IMG/VR virus record: IMGVR_UViG_3300009550_000009
DNA length: 64,000 bases
Direction: 5' to 3' (one strand)
Source: a virus
Shown: one piece after another, positions 1 to 64,000 of the stretch
Layout: the number at the start of each line of letters is the position of its first letter
Position numbering within the stretch: the stretch's first letter is position 1
Made by a program: the position numbers and the translations under genes
The notes under the pieces: model-generated
The model's input: only the letters and a program-made list of their open reading frames with translations
Databases searched by the model: none
What the model was told of the DNA's origin: nothing

Positions 1-829
1 GGACATCGATGCAATTAAAGAAAGAATGAAAGGGAAGAAGATAGTCTTCTGTCTTCCCGGTAGAGGATGCTCTTATATCTTTCTCAAGAACTTTGTTCAA
101 CTATGTTTTGACATGGTTCAGAATAATATGAGTATTCAAATATCTCAAGATTATTCATCTATGGTAAACTTTGCTCGATGTAAAGTTCTTGGAGCAAATG
201 TTTTAAGAGGCCCCAATCAAGTTCCTTGGGATGGAAAACTTGAGTATGACTATCAGTTATGGATTGATAGTGATATTGTTTTTGATACTGGTAAGTTTTG
301 GCAACTATGCGATTTAGCATTTCCTGCTGCAGCAGTTACAAAAGAAGATGTAATTGAACAGGTCAAAGATAACAAAGGAGAGTTAGTTACTGATGACGAA
401 GGTAATGTTAAAACTCAAATTACAGGACAGAAAGTATCAGTTGATAATTCTAAACTAAATGGAATTGTTGCTGGTTGGTATGCTACCGAAGACGGTGCGA
501 CAACCTCTGTTGCACATTGGTTAGAGGAAGATGACTTCCGTAAGAATGGTGGAGTGATGAATCATGAAACTGTTGAAACCATGGGCAAACGTAAAAAACC
601 ATTCACAGTAGATTACACAGGCTTTGGTTGGGTGATGATTCAGAACGGAGTTTTTGAACAACTGAAGTATCCATGGTTTGCTCCTCAGATGCAAATCTTT
701 GAATCAGGTGAAGTTCAAGACATGTGTGGTGAAGACGTATCATTCTGTTTAGATGCACAGGAAAAGGGATTTGAGATCTGGTGCGATCCTCGCATTCGTG
801 TCGGTCATGAGAAGACAAGGATAATCTAG
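1..829 (+). CDS. Conserved cyanomyovirus GT-A (GT2-like) glycosyltransferase-fold protein; frame is open from the window start, so probably 5'-truncated
   Basis: WIDSDIVF DxD motif, TGFGWVMI, GEDVSFC and DPRIRVGHEK segments typical of this family; frame open upstream of the ATG at 26. Confidence 0.7.
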   Translation, partial: DIDAIKERMKGKKIVFCLPGRGCSYIFLKNFVQLCFDMVQNNMSIQISQDYSSMVNFARCKVLGANVLRGPNQVPWDGKLEYDYQLWIDSDIVFDTGKFWQLCDLAFPAAAVTKEDVIEQVKDNKGELVTDDEGNVKTQITGQKVSVDNSKLNGIVAGWYATEDGATTSVAHWLEEDDFRKNGGVMNHETVETMGKRKKPFTVDYTGFGWVMIQNGVFEQLKYPWFAPQMQIFESGEVQDMCGEDVSFCLDAQEKGFEIWCDPRIRVGHEKTRII

Positions 830-909
830 TGGTTATTTCTTTCTTTGCAATCTTACTAATACTTTTTATAATATTAGTATTAGTAACTTATTATAATCCA
901 CATCGTTAA
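829..909 (+). CDS. Putative 26-aa single-TM peptide (VVISFFAILLILFIILVLVTYYNPHR)
   Basis: GTG start overlaps the upstream TAG (TAGTG); strongly hydrophobic; too short for the ORF track. Confidence 0.4.
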   Translation: MVISFFAILLILFIILVLVTYYNPHR

Positions 910-967
910 CGACCGCGTTTTCTCGAAAAGAATAAACGTATTAAATAGTATAACTCCTTAATTTTAT

Positions 968-1642
968 ATGGCTTGCCTCTTTGCGAACCTTCCTGCCTAC
1001 GAAGTATGGGTGAGAAAGGAATATTTAACGGATCATAAGAGTGGGCATGGAGAATTTGTCAAGGGCGTTTGGGTATCTGTAAAATCAATACCCGGACGTG
1101 CTTTTTATTTTGAAACATACTTACCTGAGTATGCTGCAATGTATGACAAGTTACCCATATCCGCGTTCGTCTCGTCACCTGAGAAACCTGATCCTGATAT
1201 GACACTTCATAATTTACAGTTTTGGAACTGTATGGACTATGGTGTTGCGGTAATTCAAAAACAATTTGTCGGATCAATGCATTACGAAGTCTATACAAGA
1301 GACTACGGAACACAAACCGGCACTTATATATGCACAATTGATAATTATCATCAAGATCCTGATGCAATTGATTATTCAACAAGTGAAAACCCAGCTGAAC
1401 ACAAGTCTCATAACCTAATTGAACTTGATAATGGTCAGTTTTGCCTCTATCCAAACAATCGAACACGTATTTACGACAACAGTTTGACACCAGAAGAACC
1501 TACAATGCCTGATTTCAAGGTTTCAACGGTTTACTATCAGGTTGAGAACGGTCATGATCGTGATGGATTGGGAAATGATGAGAATTATTTCTGGAAAACA
1601 GCAAAAGAACGTAAACAAGACGAAGAAATTCCCGAATTCTAA
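968..1642 (+). CDS. Conserved hypothetical cyanophage protein
   Basis: 224-aa ORF; family usually found just upstream of g25 in cyanomyoviruses; TTAAATA late-like box at about 941. Confidence 0.75.
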   Translation: MACLFANLPAYEVWVRKEYLTDHKSGHGEFVKGVWVSVKSIPGRAFYFETYLPEYAAMYDKLPISAFVSSPEKPDPDMTLHNLQFWNCMDYGVAVIQKQFVGSMHYEVYTRDYGTQTGTYICTIDNYHQDPDAIDYSTSENPAEHKSHNLIELDNGQFCLYPNNRTRIYDNSLTPEEPTMPDFKVSTVYYQVENGHDRDGLGNDENYFWKTAKERKQDEEIPEF

Positions 1643-1800
1643 TGGAAACAAACGATTTTTTAGACAATCTTGCGAATCATCAATACCAAAAGATGCTTCG
1701 TGAGATTAATAATGATGATTTAACACCTAAAAAGAGTGATACAGTTGAAGAAAGTGAGATTTTTCCTAACGAAGAAAAACCTAAACCACTTTATGAGTAA
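1642..1800 (+). CDS. Small acidic hypothetical protein (52 aa, METNDFLDNLANHQYQKM...)
   Basis: ATG overlaps the upstream TAA (TAATG); fills the gap exactly. Confidence 0.6.
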   Translation: METNDFLDNLANHQYQKMLREINNDDLTPKKSDTVEESEIFPNEEKPKPLYE

Positions 1801-1807
1801 AAACCGT

Positions 1808-1815
1808 GATAAATA
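1808..1815 (+). promoter_or_regulatory. T4-type late promoter (GATAAATA)
   Basis: NATAAATA about 20 nt upstream of g25. Confidence 0.7.
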
Positions 1816-1836
1816 AGATAGGTCTACTACATCTAT

Positions 1837-2238
1837 ATGCCTCTTGAACGGGTAAAACAAGAATTTAAAGACATAAGTATGTCATTTCAGACTAATCCTC
1901 TGAATGATGACCTTGTAGCATTGAAAAATGCGAATGCAATTGCAAGGTCAATTCGTAATATCGTCTTTACTGAACCCGGTGAGAAGTTTTTTAATCCAGA
2001 TTTTGGATCAAGAATCACAAAATCACTATTTGAGAACGTAGATGAGATTGCTGCATCTGCAATTAAAGATGAAATAGAGTTTTCAATTCAAGAATTTGAA
2101 CCAAGAGTTGAATTGATCGAAGTTACAGTGGTTCCTAACTTCGACAGTAACGAAATGAATGCAACAATTGTATATGAAATAGTAGGAATTGATGTTCCAC
2201 CACAACAATTAGAATTCGTGTTACTGCCGACAAGATAA
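1837..2238 (+). CDS. gp25: Baseplate wedge subunit gp25
   Basis: FKDISMSF, PGEKFFNPDFGS and EPRV motifs; position before gp6. Confidence 0.95.
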   Translation: MPLERVKQEFKDISMSFQTNPLNDDLVALKNANAIARSIRNIVFTEPGEKFFNPDFGSRITKSLFENVDEIAASAIKDEIEFSIQEFEPRVELIEVTVVPNFDSNEMNATIVYEIVGIDVPPQQLEFVLLPTR

Positions 2239-4170
2239 ATGACACTTAAAAATTTTACAAATCTCGATTTTGATCAAATAAAACAGTCATTAAAGGATTA
2301 TTTACAAAATAATTCTAAATTTACTGACTATGATTTTGAAGGATCCAACTTATCAACAATATTAGACGTTCTAGCATATAATACTTACATCACATCTTAT
2401 AATGCAAACATGATATCGAATGAAGTTTTCATCGATTCAGCAACTTTGCGTGAAAATGTGGTTGCATTAGCAAGAAATATAGGTTATGTCCCTCGTTCTA
2501 AGAAATCTTCAAGGGCATTACTTACATTTTTTGCAGATATTTCTTCAGTTTCCCCATCTCCATCAAATTTAACACTTCGTAAAGGGCCTGTTGCAGCAGT
2601 TGATGCACCATTTGGTCAACAATCGTTTGTTTTTAGCATACCTGAAGATAAAACTATCTCAGTTTTTGATGGAATTGCAGAATTTGACGATCTTGAGGTG
2701 TTTGAAGGAACAGTTTTAGATCAAACGTTTACATTTTCATCAAGAAATCGCTTTCAAAAGTTTATATTACCAAATACTGGAATAGATTTAGACACTTTAG
2801 TTGTAAAAGTCAAACCTTCAGCTGATTCTACAGTGTCAATTAAGTATGAAAGGCATGATAATTTGTTTGATGATGACACAGGATCAATAATTAATGGAAA
2901 TTCTAACATTTATTTCTTACAAGAGGTTTCAAGTGAGCAATATGAGTTAATATTTGGTGATAATATCTTTGGAAAGGCACTTCAAGATGGAAATGTCATC
3001 GAAGTTTCATATATTGTAACCTCTGGTGACGCTGCAAACGGTATAAATTCATTTAATTATGCAGGAAGTTTATATTATACTCGAAATTCAGTTGAAATAA
3101 ACGTAACGACCGGGATTTCTTTGATTACAAGTCCACTTTCATCAAGTGGAGGAGAGTCAATTGAATCTGTTGACTCAATTCGTAAGTTTGCACCTCAAAT
3201 TTATGCAACTCAGAACCGTGCTTTAAGTGCAAATGACTTTGAAGTGTTGATTCCCAATAAAATTTACCCTGAAACTGAATCAATTTCAGTTTTTGGTGGT
3301 GAAGATCTTGTTCCTCCTCAGTTTGGAAAGGTTTTTATAAGCATCAAACCAAGAAATGGTGATTTTGTTCCAAATTTAATCAAACAAAACATAAAAAGAG
3401 ATTTGAAAAAGTATTCTGTAGCAGGAATTGTTCCAGAAATACTAGATTTGAAGTATTTGTTTGTTGAAACTAACAGTAAAGTGTATTATAACACAAATTT
3501 AGCACCAAGTGCGTCATTTGTTTCGACAAAAGTTCAACGTGATATTACAAAATACGCAGAATCTTCTGAATTAAACAAATATGGAGCTAGATTTAAGTAT
3601 AGTAAGTTTTTAAAAGTGATTGATCAGAGTCATGAATCAGTTACTTCTAATATTACAACTGTTGAAATGAGAAGAGATCTCCGATTAGCAGTTTTAGAGA
3701 CTGCTGAGTATGCAATTGACTTTGGAAATCAGTTTCATATCAAATCAATGAATGGTTTTAATATTAGAACGAGCGCATTTCGTGTTTCAAATATAAACAC
3801 TGATGTTTACTTATATGACGTTCCAAATGCAAATGGGGAAACTGGTCAAATCAATCTATTTTCATTGAATGCTGGAACATCAACACCAGTAATACAAAGA
3901 AGAAATATAGGTGTTATAAATTATGTTACAGGTAGGATTACATTAGATCCAATAAATATTATTTCAGGTAAAACAAAAGATAATGTTCAAATTATGGAGA
4001 TATCTGTATCTCCTGAATCGAACGATATTATCGGATTACAGGATCTTTATTTGCGACTAGATAGTAGTGTTGTAGATACAGTCGTTGATGATATTAGTTC
4101 TGGTATTGACCCATCTGGATCAAATTACACAGTCACCACAAGTTATTCTCAAGGAAACATCATAAGATAA
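2239..4170 (+). CDS. gp6: Baseplate wedge subunit gp6
   Basis: LDFDQIK..DYDFEGS..LDVLAYNT..SATLRENVV N-terminus; QNRA; GKVFISIKP. Confidence 0.95.
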   Translation: MTLKNFTNLDFDQIKQSLKDYLQNNSKFTDYDFEGSNLSTILDVLAYNTYITSYNANMISNEVFIDSATLRENVVALARNIGYVPRSKKSSRALLTFFADISSVSPSPSNLTLRKGPVAAVDAPFGQQSFVFSIPEDKTISVFDGIAEFDDLEVFEGTVLDQTFTFSSRNRFQKFILPNTGIDLDTLVVKVKPSADSTVSIKYERHDNLFDDDTGSIINGNSNIYFLQEVSSEQYELIFGDNIFGKALQDGNVIEVSYIVTSGDAANGINSFNYAGSLYYTRNSVEINVTTGISLITSPLSSSGGESIESVDSIRKFAPQIYATQNRALSANDFEVLIPNKIYPETESISVFGGEDLVPPQFGKVFISIKPRNGDFVPNLIKQNIKRDLKKYSVAGIVPEILDLKYLFVETNSKVYYNTNLAPSASFVSTKVQRDITKYAESSELNKYGARFKYSKFLKVIDQSHESVTSNITTVEMRRDLRLAVLETAEYAIDFGNQFHIKSMNGFNIRTSAFRVSNINTDVYLYDVPNANGETGQINLFSLNAGTSTPVIQRRNIGVINYVTGRITLDPINIISGKTKDNVQIMEISVSPESNDIIGLQDLYLRLDSSVVDTVVDDISSGIDPSGSNYTVTTSYSQGNIIR

Positions 4171-4171
4171 G

Positions 4172-7100
4172 ATGTCAGAAAAAAGAGTTAAGTTAAATCA
4201 GATTGTAAAAAATCAACTTCCTTCCTATGTGAGGGAGGATTTTCCATTAGTTGGTGATTTTTTATCCCAATACTATCTTGGACAAGAGTATCAAGGTGGG
4301 CCAATTGATCTTATTCAAAATATTGACTCTTATATTAAATTAAATGAATCTGCAAACAATGTAAAGACAACAACTACATCTAAAACTGTTGGAATATCTT
4401 CTGATATTATTTTTGTTGCAAATACAAATGGATTTCCTGATCAAAATGGGTTGTTAAAGATAAATGATGAGATAATCACATATGAAAGTAAGACAGATAT
4501 AAGTTTTGTTAATTGTTCTAGAGGTTTTAGTGGTATTACTTCATTCACTAATCCATCTGACCCTGAAGATTTAGTTTTTTCTTCATCATTAACCACAAAT
4601 CATGAAAAAGACACTGTAGTTGAAAACTTAAGTGTTTTATTTTTAGATGAATTTTTAAAAAAGACAAAAAATCAATTTTTATACGGTTTTCAAAAAGATT
4701 TATCAACAAATTTAAACCAAGCTCAATTTTTAAGGCAATCAAAAGACTTTTATTCAACAAGAGGAACTGATGATTCGTTTAAAATACTGTTTGGTGCTCT
4801 GTATGGCGAACATGCAAGCATTATAAGACCTATTGACAATGTTATATCACCATCAAACGCTAATTACCGAGTAACCAAGGATATTATAGTTGAACCAGTT
4901 GAAGGTGATCCAGAAAATTTGTTAAACAAGACTCTTTTTCAAGATTTGTTTGAAAATGTATCAAAAGCATATGCACCAATATCAAATATTGAAAAAATCT
5001 CGGTTGGAATACTTACAAACACATATTATAAGATTAGTTTAGATGGATCGTTCAATCAAGGTGATGGATCAACTGAATTATTGTATGGAAATTTTTCTGA
5101 ACATGCAAAAACAAAGATTATTGGACAAGTTGGTATAGCACAGACATTTTTAGATGTTGATTCTACATTAGGGTTTCCAAATTCAGGAACTTTAACTTTT
5201 GCATATGAGAACGGAAGTATCGGTGTCTGCACTTATGCACAAAAAACAATAAATCAATTTTTAGGAATCAATACAACTGGAATTACTGCAACAATTTCTG
5301 ATAATACGTTTATTGATCAGAATACTTTTGCATATGCTGAAGATAATGGTGTTCAAGATGGAATTAAATTAAAAATACGTTCAGTTTTAAACAATTTAGA
5401 TTTACCAATCGAAACTTATTATCAATTATCTGGTTCAAAGGTAAAAATAAAATCTTTAGGTAAGATAGCAGATGGTTTTAAGGAAAATGGGTGGTTATTC
5501 AACACAGCTCAAAGTTATGTTGTAAAAAACTTAAGTATAGTTGATTCTGTTAATAATACATTTAAACTTGTTACTCAAGATGTCAATATTTTAAGAATTG
5601 GTGATAAAATTACAACTCATGAAACACAGTCATCAGGTGCTCAATGGGGTGATAAAATAACAGATGGATTTGATCCCGTTTCAAATAAAATTTATACTGT
5701 TACTGATGTTTTCGATGAAAATACTTGTTTGATAACTGGAACAGGTATTTCTGATCCAACAAAAGTTACAAAAGTAACTCGTCGAATATCAAAAATTGAT
5801 TCTGACCTACATCCAGATTTAAACCAGTTTACTGCTAATATTCAAAACGTATATCTTAAACCAGATATTGGATTAGTTAGAGGTGTGCCATATTATGGCC
5901 CATCACATCAGCACAAAGGTAAAAGCATGGTGGGAGCACAACATGTTCCTTTTCCTCATGATTTTATTATACCAGATCCTAATTCAAACAAAGTTTTAGT
6001 TGCATCTTCATCATTACCCTTTACTGGTGTTACAAAATTAAATCCTAAACTTCAAAAATTTACTTTTAGTGGAACTTACGATTTAAATGACGAAGAAATA
6101 AAAATTACTGATCAAGTTGATCATAACTACTTCACTGGTGATAAAGTTTACTACACACCTGAAAAGACAAAAATAACAAATACACTACCTGATGGAACAG
6201 AGGTAGTTCAAGAGTTTATTGCAAGTCAACTATTTGATGAAGGATTATATTTCATAAAGAGAGTTAATGGTAATACTGTAAAGTTTGCAAAGAGTCAATC
6301 AGATATTAATGGTGATAATTTTGTAAAGGTTAAAACTCCAAATGGTGTTGATAACGTTACTATCACTTCTAATGATATTGAAAAGTTTGAATATCAAGGA
6401 AAGAAAATAGAAACTCAAAAACTTTTCAGAGAATTTAAAACACCAATAAATGATGGGGTATCATATCCTACAACATCAGGTTATACAGGTCTTTTAGTCA
6501 ATGGTGTAGAGGTATTAAATTACAAATCAAAAAATTCTGTTTTTTATGGACAGTTAAAAAGTATTGATGTTGTTAAAGGTGGAGAAAATTATGATGTTAT
6601 CAATCCACCAGTTTTATCCATTACAGATTCCGTAGGAACAGCAGCGACTGGAAAATGTTCCGTTAAAGGAAGTTTTAAAGAAATTAAAATATTAGAATCT
6701 GGATTTGATTATATCGAAAATCCGGTTATAAAAATAACAGGAGGAAATGGTATCGGGGCAAATGCTGTTCCAAAGTTAAGTATCGTTCCGCATGAATCAG
6801 TATTTAATGCAGATGGTGTAGGATTAGGAACTGTAAACATTGGAGTTGTTACAGCTACCACTGCAGGTGTAAATACATCTTCAATAGGATTTAGCACCTA
6901 TCACAGGTTTAGACAGGGTGAGAGGGTCGTATATGATACTCTGGGGGGTATTCCATTAGTTGGGTTGACTACAGATTCAACTTACTATGTTAATAGTGTT
7001 TCGGAATATACAATCAAACTTCATAAAACATATTCTGATTCTGTAACTGGTATTAATACTATTTCGATTTCTAATTTTGGAAATGGAGTTCAGTCATTTA

Positions 7101-10100
7101 AATCATTAAATGGAAAGGCAATTGTTAGTTCAATTGCATTATTAGATAATGGTGTAGGTTATGAAAATAAAGAAAGAACTTGTAATTCAATTGGAATTAA
7201 CACAGCATTAGATTCAATTAACATTCCTGATCACGGATTCCAAACAGGTGAGACTCTTCGTTATTCGGTTGATGGAACAACAATAGATGGATTGGTTACA
7301 ACAATAGATTACTTAGTTTCAATTGTTGATGAAGATAATTTTAAACTAGCAGCTGCGGGTGTTGGAACAACCTCTAAAGATTTTTACTTAAAAACAAATC
7401 AATTCCAAGAATTAAGAAGTGTAGGGTTAGGAACTCATAAATTTAACTACCCACCAATAAGTGTAGAAATAATTGGTAAAGTAGGTTTATCATCAGTAGC
7501 AGGAAAAACATATGATGCTGTGTTACAACCACATGTTAGAGGAGAAATAACATCAGTTAACTTAACAAATAACGGTGTAGGATATGGTGCTTCAGAAATT
7601 ATAAACTTTGACAGGAAACCTGACATCAATTTAAATTCTGGACGTAATGCTGTCTTAACTCCTGTTGTCGCTAATGGTAGAATAGTTGATGTTAGTGTAA
7701 GTTTTGGAGGAACTGATTATAACTCTCCACCAGATCTAGTTGTATTAGGAATTGGATCTGATGCTAAATTAACTCCTGAGTTAAATTCAGCGGGTAATAT
7801 TGTTTCAGTTAATATTCAAAGTGGTGGTGTAGGATATGGAGTATCATCAACATTCATAAGAATAGATCCTGCAGGAAAAGGATTTAAAGGTGATCCTGTT
7901 TTACAGTCGTGGACAATTAACGAAATAAAGAAAAATGAATTAAACTTGAACGATGATGATGTTTTCATAAGTTCTCCTGTTAATTCGGAGTATGGATTGC
8001 AGTGTTCTTATGCATATGCTCCACGTAATCTTAGACAAATATCTTATGCAAGTGATGCTGATGGAAATATTCTTTATGGTAAGAAAGATTTAAAGATTGT
8101 TAATGGAGTTGAGTCTGACAGTGATTCACATTCTCCAATACTTGGTTATGCCTATGATGGTAATCCAATATATGGGCCTTTTGGTTTTGTTAATAAAACC
8201 GGTGGTAATATTGTTCAATTAGAGTCTGGGTATAGTGAAGAAGCAAATAAAAAATCAAATAGACCGCCAACAAGTATTTTCCCACCAGAATTTTTTATTG
8301 AAGATTTTACATATAATCCATCAGATAACGATGCTGTATTAGATGAAAACAATGGTAGATTTTGTATCACACCAGAATTTCCAAAAGGAACATATGCATA
8401 CTTTGCTACTTTTGATACGACTCCTGCATCAGATGGTATATTCAAAAATTTCAAAAAACCAAAGTTCCCTTATTTGATTGGTGATAGTTTTAAATCACAA
8501 CCAAATAATTTCAACTTTAATAGATTATCTAATCAAGATAACTATGATCTTGAAAAATCAAATTGTGTAAGAAACACATATCCATATTCATTTAATAAAG
8601 ATTTTAGTGGTTATGATTATATCTTACAATCAAATCAGTTTGTAACACAAGACTCTACAATTAATTTTGCAGAAAAAGGCGGTGTCGATAGAGTTGGTAT
8701 TTTATCAGCAGGTAGAAACTATCAAGTCAATGATAAACTTGTTTTTGATGACAGCATTACATCATCATTCAATGCATCAGGTAAAGTAAGTAGAATAAAA
8801 GGCCCTGATATTTCTGAGATAAGTGTTGTTACAACAACTAAGGAAAATATAGAATTTTTCCCAGATTCAAAAAATACATTTGTTTGAATTGCTACAACAA
8901 GTATTAACTTACAAAATAATACAATCGTAAATGTTGGTTCTCTATCAACAACAACAACTTCTTTACAAGGGTCTTATGCAATAGGAATTACTTCAGATAG
9001 ACTTATACTATCTCAAGGTATTGGAACAGCAGCAGCAACTGGTGTTGTTACCTTTTTCCCTGTTGTAGGTGATTTGAGAAGAATAAAGGAAAATGATAGA
9101 TTCAAAGTTGGTATTGGAACAGAAGTAATAAAAGTATTGAATGTAGATCGTAGATTGGCAAGAATAAGAGTTTTAAGATCACAAAGTGGAATTGCAACTA
9201 ATATTGGAATATCTCATACAGCATCAACAATTCTTGAAGAAATACCAAGAACATTTAAAATAACAACAGGATTTACAACATCAGTTGATTTAAAAGAGAA
9301 TAGAGAATACTATTTTGATCCTGAAGAAGCAGTAGGTTTTGGAACTACATCTGGTGTAGGTGTGGGAACATTTAGATCATTTAGCAATCCCGGAGCTGGA
9401 ATTACTGGCATATTCATACCAAGTCAGTCATTATACATTCCGGGTCATGGATTAAAAACTGGTGATGTTGTTACATATCAAACAACAGGAACAGCTCTTA
9501 AAGTCAAATTTAAAAGCACAGTCCCAACTGTTAACTCAACTTTATTTGTTGACTCACCACTCTTTGTAGCAAATCAAGCAACTAATTTTATAGGTCTATC
9601 AACTGTTAGAATTGGATTAGGATCTACTGGGTTTGTTGGAATTGGATCAACTTTAGCAGGAGCAGAATTAGTATATTTCCTAGATGCTGGTGCGGGTGAT
9701 ATTCATAGTCTTAAGACAAAATTTGATAATGTCATCACTGGACAAATTCAGAAGAATCAAGTATCTGTAGTTGGAACAGCAACACATGGTTTAAAAAATA
9801 ATGATACTGTATTCATCGATGTAAATCCCGGTTTAACAACCACTGTTACAGTTAAATACAATGTTTCAAATAGAAAAGTAGTATTCAATCCTTTATCTTA
9901 CAATGACTCTGGTATTACATCAGCAACATCTTTAACTGGTATTCCGAATACAATTAATATAAGTGATCATGGTCTTACAACTGGTCAAAAAGTTATTCAT
10001 ACATTTAGTGGTTCAGAAAGTTCTTTAGTTAATGATAAAGAATATTACGTATATGTTGTAGATAGCGATAAAATATCACTTGTCGAAAATAAATATGAGG

Positions 10101-13100
10101 TCAAAAAATTAAAACCAGATTTTGTAAAAGTTGCTATAACAACAGCTGGAACTCTATCACCTGTCAATCCTCCAGTTAAATTCTATAGAGACTCGACTGT
10201 TAATTTTGATTTATCTGATTCTTCTTTATCATATGTTCAAAGTTCAACAAGTTATCCTGCATTTAAATTTGAGTTATACAAGGATGTAAATTTAAGTCAA
10301 AATTATGAAACAAGTGGAAAGACTGATACTTTTGAAGTAACAAGAACAGGAACAACTGGTGTTACATCAAATGCAAAACTAACTTTAAAAGTAGACAAAA
10401 ATACACCAAAATTATTATACTACAAATTAGTTGCAGTTAATAGTAATGACAATACAAATGAAAATAAAGAAATAGTTGTAGATAATGAAATTGATTTAAA
10501 TAATCAACTCATTATTAAAAACAGTGAATATAACGGCCAATTTAACATTGTATCAACAGGGAATACAACATTCATATATGATATAAGTTCAATTCCCGAA
10601 TCTACATCATATACATCATCATCATCTAAATTAAAATATTCTACAATATCAACAACAGCGTATGGTGGGATTGATCAACTATTCCTTACTGATCGTGGTG
10701 GTGGATATCTTTCTATTCCCGGAATCACAACTATTACATCGGATGTTGGAGATGGTGCAATAATTGAAACATTTAGTTCAACAATAGGTAAAGTATCAAA
10801 AACTACTTTAGAAAATATAGGTTTTGACTATCCATCAGATCCTACTTTAAGACCAGACGTATTATTTCCACAAGTATTAAGAATAACTCCTCTAACAGGA
10901 TTTAGATCAATTGGAATTACATCACTCGGTGTTGGATATATTCAAGATCCAAATCTCGTGGTTATTGATGGTCTAACTAAAAAACAAATTACTGATGTTG
11001 ATTTAAGATTCAATCCTGATGAATTATTTGTAGAGATTTTGGAAAATAGTGAGTCGATGAATGCATCAACTCCAACAATTATTCCTACAGGTAATTCTAA
11101 TGGAATAAGAGTTTCAAATTTAACATATACTGCCACAGATAATTCTGTTACTGCAACTATTAAAAATTCATTTAGTGGTGTAGTTGGTTTTTCTGGAACA
11201 TTTATAGATCCCTTCCCATTTACTGTTGGTGATAAGGTTTTAGTTGAAAATGCTAGTGTAGGTGTCGGATCAACAGCATCTGGATTTAACTCTGCAAATT
11301 ATGATTTTGCTCGATTTGAAATTATCGAGGTAACACCAAACTATGGTGGAATAGGAACGGTCAAATATAGTATGAATGACTATTTGACAAAGAACGTAGA
11401 TTTCCCCGGTGTATTTGACTCTGTAAATTCAGTTACAACATTAATACCCGACAAGTGGTTCCCACAATTTGATATTAAATTACAACCTAATGAGTTTAGG
11501 AAAGGTGATGATGTAGAAAGTGTCGATTCAACTGGAACTAAAATTACAGGAACTGTTTTTGATTGGAATAATTCATCTAAGTATCTAACAGTTGAAAGTT
11601 CTAGAGAATTTGAAAATAGTCAACTTATAGAACAAGTAAGATTTCGTGGTGAGAGAGTTGGAAACAAAACATATTCATCACCAACAGGAGCAAAGGGTTT
11701 AATAAGAGAGATTGTAAAATTTGGTAGTCATTATGATCTTGATTACTTTTCTGAAGTTGAAAATGGATGGGAGTATAAAACTGGTTTCTTAAATGATGAA
11801 TTACAAAGAGTTCATGACAACGATTATTATCAGGCTTTCTCATATTCTATAAAATCAAAAGTTCAAATTAAAGAATGGGAAAATACTGTTAGTTCTTTAA
11901 ATCATACAGCAGGATTTAAAAAGTTTAGTGATCTACAAATCGAGTCTGACCAATTATCATCATCATCGAATAAATTATCTAATATCGATCCTTCAAAAAG
12001 TGTTGTTACAACTTTAGTTGATCTAATTGGTGTAGAAAGTATACACCGTGAATACAATTTTGATCTAGCAACTGAAAATTATTTGATTGGTTTAACAAAA
12101 CCACTATCAGATGAAATAAACTTTAGTTCAAGATTAATCACTGACTTTGCAGAATCTGTTTCAAATAGAGTTGTTCAAATTGATGACTTTAGTAATATCT
12201 TTAATAACAACCCCAGAACAACTCGATATGCAGATGTGTATCGTAATAAACTATCTGATGGTAGAACTCAGATGTTCTTTGCGCTTGTTTCAGATAGATT
12301 GTTTACTGGTGAAAGACAAATAACAATCGTAAATACTCTCCATGATACAGGAAGAGGTCAAACCATGCTTAATCAGTATGGTGATATTGATACTGTTCTT
12401 GATTTAGGATCTTTCGATTATGTTATTGATGGTAATGAATCTGTTTTAAGATACTTCCCAAATAAATTCAAACTTAATAATTATAATGTTGTATTATGGT
12501 CTTATCAAATTGATGCTCAAAAATTAGGTATATCAACTGATACAGTATCATGTGGTAGCACGACCCTTCCAGCAGCACCTGCTAACCCTACAACAGGTCT
12601 TAATGGATCTTTAATAAGTATTGCCACAACTGCCGTTACAATCGCTGGAGGGGCAGCAGGGACGGTCTTCACGCTAGGTGGTATTGGAACAAATATATCC
12701 GGACACAGATCTGCAAAAGTATTAGTTAGTGTTGAAGCTGGTGGTGGAACTTTAAATGGTAGTGTTGAGTATGATCAAGTAAATCTAATACATGATGGGA
12801 CTAATGTTGGATTCCAAGAGTTTGGTCAGTTAACTATTCACTCAGTCGATGCTTACTCGTCAACAGGTAATATAGGAACATACTTCCCATTCATGGATGG
12901 AGATGATCTTGTTCTTTCTTATACTCCAAATGCGGGTATGACAACTGCACATATTAATGCATTGGCGATTGGTATTGCAACAGAAGGTTATATTGGAATC
13001 GGATCATATGATTTCTCATATGCAGAGATGTCTGCACAATCAACTGGTATTTCATCTAGTGCAACACCAATACCTGTAGGTATTGCAAGTTACAGTAATG

Positions 13101-16100
13101 AATATGATGCTGCTTATTGCATTGTTCAAATTGCTGATGTATTAAATGGTAGTTATGAGTTAGCAGAAGTTGTTATGATTGATGACTTTGATGGATCAGA
13201 TCCAGAAAACATCATGTTGACTGAATTTGGTAATGTAAAAGTTGGAACAGCATTTGCAGGATTAGGAACAATTAGTGCAAGAAGAACTGGATCCGATAGT
13301 GATATAACTGAATTAACGTTCGTTCCAAACGCTGGTATCGGAGTTTCAATTACTACATTCTTAAATGCATTAAGACCAGAGGAAAATAACACATTACTTC
13401 CAGCGGAGGCTACAAGAGAAGTTGGAGGAGAATCGGTTAAGGATTTACAAAATGCATCATTGGAAAGTGGTTTTGCAATTTATGAAGGAACAGATATTGC
13501 GATCAAGAGACAATTTGCTCTTGAGAATAATGGTAATCCAATATTCAAAAAACCATATGACGGTTCAAGTTCTCAAATAGTTGATTTAACAAACAATACA
13601 ATTACTCTTCCTAATCACTTCTTTACAAGTGGTCAAAAAGTCAATTACTCACCGGGTGCTGGAACATCAATTGGTATCGATACTGCACCATTCAGTATGC
13701 CTGAATCTGTATTCATTATTAAAAAAGGTGAAGACAAAGTTCAACTCGCTTTAACAGCGCAAAATGCATTAAAAGAAATAGCACTACCAGTTGGATTATC
13801 AACAGTTGGTATTGGAACATCACATACATTTACAGCAATTGATCCTAATCAAAAGGTGTTAGTTGCAATTGATAATGCGATTCAATCACCTGTTGCAGGA
13901 ACTTCTGTCACTACTACATTAGATAAGTCAACAACCATTGGAGATGATGTTATTCACTTCACTGGAATTACATCATTCTTTGGTGCAGACTATGTAAGGG
14001 TGGGAAGTGGAGTTACTGCAGAGATAATGAAAATTGTTTCTGTTGGGATAGGAACAACTAATGCAATAAAAGTAAGAAGAGGATGGTTAGGAACAACGAT
14101 AAGGGCTAGAGAAAGTGGTGCATTAGTTGAGAAAATAAGAGGTAACTATAATATTATTGAGAATGAAATAAACTTTACTGAAGCACCTCCGGGAAAAAAT
14201 CCAATTGGTTCAACTACAAATCCTCCTGACGAGAGAGACTTTGTTGGTATTACTACGTCATCTAGTTTCCAAGGTCGAGTCTTTACTCGTTCAGGTGTAA
14301 GAAATGGAACCGAAGAAACATACACAGATAATTATCTGTTTGATGATATAAGTCAAGGATTTAACGGACAAACAAAAGTATTTGATTTAACTCATAGTAA
14401 TGGAACATCAATCACTGGTGTCTCAACAAACAATGCTTTAGTATTAATAAATGGTATCTTACAAGCTCCCGGTTCAAATGGAGACTTTACTCTATCACAA
14501 CCTTCAGGAACACAATTAACTTGGACAGGTTCTGCTAGTTCAGTTGCAAGAGATCCTAACAATGCATCAATACCAGTTGGTGGTTTGATAGTTTCTGTTG
14601 GATCAACAAGAGGATTCGGATATCAACCATTAGTATCTGCTGGTGGAACAGTTGTTGTGTCATCTGCAGGAACCATATCATCAGTATCAATTGGTAATAC
14701 TGGATCTGGTTATAGGGCAGGTATTCAAACAGTAGTTAACGTTGCAATTCAAACAGAAAGATTTAGTGGTTCTGGTGTTGTATCGATTGGAACTGCAGCA
14801 ATTTCGGATGGTCATATCACTAGCGTGGCAATCACAACTGATAGAGTTTTCTATATTCCAAGAGATATAACAAACGTTGGTTACACATCTATCACAGGTC
14901 TCACAACTGTTACTACATCTTCAGCACATGGATTAATAGTTGGTAATGAAATAGTTCTTTCTGGAATCGCATTGACATGTGACTATGCACCTGCTGTAGG
15001 TGTTCAAAGCGCAATTTATCATAGTGCTTCAGGAATCATGACTGTAACTACAAGTAGTGCACATGGTTTATCAATTACTGGAAAGAGTAGTGATGTTTTA
15101 TTGAATGATCTTGGTATGTCATCATCATCGAATGGAAGCACTCCAACTCATACTTTCCCAAGATCAGGAGATGATTCATTCTGTGGTGTCTCTGTTGCAG
15201 GTGTTGCTAGTGTCACTCAATTTAGTATTAACATAGGATCTGGAGTTACTCTCAGTAATTACATTAGCGGTGGAACAGTTCAACCTGTTTTAATATCACC
15301 TAGAGCAAATAATAATTCTGCAAGTAAACAAGATCCGGCATTTGATGGATCAACGGTTCTAAGAATTCTTAACTCAACTCAATTTGAAGTAAACACAGGT
15401 ATATCAACAAGAGCTCATAATTATGCTAGATGTGGTAAAGTTAATCAACTCATGAAAGTTGTTATTGATAAACCACTTTCATACTCAGATATACCTCTCG
15501 TTTACAGTGGAAATTCACCCGGTGTTGGAGGAACAGAAGCAAGAGCAGATGTTGTTGTAAGTCAGGGATCAACAGTTGTTAATTTCAAAATATCAAATCT
15601 AGGATATGGATATGGTGTTAATCATATTTTAACTCTTCCAAGATCAAATGATACAAATTTCTCAGCAGTGGGTATTCCTACTACATCTAGTTTCACTCCT
15701 GCACAAGAGTTAGAAATAACAGTTAATGAGGTTGATAGTGATCAATTTACAGGATGGGCAGTTGGTCAAATACAAGTTCTTGACAATTTCTCAAACTTGT
15801 TTGATGGATCAAGGAGGACATTCCCAATTACAGTAAGTGGTGAGGCATTATCAATTCAATCAAGACCCGGATCACTTGTTAAAGTTGAAGATACATTATT
15901 TGTGTTTGTCAATGATATTTTACAAATACCCGGAGAATCATATTCATTCCCCGGCGGAGCAACAATCACATTTGATGAACCACCAAAAGCTGAAGATAGT
16001 TTAAAAATATTATTCTATAGAGGAACTGGTGGTGCTGATGTTGTTGATAGAGATGTGATTGCAACTGTAAAGGTTGGTGATACTTTAACACTAGGATATC

Positions 16101-17311
16101 ATGAAGATTTAGATCAAAAGGATTGGTTGCAAGAAAATGAAAGAAGTGTTGTTGAAATAACATCATCTAATTCTGTTGACACAAACCCATATGATGGGCC
16201 AGGTGTTTTTGAGGATACAAGAGAAAAGAGACCGATTACTTGGACAAGACAAACTGAAGATCTCTTTATAGAAGGTAAATTAGTTGATAAGAGTCGTGAA
16301 TTGTATGATGGAAGAATATTCCCATCAACTCATATGATTCAATCAGTTGGTGTGGGAACAACAGTTGTTTATGTAAGTAACTTAAGACCTTACTTTAATC
16401 CAAAGAATGAAAACTTAGTTTCTACAGATTTCCAAAAAGATATTGTCATCTTTAATAATGCCGAAAGAGTCGCAGCTGCTGCCACTGCAGTTGTCTCATC
16501 TGCTGGAACTATAACCTCTGTGGTTATATCTGATGGTGGTAAAGGATATGTGAGTGCTCCATCTGTAACGATTCAAAATCCGGTTGGATTGGGAACAACC
16601 TCTCGTGCAGAAGCAACCGCCACATTATCTGGTGGTTCTGTATCTGCCATTACTGTCGGAGTTCAATCTGGTATTGGTTACACAAGTGCCAATCCTCCAG
16701 TAGTTTTAATTGCAGCAGAACCAACTGTAATCGAATCTAATACAGTTGTATCATTCGCTGGTGATAGTGGAGTCATAAGTGGAGTTGGAACAACTACTAT
16801 TGATAGTGTTTCAAATCCATGCATCATACTTGATCTAGTAATACCTTATGATTCTGACTTAAGAAATTCTAATATAACGCAAGGAACTACATCAGGAATA
16901 GTTACTTCTGGATTGCAAGTTAATGATTTCTTCGTTATTAAAAATTCAAATGTAGGAACTGCGATGTCATCATTAGATTATAATGATGGAAGTGTCGTTG
17001 GTATTGGATCAACTCGACTTGACAATGTTTATCGTGTCGCTGCTGTAAATTATGACCATGTTACAGATGCAGTTGGATTTGGACAGACCACAGTGACCCA
17101 AGTAACTGTAAGTGTTGCCAATACTTCAGGATTAGTTGGTTTAGCAAATAGTGAGTATTATGGTGATTATAGTTATGGTAAATTAATTTTATCAGAACGT
17201 AATGTATCTCGTGCTTATACAGTAAATACATCCGCTGGTATCGCTGGTATCGAAACTGGTGTGATTATAAACAGAAAGACTTCCTTAAAAGTAGGAAGTT
17301 ATACCACATAA
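4172..17311 (+). CDS. gp7: Giant baseplate wedge initiator gp7-like protein (~4,379 aa), split in the ORF track (4172-8887 and 9074-17311) by a single in-frame TGA at 8885-8887
   Basis: NQLPSYVREDFP..FLSQYY N-terminus and KDFYSTRGT motif; DNDYYQAFSYSIKS..HTAGFKKF core; lies between g6 and g8; both ORFs are in the same frame with 62 open codons between them. Confidence 0.85.
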
Positions 17312-17314
17312 ATA
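17307..17314 (+). promoter_or_regulatory. Late promoter (CATAAATA)
   Basis: NATAAATA upstream of g8. Confidence 0.7.
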
Positions 17315-17335
17315 ACTAAAAAAATAAATGGAATA

Positions 17336-18892
17336 ATGTCTGCCATCATAACTGACCAGATAAGAATATTAAATGCGAAGAATTTTGTAGCTGGAGTGTC
17401 TTCATCATCTAATTCTTATTACACTTTTGTTGGTTTGACTGAGCCGACAAAAATTCAAGCAACATGGAATAATAATCCACCAGCACCAATTGATAATTTT
17501 AATAATCAAAATGATTATTATGATACTATGATTGGTTTAAAAAAAGTAACAGCAAGCGATGTTAAACAAGTAGTAAAAAAAAGTAGTTGGACATCTGGAA
17601 CATCATACGATTATTACAGACCAGACTATAGTATTAGTAATCCTCCAAAACATGGACAAGGAACAGGATTATATAACGCAACATATTTTGTGATAAACAG
17701 TGATTTTAGAGTTTATATTTGTTTAGAAAATGGAACATCACCTGAAAATCCAGATGGCAAACCATCATTAGATGAACCAACATTTACTGATTTAGAACCT
17801 AAAGCTGCAGGATCTAGTGGTGACGGATATGTTTGGAAATATCTCTACACAATTAAACCATCTGAGTTAGTAAAATTTGATTCAACCGAGTATATGCCTG
17901 TGCCATCAAACTGGTCTACAGGAACTGATGACTCAGCAGTAAGAGATAATGCTGTTGATGGTGGTATAAAAGTTGTTGTGATACAAAATCGTGGCGTAGG
18001 ATTAGGAACCGCGAATAGAACTTATACAAGAGTTCCAATTAAAGGAGATGGTAGCGGTGCAGAGTGCACTGTAACTGTCAATGCAGATCAGCAAATAGGA
18101 TCTGTTGATATTACTAATCAAGGGTCTGGATATACTTTCGGAACCGTTGATATTGTTGCTGGTGGTCTACCAAGACCTGATTCATACCCTCAACTTGATG
18201 TGATAATTCCTCCACAAGGTGGTCATGGTAAGGACATCTATAAAGAATTGGGTGCATCTAATGCCTTAGTTTATTCTAGAATTGAAAATGATCCAGAAAA
18301 TCCAGATTTCATAACTGGAAACGAAATATCAAGAGTTGGTATTATTGAGAATCCTCAAGCGTTTGGTTCATCTTCATTATTAAGTTTAGATAAAGCGAGT
18401 GCAGCATACGCTCTTCGTTTAACTGGAACAGGTTATAGTTCTGCTACGTTCACTGCAGATTCTATAATTACACAAACTACTGGAACAGGTGTGACTGCCA
18501 TTGGAAAAGTTCTTGGATACGATCAAGTCACCGGTGTTTTAAAATATTGGCAAGATCGAACCATGGCAGGATTTACCACTGTTGGTGTAGGGACAACGGC
18601 ACCAATACATGGTTTTAATTTAGATAGATTTACTGCTGATATTTCATCAGGAGGAAGTTTAAATATCGTTCCTAATGATGGGTCAAATACTCTTGCGATT
18701 CAAACATCATTTAGTGGTTTATCCACCTCAATAAATAATAAGACATACTATCTTGGTCAAACTTTTGTTAATGGTGTATCTAACCCAGAAGTTAAAAAAT
18801 ACTCTGGAAATATTATTTACGTTGATCATCGACCAGCTATCACTCGTTCTTCTAATCAAAAAGAAGATATCAAAGTTATATTGCAGTTCTAA
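17336..18892 (+). CDS. gp8: Baseplate wedge subunit gp8
   Basis: MSAIITDQIRILNA; VYICLENG; DGYVWKYLYTI; QKEDIKVILQF C-terminus. Confidence 0.95.
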   Translation: MSAIITDQIRILNAKNFVAGVSSSSNSYYTFVGLTEPTKIQATWNNNPPAPIDNFNNQNDYYDTMIGLKKVTASDVKQVVKKSSWTSGTSYDYYRPDYSISNPPKHGQGTGLYNATYFVINSDFRVYICLENGTSPENPDGKPSLDEPTFTDLEPKAAGSSGDGYVWKYLYTIKPSELVKFDSTEYMPVPSNWSTGTDDSAVRDNAVDGGIKVVVIQNRGVGLGTANRTYTRVPIKGDGSGAECTVTVNADQQIGSVDITNQGSGYTFGTVDIVAGGLPRPDSYPQLDVIIPPQGGHGKDIYKELGASNALVYSRIENDPENPDFITGNEISRVGIIENPQAFGSSSLLSLDKASAAYALRLTGTGYSSATFTADSIITQTTGTGVTAIGKVLGYDQVTGVLKYWQDRTMAGFTTVGVGTTAPIHGFNLDRFTADISSGGSLNIVPNDGSNTLAIQTSFSGLSTSINNKTYYLGQTFVNGVSNPEVKKYSGNIIYVDHRPAITRSSNQKEDIKVILQF

Positions 18893-18898
18893 TAACTC

Positions 18899-21800
18899 AT
18901 GGCTCAATCAACAAATCTAAATGTATCGCCATATTTTGACGATTTTAATGCAGATGACAACTATTATAAGGTTCTATTTAAACCGGGACTTCCAGTTCAG
19001 GCAAGAGAACTAACTGGTTTACAGTCAATATTGCAAGATCAAATATCAAAATTTGGTCAACATATATTTAAAGAAGGTGCTAAAGTAATTCCCGGAAATA
19101 CATCGTATTTTAAGGATTATTTTTGTGTTGAAATTAATAATGAATATCTAGGTGTTACTGTAGAGTCATATATTGATCAATTAATAGGAAGGAAAATAGT
19201 TGGTTTAACCACCGGTGTCACAGCAGTTATAGTTAAAATATTAAAATCAAGCGATTCGGAAAGAAATAATTTAACTCTTTATATAAAGTATCATTCATCA
19301 AACGTAGAAAATAATTCAGGTGGTTTATTTGATAATGGTGAATTACTAGCAGCAGATGTTGATATAATTTCAGGGCCTGAAAATAGCACATTTATACCTA
19401 GTGGTGAAGCATTTGCATCCACTGTTTCTACAGATTCAACATCAACTGGTGCAGCTTATTCTATATCTGAAGGTGTATATTTTGTTAGAGGAACATTTGT
19501 AAATGTAAATTCAGAAACAATTTTATTAAGTCAATACTCAAATACTCCAACAGGAAGAATTGGTTTAAGAGTATTAGAGGAAACTGTAAATTCAGATGAG
19601 GATTCATCACTAACTGATAATTCAAAGGGATTTAATAACTTTGCTGCACCCGGTGCAGATAGATTAAAAATAAGTTGCTCTCTTTTCTTTAAAGGAATTG
19701 ATGATTTAAATGATGATGATTTTGTAGAATTAGCATCAGTAAGAAACGGTGAATTAAGAACTAGACCAACAACCAGTCAATACAATATTCTTGGTGATGA
19801 ATTAGCAAGAAGAACATTTGCTGAGTCTGGTGACTATACAGTAAAACCATATTCAATATCTGTAAAAGAATCTTTAAATGATGATATTGGAAATAATGGT
19901 GTCTTCTTTGATGGTCAATCAACTGATGAGGGATCTATTGCATCAGAAGAAACTGGACTATATCAAGTGTCTGCTGGTAGAGCATTTGTAAAAGGTTATG
20001 AAATAGAAAATATAGCATCAACTTATCTTGATTTTGAAAAACCAAGAACAGAAAAAACACTTGCTAACCAGAGAGTAAATTATAATACTGGTTCAACTAT
20101 AAGATTAAACAATCAACAGGGTGCTCCAGAGGTTGGTATAGGTAACACTTTTGTTGTAAGTTTACGTGATAGTAGAGTAAATACATTAGCCACAGCAGAT
20201 TCATCTATTGAAGGAAATGAGATTGGTGTTGCAAGAGTGTATGATTTTGCACTAGAGTCTGGATCATATAATACATCAAATTCAAAAATTAACGAATATG
20301 ATATATCACTTTTTGATATTCAAACATTTACAACAGTAACTTTAAATCAAGCAATTAGTTTATCTACTCCTGCATTTATAGAAGGAAAATATAGTGGTGC
20401 AACAGGATTTTTAAGATCTTCAACATCAACTGATGCATTAACAATATATGACAAATCTGGTGAATTAGTTGTAAATGAACCACTAATTATAAATGGTATT
20501 GAGAATTCAAGAATTGCAGTTGCTTTAACATCATTTGGAATGTCAGATGTTAAATCATTATACGCTGGGCCAAAGTTAGGTAATGTTGGAGCAGGAAGAA
20601 GTTTTGTAGGAGATGTAATACAAAAAGATGAGTTTATTTTTGGCAATGCATTAATAAAAAGATCAGACCTTACTACTGGTTTAAGCACAATAACATCTTC
20701 AAATCCAGAGTTTCCGGGTAAACTGAAAAAAGGTAATTTATTGAAATTTGGACTAGGTAATAATGATCCAAATTTTGCAAAAGTAACTGTTGTTGGAACA
20801 AATGATATTACAGTATCTGGTGTTACTACTGTAACAGGTATTTGTGATGGTGGTTTGCCTGAAGGTTCAGATTCTCTTGATACCACACTTACAGATTTAA
20901 CTTTAATAACATCACCTTTTGCCAAATCAAGTGATGATAATTTATTTACAGAGATGCCTAAAAAGAACATCTCAAATGTTGATTTGACCAGAGCATCGTT
21001 AACCATAAGAAAAACTTTTAACGTAACAATTAACAAAACAACAGATTCACTTGCCACAGCAGTTGATGCAGATACAAATGAAACCTTTTTACCATTTGAT
21101 GAAGAGAGATATTGTTTAATAAGAAGAGTTGATGGAGTTACTGAAGTTCTAACATCTGATAAATTTACATTTACAAATGGTGGTGGAACTCTGCAGATAA
21201 ACAACATTGGATCTGATCTTTCAGCAAACCAATCTGCAACCTTAATCGCAACACTCGTTAAAACAAATCCCAAATCAAAAGTAAAAAGAAAAGAAAGAAT
21301 CAATACTTTAATAGTCGATAAATCTAGAGTTGCTGGTGCTGGTATAGGTGGCACTACTCTTAATGATGGTTTAACACATGGAAGTTTCCCATTTGGAACT
21401 CGTGTTCAAGATAAAAAAATATCATTAAACACACCTGATGTAATAGAGGTATTAGGAATATATGAATCAACAGATACATCTAATCCATCAAGTCCAAAAG
21501 TAATATTATCAGCGATTGATGGACAAACTGGTAGAACAGAAGATCTAATAGTTGGTGAAAAAATGAAAGGCACTCAATCAGGTGCTGTAGCGATATATGC
21601 TGAGAAATTATCTGACGCTCAAATTTCATTCGTTTACTTAAATGATAATAGATTCAAAACTGGCGAAACAATCAACTTCCAAGAGTCCAATGTAGGTGCG
21701 ATTGCAAACACAATTGATGAACCTAGTAAAAATATATCTGCTAACTTTAGTTTCAATACTGGGCAGAAGAATACAATTTATGACCATGGATTTATTAGCA

Positions 21801-24800
21801 GAAAAGAGGATGCTAACCAACCAAGTAAAAAAATAAAAATATATTTTGAAAATGCATATTTTGAAGCAGCAGATGAGGGAGATATAACTACTGCAAATTC
21901 TTATAATGGATTAGACTATGGTAAAGATGTTCAATCTTTCAACGGTGTTCGTAATACAGATTTAATTGATATTAGACCTAGAGTTTCAAATTACTCAGTT
22001 TCTGAGAGTAGTCGTTCTCCATTAGAATTTTTTGGAAGAACATTTAATACGTCAGGAAACTCTGCTGCTAATGTATTGGCATCAGATGAATCTATCTTAA
22101 CTGATTTTTCTTTCTATCTCGGTAGAATTGATAGAATATTTTTAACAAAATATGGTAAGTTAACTGTTCAAACTGGAACACCTGCTGAAAATCCAGATCA
22201 ACCTGTTCCATTAGATGATTCTCTTGAAATAGCATCGGTTACACTACCACCATATCTTTATGATGTATCTCAAGCATCTCTATCTTTCTTAAAGCATAAG
22301 AGATATAGAATGCAAGATATTAGAAAACTTGAGACAAGGATAAGAAACTTAGAATACTATACTTCATTATCATTATTAGAAACAGCAACTTCTAATCTAT
22401 TTGTTTCTGATGCAGATGGTTTAAATAAATTTAAATCAGGATTTTTTGTAGATAATTTTACAACTTTCTTAACTCAAGAAAGTAATATAAAAATAAAAAA
22501 TAGTATTGATACTTACAATAAAGAAGCAAGACCATCTCATTATACTAACTCAATTGATTTAGTGGTTGGCCCAGTAGAAGGTGAAAATACAGTATCAAAT
22601 GGTGCAGACCCAGAAGGAACAAATATTAAATTAACAGGAACTGCATTAACTCTTGATTACTCTGAAGTTGAATTTATCAATCAACCATTTGGAACAAGAA
22701 CTGAAAGTGTTACTCCATTTTTACTTAATTTTTGGAAGGGTGCGATAGATCTTACTCCAGCATCTGATACTTGGGTTGACACAGTAAGACTTGAAGCAAA
22801 AGTCATAGAGGTTGAAGGAAACTTTGCTAAGACAATAAAAGAGGCAGAGAGAACTCAGGGTCTCGATCCTCAAACAGGATTGACTGAGATGATATGGCAA
22901 GGTTGGCAAACTGTTTGGACAGGAACTGAAAGAAATATAAGAACAAATACCCGAACAGAAGAAGTAGACAGAAATGTTGATGTGAATTCTCAACGTAGAA
23001 TTGAAACCTCTACTCTTAATACAATTCAAGATACCTTTACTGATAATTTCAGAGTTGGAACATCTACAAGACAAGGTTCACGAGAGTTAATTACTGAAAC
23101 ATATGATCAAGAATCTCTTGGTGATAGAACAATCAGTAAGGAAGTTATACCTATAATGAGATCAAGAAATATCGCATTTGAGGGTAAAGGATTTAAACCA
23201 CAAACAAGAGTTTACGGATTCTTTGATGGAGTCAATGTGACTAAACATTGTGTTCCAAAACTTCTTGAAATAAACATGAAGTCTGGTGTATTCCAAGTAG
23301 GTGAAACAGTAACAGGAACTGTAACTGATGGTGGAATTAATTCAGCTAGAATAACATTTAGAGTTGCAGTATCGAACCATAAAGAAGGCCCTTATAATTC
23401 TCCAACAAGAGTATATGCAACAAGTCCATATACATCTACCACTGGAGCAACACAGTTAGAGACATACTCAGGTGCTGCTGGTTCAGTTCAATTATCAGGA
23501 TCTGGAAGTGTAGCGATTATTCCATCTACTTATTCCTCAACATCAACAATATTAAATATTGATATAATTTCCCTTTCAGAGCAAGCACAAGGTGCTTATT
23601 TTGGACAAGTTACCACTGACATGGTATTGAAGGGTAATACTTCAGGAGCTGAAGCGGTTATTACTGATGTAAGATTAATCTCTGATTTCTCTGCTTCCGT
23701 CTTTGGTAGTTTCTTTATACCAGATCCAAATATACCAGTAAATAGTAGATTTGAAACAGGAAAGAGGGAATTTAGATTAACTGATAGTCAGACAAATGAC
23801 ATTGATTCTTCAACAACAGTTGGTAGTGATGTATTTGAAGCGACAGGAACTCTTGAAACTGTTCAGGAAAATATCCTTTCTGTTAGAAATGCAAAACGTG
23901 AAACACTTACTTCCACTCAGGATAGACCAGCAAGACAATTTATTGGAACTGATGTCAACACTGAAATTATTGGAACTCAACCATTAAGAAGAGTAGAAGA
24001 ATTTGATCAAGACGATCCATTAGCACAATCATTCTTTGTAAGTGAAAATAGTGGTGTTTATATTACAAGTTGTGAGGTTTACTTCTCGGCAGTTGATGAT
24101 AATAACGTTCCTGTTCAATTAGATATAAGAACTTTAAAATTAGGAGTTCCATCTCAAGAAGTTCTTCCATATTCACAAATATTACTTGATCCAGATCAAA
24201 TTACAACATCATCAAACGGATCAGTTGCAACTAAATTTACATTTAAATCACCAGTTTATTTGTCACCTGCAACTGAATATGCAATTTGCATGTTATCTGC
24301 ATCAGCTAAATACAGAGTTTTCATATCAAGGATTGGTGAAAATGATTTAATTACAGATGAATTTGTATCAAATCAACCTACATTAGGATCATTATTCAAA
24401 TCTCAAAATGCATCAACATGGGAACCAAGTCAATGGGAAGATTTAAAGTTTAAATTAAATAGAGCACAATTTGTTACATCAGGATCTGCTGAAATTTATA
24501 GTCCAATACTTGGTGAAGGTAATGCTCAAATTCCTAAATTATTACCAGATTCTCTTAGATTGAACTCTAAGAAAATAAGAGTTGGTATATCATCAGCTTT
24601 TGCTGCTGGTATACATCCTACATTAGGAAATACAATTTACCAAACTGTGTCTAATGCAACTGGTGATTTTGTAGGAAGTGCTGGTATTGCAACAGGTGAT
24701 TTAGGAGTAATAAGAGCAGGATTGGGATACACTCCAGCTTCTGGAAATCGTGGTCTAATAGGTATCGCTTTAACCACTATCACAGGTAGTGGTAGAAACG

Positions 24801-26491
24801 CAACTGCAAATGTTCACTTTGATGGCGGAGTTGCTGTTGCAGCGACGATTTCAAATGGTGGAATTGGATATCAAGTTGGTGATATTGTAGGTATCTCAAC
24901 CAATCTTGGTATTAATGCAAGATTATCAGTGGCATCTATCGGAAATACAAGTGAACTTATACTTGAGAATATTCAAGGTGAATTTGCAACTGGAGCTGGA
25001 TCAACATTAATGTATGGAAATACACTTGGTAATGCAGGATTTGGTAGTGCAATCACAGGTAATGGTGGAGAGATTGGTGCATTTATTCCTGCGGGAACAA
25101 TATCAACTATAACTGATGGTTTACACATTATAGTTAATCACAAAAACCATGGAATGTATCACGAACAGAATAGAGTGATTATATCTGGAGTTGAAAGTGA
25201 TATATTACCATCTAAATTATCTGTTGATTACGCAATAGATTCTACAGATGATATAACTGTTGACAGTTCAACTGTGTATGGTAATTTTGAAAATGTTGGT
25301 GTTGCATCTACTAATCCCGGATATGTTAAGATTGGAAATGAAATTATTAGATATGAAGGTGTATCTGGTAATACATTAACTGGTATTACAAGGCAACAAG
25401 ATTCAACTCTTGCTGCAAATTACACATCAGGATTATTAGTTGAAAAATATGAATTGAATGGCGTATCTTTACGTAGAATAAATCAAACTCATAATCTAGC
25501 AGATGTCACTGATTCAAATCCAATAACATTTGACTCGTATAAAATTAAATTGGATATGGGTTCAAATGGAATTGGTAGAACAAGCGTTACAACTTCAGAT
25601 TTCCCACCAAGATTATTCTTAAGTGGAACAAAATCATCCGGTGGTTCAAATATACGTGCAACACAAAACATGCCATTTGAAGTCATCACACCTATGGTTC
25701 AGAATGTTACTGTTCCCGGAACTTCTCTCAGTGCTAACTTGAGAACTGTAAGTGGAACAAGTGTGAATACAGGGTCTGGTCAAGGATCAGATACACCATT
25801 TATTGTTCAACCAACAGAAAGTATCGCTTTAAATCAAATCAATTATTTGAATTCACCTAGAATAATTGCATCAAGAGTAAATGAAATTAACAATGCAACC
25901 ATAACAGTATTACCGGGAGATCGGTCATTAAATATGACACTTGATCTATCAACCACTGATAGTCGTATATCTCCTTTTGTAGATACTGAAAGAATGAATA
26001 CAATTCTTACATCAAATAGAGTTGATAAATTAATTACTAACTTTACTGAAGATAGTCGAGTCGATACTCTTACTGAAGATCCATCATCATTCTTGTATAT
26101 TTCAAAAGAAAATACATTAGAAACATCTGCTACATCAATCAAGATTATACTTGATGCACATATTAATGAATATAATGATATAAGAGCGTTCTTCTCAATT
26201 AGCGAGAATCAGGGGTCAGAACCGATATTCATACCGTTCCCCGGTTTTGATAATTTAAATGAAAGAGGACAGGTGGTTGCACTTGATAAGAGTGATGGAA
26301 GACCAGATTCAAAAGTATCATTATCAGATGCTAGTGGATTTGCATCTGAAGAATTACAATATAAAGAGTATACATTCAGTATTACAGATCTACCCTCATT
26401 TAAATCATTTAGAATAAAATTATTAGGATCATCAACCAATCAAGCTTATGTTCCTAGATTCAGAAGTTTGAAGGTGATCGCTTTAGCATAA
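18899..26491 (+). CDS. VrlC-like (DUF4815) large virion structural protein
   Basis: NLNVSPYFDDF..VLFKPG..QARELT; APGADRLKI; RYRMQDI..LEYYTSL; GFFVDNF; DPLAQSF. Confidence 0.88.
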   Translation: MAQSTNLNVSPYFDDFNADDNYYKVLFKPGLPVQARELTGLQSILQDQISKFGQHIFKEGAKVIPGNTSYFKDYFCVEINNEYLGVTVESYIDQLIGRKIVGLTTGVTAVIVKILKSSDSERNNLTLYIKYHSSNVENNSGGLFDNGELLAADVDIISGPENSTFIPSGEAFASTVSTDSTSTGAAYSISEGVYFVRGTFVNVNSETILLSQYSNTPTGRIGLRVLEETVNSDEDSSLTDNSKGFNNFAAPGADRLKISCSLFFKGIDDLNDDDFVELASVRNGELRTRPTTSQYNILGDELARRTFAESGDYTVKPYSISVKESLNDDIGNNGVFFDGQSTDEGSIASEETGLYQVSAGRAFVKGYEIENIASTYLDFEKPRTEKTLANQRVNYNTGSTIRLNNQQGAPEVGIGNTFVVSLRDSRVNTLATADSSIEGNEIGVARVYDFALESGSYNTSNSKINEYDISLFDIQTFTTVTLNQAISLSTPAFIEGKYSGATGFLRSSTSTDALTIYDKSGELVVNEPLIINGIENSRIAVALTSFGMSDVKSLYAGPKLGNVGAGRSFVGDVIQKDEFIFGNALIKRSDLTTGLSTITSSNPEFPGKLKKGNLLKFGLGNNDPNFAKVTVVGTNDITVSGVTTVTGICDGGLPEGSDSLDTTLTDLTLITSPFAKSSDDNLFTEMPKKNISNVDLTRASLTIRKTFNVTINKTTDSLATAVDADTNETFLPFDEERYCLIRRVDGVTEVLTSDKFTFTNGGGTLQINNIGSDLSANQSATLIATLVKTNPKSKVKRKERINTLIVDKSRVAGAGIGGTTLNDGLTHGSFPFGTRVQDKKISLNTPDVIEVLGIYESTDTSNPSSPKVILSAIDGQTGRTEDLIVGEKMKGTQSGAVAIYAEKLSDAQISFVYLNDNRFKTGETINFQESNVGAIANTIDEPSKNISANFSFNTGQKNTIYDHGFISRKEDANQPSKKIKIYFENAYFEAADEGDITTANSYNGLDYGKDVQSFNGVRNTDLIDIRPRVSNYSVSESSRSPLEFFGRTFNTSGNSAANVLASDESILTDFSFYLGRIDRIFLTKYGKLTVQTGTPAENPDQPVPLDDSLEIASVTLPPYLYDVSQASLSFLKHKRYRMQDIRKLETRIRNLEYYTSLSLLETATSNLFVSDADGLNKFKSGFFVDNFTTFLTQESNIKIKNSIDTYNKEARPSHYTNSIDLVVGPVEGENTVSNGADPEGTNIKLTGTALTLDYSEVEFINQPFGTRTESVTPFLLNFWKGAIDLTPASDTWVDTVRLEAKVIEVEGNFAKTIKEAERTQGLDPQTGLTEMIWQGWQTVWTGTERNIRTNTRTEEVDRNVDVNSQRRIETSTLNTIQDTFTDNFRVGTSTRQGSRELITETYDQESLGDRTISKEVIPIMRSRNIAFEGKGFKPQTRVYGFFDGVNVTKHCVPKLLEINMKSGVFQVGETVTGTVTDGGINSARITFRVAVSNHKEGPYNSPTRVYATSPYTSTTGATQLETYSGAAGSVQLSGSGSVAIIPSTYSSTSTILNIDIISLSEQAQGAYFGQVTTDMVLKGNTSGAEAVITDVRLISDFSASVFGSFFIPDPNIPVNSRFETGKREFRLTDSQTNDIDSSTTVGSDVFEATGTLETVQENILSVRNAKRETLTSTQDRPARQFIGTDVNTEIIGTQPLRRVEEFDQDDPLAQSFFVSENSGVYITSCEVYFSAVDDNNVPVQLDIRTLKLGVPSQEVLPYSQILLDPDQITTSSNGSVATKFTFKSPVYLSPATEYAICMLSASAKYRVFISRIGENDLITDEFVSNQPTLGSLFKSQNASTWEPSQWEDLKFKLNRAQFVTSGSAEIYSPILGEGNAQIPKLLPDSLRLNSKKIRVGISSAFAAGIHPTLGNTIYQTVSNATGDFVGSAGIATGDLGVIRAGLGYTPASGNRGLIGIALTTITGSGRNATANVHFDGGVAVAATISNGGIGYQVGDIVGISTNLGINARLSVASIGNTSELILENIQGEFATGAGSTLMYGNTLGNAGFGSAITGNGGEIGAFIPAGTISTITDGLHIIVNHKNHGMYHEQNRVIISGVESDILPSKLSVDYAIDSTDDITVDSSTVYGNFENVGVASTNPGYVKIGNEIIRYEGVSGNTLTGITRQQDSTLAANYTSGLLVEKYELNGVSLRRINQTHNLADVTDSNPITFDSYKIKLDMGSNGIGRTSVTTSDFPPRLFLSGTKSSGGSNIRATQNMPFEVITPMVQNVTVPGTSLSANLRTVSGTSVNTGSGQGSDTPFIVQPTESIALNQINYLNSPRIIASRVNEINNATITVLPGDRSLNMTLDLSTTDSRISPFVDTERMNTILTSNRVDKLITNFTEDSRVDTLTEDPSSFLYISKENTLETSATSIKIILDAHINEYNDIRAFFSISENQGSEPIFIPFPGFDNLNERGQVVALDKSDGRPDSKVSLSDASGFASEELQYKEYTFSITDLPSFKSFRIKLLGSSTNQAYVPRFRSLKVIALA

Positions 26492-26715
26492 TGAGTTTTA
26501 TTAAAGTAAAAGATAATGAGCATTTAGTTAGAGATACTAATTCAAATTGCATCATTAATACAAACAAGTCTGAGTATGAGGAGTATCTATCTCGTCGTAA
26601 ACTCAAACAGTCTGAAAAAAATAAAATTGAAAATCTTGAAAAAGATGTATCTACTTTAAAAAATGATATTGGTGAAATAAAAGATCTCTTAAGGAGTTTA
26701 GTAAATGGCAACTAA
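26491..26715 (+). CDS. Small coiled-coil hypothetical protein
   Basis: LVRD..S..IIN motif and heptad C-terminus; translationally coupled. Confidence 0.75.
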   Translation: MSFIKVKDNEHLVRDTNSNCIINTNKSEYEEYLSRRKLKQSEKNKIENLEKDVSTLKNDIGEIKDLLRSLVNGN

Positions 26716-27130
26716 AAAGATAACATTTGATCCAGAGGCAGGAGTTGCATATCCATGCGATTTGATATTAAATGTTGGTGCAGATTTTAGTGCATCATTT
26801 CAAGTTGTTGATACTTCAAACACTGGTTTTAATTTTTCCACCACCAATTCAGTTGGTCTTGGGACAACGACTGGATGGACAGGATCATCTCAAATGACAA
26901 AGAGTGTTGCAGTTGGATCAACTGCTTTTCCTGATGCGACATTTAGTGTTGGAATTGATACTACTGCATCAGTTGGTTATGGATTTACAATATCATTAGG
27001 TTCAACTGCGACGAGAAGTATAAAGGCTGGAAGATATGTATATGATGTTTTAGTCGGTTCAGGATCGACTGTGTATAGAATTGTAGACGGTAACATCATC
27101 GTAAGAGGTGGTGTATCTTCCGCACCATAA
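26705..27130 (+). CDS. Putative virion structural protein (BppU-like Ig fold)
   Basis: GADFS..F; GRYVYDVLV; RIVDG.I.V..GV pattern. Confidence 0.65.
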   Translation: MATKKITFDPEAGVAYPCDLILNVGADFSASFQVVDTSNTGFNFSTTNSVGLGTTTGWTGSSQMTKSVAVGSTAFPDATFSVGIDTTASVGYGFTISLGSTATRSIKAGRYVYDVLVGSGSTVYRIVDGNIIVRGGVSSAP

Positions 27131-27133
27131 ATA
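27126..27133 (+). promoter_or_regulatory. Late promoter (CATAAATA)
   Basis: Upstream of g13. Confidence 0.7.
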
Positions 27134-27152
27134 TTGATAGAGGTATTGTGTA

Positions 27153-28001
27153 ATGGCTCAACCAACGAGTAGATCAACATTAATCGATTATTGCAAAAGG
27201 CAACTGGGTGCCCCAGTGCTTGAAATTAATGTTGCGGACGAACAAGTTGAAGACTTGTTAGATGATGCTCTTCAATTTTATCAGGAGAGACATTATGATG
27301 GTGTCATACAGACATACTTAAAGTATCAAATAAGACAAGTAGATGTAGATAGAGCAAGAGGTAGAAATGGAAATGACCCAGTAGGAATAGTTACAACATC
27401 AACGTCTACATCGATTGTTGGTGTAACAACTACTTTTACCTTTGAAGAGGATAGTAATTATCTTGAGATGCCATCTTCAGTTATTGGAGTAAATAAACTT
27501 TTTCACTTTGATGGATCTAACACAGTTACCAATAATATGTTCAGTGTTAAGTATCAATTGTTTTTAAATGATGTTGCATTTAATTTAGGATATGCTGGCA
27601 TATTGAACTATGCAATGACAAAAAGGTATCTTGAAGATATTAATTTTGCCCTTACAACAGAAAAACAAATAAGGTTTAATCAAAGACAAGATCGTTTATA
27701 TATGGATATAGATTTTGCAAGTGTTGATGTTGGTGATTTTATTATCATTGATTGTTTTAGAATAATTGATCCGGATGATTTTACTGGTGTTTACAATGAT
27801 TACTTTTTAAAAAGATATTTGACAGCGTTAATGAAAAGGCAGTGGGGTCAAAACCTTATTAAGTTTCAAGGTGTTAAATTACCCGGTGGTATAGAATTGA
27901 ATGGAAGACAAATATATGATGATGGTCAAAGAGAACTTGATGTCATAAGAGAGCAAATGTCAAATACTTACGAACTTCCTCCATTAGATTTTATAGGTTA
28001 A
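27153..28001 (+). CDS. gp13: Neck protein gp13
   Basis: YCKRQLGAPVLEINV; KRQWGQNLIKFQGVKLPGG. Confidence 0.95.
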   Translation: MAQPTSRSTLIDYCKRQLGAPVLEINVADEQVEDLLDDALQFYQERHYDGVIQTYLKYQIRQVDVDRARGRNGNDPVGIVTTSTSTSIVGVTTTFTFEEDSNYLEMPSSVIGVNKLFHFDGSNTVTNNMFSVKYQLFLNDVAFNLGYAGILNYAMTKRYLEDINFALTTEKQIRFNQRQDRLYMDIDFASVDVGDFIIIDCFRIIDPDDFTGVYNDYFLKRYLTALMKRQWGQNLIKFQGVKLPGGIELNGRQIYDDGQRELDVIREQMSNTYELPPLDFIG

Positions 28002-28005
28002 TGAT

Positions 28006-29433
28006 ATGGTGCTCAATCCGTTTTTTCAACAAGGATCTAAAGGCGAACAAAATTTAGTTCAATCATTAATTAATGAGCAACTACAAATGTATGGAGTGAA
28101 TGTTCACTACATGCCACGAAAGTATGCGAAAACAAATACAATCATTAAAGAAGTAATAGAATCAAAGTTTGATGATGCGTATCCTATTGAGGCTTACGTT
28201 GAGTCTTTTGACGGTTATGGTGACAATCCCACCTTGCTTTCTAAATTTGGAATACAGCAAACTAATGAATTAACATTAACTATTTCAAGAGAGAGATTTG
28301 AAACGTATATATCCCCTTTAATAAAAAATGAAGAAAATATCAAACTATCAACAAGACCAAAAGAGGGTGATTTAATTTATTTTCCTCTAGGTGATCGATT
28401 ATTTGAGATTAAATATGTAGAACATGAGCAACCTTTTTATCAATTACGTGATACTTATGTTTATACTCTTCGTTGCGAACTCTTCCGTTATGAGGATGAA
28501 GTCATCGATACTGGAGTTGGTGAGATAGATGATACACTTGCTGCAACAGAGGGTGTTGATGGTGAAGATTTTATCATAGGTGGAACACAAGTTTTAACAT
28601 TAGTCGGAACAGCATCAAGTGCATCTGCGGTAACTACTGTAGTGAACGGTGGTATTCAATTTATTGATATAACAAATCGTGGTAGAAATTATTTGTTTGC
28701 ACCTAGAGTTGCTATTTCTTCAGCACCTACTGGTGGTGTGACAGGTATTGCGACTGCTAATTTAAGAAGTGGTATCGTTGTTTGCACGGGTGCAGCAGAG
28801 GCATCAAATTTAAAAGCATCAGTCGTTCAAACAATAAATCTAGTAAATCCCGGATCAGGATATACAACTGGGCCTGATATACAAATATTTGGTGGTGATG
28901 GTGTAGGTGCTGCTGCAACTGCTGGAATGGCAAATGGAACTATTGGTATTGTAACTATAACAGGTGGTGGTTCCGGATATACAACAACACCAACAATTAC
29001 TTTCACAGGACTATCAACAGTATCTGCTGCTGCAACTGCGATCGTATCAACTGCAGGAACCATAAGTGCAATTCATATAACAAATGCTGGTGCTGGATAC
29101 TCAACACCTCCAACAATTGCAATTGATCCTCCTGCTGCAAATGATGCATCTGGTAATTTCCAGTTTAATGAGATAATCACAGGTGGAACAAGTGGAGCAA
29201 CCGCAAGAGTAAGAAAATGGAATTCTGTGACAAGTGAATTAGATATATCAAATGTAGAAGGGACGTTCCAAAGAAAAGAAACAGTCACTGGTGGAACTTC
29301 AGGTGCAGTTCATACAATTCGACTTATAGATCTTACAAACTTTGATGATGGGTTTGGTGATAATGATGACTTTGAAACTGAAGCAGATGCGATTATCGAC
29401 TTCTCTGAGGGCAATCCTTTTGGGCAACCATAA
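28006..29433 (+). CDS. gp14: Neck protein gp14 with internal Gly/Thr-rich repeats
   Basis: LNPFF; LLSKFG; RPKEGDLIYFP; IDFSEGNPFG C-terminus. Confidence 0.93.
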   Translation: MVLNPFFQQGSKGEQNLVQSLINEQLQMYGVNVHYMPRKYAKTNTIIKEVIESKFDDAYPIEAYVESFDGYGDNPTLLSKFGIQQTNELTLTISRERFETYISPLIKNEENIKLSTRPKEGDLIYFPLGDRLFEIKYVEHEQPFYQLRDTYVYTLRCELFRYEDEVIDTGVGEIDDTLAATEGVDGEDFIIGGTQVLTLVGTASSASAVTTVVNGGIQFIDITNRGRNYLFAPRVAISSAPTGGVTGIATANLRSGIVVCTGAAEASNLKASVVQTINLVNPGSGYTTGPDIQIFGGDGVGAAATAGMANGTIGIVTITGGGSGYTTTPTITFTGLSTVSAAATAIVSTAGTISAIHITNAGAGYSTPPTIAIDPPAANDASGNFQFNEIITGGTSGATARVRKWNSVTSELDISNVEGTFQRKETVTGGTSGAVHTIRLIDLTNFDDGFGDNDDFETEADAIIDFSEGNPFGQP

Positions 29434-29436
29434 ATA
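29429..29436 (+). promoter_or_regulatory. Late promoter (CATAAATA)
   Basis: Upstream of g15. Confidence 0.7.
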
Positions 29437-29455
29437 ATATCGTATAGGTGCAAAA

Positions 29456-30481
29456 ATGTTTGAGTATTTTTACAACGAAATATTAAGAAAAACAATTATT
29501 TCATTTGGAACGTTGTTTAATGATCTCTCCATTAAACATACAGATTCTGATGGAAATAAATCAGTAACAAAAGTTCCATTGGCATACGGGCCAATTCAAA
29601 AATTTCTAGCGAGATTGGAACAAGCACCAGATTTAAATAAGTCAACAGCAATGACATTACCAAGAATGTCATTTGAATTTAATGGACTTACTTATGATTC
29701 AAGTAGAAAAGTTACAACAACACAACAACTTACTGTTAAAGATCCAAATACTGATACAGTAACTAAAAAAGTTTTCATGCCTGTCCCCTACAATATGGCA
29801 TTTGAACTTAACGTAATGACAAAACTAAATGATGATGCACTTCAGATTGTTGAGCAAATACTTCCATTCTTTCAACCATCATATAACGTTACAGTCAATC
29901 TTCTTTCTGAAATAAATGAAAAAAGAGATATACCTGTTGTTTTAGAGAGTGTTACATTTCAAGATGAATATGAAGGAGATTATACTTCAAGAAGAGTTTT
30001 ATATTACACACTAAGATTCACAGCAAAAACTTACTTGTTTGGCCCTGTTACAACAGCGACTGCAGATATCATTAAATCTACATCCATCCGTTATCTTGCT
30101 GGTGGAGCACGAAGTCTTGAGAGAGATATTACTTACTCAGTTACACCGAGAGCAATTAAAGATTATACTGGCGATGTAATAACAAATCTTGCAGAAGATA
30201 TAGACGGAGTTCAAACAACATTTAAGGTTGATAATACCACCAATCTAAAGACAGACTTTTATGTTGTTATAGATAATGAAGAGATGTTTGTAAAATCTAT
30301 CTCCACCTCATCAAGCAAAATCACTGTTAGAAGAGGTCAAGATAAAACTTTACCCACATCACATGTTAGAGGTAGTGACATTTTAGGCATTGATTATACT
30401 CAAAATGCAGAAGGTGTTGGTGTCGATAGCGCAATTATCCCGATGGGAGATGACTTTGGATTTACTGGAATCAGCACATGA
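29456..30481 (+). CDS. gp15: Tail sheath stabilizer / tail terminator gp15
   Basis: YFYNEILRK..FGTLFN; VPLAYGP; LPRMSFE; QILPFFQP. Confidence 0.95.
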   Translation: MFEYFYNEILRKTIISFGTLFNDLSIKHTDSDGNKSVTKVPLAYGPIQKFLARLEQAPDLNKSTAMTLPRMSFEFNGLTYDSSRKVTTTQQLTVKDPNTDTVTKKVFMPVPYNMAFELNVMTKLNDDALQIVEQILPFFQPSYNVTVNLLSEINEKRDIPVVLESVTFQDEYEGDYTSRRVLYYTLRFTAKTYLFGPVTTATADIIKSTSIRYLAGGARSLERDITYSVTPRAIKDYTGDVITNLAEDIDGVQTTFKVDNTTNLKTDFYVVIDNEEMFVKSISTSSSKITVRRGQDKTLPTSHVRGSDILGIDYTQNAEGVGVDSAIIPMGDDFGFTGIST

Positions 30482-30921
30482 AAACCTCGAAATTTGACAA
30501 CTTAAATGATGCATTTAACGTAGAGTCAATATCTCCAGACAAGATAATTCAATCGACAGAAGATACGCAGATAATTAAAAAAGATGTATTAGATAGTGTT
30601 AACGAAGATATAAAAAAAGATTACAAATATACAAGAGGTCAGTTATATTCTATAATCGAAAAGGGACAGGAGGCTATTAATGGAATACTTGAGTTAGCGC
30701 AAGAAAGTGAGATGCCAAGAGCGTATGAAGTTGCAGGACAATTAATCAAAAACGTATCTGATGCAACAGATAAATTAATGGATCTTCAGAAAAAACTCAA
30801 GGATGTGAATAAAGAAGAGGAACAGAAGGGGCCATCGACAGTCAATAACGCTTTGTTTGTTGGATCAACATCAGAGTTATCTAAACTGTTAAAGTCTGAA
30901 ATCGATAAGGGTAATAAATAA
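30478..30921 (+). CDS. gp16: Terminase small subunit gp16
   Basis: DYKYTRGQLY; PRAYEV; NNALFVGSTSEL. Confidence 0.93.
   Translation: MKTSKFDNLNDAFNVESISPDKIIQSTEDTQIIKKDVLDSVNEDIKKDYKYTRGQLYSIIEKGQEAINGILELAQESEMPRAYEVAGQLIKNVSDATDKLMDLQKKLKDVNKEEEQKGPSTVNNALFVGSTSELSKLLKSEIDKGNK
30913..30920 (+). promoter_or_regulatory. Late promoter (AATAAATA)
   Basis: Upstream of the 644-aa ORF. Confidence 0.6.
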
Positions 30922-30960
30922 ATCAGGGAGAGGAATCCCGAAGTAATATTTACTCATACA

Positions 30961-32895
30961 ATGTCGGATAAACTACCGTCAATAGAAGATTTCACCATTG
31001 TTGGTGATCTTCCATCAGTTGACGACTTAATAACTGAAGAAAAATTACCCTCATTGGACGAGTTCATTGAGAAAGAGGACGAAGATGAAGTAGAAGATAC
31101 TGCACCGTGTTCTATAGAAGAGAATATAACAGAGAAAGAAAAACAAGATTTAACAGAGATTTTACGTCTTATAAATGACGTAAGAAAAGATATTCCTGAG
31201 ATTCCAGAGATAAAATCTTATGATGAAGAATTACAAAAGATATCAGAAAATATAGAAGAAGTCAGATCAGAGATTCCTGAAATTCCTGAAGTTAAATATT
31301 ATGACAATGAGATAGAAACTGTTCACAAATTACTTGATGATTTAAAAGAAGAGATAAATCGAAACGCTGCCGATATACCTGAAATTAAATATTATGATGA
31401 GCAGATTAATGAATTAGATGAAAAAATAAAAAATCTGCCAGAGATAAAACATTATGACAGTGATTTAACTTCTTTGAAAGAAGATATCATTGCAGTTAAA
31501 GAATCTATACCAGTATTTCCTAAATGGGTAAATGAAGTTAATGAAGTCCCTGATTTTTCATGGATTGGAAAAACATTTAGTGTCATTGATGATGATTTTG
31601 TAAAAGTAAATGATGGAATGGATTCGATAAAAAATCGAATCAATAGAGAAGTTCAAGAAATTGCGGAAACATTTGAAGTTAAGGAATTTGAAAATAAAAT
31701 AGAAGTAGAAAAAATTACAAAAAATTTAAAAGAGACTAAAGATAAAATTTTCAAAGAACTAAGAGAAGCGGCTTTAAAGATATGGGATCACCATCACGAA
31801 TTTAAAGATGATGATCGTAAATTAAAAAAACAAATACTTAGTCATTATAATGCTTTAAAACAGAAAGTAGATAGTGAAGTTAAAGAATTTAATCGTAAAA
31901 ATTTAGAAACAAAAGATTTATCAAAAGGATACTTTGATACATTAGCAGAAGAAATATCTAATCTTCCCATTCCAAAATATTATGATGATAATATTAAAAA
32001 TATAGAAAAAGATGTTATTAAATTAAATAATCATCATGATTATAATACAACTAATATAACAGAGTTATATAAAATAGTTGAAGAATTAAAAGAAAAACAA
32101 GAGATATTAAAAGAGGAAGTAAATACTAGACCTATTCAGCCAGATCCAAGTGAAGATAATGCAGATCCTCTTACACCAACCAATCAAAATTTTGCAACTC
32201 ATGAAGATTTAGCAGAACATTATAAACTGTTCGTAAACAGAATCCAACAACAATTATATACGATTGGTGGTGGTGGTGCAGGATTTATAAAAGATTTAGA
32301 TGATGTTACTTTTGATAGTGGAATAGGCACAAATAAATTATTAATTTATAATGGAAATAAATGGGTTGGTATTGCCAGCACAGCTTTAATAGGAAATATA
32401 TCTGAAGTATCAGGTAATTTTAACGTTGCAGGAAACATAACTGGAACAGCAGCCACATTTACTGGAAACGTTACGGTTGGTGGAACTATCACATATGATG
32501 ATGTAACATTTTTAGATTCGGTAGGAGTTGCAACTGCTAGAAGTGGTTTAGATGTTGGTGGTGGAAGTATCACTCCGATTATATCAATTCAAGCAGCAAC
32601 TGATACAACTACAACCACATCAGTATCTACAATTGATAGTTTCAGCAAATCAACGTTTAGATCAGCTCAATATCAAATACAAATAACACAGGGATCTAAT
32701 TATCATGTTACAACTTTGAATGTTTTACATGACGGGTCAACAGTGTTTTTAAATGAGTTTGGAACGATAAGGACAGGTGCATCTCTTGCATCTTTTGATG
32801 CTGATATTAGTTCTGATAATGTAAGAGTTAGAGCAACTCCAACTACGGATTCATCCACTGTTTTTAAATTAACAAAAACCCTAACTAGAGTATGA
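30961..32895 (+). CDS. Repeat-containing coiled-coil protein with C-terminal fibre/structural domain
   Basis: LPSx(D/E)(D/E) x3, PEIPE(I/V)KYYD-like x5, GGGGAG hinge, IDSF..FRSAQYQIQ C-terminal domain. Confidence 0.75.
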   Translation: MSDKLPSIEDFTIVGDLPSVDDLITEEKLPSLDEFIEKEDEDEVEDTAPCSIEENITEKEKQDLTEILRLINDVRKDIPEIPEIKSYDEELQKISENIEEVRSEIPEIPEVKYYDNEIETVHKLLDDLKEEINRNAADIPEIKYYDEQINELDEKIKNLPEIKHYDSDLTSLKEDIIAVKESIPVFPKWVNEVNEVPDFSWIGKTFSVIDDDFVKVNDGMDSIKNRINREVQEIAETFEVKEFENKIEVEKITKNLKETKDKIFKELREAALKIWDHHHEFKDDDRKLKKQILSHYNALKQKVDSEVKEFNRKNLETKDLSKGYFDTLAEEISNLPIPKYYDDNIKNIEKDVIKLNNHHDYNTTNITELYKIVEELKEKQEILKEEVNTRPIQPDPSEDNADPLTPTNQNFATHEDLAEHYKLFVNRIQQQLYTIGGGGAGFIKDLDDVTFDSGIGTNKLLIYNGNKWVGIASTALIGNISEVSGNFNVAGNITGTAATFTGNVTVGGTITYDDVTFLDSVGVATARSGLDVGGGSITPIISIQAATDTTTTTSVSTIDSFSKSTFRSAQYQIQITQGSNYHVTTLNVLHDGSTVFLNEFGTIRTGASLASFDADISSDNVRVRATPTTDSSTVFKLTKTLTRV

Positions 32896-33251
32896 AGACT
32901 TTTAAGGAATTCTTACAAGAGCAACCAACAATGTCGGGGGGAAATCCTCAAGCATATAGTCAGGATGCTGATGATAGTGGCCCTGTTGCCGGTCATGATA
33001 AAAGACTATTTCCTCAAGATATAGATCTTTTAGATCAAGGATTCCAAACTGCTGCAGAGACTGGAGAAAATCGTTATAACACATTTTCAAATGTGTATCC
33101 AGTTATGAGAGTATCGCTTTCAAATAATCAAGGTGATGGGCCTTCAATAGATAGTATGGTTGCAGCATCAAAGAAATTTGTTAATATAGAGGCAGCAAAA
33201 ACTGCAGAAAGAATTAAAAAAACCTATCAACAATTCATGGGATACAGATGA
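32892..33251 (+). CDS. Hypothetical protein with T4 capsid-targeting-like N-terminus (MKTFKEFLQE)
   Basis: ORF coupled on both sides; N-terminal motif. Confidence 0.75.
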   Translation: MKTFKEFLQEQPTMSGGNPQAYSQDADDSGPVAGHDKRLFPQDIDLLDQGFQTAAETGENRYNTFSNVYPVMRVSLSNNQGDGPSIDSMVAASKKFVNIEAAKTAERIKKTYQQFMGYR

Positions 33252-33892
33252 AAAGTTTAGATCGTTTTATAGAAGAGGCAGCAAAAAGTGTCTCTCCAAA
33301 AAAATGTCCACCCGGATCATATTATTGTTTTGATGAGAAAAAATGCAAAAAAATACCCGGAGGATACCACGTTGGTAGAGGTGGGTTTTTAGAACCTGAC
33401 TCTAAAAAGAAAAATGGAAATGGAGGTAACGGTAATGGAAACGGAAATGGCAATGGAAATGGCAACGGAAATGGATCTGGAAATGGTAATGGCTCTGGTA
33501 ATGGTGGGAACGGCGGCTCTGGTAATGGTGGGGGTGGCGGCGGTGGAATTGGCGAGGAGGTAGTAAACTTACCACTTCATGTTATAATTCCAAAATCTCA
33601 AGTTGAATTTAATCTAGGACTCATGTTTAAAGAGAGTTTAGATCAAGATACGGGAATGTTGTTCATATTTAAAGAGAATGGTGAAAAATATTTTCATATG
33701 AAAAATACAGTCATTCCTTTAGATGTTGCTTTTATTGACGAGCAAGGTTATGTTGCTAATATCAAAGAATTATATCCTTTAAAAACAACTGTAATTCCAT
33801 CAGAATGTAATGCCAGATATGCTCTTGAAGTTAATCGTGGTTGGTTTGAAAGAAATAATGTGAAAATAGGGGATAAAGTTTTAGATATATAA
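33248..33892 (+). CDS. DUF192-family protein with N-terminal Cys motif and Gly-Asn linker
   Basis: GLMF..GMLFIF..FHMKNT.IPLDVAFID..YALEVNRGWF..I..GD is the DUF192 pattern. Confidence 0.8.
   Translation: MKSLDRFIEEAAKSVSPKKCPPGSYYCFDEKKCKKIPGGYHVGRGGFLEPDSKKKNGNGGNGNGNGNGNGNGNGNGSGNGNGSGNGGNGGSGNGGGGGGGIGEEVVNLPLHVIIPKSQVEFNLGLMFKESLDQDTGMLFIFKENGEKYFHMKNTVIPLDVAFIDEQGYVANIKELYPLKTTVIPSECNARYALEVNRGWFERNNVKIGDKVLDI
33411..33552 (+). repeat. Low-complexity (Gly-Asn)n / poly-Gly coding repeat
   Basis: GGNAAY-type 6-nt units encoding NGNGGNGNGNG...GGGGG. Confidence 0.9.
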
Positions 33893-33912
33893 TATATCGA
33901 TCATGTATTTGA

Positions 33913-34476
33913 ATGGAAAGTAAGAAAGGACTGCTAAAGTGGTTCGCTCTTGGTGTTGGCACTTTATTGGGCGTATCACATTTTAGTATGATTGGTTTAC
34001 TGGCAAATCGAAAAACTTTGCCGGAGATTAATTTACCTGTAGGCCCATATACTTCATATGAAGTAAGAGCAGGGCATGAAGGTTATGAAATAAAATATCG
34101 GGCAAATGATCCGAAAGTATTAACAGTAGAGAAAGATATAAACAGAAAAGGTGGTTTTCTTGGTTTAGGAAATAACAAAACAATTGTAAAAGAACAATTT
34201 GTTATGAGTTCTAGTGGAGGATATAAACAGGAAAAGAAGCTTAGTGCAGCGCAAGTCGAATGTATCAAAGCAGCAGGAGGAGGAGAGCAAACGGGAAGAC
34301 TTGTCGGGGGCAGTGTTGGCACTGTTGTTGCTAAGCCTCTTGCCTCTGTCCCCATTGTTGGTTGGGTTCTTGCTGGTGCTGCGACAATGATGGGAATGAA
34401 TGAAGGTGCTGAGATAGGTGGAAATATGGCACAAGATTTGTCAGATGCATGCCAAGAAGAAAACCTAACTAAATAA
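33913..34476 (+). CDS. Membrane protein with N-terminal TM helix and C-terminal glycine zipper
   Basis: LLKWFALGVGTLLGV; GRLVGGSVG..VPIVGWVLAG..GMNEGAEIGG. Confidence 0.75.
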   Translation: MESKKGLLKWFALGVGTLLGVSHFSMIGLLANRKTLPEINLPVGPYTSYEVRAGHEGYEIKYRANDPKVLTVEKDINRKGGFLGLGNNKTIVKEQFVMSSSGGYKQEKKLSAAQVECIKAAGGGEQTGRLVGGSVGTVVAKPLASVPIVGWVLAGAATMMGMNEGAEIGGNMAQDLSDACQEENLTK

Positions 34477-34496
34477 TAACACGATAACTCGTAAAC

Positions 34497-34883
34497 ATGA
34501 CACCATCTCAAATTTCAGCATTAGAACATTGTGGTATCAAAGTTGAAGATGCCACTGGAGACATTAAGTTTCGTGAATTCGAGTTCATTGATATAATTAA
34601 AACAGAACCACTTAAATCACCAAAATCTAATATTCAATACACAGAATATCAAGAAGCAACAAAGCTTCCAGATTATAATAAAGTAGGAAATATAATAGAC
34701 GTATACTTAGCATGGAGAGGATCAAGTTACATGATCAAAATGTTCTTCCCATCAGTCAAAAAACCATCCCGTAGAGAAGTCCAGATACAGATGCAGAAAG
34801 TGTATCCCGGTGCTAAACTCTATAATTATCAGATATCCAATCATGACCCCGGAGCACCAATCCTCCAGACAACAAGAGGATAA
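34497..34883 (+). CDS. Conserved hypothetical cyanophage protein
   Basis: WRG..Y...MFFP...PSR.EV...VYPGA motif; ACTAAATA late box at 34468-34475. Confidence 0.75.
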   Translation: MTPSQISALEHCGIKVEDATGDIKFREFEFIDIIKTEPLKSPKSNIQYTEYQEATKLPDYNKVGNIIDVYLAWRGSSYMIKMFFPSVKKPSRREVQIQMQKVYPGAKLYNYQISNHDPGAPILQTTRG

Positions 34884-34974
34884 CAAGAATTTAAAGAAGA
34901 AAATAGAAAATTTACAAAAAGTTTTAGAGTTACAACAAAAAACAATTGATCACGACAAAAAATTTATGATTTAA
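34843..34974 (+). CDS. Putative 43-aa coiled-coil peptide
   Basis: Fills the gap before g17; LKKKIENLQKVLELQQK heptads. Confidence 0.45.
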   Translation: MTPEHQSSRQQEDNKNLKKKIENLQKVLELQQKTIDHDKKFMI

Positions 34975-34977
34975 AAA

Positions 34978-36633
34978 ATGCCTACAGTTGAAAATATTTA
35001 TCTTGGCAATCCTAATTTAAAGAAAGCCAATACACCAATTGAATTTACACAAGAACAGGTATTAGAGTTTGTGGCATGTCGTCATGATCCTGTCTATTTT
35101 GCACAAAAATATATAAAGATAGTCACATTGGATCATGGATTGCAACCATTTGCAATGTATGATTTTCAAAAAAAATTAATTGAGAATTTCCATGAAAACC
35201 GTTTTAACATCTGTAAGATGCCTCGGCAGACGGGTAAATCTACAACAGTTGTATCTTATCTCCTACATTATGCAGTATTTAATGATAATGTTAATATTGC
35301 AATACTCGCTAACAAAGCCTCCACTGCAAGGGATCTTTTAGGTAGATTGCAATTAGCATATGAAAATTTACCCAAGTGGATGCAGCAAGGTATTCTTGCT
35401 TGGAACAAAGGTTCATTAGAATTAGAAAACGGATCAAAAATATTAGCAGCATCCACATCAGCATCAGCAGTTCGTGGAGGATCTTATAACGTCATATTCT
35501 TAGACGAATTTGCTTTCATTCCAAATCATATTGCAGATCAGTTCTTTGCATCTGTATATCCTACAATATCATCTGGACAAAGCACAAAAGTTATAATAGT
35601 ATCCACGCCACATGGTATGAATCATTTCTACCGTATGTGGCATGATGCTGAACGTTCAAAAAATGAATATGTTCCTACAGATGTTCATTGGTCGGAAGTT
35701 CCGGGTCGAGATGAAAAATGGAGAGAACAAACAATTGCAAACACATCTGAAGCTCAATTTAAAGTTGAGTTTGAATGTGAATTTCTTGGATCAGTTGATA
35801 CTTTGATTGCCCCAAGTAAATTAAGAAGTTTGGTATATGAGAATCCAATAAAAAGAAATGCTGGATTGGACGTATATGAAGATCCTGCTGTAAAGCATGA
35901 TTATGTTTGCACAGTTGACGTTGCTCGTGGAGTTGGAAATGATTACTCTGCGTTTGTAGTAATTGATATTACAACTTTCCCTCATAAGGTTGTGGCAAAA
36001 TATCGAAACAACGAAATAAAACCAATGCTGTTTCCCTCAATAATATATGAAGTATGCAAAAGTTATAACAATGCCTTTATATTATGCGAGGTGAATGATA
36101 TTGGTGATCAAGTTGCATCAATTCTCAATTTCGATATGGAATATGAAAATCTCTTGATGTGTTCAATGAGAGGTCGCGCTGGTCAAATTGTTGGGCAAGG
36201 TTTTTCTGGAAAGAAAACTCAACTTGGTGTAAAAATGTCTAAGACCGTCAAGAAAGTTGGATCGTTAAACCTAAAAACAATTGTTGAAGCAGATAAACTG
36301 ATATTTTGTGATTATGAAATATTAAGCGAACTTACAACATTCATACAAAAAAGTAATTCATTTGAAGCAGAGGAAGGATGTAATGATGACCTTGCCATGT
36401 GTCTCGTCATATATGCATGGTTAGTTCAGTGTGATTATTTTAAAGAACTTACTGATCAAGATGTCAGAAAAAGATTATATGAGGAGCAAAAAAATCAAAT
36501 AGAACAAGACATGGCTCCCTTTGGTTTCATGGACGATGGACTTGGCGAAGATACGTTCATTGATTCTGACGGTGATCGTTGGAATAAAGCTGACGAATAT
36601 GGAGACCGATCTTTTATGTGGGAGTATCGATGA
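34978..36633 (+). CDS. gp17: Terminase large subunit gp17
   Basis: YLGNPNLK; PRQTGKST Walker A; FLDEFAF; STPHG; DVARG; NDDL. Confidence 0.98.
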   Translation: MPTVENIYLGNPNLKKANTPIEFTQEQVLEFVACRHDPVYFAQKYIKIVTLDHGLQPFAMYDFQKKLIENFHENRFNICKMPRQTGKSTTVVSYLLHYAVFNDNVNIAILANKASTARDLLGRLQLAYENLPKWMQQGILAWNKGSLELENGSKILAASTSASAVRGGSYNVIFLDEFAFIPNHIADQFFASVYPTISSGQSTKVIIVSTPHGMNHFYRMWHDAERSKNEYVPTDVHWSEVPGRDEKWREQTIANTSEAQFKVEFECEFLGSVDTLIAPSKLRSLVYENPIKRNAGLDVYEDPAVKHDYVCTVDVARGVGNDYSAFVVIDITTFPHKVVAKYRNNEIKPMLFPSIIYEVCKSYNNAFILCEVNDIGDQVASILNFDMEYENLLMCSMRGRAGQIVGQGFSGKKTQLGVKMSKTVKKVGSLNLKTIVEADKLIFCDYEILSELTTFIQKSNSFEAEEGCNDDLAMCLVIYAWLVQCDYFKELTDQDVRKRLYEEQKNQIEQDMAPFGFMDDGLGEDTFIDSDGDRWNKADEYGDRSFMWEYR

Positions 36634-36902
36634 TTTATTTTTTACTTACAAGCGCAAGCTTTTTTAACTTTTTATTTTACATTTTTGCGATAGGATTTGT
36701 CATTGCATTGATATTAGAGCAAATTGTAAGAAGAGGTGGTAACGATCTAGATATTTTAATTGTTACAACTAATAGAAAATTTTGTTGGCGACAAGCTTGG
36801 CTTGTAAATATTCTTTGGTTTTTATGCAATATTCTACTGTATCTTTCAACAAGAGCAGCAGCACCAGTTGGTTCAGATATTATCTGGAGAGGTGAATTGT
36901 AA
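36630..36902 (+). CDS. Small two-TM membrane protein
   Basis: ATGA overlap with g17; two hydrophobic segments. Confidence 0.65.
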   Translation: MIYFLLTSASFFNFLFYIFAIGFVIALILEQIVRRGGNDLDILIVTTNRKFCWRQAWLVNILWFLCNILLYLSTRAAAPVGSDIIWRGEL

Positions 36903-36962
36903 AGAAAAACATTATAAAGAGAATATTAAACTTGTAAATAATAAAGAACAAAGGTAGACTGA

Positions 36963-37145
36963 GTGGATTGGGATAAAGAAGTAAAATTATCTGAAATGGA
37001 GAGTATGATTACTGTTTACGAAAAACACATCGAACATTTAGAAAAAGAAAACGTTGAACTTAAGGACGAAGTTCTTTTTTTAAAAAAACAACTTGAATAC
37101 AAGACAATGGGAAAACCAACACATGAGGTGAATAATGAGTGGTGA
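36963..37145 (+). CDS. Small coiled-coil hypothetical protein
   Basis: GTG start with AAGG RBS; heptads; GTAAATA box upstream. Confidence 0.6.
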   Translation: MDWDKEVKLSEMESMITVYEKHIEHLEKENVELKDEVLFLKKQLEYKTMGKPTHEVNNEW

Positions 37146-37293
37146 TGTAGGTTTATCAGGAGATGACACGATCGTTTTCTATAGTAAAAAAATGACTGAA
37201 GCAAAAATGATTGTTTTAGCACACAAAGGAATTAAATTAAATTATGACTCTAAATATGATATTAATAATGTAAAGTCATTAAAGAATAAATAA
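37135..37293 (+). CDS. Putative 52-aa hypothetical protein (MSGDVGLSGDDTIVFYSKKMT...)
   Basis: GAGGTG RBS upstream of ATG; fills the gap to the g18 promoter. Confidence 0.5.
   Translation: MSGDVGLSGDDTIVFYSKKMTEAKMIVLAHKGIKLNYDSKYDINNVKSLKNK
37285..37292 (+). promoter_or_regulatory. Late promoter (AATAAATA)
   Basis: Upstream of g18. Confidence 0.7.
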
Positions 37294-37326
37294 TTTCTAG
37301 GTAAAACTGAGAACTCGGAGAAAAAC

Positions 37327-39633
37327 ATGGCGACTCCTCAATTATCTCCCGGCGTATTGGTCAGAGAGGTTGATTTAACAGTAGGAAGAGCAGATAATGT
37401 ATTAGACAATATCGGCGCAATAGCGGGCCCATTTCGTCTTGGCCCAATTGATGAACCCATTCAAGTATCAAATGAAGAGGAGTTAATCAAAAATTTTGGT
37501 AAACCACTTTCAACTGATAGGCAGTATGAATATTGGATGAGTGCAGCATCATTCTTATCATATGGTGGTGTATTAAAGGTAGTAAGAGCAGACGATGATG
37601 ACTTAGGTAATGCTAACGCTGGTGTTGGTATTGCATCTACAACTGTCATTGGTGGATCAGGTGGTTTAAAAATAGAAAACTATGATGATTATCAGCAAAA
37701 TCATGTTGCCGATACAAGTTTCTATTATGCTGCTAAAACTCCGGGTTCTTATGCTAACGGATTAAAGGTTTGTCAGATCGATGATCAAGCAGATCAAATA
37801 ATCGGAATCAATACAACAAGTTTAGAAGATTACGGTGCAACAATTGGTGTCGGTGTCACAGCAGCATTAACTAATGTTGTCATACCGGGTGCAGGATCAA
37901 CTGCAACATTCACTGGACATCTGAAAGGAATCATTACAGGTGTGGCAACAGATGCTACAAATGGTGATTCAAAAATTGATGTTAAGATTACTGCAAGAGT
38001 ATCAAGTGCCGGAACAGAATTTAAAATAGATTATGCACAAAATTCACTAACCAACTCATTTAAAACAGTAACTGAAGGTGGTGGAGCAGGAATTGCAGCA
38101 ACAACTGTATTCTTTGTGAATAGTTCAGGTATTAACACTGGTGCACCGAACGCACCAATCACAGCTGCATCTGCAGAAATTGTAACAGCAGTAGATTGGT
38201 ATGATCAACAAACTCTAGGATTAGAAAACTCAACTATTTTCTGGAAAACACTTGCACCTAGACCAGTATCTAATAAGTATACACTTGATAGAAATGGTAA
38301 GAACGATGGTATTCACGTTGCAGTCATTGATGATGCTGGAACAATAAGTGGTGTTCAAGGTAATGTTCTTGAGAAACATCTTAACTTATCTAAAGCACAT
38401 GATGCCATCTCGAATGTAAATTCTCCAGAAAAAATTTACTATAAGCAATATCTTGCAGATAGATCAGAAAATCTTTATGCTGGATTTAATCCATCACAAT
38501 CACAAGATGCTTTCCATAAAACTGCTGCTGGATCATTCCAAGAACCAAGAGCAACAGGATTCTCAACAGGATTTGTTGCAAATACAACTGCTCAAGGTTT
38601 GTGGAGTCAAAATGCTCAGAATAATACATTCGCAGCCATAGGTAATGTAACTTACAACCTTGGTGGTGGAACAGATTACACTAGCGTTTCTGGTGCAATT
38701 CCTGCTCCCGGAGCAAATGGTGGAATGACTGCTACGCTCTCTGATCTTAAAACAGCGTATGACACACTTTCAAATAAAGATGAACAGGCAGTTGATTTTA
38801 TAATCATGGGGCCTGGTCTTGGATCTAGAGATTTATCTCAAGCAAAAGCAAATCATGTAATCTCAATTGCAAATGCAAGAAAGGATTGTATTGCTACTGT
38901 TGGGCCACATAGAGATGATCTTGTTAACATATCCAACACAACAACACAAACAAATAATTTAATACAATATTTCAGTCCATTAACCTCATCATCATATTGT
39001 GTGTTTGATAGTGGTTACAAATATATGTTTGATAGATTCAATAATGAATTTAGATTCATTCCTGCTAATGGAGACACTGCCGGATTGATGGTTCGCACAG
39101 CGGTCACTTCATTCCCATGGTTCTCACCTGCTGGTGAACAAAGAGGTGTGTTGAATAATGCTATTAAATTAGCATATAACCCAACCAAAGCACAGAGAGA
39201 TATACTTTATCCTCAAAGGGTTAACTCTTACATAACCAAACCGGGAATCGGAACATTATTATTTGGTGATAAAACTGGATTGTCATTTGCATCTGCATTC
39301 GACAGAATCAATGTTCGTCGTTTATTCCTCACTGTGGAACAAGCACTTGAAAGTGCTGCTGAAGCACAACTCTTTGAGTTGAATGATGAACTAACAAGAG
39401 CAAACTTTAGAAATATTGTTGAACCGTTCTTGAGAGATGTTGAAGCAAAACGAGGAATATCAGGATTCCTAGTTATTTGTGATACATCAAACAACACTCC
39501 TGATGTTATTGATAATAATGAATTCAGGGCTGACATCTTCCTGAAACCAGCAAGATCAATCAACTTCATCACACTAACATTCGTTGCCACTAGAACTGGA
39601 GTTAGTTTTGAAGAAGTCGCAGGTCGAGTTTAA
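37327..39633 (+). CDS. gp18: Tail sheath protein gp18
   Basis: LSPGVLVREVDLT; PWFSPAG; FDRINVRRLF; KPARSINFI. Confidence 0.98.
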   Translation: MATPQLSPGVLVREVDLTVGRADNVLDNIGAIAGPFRLGPIDEPIQVSNEEELIKNFGKPLSTDRQYEYWMSAASFLSYGGVLKVVRADDDDLGNANAGVGIASTTVIGGSGGLKIENYDDYQQNHVADTSFYYAAKTPGSYANGLKVCQIDDQADQIIGINTTSLEDYGATIGVGVTAALTNVVIPGAGSTATFTGHLKGIITGVATDATNGDSKIDVKITARVSSAGTEFKIDYAQNSLTNSFKTVTEGGGAGIAATTVFFVNSSGINTGAPNAPITAASAEIVTAVDWYDQQTLGLENSTIFWKTLAPRPVSNKYTLDRNGKNDGIHVAVIDDAGTISGVQGNVLEKHLNLSKAHDAISNVNSPEKIYYKQYLADRSENLYAGFNPSQSQDAFHKTAAGSFQEPRATGFSTGFVANTTAQGLWSQNAQNNTFAAIGNVTYNLGGGTDYTSVSGAIPAPGANGGMTATLSDLKTAYDTLSNKDEQAVDFIIMGPGLGSRDLSQAKANHVISIANARKDCIATVGPHRDDLVNISNTTTQTNNLIQYFSPLTSSSYCVFDSGYKYMFDRFNNEFRFIPANGDTAGLMVRTAVTSFPWFSPAGEQRGVLNNAIKLAYNPTKAQRDILYPQRVNSYITKPGIGTLLFGDKTGLSFASAFDRINVRRLFLTVEQALESAAEAQLFELNDELTRANFRNIVEPFLRDVEAKRGISGFLVICDTSNNTPDVIDNNEFRADIFLKPARSINFITLTFVATRTGVSFEEVAGRV

Positions 39634-39636
39634 TTG

Positions 39637-39644
39637 AATAAATA
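39637..39644 (+). promoter_or_regulatory. Late promoter (AATAAATA)
   Basis: Upstream of g19, followed by AAGGAG RBS. Confidence 0.75.
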
Positions 39645-39664
39645 ACTAAAGGAGATTAACAACT

Positions 39665-40255
39665 ATGGCAACAACTAGAGAAAACAAAACCATTTCTCAA
39701 TTTAAATCTCAATTAATTGGTGGTGGAGCAAGACCGAATCTGTTTGAGGTAGAGATGGCAACTTTACCTCCGGGCATAGCATGGCCTGCAGATAACTTTA
39801 GGTATATGTGCAAAGCAGCACAGTTACCAGCATCAGTTATTGCAAACATTGATATACCATTTAGAGGTCGTATTTTTAAAGTCGCTGGAGATAGAACCAT
39901 TGAACCATGGAGTATCACAGTTATTAATGATGAAGACTTTAGAATTAGAAAAGCAATGGAAGAATGGGTTGATACAATTGCTAAATTAGAAAATAATTTA
40001 GGTGCAACCGATCCAAGTGCATATATGGTTAATGCAAAAGTATTCCAATTAGGTAGAGGATCTGTTCCAAGTTCACAAAATAACGCTGGTGACAGAAATA
40101 CAGTTTTAAGAGAATATGAGTTTATCGACATATTTCCAACAAGTGTATCATCAATTGACCTATCTTACGATTCTTCTGATACAATAGAAGAGTTCGTAGT
40201 TGATTTCGCAGTTCAGTCATTCCAGTTTATTGACGCAGGGGGCATTGACGGTTAA
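39665..40255 (+). CDS. gp19: Tail tube protein gp19
   Basis: GGARPNLFEV; FRGR..KVAGDRT; IEEF.V. Confidence 0.97.
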   Translation: MATTRENKTISQFKSQLIGGGARPNLFEVEMATLPPGIAWPADNFRYMCKAAQLPASVIANIDIPFRGRIFKVAGDRTIEPWSITVINDEDFRIRKAMEEWVDTIAKLENNLGATDPSAYMVNAKVFQLGRGSVPSSQNNAGDRNTVLREYEFIDIFPTSVSSIDLSYDSSDTIEEFVVDFAVQSFQFIDAGGIDG

Positions 40256-40280
40256 CTAAATAGATAAAAAGTAATAAATT

Positions 40281-41951
40281 ATGTCTAAATTATTTGGGTT
40301 CTCGATTGAGAACACAGAACCACTATCTCCAAATGTAGTATCTCCAGTCCCTGAAAATAGGGAAGACGAGTCAGACTACTTTATGAGTAGTGGTTTTTTT
40401 GGTTCTTATGTTGACATTGAAGGTGTATTTAAAACTGAATTTGATTTAATAAAAAGATATCGTGAAATGAGTCTGCATCCAGAAGTGGATAGTGCCATTG
40501 AAGATATTGTAAATGAAGCTATAGTTTCTGATACAAATGATCATCCAGTTGAAATTGATCTAGATCATTTAAATGCAAGTGATGGTATTAAAAAGAAAGT
40601 AAGAGAAGAATTTAAATATATTCTTGATTTATTGGATTTTGATAAAAAAGCACATGAGATATATCGTAATTGGTATATTGATGGTAGAATCTATTACCAC
40701 AAAGTAATTGATATTAAAAAACCAGAAGAGGGTATTCAAGAATTAAGATACATAGACGCAATCAAAATGCGTTATATAAGACAAGAACAAAAATCAAAAG
40801 AGGACAAATATAAAGTAAACAATCTTTTATCAGATAATCCTACTGATTATCCCTTTCCAAAGATAGAGGAGTATTTTGTTTATAATCCAAAAGCCGCATA
40901 TCCAACTGGTAACATTCAAGCAAGAGGTGCATCTCAAGGAATTAAAATGTCAAGAGATTCAGTCTCTTATTGCACATCTGGTTTAGTAGATAGAAATAAA
41001 GGAACTACATTATCATACTTACACAAGGCTATCAAATCACTTAATCAATTACGTATGATTGAGGATAGTTTGGTGATATATAGATTATCCCGCGCTCCAG
41101 AGCGTAGGATTTTCTACATTGATGTAGGAAACTTGCCGAAGATCAAAGCAGAACAATATCTCAGAGATGTGATGATGCGATATCGAAACAAATTAGTTTA
41201 CGACGCTAACACAGGAGAGATCCGCGATGACAAAAAGTATATGGCGATGCTTGAAGATTTCTGGTTGCCTAGAAGAGAAGGAGGGCGTGGAACTGAGATT
41301 TCTACTTTACCGGGAGGTCAAAATCTCGGAGAGATCACGGACATCGAATACTTCAAGAAAAAACTCTATAGATCGCTCAATGTCCCGCCGTCGAGAATGG
41401 ATGGCGAAGGAGGATTTAACTTGGGACGATCTTCAGAGATACTGAGAGATGAGTTAAAATTTACTAAATTTGTTGGACGTTTGAGAAAAAGATTCTCAAA
41501 TATGTTCCATGATATGTTACGCACTCAACTAATATTAAAGAACATTATTACCCCAGAAGACTGGGAAACAATGAGTGAGCACATACAATATGACTTTTTA
41601 TATGATAATCACTTCTCTGAACTCAAAGAATCTGAGTTATTAAATGAGAGATTAGGTAACGTTGCAACAGCAGAACCATATATTGGAAAGTATTTCTCAC
41701 AGGATTATGTAAGACGTAAGATACTTAGACAAACTGATGAGGATATCATAGAACAAGATAAATTAATTAAACAAGAAATTGCGAGTGGTGCAATTCCAGA
41801 TCCAAGTATTCCTGTTGATCCACAAACAGGTTTACCAATGGATCAAGCTGGATCTACAGGAGATCTTGGTGCACCAGTTCAAGAACCAGATCTAGAATCT
41901 GAAGGTGGTGCAACAGAAGCACCCACTATCCCTAGTGGTGGGGAAATATAA
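40281..41951 (+). CDS. gp20: Portal protein gp20
   Basis: YRLSRAPERRIFYIDVGNLPK; EDFWLPRREGGRGTEI; ACTAAATA late box at 40255-40262. Confidence 0.98.
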   Translation: MSKLFGFSIENTEPLSPNVVSPVPENREDESDYFMSSGFFGSYVDIEGVFKTEFDLIKRYREMSLHPEVDSAIEDIVNEAIVSDTNDHPVEIDLDHLNASDGIKKKVREEFKYILDLLDFDKKAHEIYRNWYIDGRIYYHKVIDIKKPEEGIQELRYIDAIKMRYIRQEQKSKEDKYKVNNLLSDNPTDYPFPKIEEYFVYNPKAAYPTGNIQARGASQGIKMSRDSVSYCTSGLVDRNKGTTLSYLHKAIKSLNQLRMIEDSLVIYRLSRAPERRIFYIDVGNLPKIKAEQYLRDVMMRYRNKLVYDANTGEIRDDKKYMAMLEDFWLPRREGGRGTEISTLPGGQNLGEITDIEYFKKKLYRSLNVPPSRMDGEGGFNLGRSSEILRDELKFTKFVGRLRKRFSNMFHDMLRTQLILKNIITPEDWETMSEHIQYDFLYDNHFSELKESELLNERLGNVATAEPYIGKYFSQDYVRRKILRQTDEDIIEQDKLIKQEIASGAIPDPSIPVDPQTGLPMDQAGSTGDLGAPVQEPDLESEGGATEAPTIPSGGEI

Positions 41952-41954
41952 ATA
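41947..41954 (+). promoter_or_regulatory. Late promoter (TATAAATA)
   Basis: Exact T4 late consensus. Confidence 0.8.
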
Positions 41955-41983
41955 TAAAAGGTTAAAGTATTATTTTCTAAAAT

Positions 41984-42220
41984 ATGGACGATTTAATGGA
42001 TATGATCATCGCTGATGAATCGCCGTCACAAATTAGTGATACGATTAAAGATGCTTTGTTTTCAAAATCAGCTGAGCGTGTTGATGCCTTTCGACCTCAA
42101 GTGTCATCATCAATTTTTGATAATGGTGAAGTAGAGGATGAAATAGAGGATGAAGTAGAAGCAGAGACTGAAACAGACGTAGAAGCTGAAGCAGATACTG
42201 AAATAGGTGACGAAGAGTAA
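41984..42220 (+). CDS. Small acidic prohead core protein (gp67-like position)
   Basis: Between g20 and g21; highly acidic C-terminus. Confidence 0.65.
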   Translation: MDDLMDMIIADESPSQISDTIKDALFSKSAERVDAFRPQVSSSIFDNGEVEDEIEDEVEAETETDVEAEADTEIGDEE

Positions 42221-42222
42221 CC

Positions 42223-42230
42223 TATAAATA
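42223..42230 (+). promoter_or_regulatory. Late promoter (TATAAATA)
   Basis: Exact T4 late consensus. Confidence 0.8.
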
Positions 42231-42256
42231 AATAAAAAATGATCTAGAGTATATCA

Positions 42257-42859
42257 ATGGCTTTAAGAACTGTCGGGACAGGGGCATCACTACCAATAAA
42301 AGTGGGTGTAGCGCAGACATCTTCGTTTTTCACAGTGCAATCAGGTTACATGCGTGTAGTCGCAAAAGGATCTGGTGCACATGTCACTATTGGAACCGAT
42401 GCTAGTGCAGCAATAACTGATTTGTATATTCATGCAGGCCCCGAAGGTGAAACTTTATCAATGACTAAGGCATCGCAAAGAGTTGTTGGTATAAGCACTG
42501 GAACAACAACTGTTCTCACTGCACCTGAAGGAACACATATGCCATTTGTTCCCGGTGACATCGTAACAGTTGAATTTGGTAGTAATGCATCTGTTGATAC
42601 TAATTACAGTGCAAAACTAACTGGTGGAGTATCAGTTCTTTCAGTTGATAATAACATTCCAAATGTTATATCAGATAACTTTGCTCGCAGTAACATTACT
42701 GTTGCAGCAGATACATCGGGTATTATCACAGCATTTAATTCAGCAGCAGATTCCACTGTAAGAAAAGTTTTAAAACTATCTTGCATTGCTGCAAAGGGTG
42801 AAGGTGCTGCTAATAGTGTATTCCATTTTCAACAAGTTCAAACTACAGGTAGTGCGTAA
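42257..42859 (+). CDS. Hypothetical virion protein
   Basis: Beta-rich ORF under a late promoter, coupled to g21. Confidence 0.7.
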   Translation: MALRTVGTGASLPIKVGVAQTSSFFTVQSGYMRVVAKGSGAHVTIGTDASAAITDLYIHAGPEGETLSMTKASQRVVGISTGTTTVLTAPEGTHMPFVPGDIVTVEFGSNASVDTNYSAKLTGGVSVLSVDNNIPNVISDNFARSNITVAADTSGIITAFNSAADSTVRKVLKLSCIAAKGEGAANSVFHFQQVQTTGSA

Positions 42860-43509
42860 TGAAACTGATTAGAGAAGAAATCGAAACCGTTGAATTTCTT
42901 GTCGAACAAAAGAACGGCAAAAAATCAATGTATATCGAAGGTGTATTCTTACAAGGAAACATTAAAAACCGTAATGGTAGAATGTATCCTATGGAAACTC
43001 TTCGTAAAGAGGTTTCTCGTTATAATGAGAATCACATACAATCTGGAAGAGCACTTGGTGAATTAGGTCATCCCGAAGGCCCAACTGTTAATCTAGACCG
43101 TGTTTCCCATAAAATTGTATCACTCAGAGAGAACGGATCCAATTTTATTGGAAAGGCAAAATTATTATCCACACCAATGGGTAAAATTGCGTCTTCTCTC
43201 GTCGAAGAAGGAGTCAAACTCGGAGTCTCATCTCGTGGAGTTGGATCTCTTAAAATGACAAGAGAGGGTATAAATGTAGTAGGAAGCGACTTTATGTTGG
43301 CGACTGCTGCAGATATAGTTGCCGACCCTTCCGCACCAGATGCTTTCGTTGAAGGAATCATGGAAGGAAAGGAGTGGGTATGGGATGGAGGAATACTTCG
43401 AGAGAAGTATGCTGAAAAAACATACAAACAAATTAATACATTAACAGATCAGAAAAAATTAGATGAGCAGAAATTGAACCTGTTCAACGACTTTTTGTCT
43501 AATTTATAA
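42859..43509 (+). CDS. gp21: Prohead protease gp21
   Basis: NRNGRMYP; ALGELGHP; GVSSRG; DIVADPSAPDA. Confidence 0.97.
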   Translation: MKLIREEIETVEFLVEQKNGKKSMYIEGVFLQGNIKNRNGRMYPMETLRKEVSRYNENHIQSGRALGELGHPEGPTVNLDRVSHKIVSLRENGSNFIGKAKLLSTPMGKIASSLVEEGVKLGVSSRGVGSLKMTREGINVVGSDFMLATAADIVADPSAPDAFVEGIMEGKEWVWDGGILREKYAEKTYKQINTLTDQKKLDEQKLNLFNDFLSNL

Positions 43510-43559
43510 CTTTTCTAAATAAAAATAGTTTCAAATCAAGACTCATCGGAGTAGTTAAA

Positions 43560-44687
43560 ATGTCTCGTGGCACAAAATTACAAGAAATGGAAGTAAAGAC
43601 ACAGCAATCTAAATCCGCTGTCAATGCTAACGCCAAGCCAGGCGATCCAATGCCAAAACTTACAACAGGTGGAACACCACCAACATATGAAGATCTCGGA
43701 GGGCCAACTCCTGAGAATTATAGACCAGATGATGATTCGGCAAAAATCAAAGAGCCAGGCGGTTCCCTTAAACAAGTTAAGGATGTCGTTAACAAAGGTG
43801 CTAAAGGAGCAGACCCCATGAAGTCCGGTGGGAAAGGTTACAAGGAGGAAGAAGAGGTGGAACTCGAAGACCAGCAAGAAATTGTTTCTGAAGATGACGC
43901 TGCTACCGAAGAGGAAGTAGTTGCAGAAGAAGATCAAGTAACCGAAGAGCAAGTTGAAACTTATGACATCGATGATGATGTCAAAGCTTTACTTGGAGGA
44001 GAAGAACTCTCTGAAGAGTTTAAAAACAAAGCAAAAACAATCTTTGAGACTGCGCTCAAGTCTAAAGTTGCCGAAGTAAGGTCACTTTTAGAGCAGCAAT
44101 ACGAGGAAAAACTCGGACAAGAGATTGTTGAAGCAAAAGAGGAACTCTCAAGTAGAGTTGACTCATATCTTGAGTATGTCGCTGACGAATGGTTTACTGA
44201 AAACCAGTTAGCAGTAGAGACAGGACTCAAAGAAGAACTTACAGAATCATTCCTTGGTGGAATGAAAAGTCTTTTTGAAGAACATTATGTATCAATCCCT
44301 GAAGATAAATACGATGTGCTTGAGAGCATGGTAGAAAAACTTGATGACATGGAAACAAAACTCAATGAGCAAATTGAGAAGAATATTGGATTAAACAAAC
44401 GTCTCGCAGAGTCGGTTGCCGATGGTATTCTTGATGAAGTTTCTGAAGGGCTCGCGTCCACACAGAAAGAGAAGCTCGCTTCACTTGCCGAAAGTGTAGA
44501 GTTTGAAAGTGAATCCGAATATCGTGAGAAGCTAGAGGTTTTAAGAGAATCATATTTCTCTTCAAAATCAACACCTTCATCAGCTAAAACTGAAACTTTA
44601 TCTGAGGGAGTAGATAGTTCACCTGAATCAGTTCAGGGTTCTATGAGTGCATACCTGAAAACACTTTCAGCATTTAGCAAAAACTGA
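43560..44687 (+). CDS. gp22: Prohead core scaffold gp22
   Basis: LSEEFKNKAKTIFE; VDSYLEYVADEW; TCTAAATA late box at 43514-43521. Confidence 0.95.
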   Translation: MSRGTKLQEMEVKTQQSKSAVNANAKPGDPMPKLTTGGTPPTYEDLGGPTPENYRPDDDSAKIKEPGGSLKQVKDVVNKGAKGADPMKSGGKGYKEEEEVELEDQQEIVSEDDAATEEEVVAEEDQVTEEQVETYDIDDDVKALLGGEELSEEFKNKAKTIFETALKSKVAEVRSLLEQQYEEKLGQEIVEAKEELSSRVDSYLEYVADEWFTENQLAVETGLKEELTESFLGGMKSLFEEHYVSIPEDKYDVLESMVEKLDDMETKLNEQIEKNIGLNKRLAESVADGILDEVSEGLASTQKEKLASLAESVEFESESEYREKLEVLRESYFSSKSTPSSAKTETLSEGVDSSPESVQGSMSAYLKTLSAFSKN

Positions 44688-44732
44688 TTTTAAAATTAAA
44701 TCAAACGTAAACTTTAAAAGGTAAATCCGCAA

Positions 44733-46175
44733 ATGTTTCAATCAGAATCATTGCAGGAAAAGTGGAAGCCACTTCTTAACTATGAGGGCCTTGATGAAAT
44801 CAAAGATCCCCATCGTAAAGCAGTTACCGCTGTCCTGTTAGAAAATCAAGAAAAATTCCTCAGAGAGGAGCAAGCATTTACATCAGGAATCAACCTGATG
44901 GAACAACCAACTGTTAATACAAACACTGGTGCTAATGCTGGTTTCAGTGCTGGTGCAACTGCATCTGGCCCTGTCGCTGGTTTTGACCCTGTATTAATCA
45001 GTCTTATCCGTCGTTCTATGCCTAACTTGGTCGCATATGACCTAGCAGGTGTTCAACCAATGAGCGGCCCAACTGGACTTATCTTCGCGATGAGATCCAA
45101 GTATAACACCATGTCCGGTGGAAGTTCTACAGAAACATTCTACAACGAAGTAGATTCTGCATTCTCCGGTCGTGACAGAGGAACTAACGCCGAAACAGGT
45201 TTTGTTGACGGTGCAGCTGGTATGGGAACAACATCTGTTTCTTCTACTAACCCTGCAGTTCTTAACCCTGTATCATCTGCTGATTCCACATCCTACAGAG
45301 TAGGTCAAGGAATGAGAACAGACGAGGCAGAAGCGTTGAATACTGGTCAAGATCAGTTCAACCAGATGGCATTCTCAATCGAGAAGATCACTGTTACTGC
45401 TAAGTCCAGAGCACTAAAGGCAGAGTATAGTTTAGAACTTGCTCAAGACCTTAAGGCAATCCACGGATTAAACGCAGAGGCAGAACTTGCTAACATCTTA
45501 TCAACTGAGATACTTGCTGAGATAAACAGAGAAGTTATCAGAACAATCTATAAGACTGCAGAGCAAGGTGCTGTTCAAAACGTTGCAACCGCTGGTATAT
45601 TTGACTTAGACGTTGACTCCAACGGTAGATGGTCAGTTGAGAAGTTCAAAGGACTACTCTTCCAGATCGAAAGAGATGCGAACGCAATTGCACAAAGAAC
45701 TCGTAGAGGAAAGGGTAACATCATCCTTTGTTCTGCTGACGTTGCTTCTGCTCTAACAATGGCTGGCGTTCTTGACTACACTCCTGCACTTAATGCTAAC
45801 CTTAACGTTGATGACACCGGTAATACATTTGCTGGAACATTACAAGGTAAGTTCAGAGTATACATCGACCCATATGCTGCTAACCTAACAGGTTCTGCAT
45901 CTGGTGGTGCTGCTCCTACAGGTGGTAATCAATACTATGTTGTTGGTTACAAAGGAACATCTCCATACGATGCTGGATTGTTCTACTGCCCTTACGTTCC
46001 ACTTCAGATGGTTCGTGCAGTGGGAGAAAATAGTTTCCAACCAAAAATCGGGTTTAAGACTCGTTATGGTATGGTTGCTAACCCATTCGCAGAAGGCACA
46101 CAAGCAGGTCTTGGTTTCCTTAGTGTTAACTCAAACCGCTACTACAGACGTGTTGCTGTTAAAAACCTTATGTAA
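44733..46175 (+). CDS. gp23: Major capsid protein gp23
   Basis: LIRRSMPNLVAYD..GVQPMSGPTGL; KSRALKAEYS.ELAQDL; FQPKIGFKTRYG. Confidence 0.99.
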   Translation: MFQSESLQEKWKPLLNYEGLDEIKDPHRKAVTAVLLENQEKFLREEQAFTSGINLMEQPTVNTNTGANAGFSAGATASGPVAGFDPVLISLIRRSMPNLVAYDLAGVQPMSGPTGLIFAMRSKYNTMSGGSSTETFYNEVDSAFSGRDRGTNAETGFVDGAAGMGTTSVSSTNPAVLNPVSSADSTSYRVGQGMRTDEAEALNTGQDQFNQMAFSIEKITVTAKSRALKAEYSLELAQDLKAIHGLNAEAELANILSTEILAEINREVIRTIYKTAEQGAVQNVATAGIFDLDVDSNGRWSVEKFKGLLFQIERDANAIAQRTRRGKGNIILCSADVASALTMAGVLDYTPALNANLNVDDTGNTFAGTLQGKFRVYIDPYAANLTGSASGGAAPTGGNQYYVVGYKGTSPYDAGLFYCPYVPLQMVRAVGENSFQPKIGFKTRYGMVANPFAEGTQAGLGFLSVNSNRYYRRVAVKNLM

Positions 46176-46197
46176 GCGAGATGCTTATATATTTTTC

Positions 46198-46226
46198 AAA
46201 GAGACCCTTGACGGGTCTCTTTTTTT
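46198..46226 (+). terminator. Intrinsic terminator after g23
   Basis: AAAGAGACCC-TTGAC-GGGTCTCTTTTTTT. Confidence 0.9.
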
Positions 46227-46236
46227 ATGCTATTCT
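46208..46236 (+). promoter_or_regulatory. Sigma70-type promoter embedded in the g23 terminator
   Basis: TTGACG (46208-13), 17-nt spacer, TG-C-TATTCT extended -10 (46231-36). Confidence 0.65.
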
Positions 46237-46261
46237 ATAAAAGCATACACACATTTACACT

Positions 46262-46465
46262 ATGAAACCCGTAGCACGAGTAACCGACAAGTTTGATGTC
46301 GTCACTTTTTTAGCAGATCAATATCTATTAGAGTCTATTAATAGTATCGATAAAAGATTAGGGCAAGGATATGCCAAAAAGAATCCTCAATTAGTTTCTA
46401 CAATGGTTAAAATTATGCAAGATTGTTCTTTTGTTAATGAAGGACAAATTGCAGTATTAAATTAG
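46262..46465 (+). CDS. Orphan 67-aa protein in a terminator-flanked cassette
   Basis: ORF lies between its own promoter and terminator. Confidence 0.7.
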   Translation: MKPVARVTDKFDVVTFLADQYLLESINSIDKRLGQGYAKKNPQLVSTMVKIMQDCSFVNEGQIAVLN

Positions 46466-46470
46466 CAAGA

Positions 46471-46495
46471 GGAGACCCGAAAGGGTCTCTTTTTT
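46471..46495 (+). terminator. Second intrinsic terminator with the same stem
   Basis: GAGACCC-GAAA-GGGTCTCTTTTTT, followed by TCTAAATA late box at 46497-46504. Confidence 0.9.
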
Positions 46496-46521
46496 ATCTA
46501 AATAAAGAAAAGAGTAATAAT

Positions 46522-47076
46522 ATGTCTCGACCATCACAAATTGAAAATAGAAATTTTCTCTCTCCAGTTGGGTTTAAATTTAATCTTAAACGAAGTCCGG
46601 GGGTTGCTTTCTTTTGCAATACTGCAAATATTCCAGACCTCAACTTAGGAGTTGCCAACCAACCAAACTACTTAAGAGATATACCAGTTCCCGGTGATAA
46701 AATTGATTTCGGTGATTTAAACATCCGATTTCTTGTTGATGAAGACTTAAAAAATTTCATGGAAATACAAAAATGGTTAAGAGGTTTAGGTTTTCCAGAA
46801 GAAGTTCAAGAGTTTCGTGATTGGGAAGCAAGTGGACTTCAACCAAAAAGAAACTATGGTAAAGCACCTCAAGATATTTTTTCTGATGGAACTTTACAGA
46901 TTTTAAGTAGTAACTTTATTCCTAAATTTAATGTTACATTTAAAGATTTATGGCCCTATAGTTTGACTACTTTATCATTCGATGCTACAGATACAGATAT
47001 TGAATACTTTACAGCTGATGCAAGTTTCAAATATACCATGTATAATATAACTGACTTATCCAATAATCCTTTATGA
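46522..47076 (+). CDS. gp3: Tail tube terminator / tail completion gp3
   Basis: NRNFLSPVGFKF; PGDKIDFGDL.IRFLVDE; SDGTLQIL. Confidence 0.92.
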   Translation: MSRPSQIENRNFLSPVGFKFNLKRSPGVAFFCNTANIPDLNLGVANQPNYLRDIPVPGDKIDFGDLNIRFLVDEDLKNFMEIQKWLRGLGFPEEVQEFRDWEASGLQPKRNYGKAPQDIFSDGTLQILSSNFIPKFNVTFKDLWPYSLTTLSFDATDTDIEYFTADASFKYTMYNITDLSNNPL

Positions 47077-47507
47077 TTGATCTTGAAAAACTTCAAGAGA
47101 TGTGGGAAAAAGATGCAAAAATAGATCGTGATAATCTACATGATGAGTCACTTAATATCCCCTCTCTACATGCAAAGTATTTTGAATTATATAATACAAT
47201 CTTTCTATTAAGAAAAAAAGCAGAACAACAAAGAAAAAATATTCGTCATGAACGGTATGAGTATTTTAGTGGAAAAGCAGATCCAGATGTTTATATTGAG
47301 AATCCATTTCCAAAAAAGATAAGAGATAAAGATACCATGACTAAGTATCTTGATGCAGATGATAAATTATCAAATGCCACTTTGAAAATAGATTACTATG
47401 ATACGATGTTAGTATATCTCGAAAGTATTCTTAAAGTAATACAAAATAGGACATTTCAAATTAAAAATGCTATTGAGTTTATGAGATTTAATTCTGGACT
47501 GGGTTGA
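47073..47507 (+). CDS. uvsY: Recombination mediator UvsY
   Basis: WEKD..ID; IPSLHAKY; R.FQIKNAIEF.RF. Confidence 0.93.
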   Translation: MIDLEKLQEMWEKDAKIDRDNLHDESLNIPSLHAKYFELYNTIFLLRKKAEQQRKNIRHERYEYFSGKADPDVYIENPFPKKIRDKDTMTKYLDADDKLSNATLKIDYYDTMLVYLESILKVIQNRTFQIKNAIEFMRFNSGLG

Positions 47508-47534
47508 TAAATACATATAGATTTATGGATCTAT

Positions 47535-49007
47535 GTGACAGCAAACGTTGTTATATCTAAAGCAAATGAAGTATTCTTGACAGTAAATGCTGAACCACAC
47601 ATTCAGTATGAACTTCGAGATCATTTCACATTTCAGGTTGAGGGTGCAAAGTTTATGCCCCAATATCGTAATCGTAACTGGAATGGTGAAATACATTTAT
47701 TTGATCTACGGTCAAAAAGAATTTACATTGGACTGTTAGATCGTATCATAGCATTTTGTAAGAAGCACGATTATAGTTATAGATTTGAAGATAATGAATA
47801 TTACGGATCTCCTTTTGAGTTGAATGAAAGGATTTCATATGAAGGTGTAAAAGATTATATACGTTCTATTTCAAGAATTTCCCCTCGTAATTATCAGATA
47901 GATGGAGTATATGATGCCTTACGGCACAATAGAAAATTATTGATATCACCGACTGCTTCAGGTAAATCTTTGATGATTTACGCTCTTGTAAGATATTATG
48001 TAGATAAATCTCAAAAAATCCTGCTAGTTGTTCCAACGACATCCCTTGTAGAACAGATGTATAAGGACTTTCAAGATTATGGTTGGGATTCTGATTCATA
48101 TTGCCATCGAATATATTCTGGAAAAGAAAAGACCAATGAATATCCAGTTACGATTACAACATGGCAATCTGTATATAAACTTGAAAGATCTTTCTTTGAA
48201 GATTATAGTGTAATCATTGGAGATGAAGCTCACCTGTTTAAGAGTAAGTCATTAATATCTATAATGACAAAACTACATCATGCAAAATATCGTTTTGGAT
48301 TTACTGGAACTTTGGATGGAACACAAACACATAAGTGGGTATTGGAGGGATTATTTGGCCCATCATATAAAGTAACTAAAACAGATGAATTGATGAAGCA
48401 GGGTCATCTATCTCAATTGGATATACAATGTTTGGTTCTCAAACACTCTCCACAAAAATTTGAAACATATGAAGATGAACTGCAATATTTAATCACACAT
48501 TCACAAAGAAATCGTTTCATAACTAACTTAGCACTTGATCTAAAAGGTAATACTCTTATCTTATACAGTCGAGTAGAAACTCATGGTGCAGTTTTATATG
48601 AACTAATAAATACTAACAAGAGTGGTAATCGAAAAGTTTTCTTTGTTCATGGTGGTGTGGATGCTGAAGAAAGAGAACAGATTCGTGAAATCACTGAGAG
48701 AGAAGTGAATGCTATTATTGTTGCATCCTATGGAACATTTTCAACAGGTATCAATATTAAAAACTTGCATAATATTGTTTTTGCCTCTCCGTCAAAGTCT
48801 CGAATTAGAAACCTCCAAAGCATTGGCAGAATACTCAGAAAAGGAACTAACAAAACCAAAGCTATTCTATACGATATCTCTGATGACTGCTCTAATAAAT
48901 CTAGAAAAAACTACACATTAAATCACCTAATAGAAAGGATAAAAATTTATAACGAAGAAAACTTTAACTATGAAATAATTACAATTCAATTAAAAGGAGA
49001 CAAATGA
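47535..49007 (+). CDS. uvsW: SF2 DNA helicase UvsW
   Basis: PTASGKS; DEAH; TGT; QSIGR; GATAAATA late box at 47506-47513. Confidence 0.97.
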   Translation: MTANVVISKANEVFLTVNAEPHIQYELRDHFTFQVEGAKFMPQYRNRNWNGEIHLFDLRSKRIYIGLLDRIIAFCKKHDYSYRFEDNEYYGSPFELNERISYEGVKDYIRSISRISPRNYQIDGVYDALRHNRKLLISPTASGKSLMIYALVRYYVDKSQKILLVVPTTSLVEQMYKDFQDYGWDSDSYCHRIYSGKEKTNEYPVTITTWQSVYKLERSFFEDYSVIIGDEAHLFKSKSLISIMTKLHHAKYRFGFTGTLDGTQTHKWVLEGLFGPSYKVTKTDELMKQGHLSQLDIQCLVLKHSPQKFETYEDELQYLITHSQRNRFITNLALDLKGNTLILYSRVETHGAVLYELINTNKSGNRKVFFVHGGVDAEEREQIREITEREVNAIIVASYGTFSTGINIKNLHNIVFASPSKSRIRNLQSIGRILRKGTNKTKAILYDISDDCSNKSRKNYTLNHLIERIKIYNEENFNYEIITIQLKGDK

Positions 49008-49399
49008 TAGAAGATGATTTTTATGCTACAATAAAATTTAAGAATGGTGAAGAAATATTTGCCAAGGTAGCAGCCTCTGAAGAAGAGGATAGAACTTTAC
49101 TTATTGTATCTAATCCTATCGTTATTAATGAAGTTAAAGCAAAGAATGGAATTTCTGGATATCGAATTGAACCATGGTTAAAAACAACTAAAGAAGATAT
49201 ATTCATGATTAATTTAACAGATATCCTAACCTTATCAGAATCATATGATGTTGAAGTAATTTCAATGTATCAAAAATGGGTAAAGGATACAACAAGAGTA
49301 AAAAACAAAGAACCAAAACTAAGTCGTGAAATGGGATATATTGCTAGTGTAAGTGATGCAAAAGATATATTAGAAAAACTATTTAAACTTAAAGGCTAA
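49004..49399 (+). CDS. Conserved cyanophage hypothetical protein (Sm-like N-terminus)
   Basis: YATIKFKNGEEIFAKV..PW; usual position between uvsW and g55. Confidence 0.75.
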   Translation: MIEDDFYATIKFKNGEEIFAKVAASEEEDRTLLIVSNPIVINEVKAKNGISGYRIEPWLKTTKEDIFMINLTDILTLSESYDVEVISMYQKWVKDTTRVKNKEPKLSREMGYIASVSDAKDILEKLFKLKG

Positions 49400-49424
49400 T
49401 TACCCTTGAACCTCTACAAAGGTT

Positions 49425-49453
49425 ATTCTACACATATTTTAATACCTTGTCAA
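49425..49453 (-). promoter_or_regulatory. Antisense sigma70-type promoter
   Basis: Minus strand TTGACA (49453-49448), 17 nt, TAGAAT (49430-49425). Confidence 0.6.
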
Positions 49454-49458
49454 GTAGC

Positions 49459-49487
49459 TTGCTATTTTGATACAAAAATGTTATAAT
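49459..49487 (+). promoter_or_regulatory. Sigma70-type promoter for the g55-g47-g46 operon
   Basis: TTGCTA, 17 nt, TG-T-TATAAT. Confidence 0.7.
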
Positions 49488-49512
49488 TTCTACATAATAA
49501 TGATTAATAGTT

Positions 49513-50007
49513 ATGGCAATAATTAAACCTATGCCGAAAAGAAAACGATCTGAACATTATGTGAATAACAAAGAGTTTCTTGCTGCTTTGATTCGATACC
49601 GTGAAGATGTAGAGATAGCAGAAATTAGAGGTAATCCAAAACCAGTTATTCCAAGATATATTGGTGATTGTTTTTTAAAGATTGCTAATCATCTATCATT
49701 TAAACCAAACTTTGTAAATTATATGTTCAAGGAGGACATGATCTCTGATGGAATCGAAAATTGCGTTCAATACATACATAATTTTAATCCTGAGAAATCC
49801 AAAAATCCTTTTGCTTACTTTACGCAGATTATTCATTTTGCGTTTCTCAGGAGAATACAAAGAGAAAAAAGACAATTAGATATTAAAAATAAAATACTAG
49901 AAAGATCCGGTTATGATGAAGTCTTTCATGGTGATAAGGTTGACGGAATGGCTACTTCCGACTATAATCAAATTAAGGATGCAGTGCACTCTAAACTACG
50001 TTATTAA
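49513..50007 (+). CDS. gp55: Late-transcription sigma factor gp55
   Basis: HYVNNKEF; DMISDGIENC; NPFAYFTQI. Confidence 0.97.
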   Translation: MAIIKPMPKRKRSEHYVNNKEFLAALIRYREDVEIAEIRGNPKPVIPRYIGDCFLKIANHLSFKPNFVNYMFKEDMISDGIENCVQYIHNFNPEKSKNPFAYFTQIIHFAFLRRIQREKRQLDIKNKILERSGYDEVFHGDKVDGMATSDYNQIKDAVHSKLRY

Positions 50008-51047
50008 TGAAAATTGCGATTATAACAGATCAACACTTCGGGTGTCGTAAGAACTCGCAAATTTTTCATGATTATTTTTTGAAATTTTATAATGATATAT
50101 TTTTTCCTAAACTAGAAGAAGAAGGTATCACTACCATAATTGATATGGGAGATACTTTCGATAGTCGAAAGGGGATTGATTTTTCTGCTTTAACTTGGGC
50201 AAAGAAAAATTACTTTGATAGACTTAAGCAGATGGGTATAACAGTTCATACTATTGTTGGAAATCATACTGCATATTATAAAAATACAAATGAAGTAAAT
50301 GCTATTGATTTATTATTGAAAGAATATGACAATGTAAGAGTATATTCTGAAACAACTAATATATGCATAGATGGATTAAATATTCTCCTTGTTCCTTGGA
50401 TCAATTCAGAAAATAAAGAAAAAAGTTTAGCATTAATTAAAGACTCACAATCTCCTGTTTGTATGGGACATCTGGAGTTAAAGGGTTATAAAGTAAATGA
50501 ATATGTTGTAATGGATCATGGGTTAGATGATAAACCTTTTGAAAAATTTGAAAGAGTTTTCTCTGGACATTTTCATACAAGATCAAATAATGGTAAAGTT
50601 TATTACTTTGGTAATCCTTATGAAATGTATTGGAATGATTATGATGATACAAGAGGATTTCATTTCTTTGATACAAACACCTTAGAGCATACTGCAGTTA
50701 ATAATCCATATCGTTTCTTCTATAAAATTTATTATGAGGATACACCTCATCAAACTTTTGATACAAGAGAATACGAAAATAAAATTGTAAAATTAATTGT
50801 TCGTAAAAAATCTGATCCTAAAAAGTTTGAAAAGTTTATTGATAAATTATATGCTTCAAATATTCATGAACTTAAAGTTATTGAAAATTTTCAATTGCAT
50901 GAGAATGAAGAGTTTGAGGCTTTTGAATCAGAAGACACTCTCTCTATTTTAAATAGGTATGTTGAAGAATCTGATGTTGATCTCAAAAAATCTACAATAC
51001 AAGATTTGATTAAAGAAGTTTATCAAGAGGCATGTGAATTAGTTTAA
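50007..51047 (+). CDS. gp47: Recombination endonuclease gp47 (Mre11/SbcD-like)
   Basis: ITDQHFG; GDTFD; GNH; SGHFH. Confidence 0.97.
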   Translation: MKIAIITDQHFGCRKNSQIFHDYFLKFYNDIFFPKLEEEGITTIIDMGDTFDSRKGIDFSALTWAKKNYFDRLKQMGITVHTIVGNHTAYYKNTNEVNAIDLLLKEYDNVRVYSETTNICIDGLNILLVPWINSENKEKSLALIKDSQSPVCMGHLELKGYKVNEYVVMDHGLDDKPFEKFERVFSGHFHTRSNNGKVYYFGNPYEMYWNDYDDTRGFHFFDTNTLEHTAVNNPYRFFYKIYYEDTPHQTFDTREYENKIVKLIVRKKSDPKKFEKFIDKLYASNIHELKVIENFQLHENEEFEAFESEDTLSILNRYVEESDVDLKKSTIQDLIKEVYQEACELV

Positions 51048-51319
51048 TGTTTGTTCTAACAATCGTAGGAAGAGAAGATGAAGGAGCATACTCTGTTCAA
51101 AATGAAGAAGGTGATAGTATCTTGTATCTTTTTGAAGAACAAGACGATGCTGTTAGATATGCTATGATGTTAGAGGATATGGATTATCCTGAAATGCATG
51201 TGATGGAAGTCGATCCAGCTGCTATGTTAAACTTATGTCAAAATTATGATTATGAATACACGGTTATTACTCCAAATGATATTGTTATCCCACCTGATAT
51301 AGAGCATGATTTTATTTGA
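51047..51319 (+). CDS. Conserved small acidic hypothetical protein
   Basis: LYLFEE.DDA.RYA..LE motif; usual position between g47 and g46. Confidence 0.75.
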   Translation: MFVLTIVGREDEGAYSVQNEEGDSILYLFEEQDDAVRYAMMLEDMDYPEMHVMEVDPAAMLNLCQNYDYEYTVITPNDIVIPPDIEHDFI

Positions 51320-53018
51320 AAAAGTTCGTTGGAAAAATTTCCTTTCAACGGGTGATCAATATTCTGAGATAGATTTTCAAGGTTCATCTACAACTTTGAT
51401 AGTGGGATCTAATGGAAGTGGAAAGAGCACAGTTTTAGATGCTTTAACTTTTGGTTTGTTTTCAAAACCATTTCGTAAGATAAACAAAAGTCAATTAATT
51501 AATACTGTTAATGAGAAAGATTTACGAGTTGAAGTTGAATTTGTAATAGGAACAATAACATGGAAAGTAATACGTGGTATCAAACCAAATATATTTGAGA
51601 TATGGAGAAATGATAAACTACTTGATCAGTTTGCATCTGTAAATGATCAGCAAAAATGGTTAGAACAAAATGTAGTAAAGATGAATTATAAATCGTTTAC
51701 ACAGATTGTAATTTTAGGATCAAGTAACTTTGTCCCATTCATGCAATTAAGTGCAACGAATCGTAGAGAAGTAATTGAAGATTTACTTGACATAAAAATA
51801 TTCACATCGATGAATAATATTATCAAGGATAAGATTAGGCAGGTTAAAGAGAAAACAAAAACTTTAGATCTTAAAAAAGAATCTTTAATTGATAAAGTTT
51901 CTATGCAAGAAAGATTTATGAATGAAATAGAGACTCGTGGTAAAGAGGATATTGAAAAGAAGAAAAAAAAGATGGATAGTTTAGGTGATGATATTTGTGT
52001 TTGTATTATGCAGAATGAGGATGCAGAGGATAGTATCTATGGATTGCAGCAAAAACAAGAAAAATTAACAGCAGCATCAGACACTTTAGCTAAACTTAAT
52101 AATTTAAAAGGTCAGATATCTAATAAAGTATCAATGATATCTAAAGAGGATAAATTTTTTAAAGACAATACGGTTTGTCCTACATGCACTCAGGAAATCG
52201 ATGAAGATTTCAGAATAAATAAAATCAATGACGCTCAAAATAAAGCAAAGAAGTTGCAATCAGGTTATAAAGAACTTGAAGATACAATTAAAAAAGAACA
52301 AGAAAGAGAGCGTCAATTTACAAAAATATCAAAGGAGATTACTAAACTCACGCATGGCATTTCTCAAAACAACTCTCTCATCTCTAACTGTCAAAAACAA
52401 CAACGAGATCTTAAAGATGAAGTTCAAACACTTACCAATCAAATTGAAAACAGAAATACTGAGCATGAAAAGTTAGAAACATTTAAACAAAATCTCCAAG
52501 ATACATATGAAGAATTAGGGTCTCAGAAAGAGAAAATAAAATATTTTAATTATACCTATGAGTTATTGAAAGATGGTGGAGTTAAAGCAAAAATTATAAA
52601 GAAGTATTTACCATTAATAAATCAACAGATAAATCGTTATCTACAGATGATGGACTTCTATATTAATTTTACTCTTGATGAAGAGTTTAATGAAACCGTT
52701 CAATCACCAATTCATGAAGATTTTTCATATGCTTCGTTTAGTGAGGGAGAAAAACAAAGAATAGATTTAGCTTTGTTATTTACTTGGAGAGAAGTTGCTA
52801 AGTTTAAAAATTCAATATCTACTAATTTAATGGTATTGGATGAAGTGTTTGATAGTTCACTTGATGGTCAAGGAACAGAGGAATTTTTAAAGATAATTAA
52901 ATATGTTATTGAAGATGCTAACATATTTGTTATTTCTCACAAAACAGGTCTAGATGATAGATTTGAAAATGTGGTAAGATTTGAAAAAATTAAAGGATTC
53001 AGTAGGATGGTATCATGA
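51306..53018 (+). CDS. gp46: Recombination ATPase gp46 (Rad50/SbcC-like)
   Basis: GSNGSGKST; CPTC zinc hook; FSEGEK; LDEVFDSSLD; ISH. Confidence 0.98.
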   Translation: MILFEKVRWKNFLSTGDQYSEIDFQGSSTTLIVGSNGSGKSTVLDALTFGLFSKPFRKINKSQLINTVNEKDLRVEVEFVIGTITWKVIRGIKPNIFEIWRNDKLLDQFASVNDQQKWLEQNVVKMNYKSFTQIVILGSSNFVPFMQLSATNRREVIEDLLDIKIFTSMNNIIKDKIRQVKEKTKTLDLKKESLIDKVSMQERFMNEIETRGKEDIEKKKKKMDSLGDDICVCIMQNEDAEDSIYGLQQKQEKLTAASDTLAKLNNLKGQISNKVSMISKEDKFFKDNTVCPTCTQEIDEDFRINKINDAQNKAKKLQSGYKELEDTIKKEQERERQFTKISKEITKLTHGISQNNSLISNCQKQQRDLKDEVQTLTNQIENRNTEHEKLETFKQNLQDTYEELGSQKEKIKYFNYTYELLKDGGVKAKIIKKYLPLINQQINRYLQMMDFYINFTLDEEFNETVQSPIHEDFSYASFSEGEKQRIDLALLFTWREVAKFKNSISTNLMVLDEVFDSSLDGQGTEEFLKIIKYVIEDANIFVISHKTGLDDRFENVVRFEKIKGFSRMVS

Positions 53019-53803
53019 TTGGAATTGTTGGTAATGGTTTTGTTGGCAACGCTGTCTATCAAAATTTTAGAGACAAAACACAATGCAAGGTCTATGACAC
53101 AGACAAAAATAGATCTTTAAATACTTTGGGAGAGGTAATAAATGAGAATTTTATTTTCGTTTGTTTACCAACCCCAATGAGATATGGGGGTGAGTGTGAT
53201 TTATCAATCTTAAATAAATTTTTTGAGGATTTGCCAGATCATATTACTGGAACATTTGTTATCAAATCAACTGTTCCAATAGGAACAACTAAAAAGTTTT
53301 TTGAGAGACATAATGTAATTCATAATCCAGAATTTTTAACTGCTAGAAATGCAATAAAAGACTTTGCAAATTCTGAGAGAAATATTGTTGGTGGTGATAT
53401 GGAATTATGTGTTGATTTTGTTCGTATGTTTGAAGGATATTTTCCCCACATTCCAAGTATCATTACAACTTCTGATGAGAGTGAAGCAATTAAGTATTTT
53501 TCAAATACATTTCTTGCATACAAAGTAGCATACTTCAATAAAATATATGATTTATGCCAAAAGGTTGGTATGGATTATGATGTAGTGGTTGAAGGTGTGA
53601 CTGCAGATAGTCGCATTGGTAAATCACATACTAAAGTTCCCGGAATTGATAATGATCGTGGATTTGGTGGAACTTGTTTTCCTAAAGATTTGAACTCATT
53701 GATTGTTCAGATGGAATCTCATGATGTAAATGCTGACATGTTCAAAGAAATATGGAAGTATAATCAAGAGATTAGAAATGTAATTGACTGGCCAGTAACA
53801 TGA
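53015..53803 (+). CDS. Short UDP-glucose/GDP-mannose dehydrogenase-family enzyme
   Basis: GIVGNGFVG; CLPTP; KSTVPIG; NPEFL; GFGGTCFPKD catalytic Cys; lacks the usual C-terminal domain. Confidence 0.85.
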   Translation: MIGIVGNGFVGNAVYQNFRDKTQCKVYDTDKNRSLNTLGEVINENFIFVCLPTPMRYGGECDLSILNKFFEDLPDHITGTFVIKSTVPIGTTKKFFERHNVIHNPEFLTARNAIKDFANSERNIVGGDMELCVDFVRMFEGYFPHIPSIITTSDESEAIKYFSNTFLAYKVAYFNKIYDLCQKVGMDYDVVVEGVTADSRIGKSHTKVPGIDNDRGFGGTCFPKDLNSLIVQMESHDVNADMFKEIWKYNQEIRNVIDWPVT

Positions 53804-54525
53804 AAGTATTAGTAACAGGACACCGTGGATTTATCGGTAGATATGTATTTGCTGATTGGAGAAAGGAATTGGGTTATGAGGTGCATGGTATCGATTTTCC
53901 TGATGATATGAAAAATTTTAAAGGTGGTGATTATGGATTAGTCATACATCTTGCTGCGTATGCTGATCTACGAGAAAGTGTAGAACAACCAGAAAAGTAT
54001 TATGAAAATAATGTTGTAAAATCAAAACCACTTTTCAATTGGTGTCGAGAAACAAATACAAGATTATTATACGCATCAACTGGTGCTGCAAATGAAAACT
54101 ACTGGGATAATCCTTATGCTTTGAGTAAGTGGGTAAATGAGCAAATGGCTCCACCTAATTCTGTTGGTATGAGATTTTCTACAGTGTATGGGCCTGATGT
54201 CAGACCAAACATGATGTATGGTTTGCTACGAGATAAAAAGGCAACCTATGTGACTAATCACAAAAGAGATTGGATTCATGTTAAGGATGTGTGTAGTGCA
54301 ATAAGATATCTTGCTCCTAGTTCAATAACAGGCCCAGTTCAAATAGGATATGGAGAATCTGTTCCAGTTAAAAAACTTGCAGAAAAATTTGGACAAGGTG
54401 ATTTACCTGTTAAAGATTACACTCCCGGTGAAGTGGATGATAATGTTGCTGATATATCTGTGATGGCAAGTATTGGATGGATGCCAACAATTAGTGTATT
54501 GGAGTCAGTAGATGCCGACCTATAA
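53800..54525 (+). CDS. NAD-dependent nucleotide-sugar epimerase/dehydratase
   Basis: VTGHRGFIG; HLAA; YALSK; VYGP; RDWIHVKD. Confidence 0.9.
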   Translation: MKVLVTGHRGFIGRYVFADWRKELGYEVHGIDFPDDMKNFKGGDYGLVIHLAAYADLRESVEQPEKYYENNVVKSKPLFNWCRETNTRLLYASTGAANENYWDNPYALSKWVNEQMAPPNSVGMRFSTVYGPDVRPNMMYGLLRDKKATYVTNHKRDWIHVKDVCSAIRYLAPSSITGPVQIGYGESVPVKKLAEKFGQGDLPVKDYTPGEVDDNVADISVMASIGWMPTISVLESVDADL

Positions 54526-55159
54526 ACAATTAAGACCTGAATTTCCTAGTCCTGCAAAAAGATTATTTCATATCCACATACCTAGAACTGCAGGTAGATT
54601 TTTGATGAATAATATTTTATCAAATGGATTTGATCTTGAAGGAACAATTTTACCAACAGAAAATGGAATGGAACCACAACATTTTCATGCAGAATTATAT
54701 GAGAGATATTATGATATTGCAAATATTCCACATATTGCAATTGTTCGTAATCCTATAGATCGATTTATATCATGTTCAATATTTTTAAAAAAAATGTATG
54801 GTGACATACAAGATGCAATGGAAGATCCAATGATGTTTTCGTCTTTAATTGAAAACTATCCATTTGAAGGTATTAATTGGTTTAGACCACAGATGGATTT
54901 TATTACTGATGAAACTAATCTTTGGAAATTTGAAGATGGATTTGGTAGTGACTTTGATGAGTGGATGACAGATTTGATTGGTGCACCATATGTTACTAAA
55001 GATGTGCCATACCAAAAACTGGTAATAAATGAGGATGACAAATTAATAAAGACTGATAGAATTATAGATAATATCAAGTCGTTATATAGGAAGGACATTG
55101 AGCAACTCTATCCCGAATTGGCAACACCACTCCAAAAAACAACAGAAACGCAGACTTAA
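54512..55159 (+). CDS. Carbohydrate sulfotransferase (Sulfotransfer_2-like)
   Basis: FHIHIPRTAG 5'-PSB loop; IVRNPIDRFIS 3'-PB motif; FRPQ; KFED; LY..D. Confidence 0.75.
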   Translation: MPTYKQLRPEFPSPAKRLFHIHIPRTAGRFLMNNILSNGFDLEGTILPTENGMEPQHFHAELYERYYDIANIPHIAIVRNPIDRFISCSIFLKKMYGDIQDAMEDPMMFSSLIENYPFEGINWFRPQMDFITDETNLWKFEDGFGSDFDEWMTDLIGAPYVTKDVPYQKLVINEDDKLIKTDRIIDNIKSLYRKDIEQLYPELATPLQKTTETQT

Positions 55160-55343
55160 ACCACAAGCTCTGCGACAAGCAAGAGCACGAAGAAACCACT
55201 TAATAAAGTGTCTACTTAAGACCTCTGGCAAGCGTCAGGGGTTTTATAATGGCCATATACACACACAGGAAACAGATGGCAGTTCAATACGAAATCAAAT
55301 CACAACTTGCAAAACTACTTGCAACAGAAGATCTTATTGTTGA
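55098..55343 (+). CDS. Basic small cyanophage protein (IPNWQHHSKK..LKPQALRQAR), overlapping both neighbours
   Basis: TTG start after AGGAAGGA; N-terminal motif I recall from cyanomyoviruses; C-terminal extent uncertain. Confidence 0.5.
   Translation: MSNSIPNWQHHSKKQQKRRLKPQALRQARARRNHLIKCLLKTSGKRQGFYNGHIHTQETDGSSIRNQITTCKTTCNRRSYC
55195..55250 (+). promoter_or_regulatory. Palindrome-plus--10 promoter for the vWA peptidase gene, with internal hairpin
   Basis: ACCACTTAATAAAGTGTC, 32 nt, TATAAT; hairpin AAGACCTCTGGC-AAGC-GTCAGGGGTTTT at 55218-55245. Confidence 0.6.
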
Positions 55344-57474
55344 GCATAAGCATGTAGAGACAGCGCAGTTCAATGTCCAGACTCGCGTATTGATTCTGCC
55401 TCTTTGGGAGAAAGCAAGTAATTCTGTATATGATATGTTGGTAGCGCATGAAGTTGGGCATGCGTTATTTACACCTAATGAAGATTATAGAGACAAAGTA
55501 AAAATACCTTTTGATTTCATAAATGTTTGCGAAGATGCTCGTATAGAGAAGTTGATGAAGCGTAAGTATCAGGGTCTTCCAAAAACATTTTATTATGGAT
55601 ATAGTGATCTTCATGATGATGATTTCTTTAATGTAGTAGATGTTGATTTTGAAAAATTTAATCTTGCTGATAAAGCAAATCTTCATTTCAAGATTGGTAA
55701 TTTTATTGATATAACATTTACATCAAAAGAGAAGGAGATTATTGACGAGATTGCTAACACAGAAACTTTTGATGAAGTTCTTGTAGTATCAGAGAAGTTA
55801 TATAATTACTGCAAGGAGAATATGGAGGAGCAGAAGAAGCAAGTTCAAGATCTTGATCTTCATATGACTCCACAAACAGGACAACCAGAATCTCCAGAGT
55901 CATCTGATAGTAATGATGATGGTGAGTTAGAAGAAGTTGATCAGCAAGTCACTCAATCAGAAACTAAACCACAAAATGATTTTGGTTCAGATGAAGGTGG
56001 TGATATGGTTACACCAGAGGATGAGCAATCTGATTCTCCTTATGATCCTGATTCTTCAGAACCACAAGTTGCAACTGCAGAAGAGTTGGAGAAGAGTTTA
56101 AAAGATTTAATTGCAAGTCATGATGGTAGAGAGAATATCTATGTTGAATTACCTGATGTTAAACTTGACAAAATTATTGAATCTAATAGTGATGTTCATG
56201 ATGTTATCGAAAAACATTTTGCATGGGAGTGGAGTAGAATTAAAGCAGATAGAGAGAAGAATGGATATTCATGTGTTGCAAATCCATTTGAAGAAATTGA
56301 TTCTGAATTTAATAATTTTAAAAAGAATGCAAGAAAGGAAGTTAATTATCTTGTTAAAGAGTTTGAGTGTAAGAAAGCTGCATCTGCATATGCTCGTGCT
56401 GCAGTAGCTCGCACTGGTGTATTGAATACATCAAAACTTCATACTTATAAGTTCAATGAAGATCTTTTCAAAAAAGTTACCATATTACCTGATGGTAAAA
56501 ATCATGGATTAGTATTCATTCTTGATTGGTCAGGATCAATGCAATATATCTTACAGGATACTTTAAAGCAACTTTATAATTTAATTTGGTTCTGCAGAAA
56601 AGTAAATATTCCCTTTGATGTATATGCTTTTTCAAATGAATTCAAACGTGATGAGGGTTGGGGTTATTCTCATAATTATGATACTGTTGCCTATGAGAAG
56701 AGAGAGAACATAATGGCAATTGATAGTTGTTTTTCTCTTATGCATTTTTTCTCAAGTGATATCAAAGGAAAAGATCTTGAACAACAAATGCTTAACATAT
56801 GGAGAGTTGCATCTTTATTCAGAGTATGGGGTCATGTAACTTATCCACGTAGACTTGCATTATCAGGAACGCCATTGAACGAATCATTAATCACTCTACG
56901 TCAAATTCTTCCAGAGTTCCAAAAGAAACATAACCTTGAAAAAGTTCAGTGTATTGTTCTTACTGATGGTGAAGCTGGGCATCTCTCATATCATGTGGAG
57001 GTTAAACGTTCTTGGGAAGATGAACCATACATGGGAACACGCGGTATCGTTCCCGAAGCGACATTTATACGTGACCGTAAACTTGGTTGTAATTATAAAA
57101 TTGGTTATAGATATACAGATTTTACAGATACTATTCTTCAAAATCTTCAAGATCTATTTCCAACAGTAAACTTTATCGGTATTCGAGTTATCGTTCCTAG
57201 AGCTGCATTATCTTTTGCAAGACATTTTACAACTGATGAAACAAAGTTAAATGTGATTGAGAAAGATTGGAAAAAAACAAAAAGTTTCAATATTGTTGAC
57301 TCTGCTTATGATGCATATTTTGTAATGTCATCAGTAAATCTTAATGACAATTCAGATTTTCAAGTAAAGGAAGATGCTACCAAGTCGCAGATTAAATCAG
57401 CATTCGTTAGATCACTCAAGACAAAAAAACTAAATAAAAAAGTATTGGGCGAATTTATTTCTTTAGTGGTATGA
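55276..57474 (+). CDS. CobT-like metallopeptidase-vWA protein
   Basis: HEVGH and EDARIE zincin motifs; acidic linker; ILDWSGSM, SGTP and LTDGE MIDAS motifs; start moved to MAVQYEIK downstream of the -10 box. Confidence 0.85.
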   Translation: MAVQYEIKSQLAKLLATEDLIVEHKHVETAQFNVQTRVLILPLWEKASNSVYDMLVAHEVGHALFTPNEDYRDKVKIPFDFINVCEDARIEKLMKRKYQGLPKTFYYGYSDLHDDDFFNVVDVDFEKFNLADKANLHFKIGNFIDITFTSKEKEIIDEIANTETFDEVLVVSEKLYNYCKENMEEQKKQVQDLDLHMTPQTGQPESPESSDSNDDGELEEVDQQVTQSETKPQNDFGSDEGGDMVTPEDEQSDSPYDPDSSEPQVATAEELEKSLKDLIASHDGRENIYVELPDVKLDKIIESNSDVHDVIEKHFAWEWSRIKADREKNGYSCVANPFEEIDSEFNNFKKNARKEVNYLVKEFECKKAASAYARAAVARTGVLNTSKLHTYKFNEDLFKKVTILPDGKNHGLVFILDWSGSMQYILQDTLKQLYNLIWFCRKVNIPFDVYAFSNEFKRDEGWGYSHNYDTVAYEKRENIMAIDSCFSLMHFFSSDIKGKDLEQQMLNIWRVASLFRVWGHVTYPRRLALSGTPLNESLITLRQILPEFQKKHNLEKVQCIVLTDGEAGHLSYHVEVKRSWEDEPYMGTRGIVPEATFIRDRKLGCNYKIGYRYTDFTDTILQNLQDLFPTVNFIGIRVIVPRAALSFARHFTTDETKLNVIEKDWKKTKSFNIVDSAYDAYFVMSSVNLNDNSDFQVKEDATKSQIKSAFVRSLKTKKLNKKVLGEFISLVV

Positions 57475-57956
57475 TCACATTCAAAGAATTCATGCAAGAG
57501 AGCAGTCTCTCTCGTATAAAAAGTAAATCAGATAAGAGTGGTATAGCAACTCTTTCGGGTGATCGTGGTGACAAATCAAGGAAAGAAAATCAAGCAAGAT
57601 CAAAACAATTGCAAAAAGATATTCGTGGTAAGTTTGGTAGAGGGCCAACTAAATTAAAGGGATCATATTTAGAAAATCCCGGTTCAAAAGATGAGAGAAA
57701 AGTAAAAGAGAAAAGTTATGCAATAGATCGTGGTAAGATGGGTAAAAGAAAATTCAAGAAAGAAGTTAAGAAGTTGGGTAAGAAGTATGGGCAGGATTCC
57801 GTATTAACACAAACTAAAAAAACTGCTACACTACATAGAACAAGAAAAGGTGGATTAGATAAAAAAGGAGAAAATGTCGGTAGGTTTAAACCACAAGGTA
57901 AAAACCCATACGGTCAATCACAAGTTAAAGGTAAAACTTTCGCATATGGAGATTAA
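57471..57956 (+). CDS. Basic hypothetical protein with capsid-targeting-like N-terminus (MITFKEFMQE)
   Basis: ESSLSR; G.Y.E; E.SY; LGKKYGQDSVL motif. Confidence 0.75.
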   Translation: MITFKEFMQESSLSRIKSKSDKSGIATLSGDRGDKSRKENQARSKQLQKDIRGKFGRGPTKLKGSYLENPGSKDERKVKEKSYAIDRGKMGKRKFKKEVKKLGKKYGQDSVLTQTKKTATLHRTRKGGLDKKGENVGRFKPQGKNPYGQSQVKGKTFAYGD

Positions 57957-58193
57957 ATGACAAAACCTTATGATGACTCCAACTGGAGAGAAGAATACAA
58001 ACAGTATACAAGTGATAAACATTATCTTGAATTACTGGAAAATGGGCCTAAAAGTTTATCTCAGTCGTGGATACTAGGTGCATTATATAATAAATGGAAA
58101 AAGATAAAGGGGTATCATAAGTATGATCCTAAAGAGAATACAGGGCAGTGTCAATCCTCTTTTGCAGAGTGGGAATCAAAGATAAATAACTGA
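57957..58193 (+). CDS. Conserved hypothetical cyanophage protein
   Basis: YDDSNWREEY; LLENGPKSLSQSW. Confidence 0.75.
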   Translation: MTKPYDDSNWREEYKQYTSDKHYLELLENGPKSLSQSWILGALYNKWKKIKGYHKYDPKENTGQCQSSFAEWESKINN

Positions 58194-58200
58194 CACTAAA

Positions 58201-58255
58201 GACAATAAATAAACTGTCCCTTTTAGTGGTATATGCGATCATAGTTTGATATAGT
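58201..58255 (+). promoter_or_regulatory. Palindrome-plus--10 promoter for cobS
   Basis: GACAATAAATAAACTGTC, 31 nt, TGA-TATAGT. Confidence 0.6.
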
Positions 58256-58281
58256 AAAGGTATACAAACACAAATCGCATC

Positions 58282-59412
58282 ATGACAAAAAAATTATTCA
58301 AACCCTTTGAAGTCAAAATGACTCGTGAAGAAATTATTGAGGGTCTTAGATCCAACTATGGCACAGAATTTACTGCTGCTGATGTAAAAGGTTTTTGTGC
58401 GATGAATGATATTGCATATTCGACTATTACCAAAAAGATTGATGAGTTTAAAGTTGGTCGTGGAAAGTGGAATTTTGAAGTTACTAAAAAATCAGTAGAA
58501 AAGATAGAGCGTTCATTTAGTGCTCCAAGCGTTACACCTTTTGTGGAAGAAAATCTAGTTCCTACAATAAATGACACATTCGTAAAGTTTGGTAGTTTTA
58601 CTGATCTTAGAAGTATTATTAAGTCAAAATTATTCTATCCTACATTTATCACAGGTTTGTCTGGTAACGGAAAAACTTTTAGTGTTGAGCAAGCATGTGC
58701 ACAACTCAACAGAGAACTTGTTCGTGTAAACATTACAATCGAAACAGATGAAGATGATCTTATTGGCGGTTTCCGTCTTGTTAATGGTGAAACCGTATGG
58801 CACAATGGCCCAGTCATCGAAGCACTTGAGCGAGGTGCAATCTTGCTCCTTGACGAAATCGACCTTGCATCCAACAAGATCCTCTGCCTTCAGAGCATCC
58901 TTGAAGGAACTGGAGTCTTTCTTAAAAAGATTGGGAGATTTGTCAGACCATCCGCAGGATTCAACGTCATTGCCACCGCAAATACTAAAGGTAAGGGTTC
59001 AGACGACGGAAGATTTATTGGAACTAACGTGCTCAATGAGGCCTTCCTTGAAAGATTCCCAGTAACGTTCGAGCAAGAATATCCTGCACCAAAGACAGAG
59101 CAAAAGATTCTTGCTAATGCATCTGCAGAAATTGGTATCAAAGATGCTGATTTTTGTAAGAGACTTGTTGATTGGGCAGACATCATTCGTAAGACATTCT
59201 ACGATGGTGGTGTAGAGGAGATCATTTCTACTCGTCGTTTAGTTCATATCATTCGTGCATATGGAATCTTCAAGAACAAAGCAAAAGCAATCGAAGTATG
59301 TGTCAATCGTTTTGATGATGAGACTAAGCAATCATTCATGGAGTTATATGACAAAGTGGATGCAGATGTAGATTTTAATCAAGAGAACAATGGATCTGTG
59401 GAACAAGTATAA
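58282..59412 (+). CDS. cobS: CobS/MoxR-type AAA+ ATPase
   Basis: GLSGNGKT; DEDDLIGG; LLLDEID; ATANT; AFLERF; ISTRRL. Confidence 0.92.
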   Translation: MTKKLFKPFEVKMTREEIIEGLRSNYGTEFTAADVKGFCAMNDIAYSTITKKIDEFKVGRGKWNFEVTKKSVEKIERSFSAPSVTPFVEENLVPTINDTFVKFGSFTDLRSIIKSKLFYPTFITGLSGNGKTFSVEQACAQLNRELVRVNITIETDEDDLIGGFRLVNGETVWHNGPVIEALERGAILLLDEIDLASNKILCLQSILEGTGVFLKKIGRFVRPSAGFNVIATANTKGKGSDDGRFIGTNVLNEAFLERFPVTFEQEYPAPKTEQKILANASAEIGIKDADFCKRLVDWADIIRKTFYDGGVEEIISTRRLVHIIRAYGIFKNKAKAIEVCVNRFDDETKQSFMELYDKVDADVDFNQENNGSVEQV

Positions 59413-60007
59413 GTCTGTTCTCCATGAAACAATCTCATTAGATTATGATGAGACATGGGGAGCATGGGAATCAAAAGGTATGAGTCTTTTTGCGAAGACT
59501 TATACCAATCCTTTTTTAATTAAATCAAGAGAGGTAGATATTTGGAGTGATAAATGTTCCATTTATAACAACATCCTTTACCCAAAAACAGGTAGTAATC
59601 TTCCATGTTTTGGTATGGATTTGATGGGATTCAATGAAAAGAAAGTTATCATAGTATTTGACTTTCAACATCCAGTTGAAAACTATCGTTACTCTGTTGA
59701 TGGATTACCAAAAGGAAAAAATGATTATAGATTTTTTGAAGTTGGAAATCATTTTTCAGATAACATTTATGTTGCCAAATGTGAAATGAATCAAGTAAAT
59801 GAACATCTTGAAATGTTTGAAAATTACTTGACTAAATTTAAAAACATGTTAGAATTAGAAAAACCAGCTGGTGATGATACTAGCTTGTATAAAGACTTCG
59901 ATGCATATATGACTAAACTTGATCCAGTATCAGGTTTCCTGACTGGTAAATTTGGTAAAGATGCATCAGAGAGTCTCGTAAACGATTTTCTTTTTGCATA
60001 TGGTTAA
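59390..60007 (+). CDS. pebS: Phycoerythrobilin synthase (ferredoxin-dependent bilin reductase)
   Basis: IYNNILYPKTG.NLPCFGMDLM..KKVIIVFDFQHP; YRFFE.GNHFS; DFD.YMT.LDPV, matching P-SSM2 PebS as recalled, including both catalytic Asp residues. Confidence 0.92.
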   Translation: MDLWNKYKSVLHETISLDYDETWGAWESKGMSLFAKTYTNPFLIKSREVDIWSDKCSIYNNILYPKTGSNLPCFGMDLMGFNEKKVIIVFDFQHPVENYRYSVDGLPKGKNDYRFFEVGNHFSDNIYVAKCEMNQVNEHLEMFENYLTKFKNMLELEKPAGDDTSLYKDFDAYMTKLDPVSGFLTGKFGKDASESLVNDFLFAYG

Positions 60008-60527
60008 TGCGTGGAGTTTAGCATGGGAGGTATTAAACGGATCTATGGATGAAACTTATCCAGTTAAAAATAATACCCCAGAAGATGATGGTCTTGATTA
60101 TGAAGTTAATTATTATGGTGACTACATGGCAGATGTAGATGACCAGAGAGCACATCATTTTTCAACACAATCAGTAGAGGAACAAATGGATTACGAACCA
60201 CAAAGAAATAATCAATACAAGTATCATGAGGAAGAAATTCTAAAAGATATTGAAGATTATGTTTCAATGACGTATAATGGGCATTATACAGGGACAAAAC
60301 ATGAGTTCCGTAAAGTTCAAACAATTGACCTGATGGCAGCAAGGGATATTGCATCAGGATTTTGTCAAGCTAACATATTGAAATATGGTAGTAGATATGG
60401 AAGTAAAAATGGGAGAAATAAAACAGACTTGCTAAAAGTCATTCATTATGCTATGCTACTATTACACTTTGATGGACATTATGGCGAACCATCAATGCCT
60501 ACTGATGAATTTGAACAAATGCCATAA
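60000..60527 (+). CDS. DUF3310-like conserved T4-type protein
   Basis: HY..QTID..FCQANILKY.SRYG.K.G..DLLK.IHY. Confidence 0.75.
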   Translation: MVNAWSLAWEVLNGSMDETYPVKNNTPEDDGLDYEVNYYGDYMADVDDQRAHHFSTQSVEEQMDYEPQRNNQYKYHEEEILKDIEDYVSMTYNGHYTGTKHEFRKVQTIDLMAARDIASGFCQANILKYGSRYGSKNGRNKTDLLKVIHYAMLLLHFDGHYGEPSMPTDEFEQMP

Positions 60528-61213
60528 TGAAACTTAGACCTCTTACTATGAAAATCTCTGATAAAACTTTAACTCTTTTAAAAAACTTTTCTAACATCAA
60601 TCAATCAATCCTTTTTAAACAGGGTAGATCTTTAAAAACTATATCTGTCATGAAAAACATATTGGCAGAAGCAGAGATTGGTGAAGACTTACCAAAAGAT
60701 TTTGGTATCTATGATCTTAATCAGTTTCTTAATGGTCTTACATTGCATCGAACACCAGAACTTGATTTTGCAAATGAGGGATTCTTGGTAATTAAAGAAG
60801 GTCGTATGAGATCAAAATATTTCTTTGCAGATCCAAAAGTTATTGTTACACCTCCCGACAAAGAAATTACTTTACCAAGTGAAGATGTAGCATTTACAGT
60901 GAGCACAGAACAGTTGGATAAGTTACTTAAGGCTGCAGCGATATATCAATTACCTGATCTATCTGCTGTTGGTGAAAATGGTGTTGTTAAACTTCTTGTT
61001 CGTGATAAGAAGAATGATACATCTAATGATTTCTCAATTGTTGTAGGTGAAACTGATTCAACATTTTCTCTTAACTTTAAGGTTGAAAATATTAAGATTC
61101 TTCCCGGAACTTATGATGTTGTTATGTCAAAGAAACTTCTATCAAGATTTATAAGTAAAGATTATAATTTAAAGTATTACATTGCATTAGAACCAGACTC
61201 AACATTTGAATAA
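60527..61213 (+). CDS. gp45: DNA polymerase sliding clamp gp45
   Basis: LKNFSNINQSI; FGIYDLNQFL; YYIALE. Confidence 0.96.
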   Translation: MKLRPLTMKISDKTLTLLKNFSNINQSILFKQGRSLKTISVMKNILAEAEIGEDLPKDFGIYDLNQFLNGLTLHRTPELDFANEGFLVIKEGRMRSKYFFADPKVIVTPPDKEITLPSEDVAFTVSTEQLDKLLKAAAIYQLPDLSAVGENGVVKLLVRDKKNDTSNDFSIVVGETDSTFSLNFKVENIKILPGTYDVVMSKKLLSRFISKDYNLKYYIALEPDSTFE

Positions 61214-61470
61214 TGAAACTAACTCAAGAGATGATTGATGAGATTCAAAAACTCATGAATCACACAAAAAAAGATGGAAGTATGAACTGGGTTGATGGTG
61301 ACGATATTGAAATAAATTTAGCAGGAACATTTGCTGCTGATAGATTCATTGTCATAAAGAATGCATCCAAGAAACCTTGGAAAAAGGCAGAACCTCATCC
61401 TTACTTTGACTATGAGAAAAAAACCTTTATAAAAAGTAAAGGTATTCCCGCACCAGAAGATATAGGGTGA
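61213..61470 (+). CDS. Hypothetical protein
   Basis: Coupled ORF (TAATG). Confidence 0.7.
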   Translation: MKLTQEMIDEIQKLMNHTKKDGSMNWVDGDDIEINLAGTFAADRFIVIKNASKKPWKKAEPHPYFDYEKKTFIKSKGIPAPEDIG

Positions 61471-61494
61471 GATTTAAAAAAAGCACTGGTCAAA

Positions 61495-61707
61495 ATGAAA
61501 AAACGTGCTAACATATGGAATATATGGAAGTATGCCCTTGGTTCCTTCCAAGATGAGACGACTAAAAAGTATGATAATACGATTTGTATTATACGCACTT
61601 TTATTTTCTTACAATTAGTTGTCACCAATTGTTTTATCGTTGCCGGTAACATTCGACACTGGAACGATCATTATACACCACCACATTATGAACGTATTCG
61701 TGACTGA
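61495..61707 (+). CDS. Small membrane hypothetical protein
   Basis: WKYALGSF.DE.T..YDN..IRT..TN.FIVAGN.RHW pattern. Confidence 0.7.
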   Translation: MKKRANIWNIWKYALGSFQDETTKKYDNTICIIRTFIFLQLVVTNCFIVAGNIRHWNDHYTPPHYERIRD

Positions 61708-62224
61708 TCCCTGCCCTTACAAATCGGCAGAAGTATTACCAGACAAACACATAGTTAAGATGCCACTTGAGACTTGCCAGATGTTGGCAGTAGTCTATTC
61801 CAAGTGGTATTTTAATTGGGGAGATGAATTATTATCCAAGAAGGATGGAACACCCTACAACACCAAGAAAGGGGCATTCAGGGGGCATCCGTGCACCGTA
61901 TGGGCAGCAAAAGACATTAAGAACACTGCATGGTTAATTGCACATGGAACTGCCTTATGTTATGAATATTACAAGAGATATGAAAAAATACATTCATGCT
62001 CTAAAACAATGAATGAAGCGAGACATGTTTTTCTTAAATACTCTGGAGAGAAAGATTTTTCTATCTGCAGAAAAGTAAATACATTTGCCTTTGCAGGGCC
62101 TGATGAATTTAAATATGATAAAAGTATTGATATATTTACTGCATACAAAAGATATATTTCAAGTAAACCTTGGGCAGCATCTAATTACTTACGTAATCCA
62201 TCTCGAAAACCTGATTGGTTATGA
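61688..62224 (+). CDS. Pyrimidine-dimer DNA glycosylase / endonuclease V-like protein
   Basis: MNVFVTD..DKHIVKMPLE.CQML; HPCTVW; EY..RY.K.H; start moved to ATG 61688. Confidence 0.75.
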   Translation: MNVFVTDPCPYKSAEVLPDKHIVKMPLETCQMLAVVYSKWYFNWGDELLSKKDGTPYNTKKGAFRGHPCTVWAAKDIKNTAWLIAHGTALCYEYYKRYEKIHSCSKTMNEARHVFLKYSGEKDFSICRKVNTFAFAGPDEFKYDKSIDIFTAYKRYISSKPWAASNYLRNPSRKPDWL

Positions 62225-62340
62225 GTGATCACAAACCCAACAATGATGACAAAATACCTAGATGGTTTTATAATACAGTTATTAGTATGGGTATTATGGT
62301 CTTTATTGCTTTTGGTTTAATTTTATTTGGTATGATATGA
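62221..62340 (+). CDS. 39-aa single-TM peptide (MSDHKPNNDDKIPRWFYNTVISMGIMVFIAFGLILFGMI)
   Basis: ATGA overlaps at both ends. Confidence 0.6.
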   Translation: MSDHKPNNDDKIPRWFYNTVISMGIMVFIAFGLILFGMI

Positions 62341-62678
62341 AACACGTTCTATTTGATTTAAAACAATGTCTGATCACTCCTCCTTTAGATGATGAGGAGT
62401 ATGTGAAAGAGACTCTAGTAGAGGCAGCAAAGATTGCAAACCTAGAATTACTAAAGGTTGATACACATAAATTTGAACCACATGGCGTGACTGGTTATGC
62501 ATTACTTGCAGAGAGTCACATAAGCATACACACATGGCCTGAAGATGATGTTGCTAGATGTGACTTATTTTCGTGCAATCCAAAGACAGATTACAAATCT
62601 GTGATACAATATATGCAAACCCGTTTTCACTCTATGGAAGTTAAAAGATGGGGATGTGATAGATCTAATTGGTTATGA
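62337..62678 (+). CDS. speD: Pyruvoyl-dependent S-adenosylmethionine decarboxylase proenzyme
   Basis: HKFEPHGVT..LLAESHISIHTWPE..DLFSC; E-S self-cleavage site. Confidence 0.88.
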   Translation: MKHVLFDLKQCLITPPLDDEEYVKETLVEAAKIANLELLKVDTHKFEPHGVTGYALLAESHISIHTWPEDDVARCDLFSCNPKTDYKSVIQYMQTRFHSMEVKRWGCDRSNWL

Positions 62679-63136
62679 AGGAATTTGATTATGAACTCGA
62701 TTACAAGAGACTTAGTTTTACAGACGAGGAAACTCGTAAATTTTATCGTATTGGAAGGGGAGAGCAAGGAGTTTTACTGGTTCGCCCTTATACTAACGAT
62801 ATATGTGCTCATTGGAGATTCAAAACTCCTGATGAAGCAGTAAAATCTTCTAACAAAATTTTTGCAATGTATCTTGATTATCGTGATGAAAAAGATTTCA
62901 TCGGTATGGATATGTGTCGTAAGTTTTTGGAGATGGGATTTACTCGTGCAAGACGATATGCAAATCACAACTCTGGACGTAAGTATGATGATGAGGGAAA
63001 TGTAAAACCACAAGAACCTGATCATGCTACGAGTAAATATGCACAATCTGCAACAATTTTTAAGAAAGTGCGAGATTTAGTGGCTAACAACGATACATAT
63101 AAACATATGAGAAAAACATGGAGGTCTAAAGAATGA
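62675..63136 (+). CDS. DUF4385-family protein
   Basis: YRIGRGEQGVL..PY..WRFKTP..GMDMCRKFLEMGFTRARRYANH. Confidence 0.8.
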   Translation: MKEFDYELDYKRLSFTDEETRKFYRIGRGEQGVLLVRPYTNDICAHWRFKTPDEAVKSSNKIFAMYLDYRDEKDFIGMDMCRKFLEMGFTRARRYANHNSGRKYDDEGNVKPQEPDHATSKYAQSATIFKKVRDLVANNDTYKHMRKTWRSKE

Positions 63137-63297
63137 TTTTTTTATCTAAACCATCAGCGTATTTTTTACCGAATACTTGGGAAGCACCAAACGTGACTTA
63201 CGATTTATTCCCCGCAGAAGTGCAAATGTTAGCATTATGTGTTATGATAGCAGCAGTCGCATTACTATCAACTAGAAGGAAGAGAAAGTTAAACTAA
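63133..63297 (+). CDS. 54-aa membrane peptide with basic tail (...MLALCVMIAAVALLSTRRKRKLN)
   Basis: ATGA overlap; TM helix followed by RRKRK. Confidence 0.55.
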   Translation: MIFLSKPSAYFLPNTWEAPNVTYDLFPAEVQMLALCVMIAAVALLSTRRKRKLN

Positions 63298-63312
63298 ACT
63301 TACTATTTTATT

Positions 63313-64000
63313 ATGAGTGATTTTATATGGGTTGAAAAATATAGACCCAAAACCATTGACGATTGTATTCTTCCAAAAAGTATTAAGAAAACATTTCAAG
63401 ACTTTTTGGAAAAAGGTGAAATACCAAATATGTTGTTATCAGGGCCACCCGGCATTGGTAAAACTACAGTTGCAAAAGCATTATGTCAACAACTTAATGC
63501 TGATTACTACGTTGTTAATGGATCAGATGAAGGTAGATTTCTTGATACTGTAAGAAATAAAGCAGCGAACTTTGCATCAACAGTTTCTTTAGTTGGTGGT
63601 GCAAATCATAAAGTAATTATCATCGATGAGGCAGATAATACTACTCACGATGTTCAACTTTTACTGAGAGCAAATATAGAAACATTCTATAATAACTGTC
63701 GATTTATATTTACTTGTAATTATAAGAATAAGATCATTGAACCTTTGCATTCAAGATGCACTGTTATTGACTTTGCGATCAATAAGAAAGACAAACCTGC
63801 AATCGCAGCATCTTTCTTTCAAAGAATAAATGATATCTTAGATAAAGAGAGAGTAAAGTCTGATAAGAAAGTTTTAGCAGAACTAATTAACAAACACTTT
63901 CCTGATTGGAGGAGAGTATTAAACGAGTGTCAAAGATACTCTGTAAGCGGAGAAATAGACTCCGGTATATTAGCAACCTTTTCTGACGTATCAATCAATG
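63313..64000 (+). CDS. gp44: Clamp loader large subunit gp44 (3'-truncated by the window end; absent from the ORF track)
   Basis: MSDFIWVEKYRPKTIDDCILP; GPPGIGKTT; IIDEAD; PLHSRC; FPDWRR. Confidence 0.95.
   Translation, partial: MSDFIWVEKYRPKTIDDCILPKSIKKTFQDFLEKGEIPNMLLSGPPGIGKTTVAKALCQQLNADYYVVNGSDEGRFLDTVRNKAANFASTVSLVGGANHKVIIIDEADNTTHDVQLLLRANIETFYNNCRFIFTCNYKNKIIEPLHSRCTVIDFAINKKDKPAIAASFFQRINDILDKERVKSDKKVLAELINKHFPDWRRVLNECQRYSVSGEIDSGILATFSDVSIN

Follow-up and report, generated by a model that had tools for sequence, protein, structure and literature searches.

Absence of the word GTAC from a T4-like cyanophage lineage and its probable relation to a phage-borne restriction-type nuclease gene

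Introduction

Sharp reportedly described the avoidance of restriction sites (palindromes) in phage genomes in 1986. Restriction-site avoidance was also treated by Rusinov et al. (2018; PMC6286503), who mention neither cyanophages nor GTAC. In phages that avoid palindromes, a short palindrome is removed synonymously, in a lineage-specific manner and under selection, and the textbook driver is the restriction-modification (R-M) system of the host. The cyanophage lineage described here is represented by a window of 64 kb (the whole stretch of DNA that was analysed, from IMG/VR record IMGVR_UViG_3300009550_000009), and it resembles these cases in that the word GTAC is depleted beyond codon usage, was removed synonymously, and is under ongoing negative selection. 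However, not a single copy of this 4-bp word is left over at least 144 kb, and the best-supported driver of the purge is the phage's own methylase-less nuclease gene, here called R, rather than a host system.

Among chloroviruses, R.CviQI, which cuts G^TAC, is paired with M.CviQI. The role of chlorovirus R-M systems has been reviewed (PMC7253447, citing Agarkova et al. 2006). Like the R lineage, chloroviruses infect phototrophs and possess a Type II nuclease; theirs breaks down the DNA of the host and may also keep out competitors, and the CviQI word is GTAC too. However, chlorovirus DNA is protected by methylation, whereas no cognate methylase was found in the DNA seen of the window lineage, where protection would come from the absence of sites. 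In T4, endonucleases II and IV break down host DNA, and the phage DNA contains hydroxymethyl-cytosine. The likeness would lie in a T4-like phage that tells its own DNA from that of the host and whose nucleases destroy only the latter; the T4 mark is a modified base, whereas that of the window lineage would be informational, namely a missing 4-bp word. PacI of Pseudomonas alcaligenes is a methylase-less restriction enzyme from which its carrier is protected by absent sites, and is thus likewise an orphan Type II nuclease tolerated by a genome without its recognition sites. However, the PacI site is an 8-bp, AT-only word that is absent almost for free in a GC-rich genome, whereas the window lineage is a virus from which several hundred 4-bp sites were removed by selection. 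Bacteria and archaea have characterised enzymes that read GTAC, namely RsaI, Csp6I, and PabI. The word that R is predicted to recognise is identical to theirs, but R is unusually small (201-205 aa) and matches no Pfam family, PabI included.

Results

GTAC did not occur anywhere in the window (positions 1-64000), in coding or non-coding DNA and, the word being a palindrome, on either strand, compared to 197 copies expected on base composition, 136 under a Markov model of first order, and 161 under one of second order. Synonymous-codon shuffles within genes gave 173 ± 10 copies, with a minimum of 140 (n = 300; z = -18). By frame, the shuffles predicted 50, 106, and 17 copies, and none was observed in any of the three. 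The non-coding DNA of the window (4 kb) also had none compared to approximately 11 expected. GGT was used for 0 of 137 Gly codons before Thr, whereas it made up 52% of Gly codons elsewhere, and AGT, TGT, and CGT were never used for Ser, Cys, and Arg preceding Thr. Likewise, GTA was used for 0 of 149 Val codons that precede a codon starting with C (34% elsewhere), and all 93 Tyr codons following an NNG codon were TAT. The dipeptides themselves were undepleted (Gly-Thr, 137 vs 114 expected; Ser-Thr, 142 vs 122 expected). The first-pass annotation of this DNA had claimed that GTAC was purged window-wide by frame-appropriate synonymous recoding; the codon-preserving shuffles bear out the purge, and the codon contexts in all three frames, with the dipeptides kept, bear out the recoding.

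The six examples given in that annotation, all on the plus strand, were also correct when checked against the sequence. Gly-Thr is encoded by GGC-ACT and not GGT-ACT at 1319-1324 (frame-2 avoidance). Frame-1 avoidance is seen at 5885-5890, where Val-Pro is GTG-CCA and not GTA-CCA, and at 28009-28014, where Val-Leu is GTG-CTC. Ser-Thr is AGC-ACA and not AGT-ACA at 35581-35586 in the large terminase gene, and again AGC-ACA at 51426-51431 in a gp46-like SbcC ATPase gene; Arg-Thr is CGC-ACT and not CGT-ACT at 41520-41525 in the portal gene. Comparison of orthologous codons agreed with this. Relatives had GTAC at 783 aligned sites, and at 398 of the 783 the dipeptide was the same while the codon in the window was different. 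Amino acid sequences were conserved, and the words that replaced GTAC in the window were mostly GAAC, GTTC, GTAT, and ATAT.

The absence was not limited to one assembly. Over 40 contigs assembled independently from Illumina metagenomes, 99.2-99.9% identical to the window and taken from Tara Oceans, ENA, and JGI short-read assemblies of different samples, were GTAC-free too. The non-redundant sequence of the lineage amounted to 144.5 kb (of a genome of approximately 200 kb, about 30% of which lies outside) and contained 0 GTAC compared to 355 expected from the second-order Markov model. Among 1076 population SNPs, 0 created a GTAC compared to 14.8 expected, whereas control words matched expectation; two candidate GTAC-creating SNPs were each accompanied by an adjacent second change that avoided GTAC. 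Because new GTAC-creating SNPs are absent, selection against the word is still acting and is no historical relic.

R encodes a 205-aa Type II restriction-endonuclease-like protein, identified by profile match at 8765-9382 of L182, a 99%-identical Tara contig. It lies outside and upstream of the window, approximately 13.3-13.9 kb from the window's first base. In the window's own genome, a stretch ending 997 bases before the window had 34 of 37 short words in common with R. R matched the PADLOC profile PDLC03460 ("REase_II, Type II restriction enzyme") over residues 50-179 with E = 3e-14, and its homologues in L520, P-HM1, and L429 matched the same profile at 1e-13 to 7e-15. A Pfam search of R returned no family, PabI included, and the PabI family profile (PF09522) had no match in R or among the window proteins scanned. 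The AlphaFold model of R had a mean pLDDT of 87.8. Its best 12 VIA-align matches were 11 Type II restriction endonucleases and MutH, with Z of only 4.6-7.0 (SfiI, 7.0; NhoI, 6.5; DpnI, 6.4; also BglI, BcnI, ThaI, PvuII, MutH, Sau3AI, SwaI, and EcoRV), and Foldseek with the model gave nothing below E = 0.04. These structural neighbours are mostly of the blunt-cutting EcoRV/PvuII branch, which would loosely fit an RsaI-type cut. Residues D41, S53-x-K55, D63, D66, E73, and K90 were invariant in 31 sequences. R had a dN/dS of 0.06-0.07 at a dS of approximately 0.5, compared to 0.21-0.26 for the flanking genes, and is under strong purifying selection. The R family comprised 486 sequence clusters in marine metagenomes.

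In relatives, R is genetically linked to a methyltransferase-like gene. In 36 of 36 loci where R was 59-70% identical, the ORF following it encoded a protein of approximately 165 aa (M165), which like R is unusually small. M165 had methylase motifs I (DPxRGxGAF) and IV (NPPW) and weak matches to Type II methylase profiles, and no target-recognition domain was recognisable in it. From these motifs M165 appears to be adenine-methylase-like, and it may methylate at GTAC. A homologue of M165, M310, or another DNA methylase was seen neither in the window nor across the 144.5 kb of lineage sequence, and the remaining 30% or so of the genome could hold one. An orthodox Type II R-M system would have its cognate methyltransferase in the same genome, and the 144.5 kb seen contained none.

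Across cyanophages, the level of GTAC varied with the state of these two genes. Observed over expected GTAC (second-order Markov) was 0/355 with R alone, 212/625 (0.34) with R and M165, and 0.54-0.64 with neither. The spread and age of the purge were apparent. At one and the same site, contigs in which the neighbouring helicase was 91-100% identical had R and lacked GTAC, among them L429, L522, and L523, whose DNA identity was only 81-85%. In contrast, sisters with a helicase of 84-88% identity had the R-flanking genes approximately 250 bp apart, and therefore no R, and their GTAC was 144/225 (0.64). GTAC was the only word to flip between the R clade and the R-less sisters (z = -15; next word, -7.6). 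The orphan-R state occurs in a single clade and so represents one evolutionary event.

The cultured phages P-HM1 and P-HM2 are of one species and were both isolated on Prochlorococcus MED4. P-HM1 possesses R (PHM1_072) and M165 (PHM1_038) and had GTAC at 52/178 (0.29) of expectation, whereas P-HM2 possesses neither and was at 150/228 (0.66). The difference in GTAC was 2.3-fold, and the other 4-bp palindromes were all alike. These correlations suggest that R cleaves at GTAC. However, GTAC was at 0.3-0.9 of expectation in nearly all cyanomyoviruses, R-less ones included (such as Bellamy, 22/59), and some R-less contigs were very low (L564, 1/30; L567, 3/21); selection against GTAC must therefore come from further agents too.

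The most depleted words of the window were all restriction-site-type palindromes. GGWCC was found 0 times compared to 37 expected, TTCGAA 0 compared to 18, and CCWGG 4 compared to 48. The R-less sisters lacked these three words as well. No candidate nuclease for the three purges was found in the phage, so a purge here needs no detectable phage-borne enzyme.

Discussion

It is probable that this T4-like cyanophage is spared from its own restriction-type nuclease by the absence of GTAC target sites. GTAC may have been gradually depleted while R and M165 were both present, after which M165 would have been lost and R retained in the clade of the window. An active nuclease without a methylase would allow zero tolerance for target sites in its own genome, so that each GTAC would have been recoded synonymously and each new one eliminated. 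R could then cut GTAC-bearing DNA, namely the host chromosome (approximately one site per 0.5-1 kb) and the DNA of co-infecting phages, and the purpose of cutting might be nucleotide scavenging, host shut-off, or competitor exclusion.

A wider generalisation can be offered tentatively, with doubt slightly outweighing belief. T4-like cyanophages, which are without the modified bases of T4, might distinguish self DNA by information and not chemistry, each lineage possessing one or more small methylase-free nucleases and a genome purged of the matching 4-bp word, while host and rival-phage DNA is shredded. The R family would then be a restriction enzyme of a new and very small kind, specific for GTAC, and M165 a methylase without a target-recognition domain, and the patchwork of purged words in related cyanophages (CCGG, CTAG, TCGA, GGWCC, and others) would be a readout of fast-changing phage nuclease arsenals, not of host defences.

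If true, self-protection from R gives a concrete answer to how cyanomyoviruses without modified bases degrade host DNA, namely with a site-free genome and a methylase-free nuclease. A k-mer "hole" in a phage need not report host defences, which bears on host prediction and on arms-race signatures. A marine protein family that is abundant and unannotated would gain a probable specificity, and R with its minimal methylase partner would be of enzymological and possibly biotechnological interest. P-HM1 and P-HM2, which on MED4 differ in exactly the R and M165 module, are a ready experimental system. The nested purges, TTCGAA followed by GGWCC, CCWGG, and GTAC, would be a dated record of the nuclease pressures that an abundant ocean virus has met.

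The first-pass annotation had instead read the missing word as a signature of host defence. The part of that reading that stands is selection, long-term and ongoing, against a restriction-type nuclease that reads GTAC, as indicated by synonymous recoding, the restriction of the effect to palindromes, and the lack of GTAC-creating SNPs. The assignment of the nuclease to a host defence, and with it the use of the signature as a readout of the host, is not supported. Natural hosts could have an RsaI/Csp6I-type GTAC R-M system from which the phage escaped by losing sites, with R reading another site or being tolerated because the genome was already GTAC-free. Site avoidance is classically caused by host restriction, which is well documented (Rusinov et al. 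2018; PMC6286503), GTAC is mildly depleted in phages without R, and the purges of GGWCC, TTCGAA, and CCWGG, common to the R-less sisters, mean that some outside nuclease pressure clearly exists. However, we consider this origin unlikely for GTAC. P-HM1 and P-HM2 share one host strain yet differ in GTAC alone, following R and M165, and at the syntenic site where R is either present or absent, the total purge goes with the phage-borne, methylase-less R. Whatever it may target, an orphan R at a dN/dS of 0.06 cannot do without a site-free genome, and no word but GTAC is absent specifically in the R clade. Candidate hosts also showed no avoidance: GTAC was at 0.6-1.3 of expectation in 65 Cyanobiaceae genome samples, although a host whose DNA is methylated has no need to avoid the site, and a search of 401 Cyanobiaceae genomes with the PabI profile alone gave no enzyme of that family.

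Alternatively, GTAC nucleases of co-infecting cyanophages could have driven the loss, with this lineage being the most advanced case, irrespective of the R that it carries. The R and M165 family is abundant in the ocean, judging from the 486 clusters; nearly all sampled cyanomyovirus loci are moderately depleted in GTAC while hosts are not; and in marseilleviruses competitors are excluded by R-M systems that the virus carries, a role proposed for chloroviruses as well (PMC7253447). Such warfare probably contributes to the background depletion. As the cause of the purge it is very unlikely, since it leaves unexplained both the drop from approximately 0.6 to exactly 0 that coincides with R minus M165 and the zero tolerance of GTAC-creating SNPs.

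A cause other than a nuclease (mutational or codon-pair bias, mimicry of host composition, or RNA-level selection against GUAC) is highly improbable. All window genes are on one strand, so that selection on RNA and selection on DNA cannot be told apart with a palindrome. However, non-coding DNA is GTAC-free too, hosts are undepleted, GTAC persists at the same codons in close relatives, the step between sister lineages is abrupt, and the most depleted words are of restriction-site type. Systematic miscalled bases or misassembly at methylated GTAC sites, including the long-read miscalls about which the first-pass annotation had cautioned, or editing of the record, found no evidence in their favour and are refuted, since the independent short-read assemblies from different samples agree, the replacements are frame-dependent and synonymous (GGA, GTT, TAT) and not GCAC or GTGC, and amino acid sequences are conserved.

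Regarding other words, the purges of GGWCC, TTCGAA, and CCWGG had been overlooked in the first-pass annotation. AGCT, which it had called common, was instead depleted three-fold in the window (52 vs 153 expected; z = -11).

Absence of GTAC from the window and its population

The window contains the core structural and replication genes of a T4-like cyanomyovirus. It carries gp25, gp6, a giant gp7-like protein, neck, terminase, sheath, tube, portal, prohead protease, scaffold and gp23 genes, together with UvsY, UvsW, a gp55-like sigma factor, gp47/46, cobS, bilin reductase, gp45, denV, speD and gp44. Its GC content is 34%, and the closest cultured phages reach approximately 75% DNA identity and no higher. 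CheckV rated the nearest record (72.7 kb) as 35% complete, which puts the lineage genome at about 200 kb. At 8885-8887 an in-frame TGA interrupts the giant gp7-like baseplate gene, leaving two ORFs (1571 and 2745 aa); at this position, 6 of 6 metagenome contigs with 99% identity have GGA (Gly) within a single 4379-aa ORF. The TGA reflects either a nonsense mutation, an error in sequencing or a variant from the laboratory.

GTAC did not occur once in the 64,000 bases, compared to 197 copies expected from base composition and 161 from a second-order Markov model. Within-gene shuffling of synonymous codons gave an expectation of 173 ± 10 (minimum 140, z = -18), and about 11 further copies were expected in non-coding DNA. 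The first-pass annotation had proposed a window-wide purge achieved by synonymous codon choice; the counts bear this out, and all 6 of its example coordinates were correct. Thr codons were never preceded by GGT, AGT, TGT or CGT, codons starting with C were never preceded by GTA, and Tyr after an NNG codon was TAT in 93 of 93 cases and never TAC. Every codon-junction spelling was thus absent, with the dipeptides that could spell GTAC at their expected frequency. Relatives had GTAC at 783 aligned positions, where the window had a mixture of GAAC, GTTC, GTAT, ATAT, GCAC and others; the amino acid pair was unchanged at 398 of these. The mixed replacements and the retention of the same two amino acids indicate selection on the DNA rather than base-calling error. 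Long-read miscalls, raised earlier as a possible source of the absence, are also contradicted by independent metagenome contigs (99.2-99.9% identical) that are likewise free of GTAC.

Those contigs, from Tara Oceans, ENA and JGI metagenomes, were up to 122 kb long. Using exact-protein look-ups, we extended the lineage by walking approximately 80 kb past the window along metagenome contigs. The resulting 144.5 kb of non-redundant sequence contained 0 GTAC (355 expected). Among 1076 distinct population SNPs, none created GTAC (14.8 expected), which indicates that selection is acting now; the two candidate SNPs were each paired with a neighboring second change that averts the word. Control words were created at expected rates (GATC, 17 vs 16.4; CATG, 15 vs 14.6).

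A restriction endonuclease-like gene upstream of the window

No restriction-like gene was found among the window genes scanned. When 64 unannotated lineage ORFs were scanned against PADLOC, a 205-aa ORF (R) at 8765-9382 of L182, a Tara contig 99% identical to the window, matched "Type II restriction enzyme" (E = 3e-14). R is located in an early-gene cassette region, at 13.3-13.9 kb upstream of the window, and an index look-up places it in the window's own genome (34 of 37 words shared over a stretch whose end is 997 bases short of the window). No Pfam family matched R. Its AlphaFold model (pLDDT 87.8) had as best structural neighbors almost exclusively Type II restriction endonucleases at modest Z scores of 5-7, mainly blunt cutters of the EcoRV/PvuII branch. 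The R family is plentiful in marine metagenomes, where it comprised 486 clusters, none of them named. Many R residues were invariant among 31 sequences. Orphan R had a dN/dS of 0.06-0.07, compared to 0.21-0.26 for neighboring genes, at a dS of about 0.5.

Several other genes were considered as the nuclease and rejected. A DruA-like 375-aa gene between gp44 and gp62 (L167:14086-15213, approximately 7 kb downstream of the window; PF14236, E = 5e-8; PADLOC DruA, E = 2e-6) has copies 74-94% identical in relatives with normal GTAC. The conserved protein has no link to GTAC status; it is widespread in cyanomyoviruses, also occurs in Pelagibacter phage HTVC008M, and is named "methylcarbamoylase mom" in one GenBank record; a PDB sequence search gave no match. 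A T5orf172/MUG113 GIY-YIG gene is missing from part of the GTAC-free population, and a 183-aa ORF adjoining R is a widespread basic protein, neither nuclease nor methylase. SegE-like GIY-YIG, endonuclease VII, SNase, denV and gp46/47 were set aside as generic and without site specificity.

Two further regions of the lineage were observed. At the left end of its contigs, approximately 23 kb upstream of the window (L416:51-5269), five ORFs of 336-361 aa lie in tandem, paralogs with 34-45% identity at which several assemblies end; they had no Pfam match in precomputed gene lists, and those scanned had no PHROG, PADLOC or NCBIfam match. Approximately 32-47 kb downstream (L420:8024-20810 and L423:1-13510), a cluster of about 15 kb encoding epimerases, glycosyltransferases, sugar methyltransferases and UDP-glucose dehydrogenase looks like a large glycan-synthesis island. 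It is followed by a staphylococcal nuclease-like gene (L423:18841-19302) and PTOX.

A methylase-like partner of R and its absence from the window's lineage

We aligned the ORFs downstream of R. In 36 of 36 loci with an R 59-70% identical, the next ORF overlaps R and encodes about 165 aa (M165) with methylase motifs I and IV (NPPW), weak matches to Type II methylases, and no visible target-recognition domain. Examples are L520:10609-11106, L514:10600-11085 and L622:10404-10898, the last being PHM1_038 of cyanophage P-HM1. Neither the window's lineage nor the sisters closest to it (L429 and L521-L523, whose R is 92% identical or more) had M165. The 144.5 kb of lineage sequence, approximately 70% of the genome, showed no other DNA methylase either. 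Judged on that portion, R is an orphan in the lineage and these sisters, a state that arose once.

A 310-aa beta-class methylase (PF01555) adjoins R, just before it, in four loci and was first taken as its partner. It was ruled out because many phages have it but lack R, P-HM1 and P-HM2 each carry it, and GTAC is not further depleted in loci where it occurs alone. R and this methylase were searched against 5.8 billion proteins; the entries returned were all unnamed or generic.

GTAC levels follow R and M165

Relative to second-order Markov expectation, GTAC was 0/355 with orphan R, 212/625 (0.34) with R and M165, and 0.54-0.64 with neither. The sharpest test graded contigs on the helicase adjoining the R site. 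Contigs with a helicase 91-100% identical had R and zero GTAC. In sisters with a helicase 84-88% identical, the genes flanking R were approximately 250 bp apart, leaving no room for R, and GTAC was 144/225. When all 4- to 6-mers were compared between the R clade and these R-less sisters, only GTAC flipped (z = -15; next, -7.6). CCGG, GCGC and AGCC separated loci with R from those without overall more than GTAC did, when distant R homologues were included; we attribute this to clade structure, since CCGG is above expectation in the window's lineage.

The first-pass annotation had ascribed the purge to an RsaI/Csp6I-type host defense. A GTAC-reading nuclease as the selecting agent is retained, but its owner is probably the phage rather than the host, given the correlations between R and GTAC and the comparison of P-HM1 and P-HM2. 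These two are cultured phages belonging to a single species and provide a second, independent contrast. P-HM1 has R (PHM1_072) and M165, with GTAC at 52/178 (0.29), whereas P-HM2 has neither, with GTAC at 150/228 (0.66); all other 4-bp palindromes are at equal levels in the two. Their isolation host was the same, Prochlorococcus MED4, which argues against a host-driven difference. Phages lacking R also showed mild GTAC depletion, and a few contigs of this kind (L564 and L567) a strong one; enzymes of the host or nucleases from co-infecting phages probably contribute to the selection. GTAC was very low in L564 (1/30), L567 (3/21), L435 (6/31) and L436 (2/16), four loci with a 275-aa methylase directly 3' of the helicase and no R within the contig. 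R may lie outside the contig in these four, or a different GTAC nuclease may act on them.

The most parsimonious reading makes R and M165 a phage-borne restriction-modification pair whose specificity would be GTAC. Phages with both would already thin out GTAC; with the methylase lost in the window's clade, orphan R would enforce a genome with zero GTAC. R may serve in host DNA breakdown or exclusion of rival phages, as chlorovirus and marseillevirus precedents suggest (PMC7253447); hosts have one GTAC per 0.5-1 kb. From the sequence comparisons, this is probably a new form of restriction-site avoidance, in which the genome is cleared of the site read by the phage's own, methylase-free enzyme. 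The literature searched offered no description of it and nothing linking GTAC with cyanophages or Prochlorococcus methylation. Within the window, 57471-57956 encodes a member of an S-adenosylmethionine lyase family (PF23780, E = 2.5e-18), that of the T3 anti-restriction SAMase. We speculate that a phage that degrades SAM could hardly protect itself by means of a methylase; this would suit a methylase-free strategy.

Other depleted words

The window also lacked GGWCC (37 expected) and TTCGAA (18 expected), contained 4 CCWGG (48 expected), and showed roughly three-fold depletion of AGCT (52 vs 155) and AGCC/GGCT (38 vs 107). Relatives were graded by the identity of one gene downstream of the window, and the losses were nested: TTCGAA was absent in the deepest set, GGWCC in a narrower one, CCWGG in one narrower still, and GTAC in the closest lineages only. 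GTAC was 0 at approximately 89% DNA identity, 0.3-0.5 of expectation at approximately 81%, and 0.7 further out. The R-less sisters with a helicase 84-88% identical still lacked GGWCC, CCWGG and TTCGAA, so the cause of these purges is unlike that for GTAC.

Other cyanomyovirus lineages were instead rid of all CCGG, CTAG or TCGA, each with its own set. CTAG was 0 vs 80 in S-SM2 (L115/L460), TCGA was 0 vs 23-36 in one clade, and CCGG was fully removed in many lineages; loci with such total purges also included L126, L127, L130, L139 and many of L201-L264. Across 65 genome samples (GC 27-72%) from Cyanobiaceae, the host family, none of the phage word depletions was found, which indicates that word avoidance in the phages does not mirror host composition. 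One contig labeled as a Gammaproteobacteria MAG (L284, NYUL01000008.1) had a cyanophage-like psbA and avoided palindromes in the manner of a phage (CCGG, 3 vs 16; CATG, 23 vs 79), and is probably a mis-binned cyanophage fragment.
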